This document shows positions 1 through 64,000 of a stretch of 64,000 nt of DNA, piece after piece. The stretch is taken from NCBI RefSeq assembly GCF_004010195.1, contig NC_057720.1, positions 75,203,782-75,267,781 of the forward strand. Reading direction: 5' to 3'. The DNA is from Chiloscyllium plagiosum. Its lineage: Eukaryota. Made by a program: the position numbers and the translations under genes. The notes below the pieces were generated by a model, which made no database searches, was not told where the DNA came from, and worked only from the letters and a program-made list of their open reading frames with translations. Each line of letters begins with the position of its first letter. Within the stretch, counting starts at the first letter, position 1.

Positions 1-850
1 CTTCACACTCCCGATGTGTGCCTTGTAGCTAGCTGATGCCCAGCCTTTGGGGAGTCAGGAAGTGAGTCATTTGTTGTAGAATTCCCAACTTCTGACCTAC
101 TCTTGCAGCCTCAGTAGTTGTGGTTGCTTCAGTTGAGAATCTAATCAATAGTATCTCCAGGATGTTGGTGGGGGGTAATGGGGGAATTCAATGATGGGGA
201 TGTTGTTGAATGTCAAGGGACAATGGAGAAATTGTCTCTTGATGTTTTCTATATGTACCAAAAAGTGTTCTGTCCAGATGCTTCACAGCATGGTATGGCA
301 ACTGCTTTGCCAAGACCGCAATACGTTATAGAGTTGCGAATGCAGTCCAGTCTATCACACAGATCCACCTTCCTTCCATTAACCCCATCTATATTTCCCG
401 CTGCCTCGGGAAAGCATCCAACATAATCGAAGACCCCTCCCACACTGGTTGTACTCTCTTCCACCCTCTTCCACCATTGGACAGAGGATACAAAAGTTAG
501 AAAACATGTACCAACAGATTCAAGAACAGCTTCTTCCCTGCTGTTCTCAGGCTTATGTAGGGACCCCTCATATTAAAGTTGATCTTTCTCTGCACCTTCT
601 CTGTAGCTGTATCACCATATTATGCATTCTGTTTCATTACCCTGATGTACTTATTCATGATTTGTGTGGATAGCACGCAAAACAGGTATAACGTCATACA
701 GAAACAGAGCCTTCAGTGTTGGAGATGGTCATTGTCTGGCCTTTATGTGGCATAAACGTTACTTGCCACTTATCAGCCGATTTGTTATCTAGGTCTTGCT
801 GCATAAAGCTATTGGTGGTTTCAGAGAATGTATCGCATGTGGTACTTGCT
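1..850 (-). mobile_element. Decayed CR1/L2-group LINE fragment, interrupted at about 345-680
   Basis: Minus strand has degraded post-RT-like codons (THFLTPQ..YKAHIGSV). It resembles the LINE family seen at 44990-45430. Confidence 0.5.
345..680 (+). mobile_element. Rex1/Babar-type LINE 3' end
   Basis: Degraded IIEDPSHTG..LFHPLP..RGYK...TNRFKNSFFPAV, the typical C-terminus of this LINE clade, followed by a 3' UTR. Confidence 0.6.
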
Positions 851-1267
851 ATCATACAGCACACTCAAGACAGATGCATTTACATGAAAGCTGGAAAAAT
901 ATTCAAGGAGAGAGGAGAATAAGGTTGCATTGGAGAAATTCAGTAAGTCTGGCAACATTTGTGGAGAGAGAAGCAGAGTTAACATTTTGAGACAGGTATG
1001 ACTCCTCTGAAGGAGGCATTCTGGCAGATTTGCTGAGTTTCTCCAGCACTCTCTGTTTTGTTTCAGAATTTTAGCATCGGCCAATTATTATTTACAAGGT
1101 AATGGTGAGAAGGTGGGATAATGGTAGGTGGGAGGAAAACTTGGGAACAGCAAAAACACAAGCATGTACCACTTGGGCTGAATGGCCTGTTGTTATGCTA
1201 TATGTCTGATGTAGCACTGAACAAGTTTCCAAAGAATATGTCCAGCCCTTGTCCTATGAACCGTTAC

Positions 1268-1376
1268 CTTCTTTTTAGATTTGAAGACATTGCATCGGAA
1301 AACGTTGCTGGACCCATCTCTGGCAATGTAACTGAAGATCTTGAGGTCTTGAGAGTCATGGGACACATAGAATATC
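1268..1376 (-). CDS. NOS1AP: NOS1AP/CAPON internal coding exon (equivalent to human exon 5), PTB domain: (R)[36 protein letters not shown]
   Basis: Minus strand reads ttctttcctttcag|GATATTCTATGTGTCC...TCTAAAAAGAAG|gtaacg. It is 109 nt, phase 2 to 0, and nearly identical to recalled [41 protein letters not shown]. Confidence 0.97.
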
Positions 1377-1442
1377 CTGAAAGGAAAGAAGGTACAGGAA
1401 GCTGGTTAGGATAACTGCAGGCTTTACCAAGTCTAACATCAC

Positions 1443-2722
1443 TAGAGTTAAAGAGTCATAGAGATGCACAGAACGGACGCAGACGCTTTGGTCCATCTTG
1501 TCCATGTTGACCAGATATCCCAACCTAATCTAGTCCCACCTGCCAGCACCCGGCCCATATCCCTCCAAACCCTTCCTATTCATATACCCATCCAAATGCG
1601 TCTTAAATGTTGCAATTGTACCAGCTTCCACCACTTCCTCTGGCAGTTCATTCCCTCTGCATGAAAAAAGTTGCCTTTTAGGTCTCTTTTATATATTTCC
1701 CTTCTCACCCTAAACCTATACCCTCTAGTTCTGGACTCCCCCACCGCAGGGAAAAGACTTTGCCTATTTACCCTATCCATGTCGCTCATGATTTTATAAA
1801 CCTCTACAAGGTCACCCCTCAGTCTCCGACGCTCGAGGGAAAACAGCCCCAGCCTATTCAACTTCTCCCTATAGCTCAAATCCTCAAACTCTGGCAAAAT
1901 CCTTGTCAATCTTTTCTGAAACCTTTCAAGTTTCACAACATCTTTCCGATAGGAAGACCAGAATCGCATGCAATATTCCAACAGTGGCCTAAACAATGTT
2001 CTGTACAGCCGTAACATGACTTCCCAACTCCTGTACTCAATACTCTGACCAATAAAGGAAAGCAAACGCCTTCTTCACTATCCTATCTATCTGCGACTCC
2101 GCTTTCAAGGAGCTATGAACCTGCACTCCAAGGTCTCTTTGTTCAGCAACACTCTTCTGGGACCTTACCATTAAGTGTATAAGTCCTGCTAAGATTTGCT
2201 TTCCCAAAATGCAGCACCTCACATTTATCTGAATTAAACTCCATCTACCACTTCTCACTCCATTGGCCCATCTGATCAAGATCCCATTGTAATTTGAGGT
2301 AACCTTCTTTGCTGTCCACTACACCTCCAATTTTGGTATCATCTGCAAACTTACTAACTATACCTCTTAAGCTCACATGCAAATTATTTATATAAATGAC
2401 AAAAGGTAGTGGATCCAGTACTGATCCTTGTGGCACTCCACTGGTCACAGGCCTGCAATCTGAAAAACAACCCTCCACTACCATCCTCTGTCTTCTACCT
2501 TTGAGCCAGTTCTGTATGAGATCTAACCTTGTGAACCAGTCTCCCATGAGGAACCTTATCAAACGCCTTACTGACGGTCATAAAAATCACATCTACCACT
2601 CTGCCCTCATCGATCCTCTTTGTTACTTCATGAAAAAATTCAATCAAGTTTGTTAGACATGATTTCCCACGCACTAAGCCATGTTGACCATCCCCAATCA
2701 GTCCTTGACTTTCCAAATACAT
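1443..2722 (-). mobile_element. CR1 (HER1-like) LINE, RT domain and 3' end, frameshifted
   Basis: ORF pieces GKSCLTNLIEFF, SGVPQGSVL, SKFADDTKIGG, LFSLERRRLRGDL; ctatgactct-type tail at about 1443-1462. Confidence 0.95.
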
Positions 2723-2724
2723 AG

Positions 2725-3085
2725 GTAAAAAACAAGGACTGCAGATGCTAGAAACCAGAGTCTAGATTAAAGTGGTGCTGGAAAAGCACAGCAGGTCAGG
2801 CAGCATCTGAGGAGCAGGGAAATCGACGTTTCGGGAAAAAGCCCTTCATCAGGAATAGAGGCGGGATGCCTGCAGAGTTGAGAGATAAATAGGGGTGAGG
2901 AGAAAGTAGCATAGAGTACAATAGGTGAATGGGAGTGGGGATGGAGGTGATAGATCAGAGAGGAGGGTGGGGGGAAGGTAGCATAGAGTACAATGGGTGA
3001 ATGGGGGTGGGGATGAAGGTGATAGGTCAGAGAAGAGGGTGGAGCGGCTAGGTGGAAAGGAAGATAGGCATGTAGGACAGGTCAC
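2725..3085 (-). mobile_element. Penelope-like pLTR insertion (family A) inside the CR1, carrying a hammerhead motif
   Basis: Shares the gactgcagatgct...gctggaaaagcacagcaggtcaggcagcatc end with other copies. Its pyrimidine-rich upstream region resembles 30190-30420. Confidence 0.85.
2821..2856 (-). ncRNA. Minimal type-I hammerhead ribozyme motif, sense to NOS1AP
   Basis: Minus strand: AUUC-CUGAUGA-A-GGGC UUUU UCCC-GAAAC-GUC^GAUU. Core intact, 3-bp stem II, palindromic ACGU in place of stem III, weak stem I. Confidence 0.7.
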
Positions 3086-3570
3086 TCGATCTAGTCTGTC
3101 TATACCTCACATATGCTTCCTTCTTTTTCTTCACCAAACCCTCAATTTCTTTAGTCATTCAGCATTCCCTATAGCTACCAGCCTTTCCTTTCACCCTGAC
3201 AGGAATATACCGTCTCTGGACTCTCGTTATCTCATTTCTGAAGGCTTCCCATTTTCCAGCCATCCCTTTACCTGAGAACATCTGCCCCCTATTTGCTTTT
3301 GAAAGTTCTTGACTAATAGTGTCAAAATTGGCCTTTCTCCAATTTAGAACTTCAACTTTTAGATCTGGTCTATCCTTTTCCATCACTATTTTAAAACTAA
3401 TAGAATTATGGTCGCTGGCCCCAAAGTACTCCCCCACTGACACCTCAGTCACCTGCCCTGTTTTATTTCCCAAGAGTAGGTCAAGTTTTGCACCTTCTCT
3501 CGTAGGTACATCCACATACTGAATCAGAAAATTGTCTTGTACACGCTTACCATCTAAACCCTTAACACTA
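3086..3570 (-). mobile_element. CR1 LINE, end of endonuclease and linker (continuation of 1443-2722)
   Basis: ORF PTREGAKLDLLLGN..GASDHNSI, near-identical to 39390-39870. Confidence 0.93.
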
Positions 3571-5634
3571 AGGGTGAGAGCTGAGGTTTACTTTACCAAC
3601 AATTCAGACCAATGACATAAGCCAAAATAGCACAAGGAACCAAGTACCATGCAATAGTCTCAGCCCTCACACAGTACAATATTGAGGACCTATGTAGCAG
3701 ATGCCAGCGAAACACTGTTGACACACCATGAATCCTGGGAGTTAATTTTATCTCAATGGTACGGACTGAAGAATCGATGGAGAGAGAAGCAAAGCTAACA
3801 TTTCAGATTGCGGCCTTTGTTGGAATGTTTGTACAGATACTAACTGATCTGTCTAGTATTTCCAGCATTTTGTGTATTTTTATTCCAGATTTCCTGCTTC
3901 TGTTGTAATTTTGAGGTAGTGGTTTTTGCCAATCTTAAGAGGGTTTGATGGTCCTCTCATTGTCACTGGAATGTCTTTGTTTATGTGTGCTTGCAAAGCC
4001 AACAGGTTAAAGTGAATCCTCTAAAGGGCCAAGACATATAATACAACTTCATGGAAAAATTAAAAAGAGCAACTTTTAAAGCAACCGCACAAGAAAGATT
4101 AGCTGCACTATACTGATAGAGTGCACTGAAATACCCAGCCCCATCCATTTTCAAAATTATCACATCTTTTTATTAACCACAGGTTATAAAATATTCATGG
4201 ATGTCTTATCAAATTAGATCTGTGGAAAAGTCTACTATTTTTCTTAATTCCTCTCTGAAACATCAAGTTCTTTTCTAAAAGCTTTCAACATAATTTTGTT
4301 GACGGTGTCTATTAAATCAAATGTTTGAGAAAAACCTGAAACATCTTGCATCACATTAAAATAAACAGATGCTGAATTGCTTTTTAATTCCTAAATAGAT
4401 CTGTGCACATGTGTGAGGGTGGGTGAGAGAGTATATCTGAGTGTATCTGTAATTGAAACAATATACATTAATTCCAAAGTGCCCAACTGTGCTGGACTCT
4501 CAATTTGTAAACATACATTGCGTGTTCCTTCTGTATTGCTGCTTTATATCCCAGCTTTTACACTGATCTATCGACTTGTATACATATCTATGTCAATCAG
4601 TGGAGTACACACGTCTTGCAATGAACAAGCTAAGTATCTGTGTGGAAGTTTGATTTATTTGATTTATTATTGTCACATGTACCGAGATACAGTGAAAAGA
4701 GCTCTTTTGCATGCAATCCAGGCAGTTCATCCCTTAAGTAAGTATGAAACAAAAAGTGACTCCAACAAGAGACAAATTATATCCATTGTCACAGGCAGCT
4801 AGCTCACTCAATGAAAGAGAGAGAAAAAAGCTTAGATGTTGGAGATAGGGTTCAAACCCTCCCACTCTCCATCATTCCCACCTAATCCCGTTGCATGGGC
4901 CTCCCTGATTGCCCACTATGGTGCCCATCATTTTTGTTAAGGTGTCTCAGGCCACATGCCATCACTAACTGGGCAGTGGGATGGTGCTCTTCACCAATCA
5001 CCAATAATTAAAGTCTACTCGTGTTAGATCACATATTAGAATGAGATTTGTGGGAGTGCAGAATGTTGCACAGGTTACATCTCAGGAAAATGTAATAACT
5101 TTCAAAAACCGCAATTTGTCCTTGATCTGTACTGTGCAGTAGGACAAAAAAAAGCATCTAGATCTATCGTGCTGGCATTTCCAGGCTGTGTTCCAGGAAA
5201 AATTTGCCCACAGGACGTCTACTACACCTTAAGAACAGGATTAATCTTAAGTGACATCGTGAAATTACAGCGGTTTAATGAAAGCAGAACTGCATACAAG
5301 CATGTACCATGGACCAAAGAGGCTGAGGGGTGCAAATTGATACTAAGTAAAAATGTTTCACTTGTACATGTCCACGGGAAGTGATTATAGCACCATACAC
5401 CTGGTTGCTGCAGCAGTAGAAACAAGTAATTCAACAGACACAAATAAATACTCCCAACCAACCCTGGGACTATAGTTTGAACAAAACATACATGAATGGT
5501 TCACTGGGATAAAGGGAGGTACCAATGATGGCCAGAGAGGAGCCAGAAGTGCAGCAGATCCATGGAGTTCTGATAGTCCCAGCATTAATTACCAAAAGCT
5601 TGCTCTGAAAGGAATAGGGTAAGACACTAACACA

Positions 5635-5947
5635 AAGAAAGACTTGCATTTATGTTATACCTGGATATACCAAAATGCTTTACAGCCAATTATTTGATTT
5701 TCAAGCCTGGTCACTGATGTGATGTGGGAGACAAGGGGGTTAACTTCCTTGCTTTTCTTCACAATGGGATCTTTGACTGTCACCTGAGGGCAGATGATTT
5801 ACCTGAAGGTCAGCACCTTCAACAATGCAGCACCGCCTCAGTGTTACACCAGTGTATCAGTCTAGAATTCAATGCTCAAATTCTGGGGTGGAACGGGAAC
5901 CCACAAAACTTAAGGCTCAAAAGGTGAAAGTGCCACCAACCCAGCCA
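5635..5947 (-). mobile_element. Deu-domain SINE (SacSINE1/AmnSINE-like)
   Basis: Contains the gggatcttt..cacctgag..cagcaccttcaacaatgcagcaccgcctcagtg core, a tRNA-like head at the right end and a gacttgcatttat tail at the left. Related decayed copies lie near 12760-12930, 16210-16520, 17960-18160, 38615-38780, 45590-46070 and 51400-51620. Confidence 0.7.
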
Positions 5948-6717
5948 GTGATAACAAGTGCTAAAACAGTAATCCAGATGCCTGGTTAATTCTGGGAGTC
6001 CTTCAACAATGACCCCATTGAGAGTCCCACCTGCTGCCTCTTGCTTTGCAACCGACACAAGATATCAGTTTTGTTTCAGCTCTCTGTCAGCTAGGGACAG
6101 TGAACAGTCTCGGGTGTGAAACACAGGAATCTACTGGAATTATAACTCCACAATGTGCACCACATGGGTCCCGACAGGCATGTGGGGAACATGTTAAAGC
6201 AACGCTCAGAACCAACGGGGGCATGGTTACCAATCCCAGGATGCCATTGTGGAGGGACAGGGAACTACACGCTGTGGAACCTTTGGATGCCCGAGAGAGG
6301 AAGGACCTCTGCCCCCTGGACCCCAAGTAGCACTGTTCAACAATTATTCCCTTCCTGAAGCTCCGTCTCACTTCAGCTATCGGGTTTTTTGCCCCAGCTC
6401 ATTGCAAGAGCAGGTTAAATCAGGAGCTGCCTGCCTTGTTGACATATACAAACTGCCAATCTTTTTAGCAGTAGCCTTGCTGTTTGCTCCTTGCCCCACC
6501 TTTGTCTAAACGGGGGTGGGTGCCCTGGAGGCACCTTGGGAGTTGGTCTCAGATCTTTTGTTTTTAAACACTTTAGCATCAGATCTGAACCCAAACCATC
6601 AGTGTTGTGCATAAAAATTAAGTTCAGAGCAAACACAGCGGGAAGATTGTTTTCTATTCTCTCCGGTCACCTATATGTGATTGACAAATTAAAAACGCAA
6701 CAGTTCACATTTATAGT

Positions 6718-6778
6718 TAAGATTAGAGTGGCGCTGGAAAAGCACAGCAGGTCAGACAGCATCCGAGGAGCAGAAAAC
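6718..6778 (-). mobile_element. Truncated PLE pLTR fragment (family A), ending just before the hammerhead
   Basis: gattagagtggcgctggaaaagcacagcaggtcagacagcatccgaggagcagaaaa. Confidence 0.75.
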
Positions 6779-7224
6779 ATCCGCAACCAACTGATCCCAC
6801 ATGGACTCCAGACTACATTCAAACCAAGACAGTTTGGATCTGAACAGGACAACCAGTACAGACTACAAATTCAAAACCAAAAGCTACGGTTCTCCTTCAG
6901 AATATTTTAACCTCGCTTTCGCCTAGTTCACATTTATAGGGCTGTTAATGTAGGGAGGTAACCAAAAGTGTTTCACAAGATTGTTATCAAACACGCATTG
7001 GCTGGCTATTAAATTCAGGGGCATGCTAAAGGTGAAGAGAGTGCCACAGTGGCAGACAGATTTAGGGATTGAATTCCGGGGGGGGAGGGGGGGAGGGGGA
7101 GAACAAGTGTCCAAAAATTAGAAGAAAGCAGAGTTCTTGGAGGTTTTCAAGGACGGAGGCAGTGGGCAAGAGTATCAATAGATTTGTTGCACACAGTGAA
7201 GCAGAAAGCACTAAATTCCAAGAG

Positions 7225-7910
7225 GTCAGATTGGCTGGTAAAAGGCAAAGGTAAGTGGCAGATTAAATTCATTATGGAAGAGTGTGAAGTGATGCATTTT
7301 GAGAGGGAGAACGAGGAGAGGTTCAATGGTACAATGTCACAGTGAGTGTAAGAAGAGAGAGATCAGGAAGTGTTTGGGTACAAATCTTTGAAGGAGGTAG
7401 AGCTGGTTACCAAATTAGTTAATCATATGGAATCCTGAGCTTTATGAAGACGGCATGAAGAACAAGAGGCTCTGTTAAACCAATGTGAAAAACTGGCTTA
7501 ATTCCAGAGAGGTTTACAAGAGAGGTTTACAAGAATAGTTCCAAGAATCAGGAGTTATACCAATGTGAACAGACTGGAGTGAAGTTGAAGAGATGGTTGA
7601 AAGAGGTGTTTAAAATTCAGAAAGTATTTAGATGGATTAAATTAAGATAAACTTTTTTGAATAACCAGTGAATAACCAAGACAGCTTGAGGAAAAGCACT
7701 TAGCAATTTGATCTGGTGTGCTGGTTAATAAAGTAAGGCCTACAGATCCAATAGCAGCCTTCAAAAGGGAACTGGATAACTACTCAAAAGGAGAAAATAA
7801 AATCCAGGGATCTGGAGCCAGAGTGGGGTAGTGGAACTAACTGCAATGCTCTTCAAAAGGGGCAGCACTTAGTTGATGGGCTGAATGAGCTCGGTCTGTT
7901 CTGTATTTCC
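7225..7910 (+). mobile_element. Old CR1 LINE 3' portion
   Basis: Degraded WQIKF..CEVMHF and RFTRIVP segments; 3' UTR gatgggctgaatg. Confidence 0.7.
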
Positions 7911-8696
7911 AAGAAGGATAGAATCACATGCCAATTTTATAGAAATTGACCATTTTGAGTGAAGGAAAAGGATATCAACACAAGTGTGCTTACAAAATTG
8001 TTTTACAGAGACCACAGAAATTCTTACCTCACTCTCCTACTTGGAGAGAAGGCAAATCAATCGATGCAGCTTCCCTTTGATAGAAACTTGCACAGTATTG
8101 TAAACCCAAGCTCAGGAATCCAGTTTACACAACAAAAGGAAAATTAAAAGCAGGAGGAAATGAAGAAGTAGATAAAAATAACTCGAGTGGAATTCTCTTT
8201 GGCTGAGACAAATGCTAACAGACAGTTAGAGATTAACTCAATGGTCTGATTGCTGAATATCTATTGTGTTACAATGGCAAAGGCTTTTTAATAGATTGTC
8301 TTATTCACCTAATTATCGCCTGTTTCTCTGGTGATGGCATGCCTTCAACAAGGCTCTCAGTGAACAGAGACAAACACAGGCTATTTCTATGTCTCATGAA
8401 GGTTATTTACAACTGCCGTAAGAGAAGTTGTAATTCTCTCTCCTCTGTCATTGAATGCATCAAGAATACAAATAAATTACATTGTATGTATAGATGTTTT
8501 ACATCCACAAACTCCCAGACAGTAAGATTATTTCCATTCAATCTTTCTCCAGAAGAATCCAATTCCTACCGCAATACAGTTCGACGTGTGGCAAGTGCAG
8601 CCAATACATCTTCCAGAATGCTCATTCCTCATGTGCACCCCAGCACGCTCTACAGTGGCACCAAAGCTGATTCTGACTATATCTAGCATTGGTTTA

Positions 8697-8904
8697 GAGG
8701 AGAAAGTGAGGTCTGCAGATGCTGGAGATCAAAGTTGAAACTTTATTGCTGGAACAGCACAGCAGGTCAGGCAGCATCCAGGGAACAGGAGATTCGACGT
8801 TTCGGGCACATTCCTGAAGAAGGGCCTGTGCCCGAAACGTCGAATCTCCTGTTCCCTGGATGCTGCCTGACCTGCTGTGCTGTTCCAGCAATAAAGTTTC
8901 AACT
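8697..8904. mobile_element. Fold-back PLE pLTR element (family A) with a 78-bp perfect inverted repeat and a 14-bp TSD
   Basis: Arms at 8733-8810 and 8827-8904 with a 16-nt loop. TSD ctagcattggttta at 8683-8696 and 8903-8916. Confidence 0.92.
8810..8845 (+). ncRNA. Minimal type-I hammerhead ribozyme motif (best-formed copy)
   Basis: AUUC-CUGAAGA-A-GGGC CUGU GCCC-GAAAC-GUC^GAAU. Stem I AUUC/GAAU, stem II GGGC/GCCC, predicted cut after 8841. Confidence 0.82.
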
Positions 8905-9317
8905 AGCATTGGTTTATTAAAGTATCAGTGAAGAATTGAAACTCTGGTTGCTTCTTCCTTCCTCTTTGCCCCCCTGCCTGGGGGTAACGCCGTCAATTGT
9001 AACCCACTGCCACTATCTCATTTCAACAAAACTGTCACAGATCCGTGAACTTTAGCAGTTTTCAACAACTGGCAACATCTTAATTATAACTATGACTATG
9101 ATTACGACGTTGCCAATGTGTCTGCACAATTTAAAGAGGAAGCTCTATTTTTCTGTATAAGTTGTTAATTTGGTCTTTTCTGTAAGTGCAGCTTTAACTA
9201 ATGCTTGCATTATACTTTAAACATTATTTTATTAGCCTAACAAAGTATTTCAGGAGTGCAACATCTGCAGCTTTAAGAAAATGCCACAAAAAATACAAAT
9301 TTATCCTCTAGATAAAT

Positions 9318-9624
9318 GGGTGGCACGGTAGCTCAGTGGTTAGCACTGCTGCCTCACAGCGCCAGGGACCCAGGTTCAATTCCCACCTTGGGCGACTGTC
9401 TGTGTGTAGTTTGTACAATCTCCCCGTGTCTGGTTTCCTCCCACAGTCCAAAGATGTGCAGGTTAGGTAAATTTGCCATGCTAAATTGCCCCATAGTGTC
9501 AGGTGCATTATTTAGGGGTAAATATAGAGTAGGGAATGGCTCTGGGTGAGTTAGTCTTCAGAGGGTCGATGTGGACTTGTTGGGCCGAAGGAGCTGTTTC
9601 CATACTGCAGGGAATCTAATCTAA
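9318..9624 (+). mobile_element. HE1-type tRNA-derived SINE, full length
   Basis: A box tagctcagtgg, B box ggttcaattcc, central ggtttcctcccacagtccaaagatgtgcagg, aatct tail. Confidence 0.92.
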
Positions 9625-9779
9625 ACAAGAAAATGAAGTGTGTACAGCTTTTGTTTTGGTGTTTAATTGATTTTTGGTAAAATTCATGTTTGAATCAATC
9701 CAGTTGCACAGTAAAAGGTCTCATATCTTTTATTATTGCACATTAATTCGATAAGGGGAGATAATTAGCCATAGTGCTG

Positions 9780-9970
9780 GAGGGTTCTCTGTTAGACAGG
9801 GACAAGTGGTTCTGAGGCTGAAAGGCACCACTGTGCATCAAACGTGAGGCAAAGCAAGGAAGCAGACCTGCATAAACTACCTGGGGCAGATATGGGAATT
9901 CAACCCACGCTGTTGTTGACCCTACGCTGCATCACACTCCAATCATCGAGCAAAATGAACTAACCAACTC
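9780..9970 (-). mobile_element. Decayed tRNA-derived SINE of a different family
   Basis: Minus strand shows ggttagttca...cagcgtgggttgaattccc A/B-box-like remnants. Confidence 0.45.
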
Positions 9971-11446
9971 CCACATAGATTCACTAATATCAAAAGATAG
10001 TTGATGCATGACCTGCCAGCACTCGATTGATGAACATTGAAAAGACACCGAAACACAGTAGAAACAGTGTGGGCAGCATCAAGGTGTAGTTCTGGGCAGT
10101 TACCAAAGGCTGAACTGACTGCACTTGCAAACATGACTGAGCCCCATAAGCAAAACGTAGTGGAAGGCAATTGCTAAATGATTGCTGTAATTAAGAGGAA
10201 GTTAGATAAGTCCAGGAGAGAGAAAGTAAAGAATATCCTGTTTGAATGAGATGAAGTAAAGGTGGACGAGGTTGTGAGGAGAATAAACCAGTTGGACAAA
10301 TGCCTCATTTCTGTGCTATCATTAATATTAAACAGGTAATGTTATTCATTTCTCATATGGGGCGTAAGTGAAACACAAATCTGAAATAAAATTCAATTGA
10401 TTTGTTACTTCTGAGACAGAGGAAGAAAAGTGTAGACAACCATATTGGCTTTCTAAAAATATCACAACAGCCAGACTATAAGTGTTCAAGAAATGATTGA
10501 GCAACCCCTTCTCAAGAATAACTAGGGATGGGCAATAAATGCTAACACAATAGGTGGATGTTGTTAAGTTGTACATTAGGATATATAAACAGAAAACATT
10601 CTTAAAAATGCAGCAGCATGCTTCCTCCAGGGATAGAGGTCAAACTATGTGTTTTCTGAAATCAAATATTAGCTGCAAGGATAATGAGAGAGGGTAAGCA
10701 ATATATCAGAACGTGTACAGGCTTCACGACTGTTAATCAGAGTAACAATACAAGGCTGCTGAGCGGTCAGTGCTCTAGTTGGACAGTCTGTATTGTTTCT
10801 GCAACCTTTCCCAAAGATGCCATAGGAACTGGTGATAAAACACACTTCCTTCTTACTGGCTCAGACCAAAATTCTTACTTCATCCAAAGTCAGTAGCTGA
10901 ACATTATACGCCATGTTATCGACTCATTGTGGAGTAGGTTCTAGGTGTTGCAATCTGTCAAGTTTCCAGAGCAGGACCACAGGGAATATATGTATTAAAT
11001 GCAATCAGACATTTGACAGTGTTCTTGTTCCTGTCACCCCCATCCCTTTAACATTCCCCAGCTCTACAACCATCCATGAACATTGCACCAATTTCTGACC
11101 TCTTGTGGAATTCCTGATTGGGTCTGTCCTGCTAATGGTGGATGTACCTTTAATGACCTCAACTCTAACCTTTGAACTTCCCTGAACAAACATCCTTGCT
11201 TCTCTGCCTCTCCCTCTTTTAAGTTATTACTTAAACACTTCCTTTGGCCGAGCTTAAGGTTTTTTTTAAACTTAACATCTTTTATGGATTAACATCAATA
11301 GTTTGATTGCTCCTGTAAAGCCTCAAGACATTTTATTACGTTAATGGAATATAAGGCAAGGTGTTGTTTTTGTATGTTTGGTAAAACAATATATAAGATG
11401 TTAATCTTCACTGATGTACACTGTTAAAATCATATTACATTTTAAA

Positions 11447-12146
11447 GGAGTGCAGGTTCATAGTTCCTTGAAAGTAGAGTTGCAGATAGATAGGGTAGTG
11501 AAGAAGGTGTTTGGTATGCTTTCCTTTATTGGACAGAGCACTGAGTACAGGAGTTGGGAGGTCATGTTATAGCTGTACAGGACATCGGTTCAGTCACTGT
11601 TAGAATATTGTGTGCAATCTGGTCTCTCTCCTAGCGGAAGGATGCTGTGAAACTTGAAGGGGTTCAGAAAAGATTTACAAGGATGTTACCAGTGTTGGGA
11701 GGATTTGAGCTACAGGGAGAGGCTGAACAGGCTGGGGCTGTTTTCCCTGGAGCATCAGAACTTGAGGGGTAACCTTACTGAGGTTAATAAAATCATGAGG
11801 GGCATGAATAGAGTAAATAGACATGGTCTTTTCGCTGGGATGGGGGAGTCCAGAACTAGAGGGCATAGGTTTAGGGTGAAAGGGGGAAGGTATAAAAGGG
11901 ACCTAAGGGGCAACTTTTTCATGCAGAGGGTGTTGTGTGTATGGAATGAGCTGCCAGAGAAAGTGGTGGAGGCTGATACAATTACAACATTTAAAAGGCA
12001 TCTGGATGGGTATATGAATAGGAAGGATTTAGAAGGATATGAGTCAGGTGCTGGCAAATGGGAGCCGAGTAGGTTAGGATATCTGGTTGGCATGGATGAA
12101 TTGGACCAAAGGGTCTGTTTCCATACTGTATATCTCTATGACTCTA
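11447..12146 (+). mobile_element. CR1 LINE, 5'-truncated
   Basis: LSYRERLNRLGLFSLE and WNELPEKVVEA..TFKRHLD; ctctatgactct tail. Confidence 0.93.
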
Positions 12147-13899
12147 AATATTGGCTGCTCTCCCCTTTGATTACTCGAGGAATCCACTCTCCCCTCTATT
12201 GTGTGACCAAAGTGCCAATGGTCACCCACAAGTGTCTGGGTGACAGATTTCTCCATGGTTCGACACAGATTGCTTCATGGTTGTGTCATGATCTACCAGT
12301 TCCACCCAAACTACCTCGCACGAGACATTTGCGAGGTAGGTTGGGTGGAAGAGTAAAAACTGCCAACTGAACTGTTTTCAGAATGGTGATCAAAATGCAG
12401 GCATAACCGCCCCGATACAATGCTGACTGCAATTGACCCAGTGGAATTCACTAACCCAAAGTGTGGGACAGTGAGTAAATGTAAGGAGGAATTAGACAGA
12501 TTTTTAATTGGTAATGGATTGAAGGGATATGGAGGGAAGGCAGGAAAATGGCAGTAGGGAGCCAATCAGCCATGATCGAATGGCGGAGCAGACTCGATTG
12601 GCCAAGCGGCTTAATTCTGCTCCTACATTTTATGAACTCAGCTCCTGGTTAAAAGAAAAACTGTTGCTAGTTGATACCAGATCAGGTACAGAAAGATCCC
12701 ACAGCAGGGAGCAGGGAGATTCTCTGAGTTGTCCCAGCCGACTTTTGTCCCCCAACTAACATTCCCAAAAATATCTGGGTATCCCTACTTTGCTGATTGT
12801 GGAACCTTGCTGTGCGTATATTGGCTGCAACATTCCCTGCACTACACATCACTTGCACCTCAGAAGGAATTCATTGGTATTAATGTGCTTTGAGGTCCCC
12901 CCCCAAAAAAATTGCTAAGTAAACGCAAGTCTTTTATTTTAAATATAAACTCAGCACTGGAATTGGCAGGAGTGAGAAACGGGGAAAAATGAATACCCTG
13001 TACGCTGTTGCATCGGGGAGTGCTTTTCTGCTCTTGGGACTGAAGCATGTTGGCAGGACACTTGAGAGAGACATAATGCCTAAATGGAAAACACTGAATA
13101 CGGAGCCCTCCATTCTTAAGTATAGCTGAAGCAACACCACTTTGTATTGGCAAACTGAGCAAACGTTCACGCACATCAAAAAAGTGAAGGATGAAGAATT
13201 TCGGGAGTAAATTTGAGGACACAGTAAAACTTGCACATACAGAGGACCCCTACAACATATTCACTGAAGACCTTACCTTACGTAGGAAAAAAAGCGCTTT
13301 TAGAATGACAAGATTTAGCAGATCTCCTTCCCCTCCAGACAAAGCATTTTCAGGTCAAACCTCATTAATTAAAAAATGGGTGAAAAACTTACACAGCATA
13401 CTACAAGGAGAATTTCTGAAAAATGTTGCACAGCTTTCTTTCCTTATCACTCAGGCACAGAACCATTTGTATCATCAAGCCACCTCAATGACAACAACAT
13501 GCATAATCCCGTATACAGAAATCAGCTCCACAAACACTAACTTTGAATTACCACAATACATACCACACTTATTAAAAAGTTCATTTTTACCTGTCAGTTT
13601 GATTGGAATAACTTTGGGGATGTGTTCCTCCCGAGTCAGAGCAGATTAGTATCACTAAAGTTCAATTTATTTCAAAGAGAAAATTTATTTTTCTTCTTTC
13701 TCTCCTATTGAAGGATGCACATCATAGACATGGCAAACTAAGCTGCTACTGCTTATAATCAGCAAAGGAAGTCTCTTGGAAAAGACTAGAGGACTGAACG
13801 TTGTTCATTTTTGCAATTGAATTCACATCACAGCATGCTGTAAGAATACTCTAACACACTGACTCCCAATTACTAAAACCATGAAAATAGCTGTATATC

Positions 13900-15500
13900 A
13901 GGAAATGGAAGGGAGGGAGGAACTCGAGCAATTTACAACCACCCGGGAATTGGTACTGAGTAAATTGTTGGAGCTGCAGGCTGACAAATACCTGGATCCT
14001 GACGGACTTCATCCGAGGGTCCTAAGTTAAGCGATAGTTTTAATCATCCAAAATTTCCTACATGTGGGGGAAAATTCCAATAGATTGGAAAATAGCAAAT
14101 GGAGCTTGTTTGCTCAAAAAAGGAGGGAGACAGAAAGCATTAAGCTAAAGGCTGATTAGGCTTAACATCTGTCATAGATAAGATGTGAGGAACCGATATT
14201 AAAGAAACTCGGGCACTTAGATAGATTTAAGTAATCAGGCAGAGTCCACCTTGTTCTGTGAAAGGAAAATCATCTTGAATCAATTTATTGGAGTGTTTTT
14301 TCAAGACATAATATTTATAGTTAAAGGGGGACTGGTGAGTGTCCTATACTTAAGATTTCCAGCAAGGATTTGATAAGGTGCCACACCAAAAGTTATTGTG
14401 GAGAATAAATGGTGATGGAAGCGGCAGGGGGCGGTGATAACATATTAGCACAAATCGAAGATTACCGAGCTAACAGGGAAGAGAGATGATATAAATGTAT
14501 CACATTCTGATTGGTAAGACACAATGATTGATATGTCACAGGGGTCAATACAGAGGCCTCAACTTCTCACAATTTATGTAAATGATTTGGTTGGAGGGAC
14601 CGAAGGTTTGGTAGCTAAATTTTCTGCTGACACAAAGATAAACACAAACGTAAGTTGTAAAGATGACAAGGGATGTAGATGGATTAAGTGACTGGGCAAA
14701 GACTTATGAAATGAGGAATGGTGTGAGAAAATGTGAAATTGTTTACTTTGGCAAGAAGAATAAAAACAAAAGAAGGCCATATTATGAAAACTGTGTGAGA
14801 CTGCACAAGCCTGAGAGGCAGAGAGATCTGGGTGCCCTTGTGCATGAATTGTTAAAGGTCAGTGAGCAGACACAGCAAGTAATTTGGTAAGCCAGTGGAA
14901 AGGTCTTGTCATTGTGAGGGGAATGGAATACAAAATGTAGAGAGGTATGCTTCAGCAGTACAGGGCACTGGTGAGACCACATCGAGAGTACTGTGTGTAG
15001 AATTCGTCAGTTTATTCAAGGAAGGAAGTAAATAAATACATTGGAAGCAATGACTGATACCCAGATTAACACCTGGAATGCTTTCTGATGAAAGGTTGGT
15101 AAGGTTGTATCTGATGTTTAGAACAGCAAGGGCCAATGGTTGAAACATAAAATGTCCTAAGGGGTTTCGCCAGCATGGATGTGAATAGGATGGCTCCTCT
15201 TGTGGGGGAGTCCAGAACTAGGGTCACTGTTTAAAATAAACATTACCCATTTAAGACAAAGGTGAGGTAAATGTTTTTCTCCTGTTGGAGGGTGGTGAGT
15301 CATTGTGACTTTTCTGCAAAAAGGCCATGGAAGCATAATCTTTGATGGTTTAAGGTAGAGATACAGATTCTTGATAAGGGGGTAAAGGGTTATTGGGGGT
15401 ACAGAGGAACGTGGTGTAACCAGATCAGCCATGATTATACTGAACAGCACAGCAAGCACAAGGGGCTGAATGGTCTATTCCTGCTCCTAGTTCATTTATT
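13900..15500 (+). mobile_element. Old, highly decayed CR1 LINE (RT and 3' end)
   Basis: PGSDGLHPRVL, KSS.INLLE and KFSADTKI remnants; 3' UTR ggggctgaatggtctattcctgctcc. Confidence 0.85.
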
Positions 15501-17487
15501 TATATGCTGCCCCTCACTGGTAAATTACACAATTTAAATATGGGAACATTTTCTTTAGTAATGAAATACAAAGGTGTTCTTACCATGTTATTAAACAGGT
15601 TGGATAAAAAATGCCTACCTTTAACCTTTTAAAGTCTCAAGAAGTACAGTCATAGAGTGTTAAAGGCCAAAGGAGGTCATTCACTTCCTGCCCTTGGTCT
15701 CTCCTCAAGGCTCTGTAATTAGTTCTATCCTTTGTCCTCTCCCCTGGGCCTGCAAACCTTTCCTCTACCAGCCAGTTCCCTTCTCAAGGTCACTTTTCTT
15801 CCAGGCAGAGATCATAAATTTCAGACCATAAATGTGTGAGAAAGAAAATTCTCATCTCCCTTCAGATTCTTTTGCCAACTCTATCAAAACCCATTTATTG
15901 ATTTCAATGCTTCAATTAAAATCTCCTCTGCTCTCAGGAAAACTACCCAGCGTTTCCAAGCTCTCCATATGATGCAGAATAAAATTATAAACAACACACT
16001 CCTCAGGAGCAGGGGCTGAATTCCAAAATCCTGTGAAAGATTAAGTCACAACTACAAAAGTGTGATGGTGTGATTGATATCTACACTGTTGCATTCTTCA
16101 ATGAGACATTTGAATGAAAGTGACCCTTTGCTCTATTAGGCATCACCACAACGTCAGCTACTGTACCTTCCTATTGTAATATCTGTCTGTTAAAAAGAGC
16201 TCACGTTAAAGAAACAAAAAGACTTTGAGTTAATCTAATAGCCTGCTAAAGTCTCATCGCTGATGCAATGCAGAAAATGCTGTAGCCAATATGCATGCTG
16301 CATAATGTGGCGATGACCAGGTAGCCTGTTTTTGTTATGTTGATATTGACCAAGAGAATCAGGTAAGAGAGCGTAGATGGAGACTCAGTTGAAATTCTCA
16401 TCAGAAGGACAACAGCTCCGAAGTATAACACTCAATGCAGTACTTGGAGAGCCAGCCAAATACCGCAGTCGATCTTGGAACTTTGTGATTCACAGGTGAT
16501 TGTGCTGCAATGGGGCATGAGCTGAGCTCACCCGAGGCAGCACCGAGTTTGCTTTGGCTGAGCTCAGCTCTCGGAGATTCAAACAAACTGAGCAAAGGTT
16601 GCTGTGAACAATCGCTGTCACCAACTCCTGGGAAATCTGCACTGCAGCAAAGTACTAGATGTTCAAAAGAGGGCTGAAATATGTTGAACATACAAATAAA
16701 TGTCTGGTCTCCCAAAGGCATAGCAGACTTTTAAAAGAGGAAAATGGCTTTGGAGACACCCTCATAGAATCAATTATCTGAGAGAAACAGAAAAACTCCT
16801 GACAACTTAATGGAAAAGCATCTAGCTTTCTATCTTCTCAGCCACCTTTCATATTTAAGTAAAGTAGCAAAGTGCAAAGATGAATAAACGAACTCAGAGA
16901 AAAATGAAGGAGATTTGAGCTGACCCTCAGCAGACTACTAGAAAATAAACAATTTTAATAGTCATGACTGCAAGAGAAGGGTGCCACATATTTATTCAGC
17001 GTCAGCATAAACACAGAATATTTTTAACACACTAATAGAGGAAAGACAAATCCTTGCATTTAAACAGTGCCTTTCACAACTTCAGAATTTCCCAGAGGGC
17101 TTTACAGCCAATGCAATGATACTTCTCATGGTGTAGTGATTGGTTTAACAGTAAAACCGAGTGTATGTGTTTCCAATGCAGGAGATAGGGCACTGCCATT
17201 TAGGGAATAGAGCAAATTACGCACTGCCTAGTTAATGCAAGCTGTTACTATGTTGAAATAATGCACTTGACTGAGGAGGAAAAACTTACTGACTAAACTA
17301 AATTTAGTACATCAGGATCCTGAGTAAAATGGCATTTCTTTTTTAAAAAAGTGCAAACTTGCGTTACAATTCAGTTTGCTCACTTCCTGTTTAAAATGGC
17401 AGCAACTTCAGCCACTGGTTGTGTTAAAAAGTATTTGAGTCAAACATTTCATTGGCTCGGATACCATATTCCAGAAGAGAAATTGCC

Positions 17488-17805
17488 AGTGGTTAGCACA
17501 GCTGCCTGACAGCACCAGGGACCCCGATTCGATTCCAGCCTTGGGTGACCCTCAGGAGTTTGCTCATTCTCCCAGTGTCTGTGCAGGTTTCCTCCCACAA
17601 TCAAAAGATGTGCAGGTTAGGTGGATTAGCCATGCTGAATTGCCCATAGTGTCCAGGGATGTGCAGGCTAGGTAGATTAGCCATGGCAAATGCAGAGTTA
17701 TATAGACAGAGTAGAGGGGTGGGCCAAAGTGGGATGCTCTTCAGAGGGTCAGCAGAGACCTGTTGGGCTGAATGGCCTCTTTCTGCATTGTGGAAATTCT
17801 GTGAT
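17488..17805 (+). mobile_element. HE1-type SINE
   Basis: cagtggttagcac...gattcc..ggtttcctcccacaatcaaaagatgtgcagg. A partial minus-strand 3' end lies at about 18170-18285. Confidence 0.88.
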
Positions 17806-17938
17806 TAGTTACATGAACACATTCAGCTTCGTCCTCATTTTAAAAAGCATAATTGCTGTTTCCAGGTTGATATTCAGTGGTTGTCATGTATGTGAACCGT
17901 GATCCATTTCTTATTCCGATTCTGCGCATGTGGCCATG

Positions 17939-17957
17939 GTGCTCCACCTAGTGGCGA
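17939..17957 (-). promoter_or_regulatory. Putative CTCF site
   Basis: Minus strand TCGCCACTAGGTGGAGCAC is close to the CCASYAGRKGGCRS consensus. Motif match only. Confidence 0.4.
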
Positions 17958-18579
17958 TGTCAACACAATGGCAGCCATGTTCAAAAGGGTGGTCCCCACA
18001 ATCAGCAAATGTGATCATGACCAGCTAATCTGTTTTAGGGATGTTCATTGAGGGATAAACGCAAAGACAACCAGGGCTAGTTCACTTGTTCTTCCCGTGA
18101 AGCAGTGCGGTGCCATCTTGCTTGCCCACTTGAGAGTGCTGACCATGCCTTGCTTTAAGATTTTCATAAAATCATAGAATCCCTCCAGTGCAGAAAGAGG
18201 CCATTTGGCCCTTCGAGTCTGCACAGACACTCCAAAGACCATCCCGCCCAGACTAAACCCCCACTCCATTCCCATAACCCCACACAACAAGTATGTGTAC
18301 AGCACTTAAACATGGGCTTCCCATGAGCATTATCAAACAAAATTTGACCTAAAGAGGCATTTAGGACAGATTACCCAAATCTTGCTCAGTAGATTAAATT
18401 TCAAGAGACATTTTTTAAAATGGAGAGGGGGATTTAGGGAGGGAATCAATGAACATTCTAAGCTCAGGTTTAAGGAGGGTGGAAGATGGGACATTGGCAG
18501 AATGCAGCACCCAAGATCTGGACATGTCACAAGGTAAAGCTGAGAATCAACACGGTACATTTGGAACCAGACATTGTGG

Positions 18580-19690
18580 GCTAAATCTTAATGTTATTCT
18601 GGGTAAATGTTAGTGGCGTTGAGCTTTTTCACTGAGAAGCCCAATCAGATTTCTCACCGTATCCATGCCAACCTAGGCCAAAGTTGTCACCCAGGTTAAA
18701 GTAGTCTCAGACATCTGAGATCCATTGTTGTAGAAGGTCAATGCCCTTCACAACTCTGCCAGCTTCAGTGCCAACGTCCTCACTGATTCCTCTCACACAC
18801 ACAGACCTACTGTCTCTCTGCGGCTGTATCTATCTCCAGGCAAGGTGTATTCTCACTATTGCCTGCAACATCTTCCCTCACTAGTTCTCACTCACCTCAC
18901 CTCACTCACCCTGAATGCCACCTGCACTGCCCACTCACTTACTCGGGGCACCTCCCATATGCATTAGCAATAACGATTGTGCCATCCATCTTCATTTCCT
19001 AGATTACCTGTCTCTCTCTCTCTCACTGCAGGAGCAAAACTGGCCAAAATAAGAAAGAACAAGTCAAGAAGGGGAGCAGTGGGGGGAGGGGAGCTGCCTG
19101 ACATTTGGCTGCTCAGCACCTATGTGGACACAATGTGGACAGCATCTGTCGGGCAAACTGATTGGGTCGAAGCGAGTGGACTGGTATCTCTGGCTGATGG
19201 GGTAAGGTGTAAAATGAGATTCGGCACTGCAAAGCAAGCTTGCTGTGAGCGTTCAGGTGGGCTCAGGATGACTGAGGGCTGTGGCAACGAGCAAAGAGCC
19301 CAGAAATACAGCCTGACGCAGTCCAAGAGCTGGGAGCATATCCCTGAACACACAGTTTCCTTGCTGCAGCATTACAATGATGGGGGCCAATGTAGCTTCG
19401 AGTGAAACATTGAGGTGCAGAAACAGTCCTGTAATGGATCAGAGATGTGCCATGAGTGTTTTCAGAAGATGGCACACATTGAATGCTCATGTCCATGGGC
19501 ATGGGGTGTATGAGCCTGGTGCCTTGGAGTATACCATGAGATCAACACGGAGTTCCTCTGGAGCAGGCAATGAGTGGAAATTGCCAGATACTCACTCCGA
19601 CCTCCATATGGAGGCCTGTTAACATTCAGCTTGTTTGGGGGCAAATTTGATGAGATGGAAAGCTGAACATTAATGAGGCAAATTGGGCCA
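18580..19690 (+). mobile_element. Harbinger/PIF-like DNA transposon relic (Myb/SANT-like accessory gene exon)
   Basis: Acceptor tctctcactgcag|G at 19032, peptide KLAKIRKNKSRRGAVGGGELPDIWLLSTY (resembles ..RERRKTGGG.PD..L), donor g|gtaagg at 19201. Confidence 0.45.
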
Positions 19691-20200
19691 TTAATAAGAT
19701 GCTGAGCAAGCAATATCTCCCATGAAGTGGCACCTCACCATTGCTGAGTCAGGATCTCATTGCGCTGTTTGTCAAATCGTAAAAGATGCAGCAAAACGCT
19801 CCTAATGTCAACATAGGCCTCAGTGGACTCTTGTCCAGTTCTGCCATCAACCTCACTATCAGCCCGCATCTCCCTATAATATTTCGTCGGTGTTTTCGGA
19901 TGATGCCACAGAGAGACATCACATCCATCAGAAATGGGAGGGCACCGAGGATAGATCCAAATGGGACACCAGAGGACGTAGTGCCCAGGGTGTGAAGGGA
20001 AAATGGCGTCAACTGGTTAGACGAGAATGGAACCCGACAGCTTCACTCCGTTCATTGTTTGGTTCTCCCTCACACCTTTGAATTATCTTCGCCATGAGAA
20101 GATTTCTCTCTCCAGCATTTTTACCCTCAGCACACTTTAACAGGACCAGGCAGCACCTTCGGGTTACAAGGAGGGGGTCGGCAGATACTAAAAAGAGACT
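19690..20200 (-). mobile_element. Old L2-type LINE RT fragment
   Basis: SSGVPFGSILGALPFLMDVMSLCGIIRKH resembles the L2 motif [27 protein letters not shown]. Confidence 0.75.
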
Positions 20201-20469
20201 GAGGCTCAAGGTTTGGAGCAGAACCTCCGTGGGTTGAATTCTTCAGAACCAGAAGCAGATTTCTGTGTTAAGCCAAAGCTAGATAAATAGATGAGGCAAA
20301 AAGAATAGAAGGAAAGTATTTACACTGTAGAGATTTAGATTTTCCCACTTGCGGTGCCTTCTAATGGCTTACTCCGCTGTCAGCTACTTATATTCCTACC
20401 AATAATAGATTTGAAACTATTATTTTCTGATAGCTCCAATATCCTACCTTTTGGGTTTGTATCTGTGGA

Positions 20470-21860
20470 TGGAGATGTTTAAAAAGGGTGGTAAGGACAA
20501 GCCAGGGAATTGTAGACCAGTGAGCCTGACGTCGGTGATGGGCAAGTCGTTGGAGGGAATCCCGACGATTAGTATGTACATGTGTTTAGAAAGGCAAGGA
20601 CTGATTAGGGATACTCAACATAGCTTTGTGTGTGGGAAATCATGTCTCACAAACTTAATTGAGTATTATGAAGAAGTAACGAAGAGGATTGATGAGGGTA
20701 GAGTGGTAGATGTGATCTATATGGACTTCACTAAGGTGTTCGACAAGGTTCCCCATGGGAGACTGGTTAGCAAGGTTAGATCTCATGGAATACAGGGAGA
20801 ATTAGCCATTTGGATACAGAACTGGCTCAAAGGTAGAAGACAGAGGGTGGTGGTGGAGGGTTGTTTTTCAGACTGGAGGCCTGTGACCAGTGGAGTGCCA
20901 CAAGGATTGGTGCTGGATCCACTACTTTTTGTCATTTATATAAATGATTTGGATGTGAGCATAAGAGGTATAATTAGTAAGTTTGCAGATGACACTAAAA
21001 TTGGAGGTATAGTGGACAGTGAAGAAGGTTACCTCAAATTACAATGGGATCTTGATCAGATGGGCCAATGGGCTGAGAAGTGGCAGATGGAATTTAATTC
21101 AGATAAATGTGAGGTGCTGCCTTTTGGGAAAGCAAATCTTAGCAGGACTTATATACTTAATGGTAAGGTCCTAGGGAGTGTTGCTGAACAAAGAGACCTT
21201 GGAGTGCAGGTTCATAGCTCCTTGAAAGTGGAGTCACAGGTAGAAATGATAGTGAAGGCAGCATTTGTATTGGTCAGAGTATTGAGTACAGGAGTTGAGA
21301 GATCATGTTGCAGTTGTACAGGACATTGGTTAGGCCACTGTTGGAATATTGTGTGCAATTCTGGTCGGTGTTGTGAAACTTGAAAGGGTTCAGAAAAGAT
21401 TCACAAGGATGTTGACAGGGTTTGCGGATTTGAGCTATAGGGAGAAGTTGAATAGGCTGGGGCTGTTTTCCCTGGAGCGTCAGAGGCTGAGGGGTGACTT
21501 TATAAAATCATGAGGAGCATGGATAGGGTAAATAGACAAAGTCTCTTCCCGGGGTGGGGGAGTCCAGAACTGGAGGGCATAGGTTTATGGTGAGAGGGGA
21601 AAGAGATAAAGGAGACTAAGGGGCATCATTTTCATGCCGAGGGTGGAATGTGTATAGAATGAGCTGCCAGAGCAAGTGGTGGAGGCCGGTACAATTGCAA
21701 CATTTAAGAGGCATTTAGATGAGTATATGAATAGGAAGGGTTTGGAGGGATATGGGCCGGGTGCTGGCAGGTGGAACTAGATTGGGTTGGGATATCTGGT
21801 CGGCATGGACGGGTTGGACCGAAGAGTCTGTTTCCATGCTGTACATCTCTATGACTCTAT
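20470..21860 (+). mobile_element. CR1 (HER1-like) LINE, 5'-truncated; RT frame open for about 270 codons, then frameshifted
   Basis: ORF 20451-21383 with RPVSLTSV, GKSCLTNL, YMDFTKVFDKVPH, GVPQG, FADDTK; ctctatgactctatg tail. Confidence 0.96.
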
Positions 21861-21926
21861 GTCGTTCTCTCCTGATTTTTAAAATTTTTTGATGATTATA
21901 ATACTCATGAGATTGATATTTTAAAG

Positions 21927-22240
21927 TGGTGGCACGGTGGCTCAGTGGTTAGCACTGCTGCCTCACAGCACTCAGGTTTGATTCCCACCTCAAGTGACCA
22001 TCTGGGTGGAGTTTGCACATTCTCCCCGTGTCTGCGTGGGTTTCCTCCAGGTGCTCCGGTTTCCTCCCACACTTCCCACAAAGATGTGCAGGTCAGATGA
22101 ATTGGTCATGCTAAATTGCCCATAGTGATGGTTGCATTAGTCAAGGGTAAATATAGGGTGGGGAATGGGTCTGGGGGGATTACTCTTTGGAGGGTCGCTG
22201 TGGACTTGTTGGGTCGATGGGTCTGCTTCAATAATGTAGG
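21927..22240 (+). mobile_element. HE1-type SINE
   Basis: ggtggcacggtggctcagtggttagcactgctgcctcacagc head and the conserved body. Confidence 0.92.
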
Positions 22241-22957
22241 TCCAGGTGTCCATGGATTTTAAATGACCAACAGTGGACAGGAAATCTTGCAGTAAGCACC
22301 ATTCTGATAAACGTAGACCCATATGTCCCTCCCTGTCTGTAAAACACAACTGACCGACTTCAGGATGTCTATAGCAATCGCTCACACCTTGTGGAAAGAG
22401 CTACATTGGGCATCAATATTGAAACAAAATGTCATCAGATTGTAAACAAAATGGACCAACGCTTAAGTTTTGGATTCTAAGATTAAATATGAAATGTAAT
22501 TGTTCGGTGCCTATGACCCTTCGGTGATGCTGATTCTTCAAAAATCAAAATTCTGACGCTTTTACACAGCACAGAGCATTTGCAATTTGATTTGCCTATT
22601 GCTTCCAGTATATTTTGTCATTAAACCTTGGGGACAAAGCAGCAATTACTGCTAACTTCATCTTGCTAACAGTGCTCGTGGCTGGCAGTGGTCTGATAAA
22701 AAGATTAATTCATTCATTATTGAGATTTAAAAATATCCAAAAGCACAGTGATCACAGAGATCAGGGCCTGCATTAAAGAGACAGGACCAGTTGACAGGCT
22801 GACCCTGTAGCCTGATCTAAAATCTCACTGTGAGCTGACTCTGGGTGGCAACTTGCCTGTGGCAGCCCTACACGCTTGTCTAAGGCCTAGTATGAGACAT
22901 TGAGTGATATTGTGCCTACTGAGTGCCAGATCCAGATGCTATTTCCTGAGTCCCCAT

Positions 22958-23158
22958 TGTGGACTGATACACTATAGCTCAGCCCCCTGACAGTAGTGCA
23001 GTGATGTGGCATTCTGGATACATTCCTCATGGACACACTGACCAAGATTTTATTGACAGGGCACCATTTATGACCTTGTAACTGGGACTATGCACCACAT
23101 CTGCCTTCTCTCTTTTTGCTTCCCCGGCCGCTTCTACACAATTATAATCAACATTCTG
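22958..23158. repeat. Diverged ~200-bp duplicated segment, copy A (copy B at 24369-24553)
   Basis: Shared blocks actgatac, cccctgacagt.gtgcagtgatg.ggcattctgga, acagggcac.att.atgacct, acatctgc.ttctc and acac.attata, in the same order. Confidence 0.85.
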
Positions 23159-24368
23159 ACCCTCTTTAGCAGCCGACCCTCCATTTGCCCAGAGGGGACG
23201 GCTCCAAGAAGCTGGTTAGTATAAACTCATGCAATTTGATGTGATTGATGAGCTACCCTTGGATATTAACCTTCTCAATTGTGTGAGTATACAGAAAAGA
23301 TCTCCTTTTGCTGAAGTGCTGTTACTTTTCACAGAAGCACTGACCCCTCAGCCTGACAGCCCCCTTAGCTAAGCCATCTGCTGAAAAGCCATTATTGATG
23401 GTGACGGTTATTAGGGTGGGCTTCACTCTCTTGGTAACCAATAGGTGCAATGTAACTCCGGCGTGGTGTCGCTTTAAGAAGGGTGACGTTGCTAACTTGC
23501 CTGGTCCAGGTTATTGGCCTAGCCTGGGGCAGAGTGAAGTGTGGACATGAGGAGCAGCGGGTGGGAACTTAGCGGCACTAACTCCATAGGATTATCTGGG
23601 AATCTCCAGGAATTGCAACTTAATCTCCAGGATGCTGCTCCTAGCAACCCAAGGAGAGAAATTAAAAATGTCTTATTGGATAAAGAGGCCAGTTGACCGA
23701 TGGCCTGAATCTTTATGATGGAGAAAATCTCTTTTCATCTCCTGTGGGTCGGTGAAAAAACAGACTATCATCTGTCTTTGCAGACACAGGCTACTAACCT
23801 GTAGATGCTGCACATGGTACAGAAACTGCTCTTCACAATAGAAGTGGTGTTCTTATTTGTTTTAATTTGCTTAGTGTAACAACACTGGAGATGGTGGTGT
23901 TGGGAATTAAAAAACAACTAATCAAATCAATGATGTAACAAGGTACCTGTTTGTTTTCCAATTGGCATGGGAATACAGTGCGCCCCCAGAATGGGCAAAT
24001 GGCAGCTTGTCTCCAACAGTCTCAGCCTATCACGTGACAAACATTCCCAGAATAGCCTCAACCACAGTTAACAATCTTACCCCAGCTGCAGCCCCCATAC
24101 AGCTACGCCTGATTCCTGGCCTTGCACTGGGTTCCAGCAACAGCTAACAGGTACAAAGAGCCCAACACTGACCAAACGGATGTTAAGGAGAGAAAGGGGA
24201 TCCCATCCATTTGATCTTTGGGCATCCTCTCTGCACTCTGCAGGGACTGCAGGGCAAGTCCTGGTGCCAAGCTGATTTGGCATTTATTAATGGCTCCCAA
24301 GGGCTTAAAATAATCATGTTTTTGGATTCAAATGCTGGAGCTCATGAAATATATTTCTCAACTCATAC

Positions 24369-24553
24369 GGTGAACTGATACGCTGTTGCTCGGTCCCCTG
24401 ACAGTCGTGCAGTGATGCGGCATTCTGGACACGTTTATACACATCCGCACTAACATATCAACAGGGCACTATTCATGACCTGTGGTACACAGTTTCAGTT
24501 ACATCTGCTTTCTCCTCCCCCAACCCCATCCACACGATTATAGTTAATATTCC
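24369..24553. repeat. Diverged ~185-bp duplicated segment, copy B
   Basis: Direct-orientation homolog of 22958-23158, about 1.4 kb downstream. Confidence 0.85.
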
Positions 24554-25214
24554 AAGTGCCAGGGCTGTGGATGTGAAACACAAGATTTAGTGACTGGAGA
24601 AACTTTTCAATCGTGAAACCCCCAAGGTAAGAACCCCTTGGTCAAACAAGGAGGCCCTGCATCACAACCACAACTTTCCTTCTCCATTGTCATGAACAGG
24701 AAATCTGACAGCACAAAGGTACTTTCCAAAATTAAATTTCACTTCTTTCAGAAATATTTACACTACATTCCTTACATGTGCACATCATTGTTAGTGAGAC
24801 TAGCCTAGTGTGTTAAGTGTACTGGCATGCATGGTTACAGGGGACTGAGAGACATTTCCTTTATTTTGGAAGAAACAATGTTATGTTTTCGCAATCACTC
24901 TTTACTGAATGCTCATAGTGCCCAGTGTTGTTATGTCCCTCTGTAGGGTAGGAATGAACACATGGGTCCCTTCCTTCTGAAGGATGTTGTAAAGGCCATT
25001 GACAGAGAGCAGTATCACTGGGGCTAATCAAATTGTTGGGAACTCAGACCTCTGTAAGGACTCTGCTAGCCACAGATTGGTACACCATCCTCAGAGGTCC
25101 TAATTTTCTTATCTTGCTGTACTGTCTCCACACCCCCAGATGACCATACCCAGAACACCAGGCCTAACACATGTGAGACCTCCAAAGCAGCGACCTCACC
25201 ATCTGTCTTTTCTC

Positions 25215-25990
25215 TGGATGCACCAATCCTCCATGTTCCAGACCATACCCTGCAAACTCCCTCCCCATTCCTCCACATCCCACACCATACCCTGCAAACC
25301 CCCTCCTCAATCCTCCACATCCCACACCATACCCTGCAAACCCCCTCCCCAATTCTCCAAGTCCCAGGTCACACTCTGCGAACCCCCTCTCCAATCCTCA
25401 ACGTCCCCGGTCACACCCTGCAAACTCCCCCCCNNNNNNNNNNNNNNNNNNNNNNNNNNNNNNNNNNNNNNNNNNNNNNNNNNNNNNNNNNNNNNNNNNN
25501 NNNNNNNNNNNNNNNNNNNNNNNNNNNNNNNNNNNNNNNNNNNNNNNNNNNNNNNNNNNNNNNNNNNNNNNNNNNNNNNNNNNNNNNNNNNNNNNNNNNN
25601 NNNNNNNNNNNNNNNNNNNNNNNNNNNNNNNNNNNNNNNNNNNNNNNNNNNNNNNNNNNNNNNNNNNNNNNNCAAACCCCCACCCCCAATCCTCAACGTC
25701 CCGGGTCACACCCTGCAAACTCCCACCCCAATCCTCCACGTCCCGGGTCACACCCTACAAACCCCCACCCCCAATCCTCAACGTCCCGGGTCACACCCTG
25801 CAAACTCTCTCCCCAATCCTCAACGTCCCGGGTCACACCCTGCAAACTCTCTCCCCAATCCTCCACGTCCCGGGTCACACCCTGCAAACCCCCACCCCCA
25901 ATCCTCAACGTCCTGGGTCACACCCTGCAAACTCCCACCACAATCCTCAACGTCCCGGGTCACAGCCTGCAAACTCCCTCCCCAATCTCA
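25215..25990. repeat. C-rich minisatellite with a 42-43 bp unit, spanning an assembly gap (N at 25434-25672)
   Basis: Unit ccaatcctcaacgtcccgggtcacaccctgcaaactcccacc repeated on both sides of a 239-N gap. Confidence 0.95.
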
Positions 25991-26553
25991 AGAGTCTTTC
26001 TCCTGCTCCTCTCCCTGAGAGTAGAATGAAAGAAAGCAAACCACTGCCCACATATACTATTGCACAAAGCCGTCAGATGAACGCTACCTACAAACAACAA
26101 CGAACCAGGTTTCACAAGGTTCTCACACATCACTGACTTTGTCACAATGGTAGGACTTTGTGGAAAATTATCTAACAATTTTAATATTGATGGTGTTCGA
26201 AAGCATTACAAGACTGTACCTACCACAGGCTGATGTAATACTCAACTCAAAACAAACTGCTAACTTTATCTCTGCATTTTAACTTATTATTTCTCACAGT
26301 CAGTATAGCTTTAACAGACACGACGTCAAAACGGTCATGGGGTATTATCTATCCACATAAAGTTCACTGACAGCATCTTGCCTTGGGATCACTTTAAACA
26401 GGACTTCCTAGTGGAAACACGTTGTCTGTTGTAATCTATTAACTTAATATTAAAGCAAAGACTTTTCATTATACCCTCATTGTGTCGGAGCGACCGGCTA
26501 GGCCAGCATTTATTGACCATCCCCAATTGCTCAGCAGGCAGTTAAATGTCAAC

Positions 26554-26850
26554 CAGTGGTTAGCACTGCTGCCTCACAGCGCCAGAGACCCGGGTTCAAT
26601 TCCCGCCTCAGGCGACTGACTGTGTGGAGTTTGCACGTTCTCCCCGTGTCTGCATGGGTTTCCTCCGGGTGCTCCGGTTTCCTCCCACAGTCCAAAGATG
26701 TGCAGGTTAGGTGAATTGGCCATGCTAAATTGCCCGTAGTGTTAGGTAAGGGGTAAATGTAGGGGTATGGGTGGGTTACGCTTCGGCGGGTCGGTGTGGA
26801 CTTGTTGGGCCGAAGGGCCTGTTTCCACACTGTAATGTAATCTAATCTAA
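26554..26850 (+). mobile_element. HE1-type SINE (young, CpG-rich)
   Basis: cagtggttagcactgctgcctcacagcgccagagacccgggttcaattccc ... aatct tail. Confidence 0.93.
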
Positions 26851-27649
26851 TATTACTGTGCTGACGTCAAACAGATTTGACGCTACATTGTTTGATTACC
26901 AGCAACTTCTCCACAGGCCAGGCAGTGACCTGGCTCCCCAGGACTTGCAGTCAAACAGAAATGTAGTGGAGTGCAATTCCAGCCTGATAGCCCACAGCTT
27001 TATTTATACTCAAGATTACAATGTGACTCTCAGGTAATACTGTTCCATGGAGACACTTCTAAACACTCTTAGCAAACCTGAATACAAATACCTATACAGC
27101 AAGATTAAACACGCTGTCAATCACAGTGCTCCCATATCACTGTCTCTGCTCTTGAGCTTACCCACATTTGAACCTTAGTTTCTAACCCCAATGAATCACA
27201 TCCCTTTCCTTTGTAGTTGTGTTTTGTTTGAATACATCATTCTTCACTAACAGAACCTCTCTAATCCTGAAGATATCGATTCCTTACTGGTGTACAACTT
27301 AGAAACACAGCAATTGCTGGACAAAAATAGACTGGCCTCACCTAATTGAGCTTCTCCAGTCTAGCCGCCACACTGCAGTACAGAGTTGGTGAGTAATCAC
27401 AGTGATCCATCACTATCAATTAGTCTAAGGCAGAGCAGACATGATGTGAGAAACAGCCCAGTGGTGAACTGCATTGGGAACGATGAGCTCAAACTCAGGT
27501 ATTCTTCCCAAGCATATTACATTTGCCACATGCCCAGTGTCTCCTAAAAACCTGTCAAAATCAACTAGACAGGGTAAATGCCGAAAGGATGTTACTGACG
27601 ACGAGATAATTCATAACCAGGGGTCACTGCTTAAGAATGTAGGGTAGAC

Positions 27650-27890
27650 AAGCAGGATCCAGCAACTGCAGCTTTTCTTTGTCTCTACATTTGTGCCACT
27701 GCAAAAGTCTCTTCAATGACGATTTTCCTGCTCCTTGGATGCTGCCTGACCTGCTGTGCTTCTCCAGCACCACTCTAATCTAGACTCTCTTCAAAGATGC
27801 CCACTTTGAAGAAGTTCTCTGCCTCTCTCAGAGCCTCCTGCTCATCTACTCTGGATTCCAGCATCTGCAGTTTTTTTTTGTCTCTAACTA
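27650..27890 (+). mobile_element. Rearranged PLE pLTR fragments (family A) inserted in an old CR1 3' fragment (about 27565-28415)
   Basis: gattttcctgctccttggatgctgcctgacctgctgtgc from 27721; ends ccagcatctgcagttttttttgtctc. Diverged flanking duplication gaatgtagggtagac / ggatgcagggtaggc. Confidence 0.75.
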
Positions 27891-27956
27891 AAGGATGCAG
27901 GGTAGGCTATTTTAGGACCAAAATGTGGAGAACTTCCTTCACTCAGATTTTTTTAT

Positions 27957-28250
27957 GGATTAGATTCCTTACGGTGTAGAAACAGACCCTTCGGCCCAAC
28001 CCTCCAAACAGTAACCCACCCAGAACCATTTCCCTCCTAACACTAACACTAGTGGGCAATTTAGCGTGGCCAATTCACCTGACCTGCACATCTTTGGATT
28101 GTGGGAGGAAACCGGAGCACCTGGAGGAAACCCACACAGACACGGGGAGAATGTTTGTGTGGACTTTGCACAGTCACCCGAGGCTGGAATCAAACCTGGG
28201 ACCCTGGTACTGTGAGGCAGCAGTGCTCACCACTGAGCCACCGTGCCACC
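27957..28250 (-). mobile_element. HE1-type SINE
   Basis: Reverse complement of the HE1 head (cactgagccaccgtgccacc) and body. Confidence 0.92.
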
Positions 28251-30182
28251 CTAGGAGTGGGAAGTCTGTGGAATTCTCTTTCACAGAAACCAGTTGAGAC
28301 TAAAACCTTGAATGTTTTCAAGGAGGAGTTAGATATAGGTCTTGGAGCTAAAAGGATCAAAAGGTTTTGGGGAGAAAGGACAACAGGATACGGAGTTGGA
28401 TGGTCAGTCGTAATCAAAATGGACACACACACTTGTTCTCTGCACAGATGACCAGAATGCTCTTCCCAGAGCAGAAGGTGCAGGGCATGCTTTTTAGGGG
28501 TACAACACAAAGGTGATCACTGTAAAGCAGGTACAGTACAATGGTGAAAATTGTAAAGAGATTGAAACAAGAATAAACTGAATAGAAGTTAATCAAGCAT
28601 CCGGCAGTAGCAATTCATTTATAATTGACACAGGAGATTCCAGCCATCTTCGTGAGTGGGTGAGAATGTCTTCTAGAGGATTTTTCATTGTATTTCCCAT
28701 CCGTGCGAATATGTCTAAATGCCCCTTCTCCTGACATTCAGGTGTGTCCATTTTGTGTTCCTCCTGCGAGCAAAGTGTTCCAGGATCTGTCGGTCTGCCT
28801 CTTTGTTTGTGCGGTATTGGTTTCAATGGGAAGTGAGCCTGCCCTTAGCACATTGGGACTGCAGTGCTAATCTGGGCTGGGAGATAATTGTGAAAGCTGT
28901 TTTAGGAAGTGTATTGTCTGGTCTGGAAGTAGCTTGGCCACGTCTGGTTTCTATGTTAGCCTGTTTCGCCAAGACTGGGGCACTCTGGGTAGTGTCTGTG
29001 TGTGTTGGCAGGCTTGATTTCTGTGTTTTGCAGGCCAGCTTCTGTGTTTCTTATGTGGCCATGCTGTAGGTGAGCAGTGTGGCAGTTCTTACATACACAC
29101 ACACAAAAAAAAACACACACACACCTGAATCTCATTAAGTTCAGGAAAGTTTGACACAATACCCCAAAGGGAGGCGGCACTCCCAGTGGATGCCTCAAGC
29201 ACTTTGCAAGCCAACTGTAACATTGTGCTGGATTTTCACTGCGTGTCTTGTCAGACTGATATAAAGCTTGGTTACTGACCAGCCCCCCACCCAGATAGTC
29301 TTGGGAGCTGGGTCGCGTCCTGTTGCTGAATTCACACTGTGGTAAAGTCACAACTGCTTTACACTAAAAGTGCCAATGATTCTCACCAATATCTGGACAA
29401 ATACAGTCATCAAGTTGATGTGATTGGCAGTCAATAAGGATAAGCATTATTTCTCCCCAGATTCATTTTCAAAGGGGCCCATGTTCATTTTGACATCTCT
29501 CTTCATTTTTTATACATTTAAAGAAGCTCTTAATTTCAGTATTTATATTCCTCACTACTTTGCCCTTGTAGTTTACTTTGTCGCTTTTATCTTTTCAGTC
29601 CCCCTTAATCGGATTCTGCATTTATCCTAGTTTCGGGCTTATCACTCAGCTCTTTGTGTATGCACATGTGAGGAGGTATGACCATTAGTGAGGAGCTACA
29701 CTTGTAACCAGAGAAATCGCAAGCATCACTTCCAGAAGCGGATCCAGCATCTCCTACACTCCACCTCCCACCCCGGATTCCATCAACATCCCCCACCTCC
29801 TCACCTCAAGAAAACTATCCAGGGACCTCCCTAGAAGACAGTCCAGGTCCCAGCTATGACCCCGAAACTCCCAACCTACTGTGTTCCACTTCCCCATCAT
29901 GGTCACCATCTCAGCCACTCCACTATTCTCATCTTAATCCCAAGACCTCGTTGCTGATACTACCCAATCACCCTGTAGATACAATATCCAATCAGCACCC
30001 CTCCCAGTTATAGCTGCATCACTCACATTCACAAACGGCCCTTCCCTGATGACCACCCCAGGCTGTGGCTGGACAGACTTCCAGCCTTGGCCAGCCTCCT
30101 TGCCCCATACCCATTACACTGCAGCCTCCCCCCTTTGGCCTTCCTCAGTCCCTCTTGCAACTTAGACAACAGATACTCCATA

Positions 30183-30520
30183 TCTAATGTAGATTTCTCC
30201 AGCTTCCACATTTCCCCTCCCCCCACCTTATCTCAGTCCCAACCCCCGGATTCAGCACCACCCTCTTGACCTGCAATCTTCTTCCCGACCTCTCCGCCCC
30301 CACCCCATCTCCGGCATATCACCCTCACCCTCACCTCCTTCCACCTATCCTATTCCCAGCGCCCCTCCCCAAAATTCCCTCCCCTCTACCCTTTATCACA
30401 GCCCGCTTGGCACACCAGCCTCATTCCTGAAGAAGGGCTTAAGCCCGAAACGTCGATTCTCCTGCTCCTTGGATACTGCGTGGCCTGCTGTGTTTTTCCA
30501 GCACCACATTTTTCAACTCC
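30183..30520 (+). mobile_element. Penelope-like element 3' end (ORF C-terminus, pyrimidine-rich UTR, pLTR with hammerhead)
   Basis: NVDFSSF resembles the recalled end of PLE GIY-YIG ORFs. It is followed by a C-rich tract and the family-A pLTR. Confidence 0.8.
30423..30458 (+). ncRNA. Minimal type-I hammerhead ribozyme motif
   Basis: AUUC-CUGAAGA-A-GGGC UUAA GCCC-GAAAC-GUC^GAUU. Core intact, predicted cut after 30454. Confidence 0.78.
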
Positions 30521-31022
30521 ATATCAGTCGATGAATGCTTCTTAGAGAGGAGTAAACTGTGGCTGCTCATTCCAAAGTCCTGGTGAAAGATTTCCCTTGC
30601 TTTCACTTGCATAGAACACAATAGTGAAGGGGAATCAGTTCTGGCGAGCTTGCCTTCACAAGAGCATGCATGACATACAAACAAAGAGCTTCCCATTCCT
30701 CAGTATCAGGAAGTTGGATCAGCCTTTCAAGGTGAAAAATTTACAAGCAAACTTGGGATTCAAAATATTGACCTCCAATGGAAGTCATTTTGCCACTGCT
30801 CTCCTCCCCACACCGGTGGACCTGGAAAATTCCATCTGTGATCTCAGGTATTGGGGTCTTCTCTGTGGGATCAAAGTCTTGACATCGTAGTTCGGAAATT
30901 GCCTTATTCAGAGAGCGCACATGGACAGATATCACCAGACTGAGCGTCCGCTCCCCACTTGAGCCCCCAATCCCATTCCCAAGCCTAGCGTGTATTAGGT
31001 CTTTGAAAGTCTCCAGTTTTTT

Positions 31023-31333
31023 TTAGATTCTCTACAGTGTGGAAACAGGCCCTTCAGCCCAACAAGTCCACACCGACCCTCCGAACAGTAACCCACCCAG
31101 ACCCATTTCCCTCTGACTAATGCACCTAACACTATGGGCAATTTAACATGGATAATTCACCTGACCTGAACATCTTTGGATTGTGGGAGGAAACTGGAGC
31201 ACCCGGAGGAAACCCATGCAAACACGGGGAGAACGCGCAAACTCCACACAGACAGTCGCCAGAGGCTGGAATCGAACCTGTGACCCTGGTGCTATGGGGC
31301 AGCAGTGGTAACCACTGAGCCACCGTGCCGCCC
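31023..31333 (-). mobile_element. HE1-type SINE
   Basis: Full-length reverse-complement copy. Confidence 0.92.
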
Positions 31334-33670
31334 ACAAGTTATTATGTCCATCCCTGTACCCAGGCCTTGTGTGGGCACCTTAACAATATCAGATGCTCAT
31401 GATGCACAGATCTGATCCCACTGTGTGTCATGGACAAGACTGAGGTCTCACACCAATGGTCTGGCACTATTACGTGTGAAAGATTTTCTACGAGCCTCAC
31501 AATCTGTAGGCTCACATTTAATGGGATTCTACATTTGTTGACTTAGCAATATATTTACTCATGCTGCTCTAATCTTGGAAGCTTTTCAATTTTTAATGTG
31601 ATTTTCCCCTGTGCCAAAAGAACAAAGGCCAAGTCTGAGTGAATTTCAAATTAATCAAAAAGCTGAAGTAGAATAACAGGGAAAAAAGTCACTTGATTCT
31701 GAAAAGTTGGCCATGATTTGAAGAGAAATTCTGGGGGAAAAAGAAGCTTAATTGCAGGAAATTTGTTACTGAGGCTCGATCGCATGGGTCAGAGACACTT
31801 AAGTAAAGGAATTGATGGGCGGCTGTCAAAGATCCTAGCAGACTTGAGGAGCAATGTATTGGGCAGAACTGCTCATCCACAATGCAAATTTTGATGACTT
31901 TTAATCTGCATAATTTCTTTGCATCCAACTGCATATGTCTCTGGGTACAAATGCAACCGGAAAATTCAAGTAAGTGAGACAGTGTCGCAGGATTCCATAT
32001 ACAGTAGAGAATAAACAGCTCAGAGAAATTAATTCACTTAAAGTTACATTCATCCATCCAAAATGTTCAGTTACGTACATTGTAAGAGGTTAAACACTAC
32101 CTCCTGGAGGAGGCACGACGCTGTCGTTTTGCACTCAATTTTTATTGAATTAATTAACTGTCATTTGTAAACCAAAATCCATGTAGCTAAGTAGCAATAT
32201 GCTAAAAAGGGTCACTGAGGTGGCAATTTTTCCGGAACAGGAATGGAGAAGGGAGATTGTCATTTTGTACTGATAACCTATTGGTAACTGGCTTCAGTTC
32301 TACTGGGACATAAACTGTACAGACCACCCATAGGGAGAAAATTAATCACTCCCTGTACTGACAAGCTCAAGGTCAAAGTCGCAAACATGTTGCCAAAATA
32401 ATTTACTTAAAACCAATAAATCACGCACCAGCCAATTCAGAGAGTCAAGTAAAACAGATCAGACTTTTTCTCAATCCACTTTTCCCAACAAAACTAGTGA
32501 AAAGTGACAAATGTCTACATATTTTCTGACCTTGAATTTCTTCAACGCATCCCTAAGCCGACCGGTAAGACAGACAGAATCATTCTGGAGGTATTTCACC
32601 CATTGTCACATAGTCAGCTCCCAATTAGTTTTGAAGTGACACTCCAGCCAACAGGCAATGCTTTCTGTTAATAATCACTTATACAGAGCTTTTAAAAAAT
32701 GGGCATCGATGAGTGCTGTTAACAGCAAGTCACATCTCATTAACTGCATTCCCAGTATCACAAAGGCAGACTCCAGTGAAGATATGCTCCAAGCCTTGGC
32801 CATTGCTGCTTGACTCAGTCTTCCAGAGTTTGCAAAAGATTCTCCCTTCATCTTATGAAGATTTACAGTCTGTCCAGCAGTTTTTCACTAACTCATCCCT
32901 GGGAAATCTGTACCAGCCTTAACTGTGATAATCAATAGTCCACTCGTCAGGGTCAAATCACGGTCTTCTCAAGTCCTGCTCGCACCCCTATGGTATACAT
33001 TCCCATCTTAAGTTACAGGAAATAAATTCCCTTTTAAAATCAATTTCAAATTATTCAATTTAAGATTGACGCGATTGTCCTTAATCAAACTCAAGGTGAG
33101 ACTAATCAAATCACGACTGCTTTGAAAGTTAATGGCTCTTTACGTGGGAGGAGGGGGCTGGAATGGGGGAATTTTTTTAAACTCCCCATGCAGGGGAGGT
33201 GGGGTACATGCACTCTTTAAAAATAGTGCTCCCAGTCAGTCTTCCAATGTCTTCAGAACTCACTGCAGTTTTGTAAGAGAGGATGGGTGGAGGGGCTAAG
33301 GGGAGAAGTGGTGACTCTTACACCTTCACCTTGTGACTTATTTAGCACCGTGAAGTGCTCGGTCACAAGCTGAAAGGCAACCGAGGGAGATGTCCAGTCG
33401 TCAGAAGAGTGAAGGAAATGGTATCGGACCGAAGCATGGTTTCCCCACCAAATTAAAACTTCAGAAAAGAAGGGGAAACTCTAACAGAGATATTCATGTG
33501 GTCACTCAAAGTTGCCATCACTTTTGTGCGGAATGGATCAAGAACGAGATGACTGACCATTTAGAGTCACACAGGTCTTCTGCTTTCCTGCCTCCTCCAT
33601 TCTACAAGGCAGTAGCCAACCTATTCATGGCTGCTAGCTGCCTTTCAGATTGACCGTCCAGAGAGACAGC

Positions 33671-33756
33671 AGCTTTTCCAGCAACACATTTTCAGCGCAT
33701 TTCCAGCAACACATTTTCAGCTCTGATCTCCAGCATCTGCAGCCCTCACTTTCTCT
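33671..33756 (+). mobile_element. 86-bp PLE pLTR 3' end with an internal tandem duplication and a 16-bp TSD
   Basis: TSD cgtccagagagacagc at 33655-33670 and 33757-33772. tttccagcaacacattttcagc occurs twice; ends ctccagcatctgcagccctcactttct. Confidence 0.88.
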
Positions 33757-35276
33757 CGTCCAGAGAGACAGCTCTGTTAATACCCAAAAACATCAACTGA
33801 GCTTCTCCTGCATGTCACATGTGGACTTGGCATGTCAAAACATGTTGATGTCTGACTGATCTTTACAGGAACTTGTGGGCAGCGGTAGTGTCCCTACCTC
33901 TAGGCCAGGAGGCCCAGGTTTAAGTCCCACCTCCTCCAGAGCAGTGTCATAACTCATCTGAATGGGTTGATTAAAATTATGCATAAAATAATCTTGTTAG
34001 TGATGGCAGTGTCAGGTTGCAACCACTTGGCTCATTCATGCCAAACAAAGACAAGACTGATTTAGGGTAAGTATATAAATTAACAGCGCATGTTGGCAAA
34101 ACCAATTCAATGGCAAATCAATGGGGGAGCTTTCCTCCAGGAAGATAACAGATTGCACACCAATGTTTCCCAAAGGTTTCCCTGCTGCGATCCCATTTTA
34201 ATGCCTCAGATCTTGCGTGGCCCTGGAATGGAAGTTTGACACATGTATGGGCGATGGACATGGGGCTCCAGTTTCAGGACGGGAGAGGGGCTAGTTCTTG
34301 GTCTGGCAGGGACAACACCATCTGAGCATTGGTTTGGTAGATGCCCCCCACCAAATAACATGCAAGGATTTAAAAAGATACCTCACAGCCGTCAGAAATC
34401 GGTCCAGGTTTCAAGGCAGCCATTGTTGTCTCAAAGGTCGTGACCCCAAAGTGACATCTCATAACCCCAATGGAAGGGGTCAGGATCCACAGTTTGGGAA
34501 GCCCTGTTGTATGGAGTTTAAAATCTTTGACCAGTGTGTGAGAAGAGTGTGTGACAGGAATTCACTGACTAACTAGATGATGACAACAATTATGCTGTTT
34601 TAAATCACAGCACAACAGCAAAATACCACAGCGTCTGGAATCAGAAAATGCTGGGAATACACAGTAAAACTAACAGCATCTACAGAATGCAAAGAGAATT
34701 CCCAAAACAACTGACAGCTCTACTGCGTATTTTCTATTTTTAATTTGGGACCCTGTGGTATTTGGCTATCGTCTTGGGGAGTAGTGTTGAGCGTTTTCTG
34801 TTTTATTTGATATTCATCAGCAATTATATTCCTGAGGATTTCACTTCTCTGCTCACATGACAGGAATTAGATAAGAGTGATTTGAGTTATCTCAGACTAA
34901 CTGTTGATTGGCAGGATAATGAGTGAGATGCTAATGAAAGCAATAAGGAATACACATTATCATTCATATGCTGTTTGGGAGTATATTGGTTGTAGAATCA
35001 AACATTGTACAGATAGTTTATTGCTGCATCTTTCAGCTTTCCTGTATAATGTTATTTGCAAGGGCACTTTGTGACAAAATTTGTGTTTAAGAGGGATTTG
35101 TTCTGTTCTCCTTGAAGGGGGTGTTGTAAACATGGTAGTGAGTTGTCTGCTCCAAGGAAAGCACAATAAAAAGCTTTGTTTTTTTTGAAATTAGACAAAA
35201 TGTGAGTAGAGTCAGGCTTACATAGACCCTTACTTTCAGTTGTTGAAGTTGGGGTTTTGGGGTTGAAGCTGCTAGA

Positions 35277-35280
<4 letters not shown>

Positions 35281-35313
<33 letters not shown>

Positions 35314-35352
35314 TGCTTCAAAAGCTTCAGTTCTCTCTCTCTCTCTCTCTCT
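35281..35352. repeat. Two (CT)n microsatellites
   Basis: tc runs at 35281-35311 and about 35332-35352. Confidence 0.9.
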
Positions 35353-35451
35353 ATTGCTAGATTCATTCAGTTGGTGATCCATCTCCCTCACTGGAGAAGA
35401 TAGCAAGTGAAGGAAATCTGTTTTGGTGAATTTGCCTTAGCCAAAGGTGTA

Positions 35452-35764
35452 TTTAGATTAGATTCCCTACAGTGTGGAAACAGGCCCTTCGGCCCAACAA
35501 GTCCACACCGACCCGCCGAAGCGTAACCCACCCAGACCCTTCTCCTACATTTATCCCTTCACCTAACACTATGGGCAATTTAGCATGGCCAATTCTCCTG
35601 ACCTGCACATTTTTGGATTGTGGGAGATAACCGGAGCACCCGGTGGAAACCCACACAGACACAGGGGGGAATGTGCAAACTCCACACAGAGAGTCGCCTG
35701 AGGCGGGAATTGAACCCGGGTCTCTGGCGCTGCGAGGCAGCAGTGCTAACCACTGTACCGCCCA
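35452..35764 (-). mobile_element. HE1-type SINE
   Basis: Reverse-complement copy with agatt tail. Confidence 0.92.
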
Positions 35765-35941
35765 CTCTAATTCGACGGAATGGTCAGATATTGCTTTGGG
35801 TAGAGGATTGTGGGAATTATTGGTCTAGGTACACCGCAGTTGCTCAAAAATGGTGACATTCAAGCAATAGGTGGAATCCAAATTTATCATCTCATCCAGA
35901 AGATAGCAGTCAATAAATGTCTGAAGCGATTATAATGTAGG

Positions 35942-36167
35942 CAGAAGTGGGTGCTGGAGATTAGAGATGCTGGAGATTAGAGTCAGGGTTAGAGTAGTGC
36001 TTGAAAAGCACAGGTCAGACAGCATCCGAGGAGCAGGAAAATTGATGTTTCGGACAAAAGACCTTCATCAGGAATGATGGAGGGCTTTTGCCTGAAACGC
36101 TGATTTTCCTGCTCCTCGAATGCTGCCTGACCTGCTGTGCTTTTCCAGCACCACTCTAACCTTGACA
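35942..36167. mobile_element. Fold-back PLE pLTR element (family A) with 13-bp TSD and two decayed, oppositely oriented hammerheads
   Basis: TSD attataatgtagg at 35929-35941 and 36168-36180. Minus core CUGAUGA-A-GGUCUUUUGUCC-GAAAC-AUC at 36040-36075; plus core decayed (tgatggagggcttttgcctgaaacg). Confidence 0.88.
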
Positions 36168-36329
36168 ATTATAATGTAGGAAACTAGGCCATTAATTGGC
36201 ACACTGCAAGATCTCAATGTGATAATGACCAAACAATCTGTTCTATCCTCGCTGAGTGAAGAATAAGTATCAGCCATTCCACTTCGAAATAGTGACATAT
36301 TTAATATAACAATAAAGACGAAAGCAGGT

Positions 36330-37140
36330 TGTGAGGAGGTTACTAAGAGGCTGAAAAATGATACAGATAGGTTAAATGAATGGGCAGAGAGTTGAGGAAA
36401 AATAAGTTGGTTCACTTTGTAAGGAAGATTAGTAAAGGAGAATATTATTTAAATACTGAGACAGTGAAGAAAGCTCAGTACAGTGGTCTATGAGTGTCCT
36501 TGTATGTGAATCACAACACAGCTGACTGGAAGATGCAGCAAATAATTAGAAAGGCAAATGGAATGTTAGCCTTTACTACTTATATACTGCAATACCCTTG
36601 TAACAAAGTATTGCTGCAACTGTACAAAGCAATGGTGAGACCACACCTGAAGTACTGAGAGTAGTTATGGTCCCCTTGCTTAAGGAGACAGACATTTGCA
36701 TTAGAGGCAGTTCAGAGAAGGTTCACTTAGCTGACTCCTTGGATGAAAGAGGCTGTCTTAGGAGCAAACCTGTTGCACAATTAATGCTCAGTGCAGTGTA
36801 GAGAAAATATATTAAATAACATAGAAAATTCAGAGAGGGCTTGACAGGACAGATACTGGGAGGATGTTCCAGTTTAAGAATAAAGGAGTCTCCCATTTAA
36901 CTTGAGAGGAGGAAGAATACTGAGTATCTTTGGAATTCTCTTCCACAGTGAGCAATGGAGGCAGTTACTGAATATATTCAGGGCTGCATTCAGCAGACTC
37001 TTGATCTACGAAGGGAGCTGAGAAGTGTTATGGGAGAGCAGATAGGAAAATTGTGGATCCTCGGTGAGATCAGTAATGATCTTACTGAATGGCACAGCAG
37101 ATCCATTGGGCCCAATGGTCTACCCCTGCTCCTTTCTTTT
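36330..37140 (+). mobile_element. Old CR1 LINE 3' half
   Basis: KANGMLAF, LLQLYKAMVRPHLKY and LEAVQRRFT remnants; CR1-type 3' UTR. Confidence 0.8.
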
Positions 37141-37828
37141 TATTATCTCAATCTTCCACACGCCCAAGCAGCCAACTGGAGGACCAGTTTAATACCTTAT
37201 CCCAAGAATGGCATCTTTGACGGTGCAGTATTCCCTCTGTATTGCACTGGAGTGTCAGCTGGCATAGCTGCGAAATGGTGTATTATTATCAGTGTGAGGA
37301 AAAAGCACTGATGCTTATTGGAGAGACAAACAGGTAATCCAAAAAACCAGAGTAGCACTTCAGAATTTAAATTGCCAGAATTAATTGTTAAGTGTTTATA
37401 GGTTCCCCTCGCTCAATGTGTGATCTGTTTGCTAGTAATATTTGCTTTCTTTGAAAGAGAGATGCAAGAGCTCACAGCTGTGCATGTTTGTGAAGGCTGT
37501 GTTGCATGCTAATAGAACAAAGTCATGATGCTCTAAGGAACACAGGTCTCCAGAATTTATTTGTGACTTGGCGGTTGTCATGATTCTGTTGGCCATTCAG
37601 CACCATCTCCCAGCCTAATCCTTCTAATTGTTACTTCCCTGCTGGTCTTCAAGAGCCTTCCAGAAACCTAGTCTCTCAGCTTCTGCTATTCCCACTGATA
37701 CACCCCCCGCCGCCTCAGCATCACAGTCTCTCCAGGGCTGTCCTGGAACCTCCCGGATTTAAACTTGAAGCTGTTGAAGATTTGCCGTGAGCAATCCAGG
37801 AGAAAAGCCGCTGGGGCATTAAAAGAAA

Positions 37829-37961
37829 TAGGAACAAATTACTGCAGATGCTGGAATCCGTGCTGAAAACAACCAAATGCTGGAGATCACAGCAGGGCAG
37901 GCAGCATCCACGGGAGAGACTGCCTGACCTGCTGCAATCTCCAGCATTTGTTGTTTTCAGA
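37829..37961. mobile_element. Fold-back PLE pLTR element without a hammerhead
   Basis: Arms ctgaaaacaaccaaatgctggagatcacagcagggcaggcag / ctgcctgacctgctgcaatctccagcatttgttgttttcag. Diverged TSD ggcattaaaagaaa / ggcattagagaaa. Confidence 0.8.
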
Positions 37962-38934
37962 GGCATTAGAGAAACTCCGCATTTCCCTGTCAGTTTTAAT
38001 GTTCAAAGGAAATGAATGTTGCAGATGCGGATGAAGGCTGTCCGACTGGGTCAGGCGGTTGGAGGCTGAAAGGTCATATCTTGAAATCCCCAGGTACACA
38101 AACTATGAGTGCCTTACAGACCCCTCGCACTTCCGTTCAATGAAGCTGCAAAGGCATCTTCCTGAAAGTGTGTTGCTTGTGAAGGGGAACCCATGGAGTC
38201 CTTTCCCACTTTGGGAGAAACAAAAACATTCAAAGGCTGTGCTTGAAGTATAATGAGGTGAAGGGAATCTGAATACTGATAAAGATGGAAAGATACTGAG
38301 GAAAATATCGACACTCAGATACAAAAGTAACAAAAAAAACTTGCGTTCTCCCAAAGGGCTTCTCCACAGAAAACACAGAACAAAGGCACAGCAATGTGCC
38401 TGGTAAATATACAACCAGCTACCAACAGTTAACAAGGTGGTCGACAGAATTAGATGTAGGAAAATCTAAAATCCCAAAGGATACATGAAGCTAACTTCCA
38501 TTTCGATTTCAGACACCTGCATGAAGAGGTAGGAAATAAAACAGACACTTGCTCTAAATAACAATGATATTATTAGATGGAATTTGCTGAAATGGTCCGA
38601 TGTATGTCACTATACACTCAGCAGCGCTTCTGATTCTGAGTCAGAGGGTTGAGGGTTCAAGTCACTCTAAAGAGTCTTAAGCAAATCATCTAACTTGACA
38701 CTCCAGTGCTGTACAGAGCCAGAGTGCTGCAACACAGTAATACTTTGAAAATAAATGCACCGGTCACCCTTGTGTGCATTTTCTGGTACACAGGATGAGC
38801 CACGTCGGTATATGTCAGTATACATCAGTATACGTCAGTAAACGTCATTTGCCAGTTTCACTGGAGCTTCCATTTAGATTGTCAGTACTGATGTGGCCTT
38901 GCATTTTCATATCAAACAAACAGTTCAAATAAAT

Positions 38935-41738
38935 AAATTAAACTGCATTTATTTCAATGCAAGGGGCCTAGCAGGGAAGGCAGATGAACTCAGGGCATGA
39001 TTAGGAACATGAGATTGGGATATCATAGCAACTACAGAAACATGGCTTAGCGATGGGCAGGATTGGCAACTTAATGTTCCAGGATACAAATGCTACAGAA
39101 AGGATAGAAAGGGAGGCAAGAGAGGAGGGGAGGTGACATTTTTGATAAGAGATAGCATTACGGCTGTGCTGATGGAGGATATTTCCGGAAACACATCCAG
39201 AGAAGTTATTTGGGTGGAACTGAGAAATAAAAAAGGGATGATCACCTTATTGGGATTGTATTATAGACCCCCGAATAATCAGAGGGAAATTGAGAAACAA
39301 ACTTGTAAGGAGATCTCAGCTATCTGTAAGAATAATAGGGTGGTTATGGTAGGGGATTTTAACTTTCCAAACATAGACTGGGACTGCAATAGTGTTAAGG
39401 GTTTAGATGGAGAGGAATTTGTTAAGCGTGTACAAGACAATTTTCTGATTCAGTATGTGGATGCACCTGCTAGAGAAGATGTAAAACTTGACCTACTCTT
39501 GGGAAATCAGACAGGGCAAATGACTTAGGTATCAGTGGGGGAGCACTTTGGGGCCAGCGACCATAATTCTATTAGATTTAAAATAGTGATGGAAAAGAAT
39601 AGACCAGATCTAAAAGTTGAAGTTCTAAATTGGAGAAAGGCCAATTTTGATGGTATTAGGTAAGAACTTTCAAAAGCTGACTGGGGGCAGATGTTCGCAG
39701 CTAAAGGGATGACTGGAAAATGGGAAGCCTTCAGAAATGAGATAACAAGAATCCAGAGAAAGTATATTCCTGTCAAAGTGAAAGGAAAGGCTGGTAGATA
39801 TAGGGAAAGCTGGATGACTAAAGAAATTGAAGGTTTGATTAAGAAAAAGAAGGAAGCATATGTAAGGTACAGACAGATTGAGTGAATTCTTAGAAGAACA
39901 CAAAGGAACTAGGAGTATATTTAAGAGGGAAATCAGGAGGACAAAAAGGGGAAATGAGATAGCTTTGGCAAATAGAATTAAGGAGAATCCAAAGGGTTTT
40001 TACAAATGCATAAAGGACAAAAGGGTAACTAGGGAGAGAATAGAGCCCCTCATAGATCAGCAAGGTGGCCTTTGTGTGGAGCCGCAGGAGATAGGCAGAT
40101 ACTAAATGAGTATTTTGCATCAGTATTTACTGTGGAAAAGGATATGGAAGATATAGACTGTAGGTAAATAGGTGGTGACATCTTGCAAAATGTCCATATT
40201 ACAGAGGAGGAAGTGCTGGATGTCCTGAAATGGGTAAAGGTGGATAAATCCCCAGGACCTGATCAGGTGTACCAGGGAACTCCTGTGGGAAGCTAGAGAA
40301 GTGATTGCTGGGCCTCTTGCTGAGATATTTGTATCATCGATAGTCACAGGTGAGGTGCTGGAAGACTGGAGGTTGGCAAACGTGGTGCCACTGTTTAAGA
40401 AGGGCGGTAAAGACAAGCCAGGGAACAATAGACTAGTGAGCCTAATGTCGGTGATGGGCAAGTTGTTGGAGGGAATCCTGAGGGACAGGATGTACAAGTA
40501 TTTGGAAAGGCAAGGACTGATTAGGATAGTCAACATGGCTTTGTGCGTGGGAAATCATCTCACAAACTTGATTGAGTTTGTTGAAGAAGTAACAAATAGC
40601 ATTGATGAGGGCAGAGCAGTAGATGTGATCTATATGGACTTCAGTAAGGCATTCGACAAGGTTCCCAATGGGAGACTGATTAGCAAGGTTAGATCTCATG
40701 CAATACAGGGAGAACTAGCCATTTGGATACAGAACTGACTCAAAGGTAGAAGACATAGGGTGGTGGTGGAGGGTTGTTTTTCAGACTGGAGATCTGTGAC
40801 CAGTGGAGCACCACAAGGATTGGTGCTGGGTCCTCTACATTTTGTCATTTACATAAATGATTTGGATGTGAGCATAAAAGGTAGTTAGTAAGTTTGCAGA
40901 TGACACTAAAATTGGAGGTGTAGTGGCCAGCGAAGAGGGTTACCTCAGATTACAACAGGATCTTGACCAGATGGACTGAGAAGTGGCAGATGGAGTTTAA
41001 TTCAGATAAATGTGAGGTGCTGCATTTTGGGAAAGCAAATCTTAGCAGGACTTATACACGTAATGGTAAGGTCCAAGGGAGTGTTGCTGAACAAAGAGAC
41101 CTTGGAGTGCAGTTTAACACATCCTTGAAAATGGAGTCGCAGGTAGATAGGATAGTGAAGAAGGTGTTTGGTATGCTTTCCTTTATTGGTCAGAGTATTG
41201 AGTACAGGAGTTGGGAGGTCATGTTGCGGCTGTACAGGACATTAGTTAGGCCACTCTTGGAATATTGTGTGCAAATCTGGTCTCCTTCCTATTGGAAAGA
41301 TGTTGTGAAACCTGAAAGGATTCAGAAAAGATTTACAAGGATGTTGCCAGGGTTGGAAGATTTGAGCTATAGGGAGAGGCTGAACAGGCTGGGGCTGTTT
41401 TCCCTGGAGCGTCGGAGGCTGAGGGGTGACCCGATAGATGTTTACCAAATTATGAGGGGCATGGATAGGGTAAATAGGAAAAGTCTTTTCCCTGGGGTCG
41501 GGGAGTCCACACACAGAGGGTGGTATGTGTATGGAATGAGCTGCCAGAGGAAGTGGTGGAGGCTGGTACAATTGCAACATTTAAGAGGCATTTGGATGGA
41601 TATATGAATAGGAAGGGTTTGGAGGGATATGGGCCGGGTGCTGGCAGGTGGACTAGATTGGGTTGGGATATCTGGTCGGCATGGACGGGTTGGACCGAAG
41701 GGAAAGTTTCTATGCTGTACATCTCTATGACTCTGACT
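38935..41738 (+). mobile_element. CR1 (HER1-like) LINE with nearly complete but disrupted ORF2 (APE endonuclease and RT)
   Basis: LNCIYFNARGL..ETWL, YYRPP, MVGDFNFP, SDHN, KSPGPD, YMDFSKAFDKVP, FADDTK. Several stops and frameshifts, a deletion near 41508, ctatgactct tail. Confidence 0.96.
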
Positions 41739-43152
41739 CTAAATGGTCATGAAACATTAACTCTGTTTTTCTCCAGAGCTGTTGCCTGACCTGATGACTA
41801 TTTTCAGTTTTCTTGATTTTAGACTGTCAACATCTGCAATACAAGTGCTTTAATACAAACCAAAAAAAATATACTTACAACATCAAAAAGCTGATAAGTG
41901 TGCAATCCTATTTGTCACCACATTTAACAGGACAAAATTGAACATTACAGTGACTTCTTTCATCATGACAATGGGCTGCCCTGGAATTATTCTGGTGTCT
42001 ATTTCCAATTCTGACTGACTGTTGTCTGCTCTGAGCACTGTACAATTCCCACCTTTGAATGTGTTACACAAAGATGCAGACTCTCATTGCACTTGGGAGA
42101 AAAAGCTCGAGAAATCTAATCCCCATCCTCTATTATTTTCGTTAATCCTGCAAATGGAAAACAGCACTAAATCCCAGTCCAGCCTTCAAAACAGTACTGA
42201 ACCAAGCTCCCAGTTACAGGCTGCTCACTTTAACCCCATGGATGAATGATACACAAATGAAAACACCATGAATGTGCAGCAGATTTCCAAACCTGTTTTG
42301 CAGCAAATCAATGCCACAATTTACTCACTTCTTTAAACACCAAAACGTTGATCCGCTCCATTATGGAGCTGAAACTTACTTTCACATAACTCATTGTTTT
42401 AATTTTGCAAAGTACGTTTAATAAAGCAATTAATATTATTATTCATCACATGAAACCTAACCTGTCACATGGTTGCCTGACCTGATAGAGTATAACAGGA
42501 TTATTAAGTAATGTGATGTTCAAATCAGATTAGTATTGTTGGCAAGATCCTTTTTTTGAAGAAAAATTAAAAATTAGATTTTTCTTTTCCTTCTCCAAAT
42601 TTAAAACATTTTTTAAAAATTGCAGTATATGCAAATACATTCAATCCCTGGGTCAACATAATGCGGTTCACAGGCCAAGGGAGAGTGATGACCAAACGAG
42701 GATGACGAGGTGGATGAGAGGGGCCCACTCACCAGCCGAAACGGAGACCCTGCCCCAGGCCTCAGCCTCCTGCTTTAATCAGAGCTGGTTTCCCCTCCAT
42801 TGGGAGAGTGTTGCACAGCCTCTCTTGTAATTATAGTGGGCCAAAGAGATACACTTCCCACAATGACGAGCTGCATTCGTTTTCAGTCCCCAGGAAAGAC
42901 TAGCAAAGCCTATACACGGCACTGTAACACAGTTGGAATTTTCCGCCTAATGCAATGGTTGTCGTGAAGAATACGAATGGTACATTTGCAAATCAAATCA
43001 GTCCCACGTCACGAGGTGAACGCTTCAGCCATTTATTGAGTCACACACTACACATTCCAAGACCTAAATCCAATTCAAGCCCTTGCTTACTGGCCCCATT
43101 GTCAGAAACCAGTGCTGACTCCTATGCTGAATCCAGTGCTGAATGGTACAGT

Positions 43153-43278
43153 TGAGAAGAAGGGCATGTGCCCGAAACGTCGAATCTTCTGTTCCCTAGA
43201 TGCTGCCTGACCTGCTGTGCTGTTCCAGCAATAAAGTTTCAGCTTTGATCTCCAGCGTCTGCAGACCTCACTTTCTCC
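43153..43278 (+). mobile_element. PLE pLTR element (family A), 5'-truncated inside the hammerhead core, 14-bp TSD
   Basis: TSD ctgaatggtacagt at 43139-43152 and 43279-43292. Starts ..gaagaagggcatgtgcccgaaacgtcgaat, lacking the CU of CUGAAGA. Near-identical to the 8697-8904 element. Confidence 0.9.
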
Positions 43279-43841
43279 CTGAATGGTACAGTGCAAAAGG
43301 AGACCAGTGGGCCCTTTCAGGCCATGCTGTGCCCCTTCAAAGTTAGCCACACCCCACATTCTTTTCCTATATCACAGCAATTGCTTTCCCCCCTTCTGCA
43401 AGGGTTTGTACAACTCCCCTTTGAATGTCACCACTGGATGTTCCCTATAAAACACACTACAAATCACAGATAATATGCCCTAAAGAATTGGTAAACATTT
43501 AATCCGACATGTAGCTGGACATCAGGATTTGAATGACACTGACCTGCAATAACATTGCAGAAAAACAAGTTAAAAATAAATGTAACAAATTTCAGAACTG
43601 AATTCGACCTAAACCATTTCCCAAACTTCAGCGATATCACAAGAACAGAAGTGTGTGCCTATGATGGAGAGGGACAGCAGGAAATTGCGGAGACAGAAAA
43701 TGTAGGAGGCGGAAGAAAGGGGGGGGAAAGAAAAAGACTGAGACAAAGAAGGCAAGACAAAGATAGTGGGTGACGTGAGGGAGAGAGAGTATGAGGAGAT
43801 GGAATGCAAAAGGAGCTCAAGGGAAGAGTGAATGTTAGAGG

Positions 43842-43892
43842 TGTGTGTGTGTGCGCATGCACGTGGGTGTGCGCACACACACACACACACAC
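43842..43892. repeat. (GT)n...(CA)n self-complementary microsatellite
   Basis: gtgtgtgtgtgtgcgca-tgcacgtgggtg-tgcgcacacacacacacacac. Confidence 0.85.
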
Positions 43893-44448
43893 AGGCAGAG
43901 ACTGGGAACAATCAGTAAACACTGTACAGAAAGCCTGATGGCTGCAGGGCAGATTCCTTCAGTTTATTTTGTTTAGGATCTCACCAGGGGCGATGAAATC
44001 TTTCCTTCCAGACAATATCATACTGCTCACTCAGGAAGGAAAAAGCAGGAAATGGAAAAGGGTCACTGACCTTCTAAATGGGTCAAAGGAAGCCATCTAT
44101 TTAAATACAGGTGGAAATCTGGTCTCTGTCTCGGCCATTTCTGTGCCTCAGGACAGTATCAGGTGTAGGTGTTAGTGTGCTGTTGTTGAGAAGTGCTCTT
44201 CTATGTAGCCAGTTTGAGATAGACCATGTATAACCTGGCAGCTAGAATGCTGACCAATTCTACCCAACAGTGATGGAGGAGGACTATAAGCCTTAAGGAC
44301 AAGACAGAGCTTGCTTCCTGAGATGATGATCCCAGTAGATTCTAGTAAAATTCAGCAACAAAGGGAAAGGGGAGAAAACACCTCAGACAATCCACATACA
44401 GAAACTGACATGAGATGTTAGTTAAAATGTTACAAATACTCAGGCCTT

Positions 44449-44679
44449 GTAGTGGTGGGTATGTTCGCTGAGCTGGTAAGTTGATTTGCAGACATTTCGC
44501 ACCCCCCCCCCCTCTTTGGAGCCTCCGGTGAGCTGCTGCTGTACTGTGTCTTCTGGAATTTACTGAAGGTGTCACTGAGACAGGGGACGAACCATCTGCA
44601 AGTCAATTCCCAGCTCAGCAAACATACCCACAACCAATGACAATTGGCACCAGAGTTACAAATCTTTACACAAACCTTG
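44449..44679. mobile_element. Fold-back PLE-like element (family C) with a decayed hammerhead
   Basis: Arms at about 44455-44499 and 44588-44630. Plus-strand ctgaagg-tgtcactgagacaggggac-gaacc-atc at 44563-44597. Diverged TSD aatactcaggcctt / aatatccaggcctt. Confidence 0.7.
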
Positions 44680-44989
44680 AATATCCAGGCCTTCTTTAGG
44701 TTATTTCACACCCAGTCCATCGCCATCAACACTCAGAAAAACTACTATCATGTACCCATCAGTTAATCTACAGCGTTCACTAATTTCTTTTAGAATCAGA
44801 CAATTTCTTCCAGATTGTTTGGCCAGGAGGAACAGGCAGGGGACTGTCACTCAACATCTGGCTGTTGAGGAGCTCGATTAAACAGTGACTAGCTCTTCAC
44901 AATGTGTGCAAATACGATTACGCAGATGAGAAAGTGTTTGTCAGAGCTGCTTAGTACATTCTCCAGTCTGGTGAGAAGTTAAGTCCAAA

Positions 44990-45430
44990 GTGAGTACAGG
45001 TCTTAGAATCAGGAGTGAATGGCACATGGTTATACATTACAAATTGAACACCAGATGGCTCCTTAAGGCACGAGCATTAACATCAGTACCAGACCTGATT
45101 ACAGCCTTGGTCCAAACATGGAGCACAGAGCTGAATCTTGAGGTGGGGGAGGTGTGCGAGACTGCCCTTGATATTAAAGAAGGCATTTGACAGAGTACAG
45201 CAGCATGGAGCCTCAATAAAACTAGAGTTCAGTGTGAATTAGGGGAAATCTCTCCACCAGTTGCAGTAAAATCCAGCACCTAATGATTGTGGTTGTTGGA
45301 GGCCAGTCCTCCTGATCCCAGCTGCTCCTCAGGGTAGTGTGCTAGGCCAAATCATCTTCAGCAGCTTGATCATACCATCAGGAGTGGGGACATTTGCTGA
45401 GGATTGCACAATGTTCAGATACTGAAGTGT
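44990..45430 (+). mobile_element. Decayed CR1/L2-group LINE RT fragment
   Basis: PDLITALVQTWSTELN..TALDIK..FDRV and PQGSVLGQIIFS remnants. Confidence 0.75.
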
Positions 45431-45896
45431 TCCCTGCAAATACTCGGCAAGACTCAAATAACACTGGGGCTGCAAAATTTAAAATTATGCATAAAGTTTT
45501 TCCCAGCAAGAAAAAACTGAGAAATTCAGACTTTTTTTCTTTACCCAGAGCACTCACAATGTAGAACCTGTTGCTACACAGACAAAACATGCACTGATAT
45601 AGTGCCTTTGCAAGTTCCAGAAGTCCCAGAGCTCTTTACAGCCAATCTCAAGTAGATTTGAAGAAGTGTAGTCAGTGCTATGATGCAAGAAAATATGGCA
45701 TCCAGCACAAACAAACACACACACAGAGCAGTGTGTTAATCATTAGGCAATCTTTCTCTTTGTGAAGACACAAGCAAACATGAGTCAGGGCACTGCTCTT
45801 AGAGTCATTAAGCCTTGAAACTACGCCATAGGATCTTCAATGACCACTCACGAGACTACATAATGGTCCGGTTAAATGTCTGATCTGAAAGATGGC

Positions 45897-45941
45897 AGAA
45901 GTGAGGACTGCAGATGTTGGAAATCAGAGTTTAGATTAGAG
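45897..45941 (-). mobile_element. 45-bp PLE pLTR extreme 3' end with a 16-bp TSD, inside a Deu-SINE
   Basis: TSD tgatctgaaagatggc at 45881-45896 and 45942-45957; insert agaagtgaggactgcagatgttggaaatcagagtttagattagag. Confidence 0.88.
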
Positions 45942-46865
45942 TGATCTGAAAGATGGCTGTATTGCACAGAGTGTCAGATTAGGATTTGCGATCGGGTCTT
46001 GGGATTGGACAGCAAACATAAACCTCTGACTACGGGGCTGGAGTGATTCCAACTGGCCACTGCTGACACTGCAATAGATTCAATGGGATTTGCCAGTAAA
46101 GCATAGGTCCTGATTGGCCCACAGTGTTGGAAAAGATACATTCACGTGACCAATTACCAGAGCTCCCAAAAGTAACAGTTTTATATTTACTTTGGATAAA
46201 AGTTATGCATGTTCTCCCCCCGCCTCCTAGAAAAACCCGAGTTGGCATTTTTTTTTAAATGTTTCTTTGATCAATTCCTGTGAAAAGTTTTGAAAAGGGA
46301 GTTTATCCTGTAGGGTGTCTCTGACATATTAACTGAAGACCATGGGATTTAACTGTACTTCTGAGAAATTGTTGACTGCTGGCCAGCCATATTCTTTGAT
46401 CTTACTCGACCGTGCACTGATCTGGTGATAATGACCATTCCAGCGTGTTTTATTTTAACAGAGAATTGATTAAAGGGCGATGCACAGCTGAATGATTTAA
46501 TCAACTCGAGGTCTCTGACTCAACCATAAAGCTCACTGAGACGTGCCTTACAATTCGTGGATAATTCCAGTTTCACAAACCCAAACCATGGCCTTACATT
46601 AACCCTTCTCGTTCTAGCCCACCGAGTCTATTGCAGGCAGCCCAGCAGCATATGAAAGTGGAAACCCACGCAGACACAGGGACAATATGCAAACTCCACA
46701 CAGACAGACCATCGCCCAATGCTCTCATATTAAAGTACTCAAGCCCAGAATGTTCAAATTAGATCGTACAGCATTACTGACATGGAGTCATGGTTTCCAA
46801 ACAATTTATGAGGCAGTTGGGCAAACCAAGGAACATTAGACCTGAAATTGTTTGTGATTCAGATT

Positions 46866-47210
46866 CACAGAATCCCTACAACGCGGAAAGAGGCCATTCG
46901 GCCCTTCTGCACCTACCCTCCAAAGAGCATCCCACCCAGACCCATTCCCCTAGTCTGTCCCTGTCACTCTGCACTTCCCAAGGCAAATCCACCTACCCTG
47001 CACATCTCTGGACACTATGGGAAATTTAGCACAGCCAATCCACCAAACCTGCACATTTTTGGACTGTGGGAGGAAACCAGAGCACCCGGAGGAAACCCAC
47101 GCAGACACGGGGAGAATGTGCAAACTCCACACAGACAGTTGCCAAGGCTGGAATTGACTGGGGTTCCTGGCATTGTGAGGCAGCAGTGCTGATCACTGAG
47201 CCACCGTGCC
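46866..47210 (-). mobile_element. HE1-type SINE (a further fragment lies at about 46655-46720)
   Basis: Reverse-complement head and body with an internal duplicated segment. Confidence 0.9.
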
Positions 47211-48145
47211 GGAAAGGAGTGGCTTTTTCACATGACCTTCTCCCATTCTGTAGGGGCTCATATTGATCAAATGCAATGTATTAAGCAGCAACAATTCGAC
47301 CAAATAAAGCTACAGAAAGTGTTAACGGTCTGTACGCAGCAAGGAGAAGCTGCTGTGACCTTAGATTGAACAACAGATGTGACACAGTGACAAAACTTGC
47401 TCATCTGTCAGCCGCTGTGCTCTGGTTTGTAAATGCACCATAAAACAGGTTGTCCTTGATCTGTAACTACGCTCAATGCTGCAGAAAGTGGCAGCCACAA
47501 CTCCAGTGCTGGTCTTGTGTAAGGCAAGGGCAGCAGCACTATCTATGGCAGCGCCCATTCAAAGGTCAGGCTCAGGAGGTTACCTTTGCCCACGTGGCAA
47601 CAAAAGTGCCCTGGCAGCGCATCCAACTGCTAAAAACCAGCTAGTCGACATGGGCTAGTGAATGTTTTAGCTGGGACTGGACTCACAAGTTTTGAAGTTT
47701 ATAGCTTCTTTAGCCTGCAGGAATCTTGTGCTTGCACCAAGCAAGATTGCTGCTTCAAACGCACACAGAACAGACAGATGAGTATTGGGCACCCCACCCC
47801 TCCACCGCAGTGCAATATTTCAGGTAAAACTCACACACAATATACTAAAAACTTGCACGGTGTAACTCCAATGGGCTTTGCCAGAACAGGAAGGTTTTAT
47901 GAATGAAACTGGATGAATTAAGTAAGTGCATGGTGTTCAAAATGTCTCTCATAAGACAGTTTTAACACGCTGGTCAGTACAACCGGGGCACAAGGCCATT
48001 TATTTTTAAAACGTCGGTAGCCTTTCAATTTGAACAGTGGAAAATCACCCTGCCTGTGCCAGTCACCTAGTTACAGAGTTGAAATCCCTCCCTCATTCTG
48101 AGAGCTGCATCTTAGTTTCTCCTGAGCCAGTCAAGCTTCACGTCC

Positions 48146-48275
48146 TCTCTGATGAAGAGTCATCTAGACTCAAAATGTTAGCTTGCTCTCTCTCCCCATG
48201 CATGTTGCCTGACCCACTGTGATCTCCAGCATTTGTTGTTTCAGTACAAGTTCCAACATCTGCAGTAACTGGCTC
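48146..48275 (+). mobile_element. PLE pLTR with a CpG-decayed hammerhead
   Basis: ctgatga-a-gagtc atcta gactc-aaaat-gtt: stem II intact, CGAAACG changed to CAAAATG. The body matches 37829-37961. Confidence 0.78.
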
Positions 48276-49404
48276 CCTCAAATCCATTCCGGCTGTTCTC
48301 CTGTTCAAGGAATGTGAGTCAAACCTATGATCTGTCAAGGAATAAATACTTTTGGTTGCCAAAATAAAATCTAGAAACAAAACACCTCTGTCACAGACTG
48401 AGATATAAACATTCGCTGTGGAGAATCAAGGCCTGATGGATGTAAGGCAAGTCACAGCAGACTTAAAATCTTGTTCTGGACAGATTCAAGTAAATGGTAT
48501 GCCCCATGAACTGCAATACACAGGAGACTGACTCAACAATCGACTAACTGGTACGTTCATAGGTCTACTTCCAGCTCCTAGAATCAGGCAGAGGACTTAT
48601 AGCAAAAAAAGCTCTGAAAGGCCTTGAGCAATCATTGCTCTCTCATGTAGAGTTTATGCACTGCAATCCAAAAAGAATTTTTTGTTTTTGAAAGAAAGCC
48701 AGAAGCCGATAAGCTGGTTATATATTTTGTCACCGTTAAGAGAACTGGTTTCATTTTTTAAAAGGTTTGTAAAATATCCAGTAAAGTTTCCAAACTGAAA
48801 TTTCAATTAACTCCAGCCCATTAAGTTGGTTCATTAAACTGGTTTTCCAGAAACCAGTCTTCAGAAACAGTATTGTTAACAAAAGAAAAAGTGGGGAAAG
48901 ATTTTGCGATTTCATCTTGATCAGGATGTATTATTCTGTTTCTGAATTAGAATTGCAAACGGATACAGAGATGTGAAACTCGGGAGATCATTAAAACCAG
49001 GGAAATGAGTCACACGGCAAATTCCAATTTCGGAATGTACAGTTTGATCAGGTCATGTTGTCATGTGACAGTGAGGTGTCATTGGGCATCTCTTTTGAAG
49101 AGGTGACTTTGAACCTTTATGACTCTCAACTAATGAATAATAATCAGATGCAAATCAAGGGATATTTTAAAGCCATGTGGGTCCATACCTGTAATTGCAG
49201 AGCTGCTGCCTGACATAATGCCATTAGTTCACTATGAATCCACATTTATATAACAACTTTAACAGAGGGAAATGTCTCCCAACATGCTTCAAACAAAACG
49301 TGACACCCTGCCTCACAAGGCAATGTTAGTGCAGGTCATCAGAGAGCTGGTAAAAGATTGCGGCTTTAAAGGAGCATTTCAAAGGCAGGGGAGAGATGGG
49401 GCGA

Positions 49405-49467
49405 GGAAGAGAGAAAGAGAGAGAAAAAAAGAGAAAGAGAGAAGAGAGACAGACAGAGAGAGAGAGA
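49405..49467. repeat. (GA)-rich simple repeat
   Basis: gaagagagaaagagagaaaaaaagagaaagagagaagagagacagacagagagagagag. Confidence 0.85.
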
Positions 49468-49779
49468 TCAAAGGCAAAGACATTACATGCATTATAATAG
49501 ACTTAGAACACGCAAGGAGGCTCTTTGGCCCATTATATTCCTGCTCTCTAGAAGAGCTAATCACATAGCTCCCCTCCAGACCTTTCCCCTCCGTGGGCAT
49601 CCAAATCATTATAATTTCAGGTAATTATCTGATTCATGTCTGAAGACCTCAATTAATTGGTCTCCACTGTGCTGAGACTGTGCATTTCAGATCTTAAACA
49701 CCCACTTCGTAAAAACAGTTTTATTTATGGTATTGTTGTTTTTTCGCTATTCATCTTAAAATAGTGTGCTCTGCTTCTT

Positions 49780-50560
49780 GAGGTGATGCGTTTTGGAGGA
49801 TCAAATTTATGTGTGAATTATACTGTAAATGGCAGAATCCTTCGGAACATTAACATACAGGCAGATTTGGGTGTGCAGGTCCACTATTCCCTAAAAGTGG
49901 CAACAGAGGTAACGGAGGTGATTAAGAAGGCATGTGGCATTCTTGCCTTTATTGGCCAAGGGATGGAGTACAAGAGTTGGCAAACCATGTTGCAGCTATA
50001 TAATACCCTTGTAAGGCCACATTTGGAGTGTTGTGTGCAGTTTTGGATCGCCATACAATCAGAAGGACGTGGAAGCTTTGGGGAGTGTACAGAGAAGGTT
50101 CACAAGGATGTTGCCTGGTCGAGAGGGCATTGGCTATGAGGAAAGGTTAAAAAAGACTAGGATTGTTTTCACTGAAAAGATGGCAGCTGAGCAGACACTT
50201 GATAGAGGTCTACAAAATAATAAGAGGCATAGGTAGGGTGGATAATCGGAGGCTTTTATCCAGGGTTAAAGTTTCAAATTGTAAGGGGGCACAGGTTCGA
50301 GGTGAGAGGGGGAAAGTTTAAAAGGGAGATGTGCGAGGAAAGGTTTTCACACAGAATGGTAGGAGCCTGGAATGCTTTGCCTAAAGATGTCGTGGAAGCA
50401 GGCACATTGGCAACATTTAAGAGGCATCTGGATCTTTACATGAATAGAGAGGGAATACAGGGATATGGGCCAAATAAGGGCTGGTTTGTTTTTAGTTTAG
50501 TTAAGGCATGAAGATCGGAACAGACTTGGAGGATCGAAGGGCCTGTTCCTGTGCTGTCCT
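49780..50560 (+). mobile_element. CR1 LINE 3' portion
   Basis: KKACGILAFI, LVRPHLECCVQFW, QRRFTRMLPG, WNALPKDVVEA. Confidence 0.9.
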
Positions 50561-51102
50561 TCTGCCATATAGTTTCAACCTGTTCTGTCCAGACTGCACA
50601 CAATTGAAAAACTCAAGCTAACCTCCTCTTCACCCTCCCTTCCCCCATCTTATCCAATCTGTCCAATGCTACTCCAGCTTAGCTGGTAGAGTATGCAATT
50701 CTTAATCTCATGGGAATACAGGAAGATAGGAGCAGACCATTCAGCCCCTCAAGCTTTCCATGCCATTCTGGGCAATTTACTCCATAGTATCTCCGCATCC
50801 TTTGAGGTCATAAGTATCCAAAGATTTATTCATCTCTTCTTTGATTATACTCAATGGCTGAGCTTCAGCATTCCTCGAGTGTGGAGAATTTACTACCCAG
50901 CATGAAAAAGATTCCATCTTTTTGCACGCCCCTTATTCTGAGAATGTGCATCCTGGTTCCAGATTCCCCAGCCACACATATAGGAAGTCATTTCAGTCTT
51001 TTAAAACTCTGTCATGATTTGGAGATGTTGGTGTCGGACTGGGGTGTACAAAGTTAAAAATCACACCACACCAGGTTATAGTCCAACAGGTTTATTTGGA
51101 AG

Positions 51103-51137
51103 CACTAGCTTTCGGAGCGCTGCTCCTTCATCAGGTG
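51103..51137 (-). ncRNA. Minimal type-I hammerhead ribozyme motif (family B), sense to NOS1AP
   Basis: Minus strand: CAC-CUGAUGA-A-GGAGC AGC GCUCC-GAAAG-CUA^GUG. Stem I CAC/GUG, 5-bp stem II, palindromic AGCU in place of stem III. Confidence 0.8.
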
Positions 51138-51193
51138 GTAGTCACAACTACCTCTTGCTTCCAATTAAACCTATTGGACGGTGATAACCTGGT

Positions 51194-51347
51194 AAAAACA
51201 ATGACTGCAGATGCTGGAAACCAGAGTCTAGATTAGAGAGGCGCTGGAAAAGCACAGTAGTTCAGGCAGCATCCAAGGAGCAGTACTGCTCCCTGGATGC
51301 TGCCTGAACTGCTGTGCTTTTCCAGCGCCTCTCTAATTTAGACTATA
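51194..51347. mobile_element. Nested family-A PLE palindrome (60-bp arms, no loop) with a 10-bp TSD
   Basis: Arms at 51225-51284 and 51285-51344, centred on cagt|actg. TSD ataacctggt at 51184-51193 and 51348-51357. Confidence 0.88.
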
Positions 51348-51654
51348 ATAACCTGGTGTTGTGTGATTTTTTAAACTTAAAACTCTGTGGTTTTCAGCCA
51401 TTCAATTTATAGTCATTTTTGATGTAAAGGCTGGTTCCATAACACTGTTTTGAAGTGAACAGGGGAGTTGTGCCTAGTATCCTGGACAGTAATGGTCCTT
51501 CAGGCAACATCTCAAAAAAAAAAATGATCATCTAGTCAAAATTACATTGCTGGTTACATCAATTTCCTATGTGCAAATTTGTTACTCTCTTTCCTACCTT
51601 ACAGCAGTAATAAGAACAAATGAATTAGGAACAGAAATAGGCTATTCCGTCATT

Positions 51655-51925
51655 AAATACAGGGACCAAAACTGCACACAGTAGTCCAGCTGGGTCCTCA
51701 CCAACAGTCTGCACGGGTGCAACAAGACTTCTTTACAACACCAACTTCCGAGCAAGAATGGCCCAAATTCCATTTGGCTTCTTATTTACTTGCTGCACCT
51801 GCATGATAAACTTTGTGTGCTTCATGCACAGGAACACCCAGATCCCTCTGCATTGTGATTTTTTTAGTTTGAGACTCTCTCCATTTAAATAATAAGCTGC
51901 CTTTTGAATGCTCCTACCACAATAT
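51655..51925 (-). mobile_element. Old CR1 fragment
   Basis: YYLNGE and VQQVNKKPNGIWAILAR remnants. Confidence 0.75.
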
Positions 51926-52689
51926 TCTGGGTGCAGAGTGCTAGTGTCTAAGGGCCAGAGGTCTAAAGTTCTTTCGAGGCAGCTTGGGACTGAGTGCCAT
52001 AGTATGGCCAAACAGGTTGATTGAAAAGATATTGACCAATCTACCCAGATGGCTGAAGTTCCTCATACCAGATACCATTCTGTGTGAATAGGATTTGCAA
52101 TGCGTTCACATCTTTCAGAGAGATAACAGTCCAGTCAAGAGTATCCCAAGTTAGGAAATGAAGTCTGGAGCTGTGTGTTTCACAGACAAATATCTGTATG
52201 TTGAAGCAGGCAGCAAAAGACTTTGAGATGTACGAGGTCTTATTTGAAATCTACCATAGAGCACACACATTCATTTATTCTTTTCCCTGCCCAGATGCAA
52301 CACACACTGGGGAAGAAGTCAGCTCTTATTATTTTAAATCAACCTGTTTGGACAAGTTCATATCCTGGACAGGTAGGCCCAGAACCCAGACATGCTTGAC
52401 CAGAGATAATAACACTACCCCTGTGCTGCAAAAGGCCAGAAGAATCCCACAGTTCTAACTAAAAGCTCCACCCAATCACCCATGTTACTAATTCAACAAA
52501 ACAAAACCAGGGCATGTGTGATAATAACAAAAAGGGAGGGGTGGGTAAAGAGGGAAGGGATTAAAGCAAAATGGATTTGGGGAGAGGGTAAATATTGCAC
52601 TCTAATCCCCACAGTGCCCACCCTCTCTTTAAAGGCTTTAATGGTATTGCTGGATACCACATGCTGCCAATCGAAGGACACCTGTGGGT

Positions 52690-53470
52690 AAGGTGAGAGG
52701 GGAAAGATTTAAAAGGGACTTAAGGAGCAACTTTTTCCACACAACGGGTGGTGCGTGTATGGAATGAGCTGCCAGAGGAAGAGGTGGAGGCTGGTACAAT
52801 TACAACATTTAAAAGGCATCTGGATGGGTACATGAATAGAACATAGAACACTACAGCGCAGTACAGGCCCTTCGGCCCTCGATGTTGCACCAACCTGTCA
52901 TACCAATCTGAAGCCCATCTAACCTACACTATTCCATGTATGTCCATATGCTTGTCCAATGACGACTTAAATGTACTTAAAGTTGGTGAATCTACTACTG
53001 TTGCAGGCAAAGAATTCCATACCCTTATTACTCTCTGAGTAAAGAAACTACCTCTGACATCTGTCCTATATCTATCACCCCTCAATTCAAAGCTATGCCC
53101 CCTCGTGCTCGCCATCACCATTCTTGGATAAAAGGCTCTCACTGTCCACTCTATCTAATCCTCTGATTATCTTATATGTCTCTATTAAGTCACCTCTCAA
53201 CCTTCTTCTCTCCAATGAAAACAGTCTCAAGTCCCTCAGCCTTTCCTCGTAAGATCTTCCCTCCATACCAGGCAACATCCTCGTAAATCTCCTCTGCACC
53301 CTTTCCAAAGCTTCCACATCTTTCTTATAATGCGGTGACCAGAACTAATAGAAAAGGTTGAGAGGAATATGGGCCAAGTGCTGGCAAACGGGACTAACTT
53401 TATTTAGGATATTTGGTTGGCATGGACCATAGAGTCTGTTTCTATGCTGCATATCTCTCTGACTATATGA
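52690..53470 (+). mobile_element. CR1 3' end, split by a nested antisense CR1
   Basis: The host reads ..ggcatctggatgggtacatgaatag and resumes at about 53347 with aatagaaaaggttgagaggaatatgggcc. Confidence 0.88.
52842..53346 (-). mobile_element. Nested CR1 of another subfamily, with aatagaa duplication
   Basis: ALERVQRRFTRMLPGMEGRSYEERL..; gttctat tail; aatagaa at 52835-52841 and 53347-53353. Confidence 0.9.
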
Positions 53471-55847
53471 ATGTAGCCCTAGATGATGGGGCAGTCAGGC
53501 ATCAAATCCCCTCCAAGGCCTTCTGCCTGGGCTGGGTGATGGCCACATAAGCCAGGCCCAGGAGGAGATCCTCTGATTTGCTCAACCTTTCTGCACTGAG
53601 TGGAGAAGTCAACTCTTTCGTTTCTCCACCCACCTTTTTTCTCCGTCCTCATACAGACTAAACAGTTTTTCACCCCACCACCTGTAGTATTTTTTCCATA
53701 TATTAGCCACCAACCGTAAATCACCCGTGCTTTCCGATTGATTAAAAGGTAAGTGCAGAGCCAGTTAAAGGCAATGCACTGACTCCAAATGTGAAGGAGG
53801 AGGAAGAAATCAACTTTTAAAAAAGAAATTAATCTATTTTTCTCATCAACCTATTCAGCGATGTTATTGCAGGTGGGACTTGAACCCGGGCTGTACCACA
53901 AGAGGGGCCTGGAAATCGGCTCTTAAATGAAAAGCCCGACGAACATTACCTGCTGTCAATCATCTCTGCAGCCGTTCGGTTTGAGCCTTAAAGTGACCAG
54001 CATTTCAAACTGTTATGACCTCAGCCGATCCACCATGAGGAACTAAAGGAGTGTAGCGATCTTGGAGTAAGTTACAGAGAGAGGGAGCAACTTAAAAAAC
54101 AGGAGATTTATTTTATTCAGCCCTGGAACATGAGCTTCACTGGCTGGGCCAACATTTATTGCCCATCCCTAGTTGCCCTTGAGAAGGTATTGGTGAGCTG
54201 CTTTCTTGAATCACTGCAATCTAAGTGCTGTGGGTTGACCCACAATGCCTTTGGGGAGGGTACACGATGTCTTTTAGTTTATGTTTGCGTGAGACAGTGC
54301 AAGTGTCAGAGGGAATAGGGATGTGTGTTTTATGCTTTCTGTGTATTGTCTGAGATGTTCATCTGGACACAGGCTTCATTTACCCTCTCCCTGTCTAAAC
54401 TTCTCTTTCTCGGTTACTCTCTCTCCTTGACCTTCCATATTTTTCTCCATTTTCTGCCCACTCTCTCGCAGTCAGCTCCTCTCCACGTCAATTCTTTCTC
54501 TCCCCAAATCGCTCACGCTCACACACTCTCCTAGAGTCACAATCGTGAATCCATGTGAGATTCTGGAAGACAGCTCTAGATTGCAGAAGGTTAACACAAT
54601 GGAACGGCTTAACAATTATTTTATAATCAAAGCGCAGCTAGACCAATTGCATCATGGAACTACAGAGCTGGACAGAATACATATGCTGCTTATAGATTTA
54701 ATTCTGAAATATTTTTAATCCATTGAGGAGAAACTCTGTTATATCTAAACAAAAGCAAGACAGCTGGACATCAGGAATAAAATAAAAAGCAGAAAATGTT
54801 GGAAACCATCAGCAAGTCAGGTAATATATACAGGCAGATGTAGATGATTGAAATACTGTCATTAAGGCAACATGATTTGGTATAGCATTTACGTTTGTAG
54901 GGTTGGGTGAATTTACTTGGTTTCATCTGAACTCATACCAGCCAATGGTTTTGGCACAGTGAAAGCAGAGTTCAGATCTGTACAAAAAGCCAGCAGTGTT
55001 GATTAGAAAAAAAAGTCACGAAGAGTGAGATTAGAATTCCTTGTTGATATGGCCATCTGTTTTTACTTAAAGGGAAATCCAATTAAAGCATGGTTACAAA
55101 CTATGCCCACAGACATCAACACAAGTCCAATTTTTTTCACTTGGTGTTTCTCACTTTCAAACACAGGGGTAAAAAAAACAGAATTTTCCTTCAATAGGCT
55201 ATTGGTCTCACATTGAGCCGCGATGAGATTCAGACAAGAAGAACAAAAATAGATAAAACGCATTGCTCACCTGTATGGGATCTTTCTGTGTGCAAACACT
55301 TACCTATATTGTAGCATTCTCATAATTTATTGTACCCAAAGCACTCTAGGCTATCTCTGGAAGATGTGACAAGGTACTGACTTAATTTGTGAATTTTCTC
55401 TCAGTACTTTTCCTGTCTGTTGAATAAAACTACCAGCACACAAAGCCAAGCCTTCTTTCCCACCCCCCCCAACCCCATCCATGAACCAGTTTATGATGCT
55501 CTGACAACAGAGATGTTTAGTTACCTTAGTAACAGGATTTCCACAATTTACCCTGTTTCTTAATAAGGTGATGAACTTCAGAAAATAAGCAGGTTTATTG
55601 ACAAAACTGAAGCATTTAACCAGCCGCTGTTATCAATTCAAATAACAACGCTGCTTTGAAGTGATTAATGAAAAGTTTAAACAAACAGAAGGTTTCATAT
55701 GAATTGCATTCTTTGCATTTACACAGCAACTTCCAGAAAAGAAAATATGGCGAGGTGCTTCAATCAGTTAAACCATGGCACATAGACAAAAAAAAGAGGA
55801 TACACTGAGGCAGATGACCAAATGTTTAATCAAAGAGACAGGGCTTT

Positions 55848-56177
55848 ATAGAATCCCTACAGTACGGAAACAGGCCATTCAGCCCAACAAGTCTACATCA
55901 ACCCTCCAAGAGCATTCCGTCAGATCAACCCATCCCTGCATTTTCTACAGCTAATCCACCTAATTTACACAGCCCTGAACACTATGGGCAATTTAGAATG
56001 GCCAATCCACCTTATCCTGCACATCTTTGGGCTGTGGGAGGAAACCGGAGCATCCGGAGGAAACCCACGCAGACACAGGGAGAATGTACAAACTCCACAC
56101 AGTCACCCAAGGGTGGATTTGAACCCAAGTCCCTGGTGCTGTGAGGCAGCAGTGATAACCACTGAGCCACTGTACCT
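55848..56177 (-). mobile_element. HE1-type SINE
   Basis: Reverse-complement head and body. Confidence 0.9.
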
Positions 56178-57067
56178 GTAGCTGGATGTTAAAAGGAGGC
56201 TCAGGTTGTTTTATTGGAAGGTGCAAGGTCTTCACATTTTGACCAGAACAGTCGTGCTGACAGAAGATAGACAGTTAGTATCAACTTCCAGCACAGTGTT
56301 AGGAATGTCAAGTTTTGCAATACTTGTAATTGCCGACTGTATAATGATTTCGAATTATGTTCACTTGATACTCAGACACCAGGTCCATGGAGAAGGACTT
56401 CCAAAGGGGAACACAGAAGAAGGGTGATAGAGGTAGCAACTACCTACAGTATGCAGCACAGAATGCAGGAGAGAGTAGACACTCGAATTAAAGTGACCAA
56501 GTTTATAATGGTTCAGAACACAGCTACAAGATTCACTTAGCTTTGTGTAGAGGGAAGACTCTCCAATTCACCCCACATCTTGAAAGTCAGTTCTGGGATT
56601 AGGAGTGACCCAAATGGGAAGGGAAAAGAAAGGAACAAGCTCTTGGGTGCTAGGAATCTCTTTGAGCAGTTCCTGGAGAGTAAAGTGTCCGCTTCAGAGT
56701 ACGGTATACCCAAGAGGTTTAATTTTCAGTTGCTTCTGAAGTTAATGGGAAGCTTTTCTACAGTTTGCAACATACGTTGCTTAAACACTACTCCAGTAAG
56801 CAATGTTGTTTTTTGTAAGCTTGCTCTAATAAAAGACTAAAACTTGAAATTTTGTCATATGACCATTTCAGTCCCTCACTAGAAATTCAAATTTTGTTTA
56901 AGCTCCTGGTCTGTACAAAGAGCTGAAGATTAGCCAGGTATTGAGCTACTTCCACCTCTCCACAAGCCAAGTCTCCTGCTCAACTCTTCAACATCCTCAG
57001 ACCATCCTGCTTCTGACTGCATCAGACCATTCCCATGGATAGGGCTTCCATGATCAGGATTTGGGGG

Positions 57068-57305
57068 TATGCGTGTTAGGGTGTGTGTGTGTGTGCGTGC
57101 ACATGCGAGGGCATGAGTGTGTGCGATGGTGTGTGCGCACTTGCAAACGAGCGTGCGGGGTTGCGCGCGTGTGATCAAGCATGTGTGCCAGGGTACGGCG
57201 CACACCTATGCTGTGCATTTGGAGGGGTGAGCGTTTGTGTAAATGTGCAGCGGAATGCGTACATGCATTTATGCAAGGGCGCGTGTAGGTGTGTATATGC
57301 ATACT
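57068..57305. repeat. Degenerate (GT/GC)n alternating purine-pyrimidine tract
   Basis: gtgtgtgtgtgtgtgcgtgcacatgcg... over about 240 bp. Confidence 0.8.
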
Positions 57306-57876
57306 AAGTGGGAAAAGGCAACGTTCTGTACTATGATTTCCTTACATTGATGAATGCTCAAATACTTTACACAAACAAACAAGCAGGTATCTGGATACAT
57401 CCAAAGTTATAAAAATTTAAGACAGTGAATGTCCTGTAGAGATGTGTTGCTTTTGCTAGCAGATTCCATGAAGCAGAGTTCAGGTCTGATTTAAAATAAA
57501 ATACTGACATTCCTCAACATCCTACAGCTGAAAAACATTGCAATTCTTTATATGCATGGCTGGAACATTTGTGCATTCCCATGGCAACTACAACACACTG
57601 AATACTTCCGGGAATTAAACACATCTCTTCAAAAACATGAACCTACTGAACTGACCCATCCTCAATAGATACAACTGCCAGAAAACTGTATTTTAATGCA
57701 TTTTGAAACCTGACAGAAGAATCCTATCTGTGATAATAAGCCAGTCAAAGCCTGGTCATGCAGCAGTTTGGTATGGAACACCTATTTGGTCCCCATGAAC
57801 TTTGAATTCTTCTGGGTTCACTTCCAGCCCATTCACACACTCACAGAACTGCTGCTCACTTGAAGCATTGACTCAC

Positions 57877-57935
57877 CTGTAGATAGGATCCTGCATAATC
57901 AACATCTTGCTCTCATCCCAGGTCCATTCTTTCTT
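57877..57935 (-). CDS. NOS1AP: NOS1AP/CAPON internal coding exon (equivalent to human exon 4), PTB domain: [19 protein letters not shown](R)
   Basis: Minus strand reads tttgctttttttctcttatcttcag|AAGAAAGAATGGACCTGGGATGAGAGCAAGATGTTGATTATGCAGGATCCTATCTACAG|gtgagt. It is 59 nt, phase 0 to 2. The peptide matches recalled [25 protein letters not shown] and splices in frame to 1268-1376 (AG|G = Arg). Confidence 0.96.
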
Positions 57936-58349
57936 CTGAAGATAAGAGAAAAAAAGCAAAATATTTTAGCAGTGATAACATTGTCAACTTAACCTGCAAG
58001 TGTCAGATATGCTGTAGCATTCAGTTCTTTGGAAAATGTACACATCTTGAGTGAAACTCATACATGAAAATGCCATGTTACTCTGAATCCCATAGGATTT
58101 GAATATAAGATTATAAATGACAATTAAAGCGGGGTAGTGGCAGAGCGGTAATGGCATTGGACTTGTAATCCCGAGGATCTGATTTCATGGGATCAAATCC
58201 CATCGTGGTATAAAGAGGGATTTATGTTCCATTAATAACTTTGGTAGTCAAAACTGGACTTGGTAAAGGTGACCACAAAATCATTGAATTTTGTAAAACA
58301 CAATTGAACTCCTAATGCAATCTCATGTCTCCCCTGCCCAAAAAAAAAT

Positions 58350-59380
58350 GTAAATAGTACTCCAGGTATGATCTCTCCCAAGACTCTATGTAACTGCAAT
58401 AAAATGCCCTTACTTTTATATTCCATTCCCCTGGCAATAAACGCTAACATGCCATTTGCCTTCCTAATCACTTGCTGTGCCTGCAAGCTATCTTTATTTT
58501 TTGTAGTTCATGTGCCAGGAAATCCAGATCAGTCTGTACCTGCACATTCTCCAATCTCTCTCCATTTAAAAATTGCAAACTGCTCCTCCATTCATCTTGC
58601 CAAAGTGGGCAAGTTTACATCGTCCCACATTATATGCTTTCTGCTAAATTTTCCTCTATGTTCCTTTATAGACTCTTAACTCCTCTCCACAAGTTACTTT
58701 GTTCCTTATCTTGCCATCATCAGCAAATTTAGCAACTGTACATTTAATCCTACATCCAAATTATCCATTTAGACTGTTAATAGTTGAAGCCACACCACTG
58801 ACCTCTTTGCCATGCCACTGATCACAGCTGGTCAACTTAAAAATTTTATTTTTATTTCTATTCTCTACTTCCTGTCAGCATACCCACTCCTTCATCCATG
58901 TTAGATGCAACTCCATCTGATGAAGAAGCAATGCTCCGAAAGCCTGAGATTTCAAATAAACATGTTGGGTTTTAACCCGGTGTCATGTGACTGTTGACTT
59001 TGTCCACTCTGGTCGAACACTGGCACCTCCACATCATTTATTCATGTGGACATGGTATACAGTGAGCTTTTATTTTGCTGTGTAACCTTTGATGTGGCAC
59101 TTTGAATAGCCAAGCATGCTACATCTCCAGCTTCCCTTGATTCCCCCGCCTTTTATCTGCTCGAAAGTCTCTAATAAATTAAGGAAACACAACTTCCCTT
59201 TCAAAAACAAACATACTCACTCTGCCTGACCCCATTATGATTTTCTAAGTCTCCTGCTACAACCTCCTTAATAATGGAATCTGGCAACTTTCCTGGGAGG
59301 AAATTTGAAGTTAATGAGCATATTGATTCCTGCTTTGTGTCTCCCCCTTTCCTGAATAATAGTGTTATTAATTTTTTCAT
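58350..59380 (-). mobile_element. Old CR1 LINE fragments, interrupted by a PLE at about 58910-59035
   Basis: QAQQVIRKANGMLAFIARGMEYKS; LLFRKGG..SLTS; aaatttgctgatgatg (KFADD). Confidence 0.8.
58910..59035 (+). mobile_element. PLE pLTR (family B) with a partly decayed hammerhead
   Basis: ctgatga-a-gaagc aat gctcc-gaaag-cct from 58917. The body is the reverse complement of about 51011-51137. Confidence 0.78.
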
Positions 59381-60952
59381 CCGAAGTTTGTTTGTAGAAC
59401 AAAGTTTTTGTAAAATTCCAACAAAAAATCCACACATTTATTACTTTGATCCAAATAAACGGCCAAATTTACATACCATATAGAAAACCTCATTTTTCAA
59501 TACCACTGTTACTTGGATGCGCCCTAATCCAAGATATTATTCTTTGTGAAAATACTGATGTACAAGAGAGATTTCGAGATCATGCACTATGAGCTTACGA
59601 GCTTTAGAAAATCTAATCTCTCAAGGCTTTGAGAATAACCAGTAATGTAAACATATAAATTGAAGACCTGAGACCGACGAAGAAAACAAGAAGGACTCAA
59701 ATAAGTAGCTATAAATTGTCTATTAATTGTCTTTATATCATTACCCACAAATCTGCCAATGTAAATAATTCATTTCATCGATACTTTTTCCACATTCCAA
59801 TAATGAACGCACTTCATGATGTCACTTCATTTAGTATATTGAACCTTGGGATATCCCAGAGATATGCAAGGCACTACATTAATTTCTGTCAGCACAATTA
59901 GTCAACTGGTATTTTTGTGCTGGTAAACTGGATATTGGGTCCAAACCTCAAGCAGTTCTCAACATTATTTGTTGTGCTTGGCACCAATATCATCAGTGCA
60001 GACTGAAACTGGTAGAACTGCCAAGGCAGTTATATGTAAGAACACATATGGAAATCCAAAATCCTCCTTCATTAACCAGGATTATATGAGTGTACTGTCC
60101 ACTTGATCAACAATTCAAGGTCTTTGGTGTCGTTATTAGGGAGCTGATCGCTGAATATTCTCCAGCATGTGCTGCCTTTGACAAAAATATTTTTTGATGG
60201 TGGTTAGGGGAGGTGAAGAGATGGTGGTGAAATGTTTACTGCCTAAAAAAAAAAAAGAGGTGAAATACCTTAGATTGCTGATCACATGGACAAAATGTTC
60301 CTATAATCCTGGTTAAATGTATGGCAGGGTAGAGTAAGTGTCTATAACCAGTGTGGTGGGAAACTGGATGAGTGTCATGATTGACACTCCATCTGATGGT
60401 TAAGGGTCGGGTTTCCCATAATATTAGGCCTTGGGCAAAATTACAGGAAAGAGAGACAACAAGAGAAAGACAGAGAGCATGACACAAAGAAACTGGGCCG
60501 AGGATGTGCCCCATCGTGACAGCAATCAATTGGCTAGCTGGAGAAAAAAAATTAAACAAACAAACAAGACTGTAGGGTGGAGTCCACTGCTTATGAAATG
60601 GGGGTGGGGGAGGGGGAGGGGTGAGAAGAGCACTCCTGCTCTCCCTAGTTCCACATTTAGTACATTGTTGGTTGTGACTTCCATCTACCTTACCTGGATG
60701 TTGAGAAGCAACCTTATCCATAGGGACATAACGTACAAATCTGTAGACAAGGATGGAAGTAATGTATCTGATGTCTCCTTCATTTTGTTGCCCAGATGTA
60801 TGTGGGGCTTGTGGTGAAACTTCAAGATATAATGTTACTATTATTTGGAATCGTTCCAAGATGAACAGAACCATGCATTTCTTGATGTTGATTTGTATTG
60901 CTGCATTGTCTGCGTTAGGTACAGGAGACATGGCTGTAGTTTCATTTTGGAT

Positions 60953-61573
60953 TTGTTATGTCAGAGTTTACAGCCTTGAAAGATCTTGAGGTGGACAGAG
61001 TAGTGGAGATTTTAGAAACCTGCATTGACTAGTGACAGGTGTCCAGTATCACAGAAAGACAAAACCATTCAAAAGCTCAGGCAATTAAAGCAGAAAGGTG
61101 CTGTTGCTTCAACAGTCTATAAAAAGTCAGGTTGGGAAGAAAAGGTCCTGATAAGCTTAGATGAAAACTCCTGAAGCATAAACCTGATGGGAGCTGAGCG
61201 TCGGGAAAACCCGTGTGTCTTTGGCCGCTTAAAGGTGTTTAGCCATCAGTAAGGCGATGGTTCCAGAAACCTATTACCATGCCATCTGAACAATTCATTT
61301 TCAAGTGAAGACAGGGGACTCTTCACTAGGTATGAGGGTCCAAAGTTGCTGTGGAAGGTTAAAGGGTTGAATCTTTATAGCTCCTTTTTGTTCCCTTTGG
61401 TCTGTAATAAACATTGATGTCCTTTTGTTGAAAGCTCATTGAAAGCCTCTCTTGAAGACGTTTAGTAATTGACAAGATAAACAAATATCAAAAATAAAAC
61501 TAATGGTCGGACAAAGCCAGGTTTTGCTCTGGGACTGGACAGGTCCAGTGTTAACATCAGCTTGGATTATAGG
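60953..61573 (+). mobile_element. Possible decayed solo LTR
   Basis: Starts tgttatg, contains aataaa signals, and the end gccaggttttgctctgggactggacaggtccagtg..cagcttggattata resembles LTR ends I recall. No TSD found. Confidence 0.35.
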
Positions 61574-62408
61574 AGGGCATATGAAACTTTGTGTATACCC
61601 TCAGTACACAAACATCCACTGTCACTGTGTGCTAAAGATCTATCTCTTCCCAATGTTGTGATGGATGGACCTGTTCAAGTTGCTGTAAAATGATGCAGGC
61701 ATTTGGATCATACACCTGCCCCTCCATGCAGAAAAAAAATAACACTTTGACCACATGTCCATCTGCTGGTCAGGACATAAACCTGAAGCTCTGTGGGAAA
61801 AGGAGAGGGTAGATTCTTTTGGATTGCTTCCTGAGCAGCCTGTCAACGTCATTTGACTGAATGCCTCATTGTCAGAGATTACAAACAGACACTAAGGTGC
61901 AGCTTGACTAGTGATGGGAAGAGCTCTTTCCAACAGATCCTTCCTGCATGCCCAGGGTTTCACCACTTTCCACAGGCACTGACCTCAAACTGGCTGATGG
62001 TGGGACCTCCTGTTAGTGTGTACCTATGCAAAGGGATGCAGTTGGTTTTGTCCAGGTTCGTCCCCAAACAGGACTCCGGGCTCCTCAGCAAGAGAGATAA
62101 GCAATAACTGCTGCTGAAAGACCATCAACTCAATGGAAGATATTTTTTGTTCTACCTGAAACTAGCTAGTCTTCCAGTACAAAGAGTTGTACATTAACGA
62201 ATGTTGCGGAGAGACACATTCCAAGCTCCAGAATGCACTAAAGCTGAGGGCAGCCACTGCAAAAGCTCAAAAAGCCGCAGTCTAAGGTCCACACAGATCC
62301 ACCTGCTGTAATATTCTGAGGAAACAGAGTAAAACCCCTCTCGTGATATCTTTGCCATGGAATGTATGTTGTAATTACCATTCATAAGTGCAATTGCTTT
62401 CAGGCATC

Positions 62409-62608
62409 TAGAGTCATAGAGTCAGAGATGTACAACATAGAAACAGACCCTTTGGTCCAACCTGTCCATGCCGTCCAGATACCCCAACCCAATCTAGTCC
62501 CACCTGCCAGCACCCGGCCCATACCCCTCCAAACGCTTCCTATTCATATACTCATCCAAATGCCTCTTAAATGTTGCAATTATACCAGCCTCCATCACTT
62601 CCTCTGGT
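62409..62608 (-). mobile_element. CR1 3' end
   Basis: tagagtcatagag tail and a 3' UTR nearly identical to 1454-1645. Confidence 0.9.
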
Positions 62609-62634
62609 AACATCCAAATTGAACTCTTATGGCA

Positions 62635-62949
62635 TTAGATTAGATTAGATTACTTACAGTATGGAAACAGGCTCTTCAGCCCAACAAGTCCACACCGAAC
62701 CGCCGAAGCGTAACCCACCCAGACCCATTCCCCTGCATTTACCCCTTCACTAACACTACGGGCAATTTGGCATGGCCAATTCACCTAACCTGTACATTTT
62801 TGGACTGTGGGAGGAAACCAGAGCACCTGGAGGAAACCCACGCAGACACAGGGAGAATGTGCAAACTCCACACAGAGAATCGCCTGAGGCGGGAATTGAA
62901 CCCGGGTCTCTGGTGCTGTGAGGCAGTAGTGCTAACCACCGTGCCGCCC
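62635..62949 (-). mobile_element. HE1-type SINE
   Basis: (ttaga)n tail with reverse-complement head. Confidence 0.92.
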
Positions 62950-63763
62950 AAAAGTTCTGCAATTTTTGTGAATGCAATACAGTTTTTGAGGAAAGAAAGA
63001 TTATGGCTGACAAAGTTGGTTCCTGTAAGGACAGCTGCAAGATTGCAAATAAGTTAGTAAACTAACTCCAAGATTGACTTGAGGAATTCAAATTAGGAGA
63101 CAGGTCTTTTACATATGCATGTTACTTGTGATCACTGTTTTTAAAGCATTTAGCAGTAGATTCAGTTGGTGAACTTACTTCTTTAAATCTGTATGTTCAC
63201 TGCCTGCTGAATTAGTGACTTGGGATTCCATTTCAATTGCAAAATTCAAGGCTACTTGGTTTCCAGTTCACAGTAGTTGTAGTTTTTAAACTTGTTAAAA
63301 TCTCTGATAAGTGGCTTGTTAGCCTCACCATTTAACAACTTTACAGCAATCCATTGAAGCAAATAAGCAAAACACCGTGACAAGTAAAGAGTGCCCAACT
63401 GCTTTTCTTCTTACCACTACTCTGTACCTCTTCTACCAAACTAGCAGCAACTCAAAGATTGATCCCTCACTTGGGTACCTCATTAATTCTCAGCTACAAT
63501 TCCTCAGCCTCTTATTAATAGCACAGAGTACTTCTGACAATCCATCAAAAAAATTCAATGTGTATTCTCTCTCCTAAAATCACCTTATTGCAATCATCAC
63601 AAAGCCTGTCTGCTTTTCTGGTTTCATACTTATACTACAAGCAACATCACTGAAACTGATGATCTGATCAATGCATTTGTGGGATCTTGCAGTGTGCAAA
63701 ATAGGAACCACATTTCTTACATAATAATGACCACACTTCAAAAAATATGCTTGGTTGGGCGCA

Positions 63764-64000
63764 AAGTTATAGAGATGTACAGCATGGAAACAGACCCTTC
63801 AGTCCAACCCGTCCATGCCGACCAGATATCCCAACCCAATCTAGTCCCACCTGTCGGCACCCGACCCATATCCCTCCAAACCCTGCCTATTCATATACTC
63901 ATCCAAATGCCTCTTAAATGTTGCAATTGTACTAGCCTCCATCACTTCCTCTGGCAGCTCATTCGATACACGTGCTAAGATCTGCGTGAAAAAGTTGCCC
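63764..64000 (-). mobile_element. CR1 3' end, running off the window
   Basis: atagagatgtacagcatggaaacagacccttc... 3' UTR of the same young subfamily. Confidence 0.9.

Follow-up and report, generated by a model that had tools for sequence, protein, structure and literature searches.

Hammerhead-bearing ends of Penelope-like elements in Chiloscyllium plagiosum and what their junctions may record of integration

The window, the whole stretch of 64,000 nucleotides that was analysed (Chiloscyllium plagiosum assembly GCF_004010195.1, contig NC_057720.1, positions 75,203,782 to 75,267,781), contains two in-phase minus-strand exons of a PTB-domain gene, which bracket a long intron (Table 1). Comparison with natural reference copies gave 29 BLAST matching pieces, which were grouped into approximately 17 insertions, assigned to families A, B, C and D and to a D-like family E; the number of families is four or five. 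This count bears out a preliminary description of the same DNA, which had proposed at least 13 insertions from at least three families. That description had also placed them in one intron, which is correct for all copies except the one at 58913-59037.

A strict structural descriptor recognised three intact hammerhead cores in the window (8814 and 30427 on the plus strand, 51134 on the minus strand), compared with 0.01 matches per shuffled window (maximum 1, 100 shuffles). In the fourth core that had been described as intact (2852, minus strand), stem II (GGGC/UCCC) contains a C.U mismatch. All nine cores named in that description are present and the five decayed ones are real. An extra A had been reported after the core; the core at 44563 belongs to the separate family C, in which the extra base is U. 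The hammerhead family was absent from an Rfam scan of the window at E ≤ 5, the mir- matches from Rfam were rejected as products of the inverted pairs, and a PDB sequence search found no relative.

Table 1 Host exons and element copies in the window.
Feature	Position	Strand	Details
Host exon, PTB/PID domain	1268..1376 (1376-1268)	-	Context, separate from elements
Preceding host exon	57877..57935 (57935-57877)	-	In phase with 1376-1268; context
Family A (A1) 3′ fragment	2723..3084	-	Includes pLTR sequence upstream of core 2852-2825 (single mismatch in stem II); long-tailed
Family A tail alone	6720..6777	-	Coreless
Family A (A3) head-to-head pair	8699..8904	both	14-bp target duplication, 8683-8696 / 8903-8916
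Minus arm of 8699..8904 pair	8699-8810	-	Long tail, end within stem II
Plus arm of 8699..8904 pair	8810-8904	+	Start at +1 A, intact core 8814-8841, short tail
Family A fragment	27720..27879	+	Coreless; start approximately at predicted cut site
Family A (A2) 3′ fragment	30320..30519	+	Short tail; intact core 30427-30454 preceded by +1 A (30423)
Family A tail remnants	33672..33755	+	Coreless
Family A head-to-head pair	35942..36167	both	Decayed core 36071 (minus); 13-bp target duplication, 35929-35941 / 36168-36180
Family D head-to-head pair	37830..37960	both	Coreless; a long-tailed and a short-tailed arm
Family A (A3) solo copy	43156..43279	+	Long tail and 14-bp target duplication; core (43156) decayed, its first bases missing
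Family C (Poseidon-like) head-to-head pair	44446..44680	both	Decayed core at 44563 (plus)
Family A long-tail remnant	45899..45943	-	
Family D copy	48136..48276	+	Decayed core at 48149 (plus), long tail
Family B head-to-head pair	51012..51378	both	Interrupted by family A pair 51188..51345
Minus arm of 51012..51378 pair	51012-51142	-	Intact core 51134, +1 A 51142, extra G 51143, long tail
Short plus arm of 51012..51378 pair	51156-51193 / 51348-51378	+	
Family A head-to-head pair within family B pair	51188..51345	both	Coreless; long and short tail, 10-bp duplication
Family B decayed copy	58913..59037	+	Decayed core 58917 (plus); beyond long intron
D/E-like decayed remnants	929..987	-	Also 41751-41838 and 54780-54821

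The motif is abundant in the C. plagiosum genome, where exact searches for four cores gave 76,851, 15,860, 7,596 and 92 matches (at least 100,399 in total) and none with the reversed controls. In 1.22 Mb of partly selected loci, a descriptor for the CUGANGA..GAAA..UH core returned 254 matches and its reversed control none. The stems differ from family to family with pairing preserved, and positions 15.2/16.2 are CG in 145 and GC in 77 of the matches. The features of a minimal type I hammerhead are present, namely this core, stems I and II and a palindromic 15.2-16.2, and the earlier proposal of abundant minimal type I hammerheads with a stem III palindrome and stem II covariation between families is supported. 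Free-energy folding of dimers was uninformative, as it gave loop-loop duplexes and did not return the hammerhead dimer; dimeric hammerhead variants are reportedly the subject of work by Lünse et al. Thousands of copies are located in introns in the sense orientation, which suggests that the motif would be nearly inactive as a monomer in host pre-mRNA. The possible novelty in sharks raised by the preliminary description does not extend to the motif class, which had already been described (PMC4209133).

Judged by their sequence, the short repeats are the pseudo-LTR (pLTR) ends of Penelope-like elements (PLEs) encoding RT and a GIY-YIG nuclease, a known kind of element. EN+ PLEs are characterised by a single ORF in which a C-terminal GIY-YIG endonuclease with a CCHH motif comes after RT. 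Long copies of families A, B and C continue into RT/GIY-YIG reading frames, and in broken natural copies of the three families RT motifs and a Y.I.C..C...YIG nuclease lie upstream of the core, in agreement with the PLE origin first proposed. Between the two options then left standing, that of short PLE copies is retained and that of a separate retrozyme family was dismissed because the long A, B and C copies are coding. Pfam RVT_1 matched three of six fragments and Pfam GIY-YIG none of the same six; the first match of an atlas search (0.98) was to an RT/GIY-YIG cluster. Family D is represented by nuclease fragments only. No intact full-length ORF was seen among the copies examined, and apparent long intact open frames were rejected as runs of N. 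One copy, L125, has the classic layout of an inverted pLTR followed by pLTR-ORF-pLTR, with an ATG directly behind the long tail. Partial tandem pLTRs plus an inverted 5′ copy are found in L125, L124, L122 and L081, and in tandem copies the hammerhead/tail module also sits directly before the ORF start. Families A, B and D appear Neptune-like; a CX4CxxC linker, of the CX2-5CxxC type that marks the Neptune clade, precedes GIY-YIG in A and B, and the D fragments are partly decayed. Family C, of which there are fragments only, may be Poseidon-like. The linker cysteines are absent just above the nuclease in L283 and L297; its ATG lies inside the core, and that of the anole element PAc is at the start of stem II.

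The 5′ junctions cluster at an A (the +1 A), which precedes the core by 4 nt in family A and by 8 nt in family B; their rate is 0.055 per nt at the front edge of the core (92/151) compared with 0.004 per nt just beyond (7/59). A G that does not belong to the element precedes the +1 A at 24 of 26 family B junctions (20 of 76 at other junctions) and at 13 of 21 in family A (74 of 238 at others). When the first 100 listed genome matches of each family were counted by hand, G was found in 66 of 78 short family B copies, leaving out 22 long copies with a point change, and family A had 52 G, 32 A and 16 T before the +1 A; the background of G among non-C bases is 28%. Of 51 long family B copies, 35 carry TATAAA at -30 to -32. 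A stop at an A approximately 30 nt below a TATA box, together with an extra G, is what would be expected of a capped RNA end. Some observations count against this reading: family A has no canonical TATA but TTATCT at -30/-32, the G is often templated by the other arm too in inverted pairs, and family C copies mostly reach well above the core. Nine solo A copies have the G together with a recognisable target duplication, and in seven of them the G falls within that duplication, so target choice could contribute to it. Of the solo B copies, three have the G and no detectable duplication and two have a duplication and no G.

The predicted cut site is passed through by 202 of 208 copies and coincides with the junction in six, so that the description of the system as ribozyme-processed is not supported for the inserted copies. 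Genome-wide, 481 junctions lie exactly at the predicted cut, compared with 275 and 127 at its neighbours; this excess is small and the cut was rejected as the main site of the 5′ pile-up. Only 2 of 223 junctions lie near the pyrimidine-AG found 27 nt above the +1 A, and a spliced form making use of it was set aside. Reads from a poly(A) single-cell run of another organism, an unsuited data set of which 2% was read, showed no common molecule start or end and none at the cut site. No RNA run containing this stretch was listed in a search of sequencing runs.

There are two alternative 3′ ends approximately 35 nt apart, giving a bimodal distribution of long and short tails. Solo family A copies comprise 109 with the short and 86 with the long tail. 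Head-to-head pairs combine one long and one short tail in 100 of 108 cases over three families (A 57/61, B 33/37, C 10/10) and never two long ones. Both tails of a pair sit inside one shared target duplication, and exact target duplications of 8-17 bp flank 39 of the 61 pairs in family A and 19 of the 37 in family B.

Taken together, the repeats are end pieces of PLE pLTRs, and the short ones probably represent complete cDNA made from a capped, uncut transcript over its first 95-135 bases. From these patterns we infer cleavage, capping and twin priming in the following form. Pol II transcription would start at the A before the core, and the RT of the element would start internally at two tail sites, as the anole element does in vitro (PMC11167929). 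RT starting near the RNA 5′ end would run to the cap and add a C, giving a mini-copy. Where both nicked target strands acted as primers, one at each tail site, the two cDNAs would join by short homology in the self-complementary hammerhead region to form an inverted pair. Hammerhead cleavage would occur only as a dimer through the 4-bp palindromic stem III, probably with the help of protein. On balance we lean slightly towards the broader reading that the approximately 10^5 insertions record the PLE cycle, with a start before the hammerhead, a capped uncut template and one RT start site per strand. If true, this would account at once for the mini-elements, the inverted pLTR and the presence of the tail on one side only, and the job of the ribozyme would lie outside cDNA templating, for example in decapping or translation control of the element mRNA.

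The very high copy number and sharp 5′ boundary of the short copies, which outnumber the long ones, would also suit a separate set of non-autonomous elements (retrozyme- or SINE-like) whose own master copies start at the hammerhead, and animal retrozymes are reported as PLE pLTR-derived in the available part of 10.64898/2026.07.22.740005. We consider such a family improbable, as every short subfamily has long counterparts entering the RT/GIY-YIG frames, the centres of inverted pairs vary copy by copy, no repeat unit common to the copies follows the long tail in any of 238 A copies, so that this sample holds no retrozyme-type tandem arrays, and solo minis are without the upstream TATA region. 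Still harder to credit is that the RNA is cleaved by the ribozyme ahead of copying and that insertions come from cut or re-ligated (circular) RNA, the model of PMC4209133. The slightly raised number of junctions at the predicted cut, in the local set and genome-wide, points that way, but nearly all copies pass the site and most end just above the core. Many of the matches listed at the cut site come from full copies with small indels or from microhomology at the centres of inverted pairs, the +2 control is reduced by CpG decay, family B has no pile-up at the cut, and circle-derived copies would not end at the +1 A.

For the inverted pairs, a single cDNA might fold back on the palindromic hammerhead, or antisense self-priming might occur, with the endonuclease trimming one end. 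Self-priming is proposed in the part of PMC3846280 available and a tail produced by endonuclease-mediated resolution in that of PMC8557442; a one-sided tail is predicted here as well, and the pair centres are palindromic with short overlaps. The second arm would, however, be a subset of the first, yet in a hand count of 57 A pairs the short-tailed arm goes beyond the long-tailed one on the 5′ side by more than 3 nt in 27, which a simple fold-back cannot give, and the long-tailed arm reaches further in 16. Either 3′ end is moreover found in solo copies, and both correspond to RT start sites in vitro in the account given in PMC11167929. Fold-back is an unlikely, though not negligible, source of the pairs. 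The 5′ pile-up itself could reflect no RNA 5′ end but RT stalling at RNA structure, or target microhomology at the ATT/GAT preferred by the endonuclease; the anole protein prefers ATT (PMC11167929, available part), and in family A several duplications have GAT or ATT at their end and share bases with the start of the element. This is rather unlikely: in family B the pile-up is at another sequence (ACAA/ACTA), the G excess is stronger and a TATA box lies 30 nt above, and the 5′ ends of inverted arms, which are not joined to target DNA, pile up in the same zone.

With such copy numbers, the elements become a statistical record of PLE integration. The formation of inverted repeats and tail, and the role of the hammerhead, are stated as open in section 15 of PMC8557442. 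The long and short rule and the extra G are two sharp predictions, directly testable in the in vitro system of PMC11167929 and by cap mapping. Searches over the main text of openly readable articles listed no shark report, no PLE twin priming and no PLE cap G.

Minimal hammerheads with the extra base and palindrome are described in PMC4209133, which, as far as its available text goes, resembles the present case in the type I core without stem III, the extra base between 9 and 10.1, the G10.1-C11.1 pair and the palindromic 15.2-16.2, and in the predominance of solo truncated copies, the opposite-strand pairs and the several families per genome. The exact cores here number at least 100,399 compared with approximately 4,000 in coelacanth and 9,000 in Xenopus there, under different search rules; that text names no shark and does not analyse the 5′ junctions, extra G and tail classes analysed here. 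Animal non-LTR retrozymes (PMC7229834; 10.64898/2026.07.22.740005), found in one sampled chondrichthyan, share the type I hammerhead and PLE pLTR ancestry, but are defined as tandem repeats with a hammerhead per unit, whereas here copies occur singly or head-to-head, with coding partners. The optional 30-40 bp tail and short target duplication are common to EN+ PLEs, the insertion architecture of which is treated by Arkhipova et al. 2013 (PMC3846280) and Craig et al. 2021 (PMC8557442). Relative to the available text of these two, the one-end rule is counted here, twin priming takes the place of self-priming or endonuclease resolution, and most insertions are of 95-220 bp. A further parallel is the Anolis carolinensis Poseidon element PAc (Frangieh et al. 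2024, PMC11167929), in which two internal RT start sites likewise define the tail, both target strands are cut and extended, and hammerhead cleavage is unneeded for insertion in vitro. In the part of that account available, the start site is alike on both strands, the two sites are not tied to the two arms of one insertion and no cap signature is described; families A and B here appear, unlike PAc, Neptune-like. The elements are of a known kind, and the 5′-junction and long and short tail patterns are what these copies add.

The repeats are genuine, very abundant end fragments of Penelope-like elements (PLEs) of a known kind. In longer copies of families A and B, reverse transcriptase (RT) motifs, a CX4CxxC linker and a GIY-YIG nuclease were located upstream of the hammerhead core; longer family C copies have the nuclease upstream without a visible linker, and the upstream coding remnants at family D loci are nuclease fragments. 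The A and B proteins share 28-29% identity. Among six fragments of element coding sequence, Pfam returned RVT_1 in three and GIY-YIG in none, and the first Atlas hit for the element protein was an RT/GIY-YIG cluster (0.98). Locus L125, fetched from elsewhere in the genome, has the textbook layout, an inverted pseudo-LTR (pLTR) followed by pLTR-ORF-pLTR with an ATG immediately after the long tail, and at L081 a family A element body continues on from the tail; the hammerhead and tail module is thus insertion 3′ end and coding-unit 5′ end alike. No ORF was intact among the copies seen, every one being broken or N-interrupted. At another locus (L003:1882-2898, minus strand), a family A copy has as its neighbour an LTR-retroelement or provirus-like insertion with RNase H-like and protease/RT-like frames.

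Exact patterns, which give lower bounds, matched the family A, B, C and D/E cores 76,851, 15,860, 7,596 and 92 times in the 3.56-Gb assembly and the family A tail 141,306 times; the reversed-pattern control of each gave 0. First-look candidates numbered 24,706 for the family A RT piece and 12,392 for the family B nuclease end.

All nine hammerhead cores named in the preliminary description were recovered by regular-expression scan and local sequence inspection. Four had been called intact; a structural descriptor requiring the core, the extra base, a stem II of four or more pairs with a closing G-C, and GAAA-NN-UH accepts those at 8814+, 30427+ and 51134- and rejects 2852- for a single mismatch in stem II. 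Against these three intact cores, 100 shuffles of the window averaged 0.01. An Rfam scan of the window (E ≤ 5) matched none of these motifs. Natural reference copies used as BLAST queries matched 29 pieces, which group into about 17 insertions, compared with the at least 13 claimed. Their placement in one intron, of 56.5 kb, holds for all copies except 58913-59037 and the remnant at 929-987. The host gene, which we take to be NOS1AP-like, gave a Pfam PID match (E 9e-8), the only one past its cut-off in 230 frames scanned. PLE ends inserted into other PLE ends were seen in the window and at several fetched loci.

Features of the window
Feature	Position	Strand	Remark
PTB-domain gene exon	57935-57877	-	In phase with consecutive exon 1376-1268; bounds the intron
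PTB-domain gene exon	1376-1268	-	In phase with 57935-57877; bounds the intron
Tandem array, ~42-bp units	25221-26022		Surrounds 239-base N run (25434-25672)
SINE copies (numerous) and LINE 3′ fragments	28044-62950 and 1452-64000		Presumably tRNA-like and CR1/L2-like
Family B inverted pair	51012-51378		One arm holds a nested coreless family A inverted pair
Family A fragment	27720-27879		Starts at about the predicted cut; then element 5′-body-like sequence, then long-tail remnant

As the preliminary description proposed, stem II differs between families with pairing kept (GGGC/GCCC, GGAGC/GCUCC, GAGUC/GACUC and also GGGUC/GACCC), and two family A copies carry the compensatory GAGC/GCUC; family C has a longer, bulged stem II. 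The comparison was made by eye because MAFFT misaligned family C. The first pair of stem I is C-G in A and B, A-U in C and U-A in D and E, and the stem III palindrome is ACGU, or AGCU in family B, pairing being kept in both stems. The extra base is A in 247/254 descriptor matches and U in 7/254. Further hammerhead-like cores with different stem II sequences at L100:9426-9456, L118:1391-1414 and L126:7104-7124 suggest PLE families beyond the five described.

The 5′ junctions lie mainly at the core front edge. In 320 family A tail copies from 1.19 Mb of fetched DNA (237 in tail-match-chosen or window-contiguous regions, a few windows being placed also for core matches; 14 copies with N at the junction excluded), 202 of the 208 reaching the predicted cut read through it and 6 end there. 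Within 11 nt at the front edge, 92/151 copies end (0.055 per nt), and over the following 28 nt 7/59 (0.004 per nt). The modal end is an A four bases before C3, the first core base; this is the putative RNA start (+1 A). In family B the ends gather at an A that lies eight bases before C3, with TATAAA at -30 to -32 in 35/51 long copies, and at 7/20 family D loci ATAAAT stands about 25 nt upstream of an initiator-like TCAC-TC, as judged by promoter consensus. Long family A copies (62) carry a conserved TTATCT at -30/-32, where B has its TATA box; in subfamily A2 it belongs to a pyrimidine tract ending in AG, about 27-32 nt above +1 A. Drosophila Penelope is described in PMC2377424 as starting transcription inside the pLTR from an internal TATA-less promoter.

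Unlike sequence precedes exactly the +1 A (30423) in 184 RNA reads of another organism, so the junction recurs in that RNA; the reads, from a poly(A) single-cell run ill-suited to the question and 2% read, listed no molecule-end pile-up. In RNA run X1, joints 30455->30423 and 30464->30423 (single contig each) lead from near the predicted cut back to +1 A through an intervening G or GG, and possibly reflect tandem genomic copies.

Genome-wide patterns, which required three mismatches above the junction, placed 481 family A starts at the predicted cut, compared with 275 at two bases below it and 127 at two bases above it, the last figure being lowered by CpG decay; many of the cut-start matches listed are indels or inverted-centre microhomologies. 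A minor route with cut RNA as template would account for at most about one-tenth of the +1 class.

Extra 5′ G in retrocopies is an established sign of a copied cap in other retroelements. The base before +1 A is C or T in long copies; in copies starting at +1 A it is G in 24/26 of family B (20/76 at other junctions; Fisher p 2e-9) and 13/21 of family A (74/238; p 0.007), in sets some of whose loci had been chosen for carrying a non-C base. Counting by hand through the first 100 matches listed pointed the same way, with 66 G, 8 A and 4 T for B (of 2,582; 22 long copies that had a point change were set aside) and 52 G, 32 A and 16 T for A (of 12,828; the A share inflated by palindromic centres). 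Against a cap origin, the G lies within the target duplication in 7/9 of the solo A copies that have both, and is extra in 2/9. A cDNA ending in C would anneal to a matching target end and leave G inside the duplication; a target preference fits this also, but the family B excess occurs in another sequence context, which argues for annealing of C-ended cDNA.

The 3′ ends fall into two groups some 35 nt apart (solo A copies: 109 short, 86 long and 1 intermediate). Head-to-head pairs combine long with short in 57/61 A pairs (about 30 expected; p 2e-13), 33/37 B pairs, the other four involving a 23-25 nt end, and 10/10 C pairs; none of these pairs is long+long. Exact 8-17 bp target duplications flank 39/61 A and 19/37 B pairs, 3-kb near-full-length insertions included, and mark each pair as a single event. 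By hand count, the short-tailed arm reaches farther 5′ (>3 nt) in 27/57 A pairs and the long-tailed in 16, with 14 ties; no consistent nesting of one arm within its partner is seen, a pattern better explained by two RNA-templated cDNAs than by fold-back.

The copies here add a cap-like G, promoter spacing and a counted long+short rule, and so make the insertion mechanism testable; no statement of these was found in the literature searched, with much literature and Repbase/Dfam outside the search. PMC8557442 and PMC3846280 note a one-end-only tail qualitatively and explain it otherwise, and PMC11167929 describes an anole PLE protein that cuts and extends both strands, two internal start sites setting the tail. 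Every motif feature here (stems, palindrome, extra base) fits the minimal hammerhead as described in PMC4209133, where activity is low and for dimers only, and by sequence the family A-E cores are predicted ribozymes of that type.
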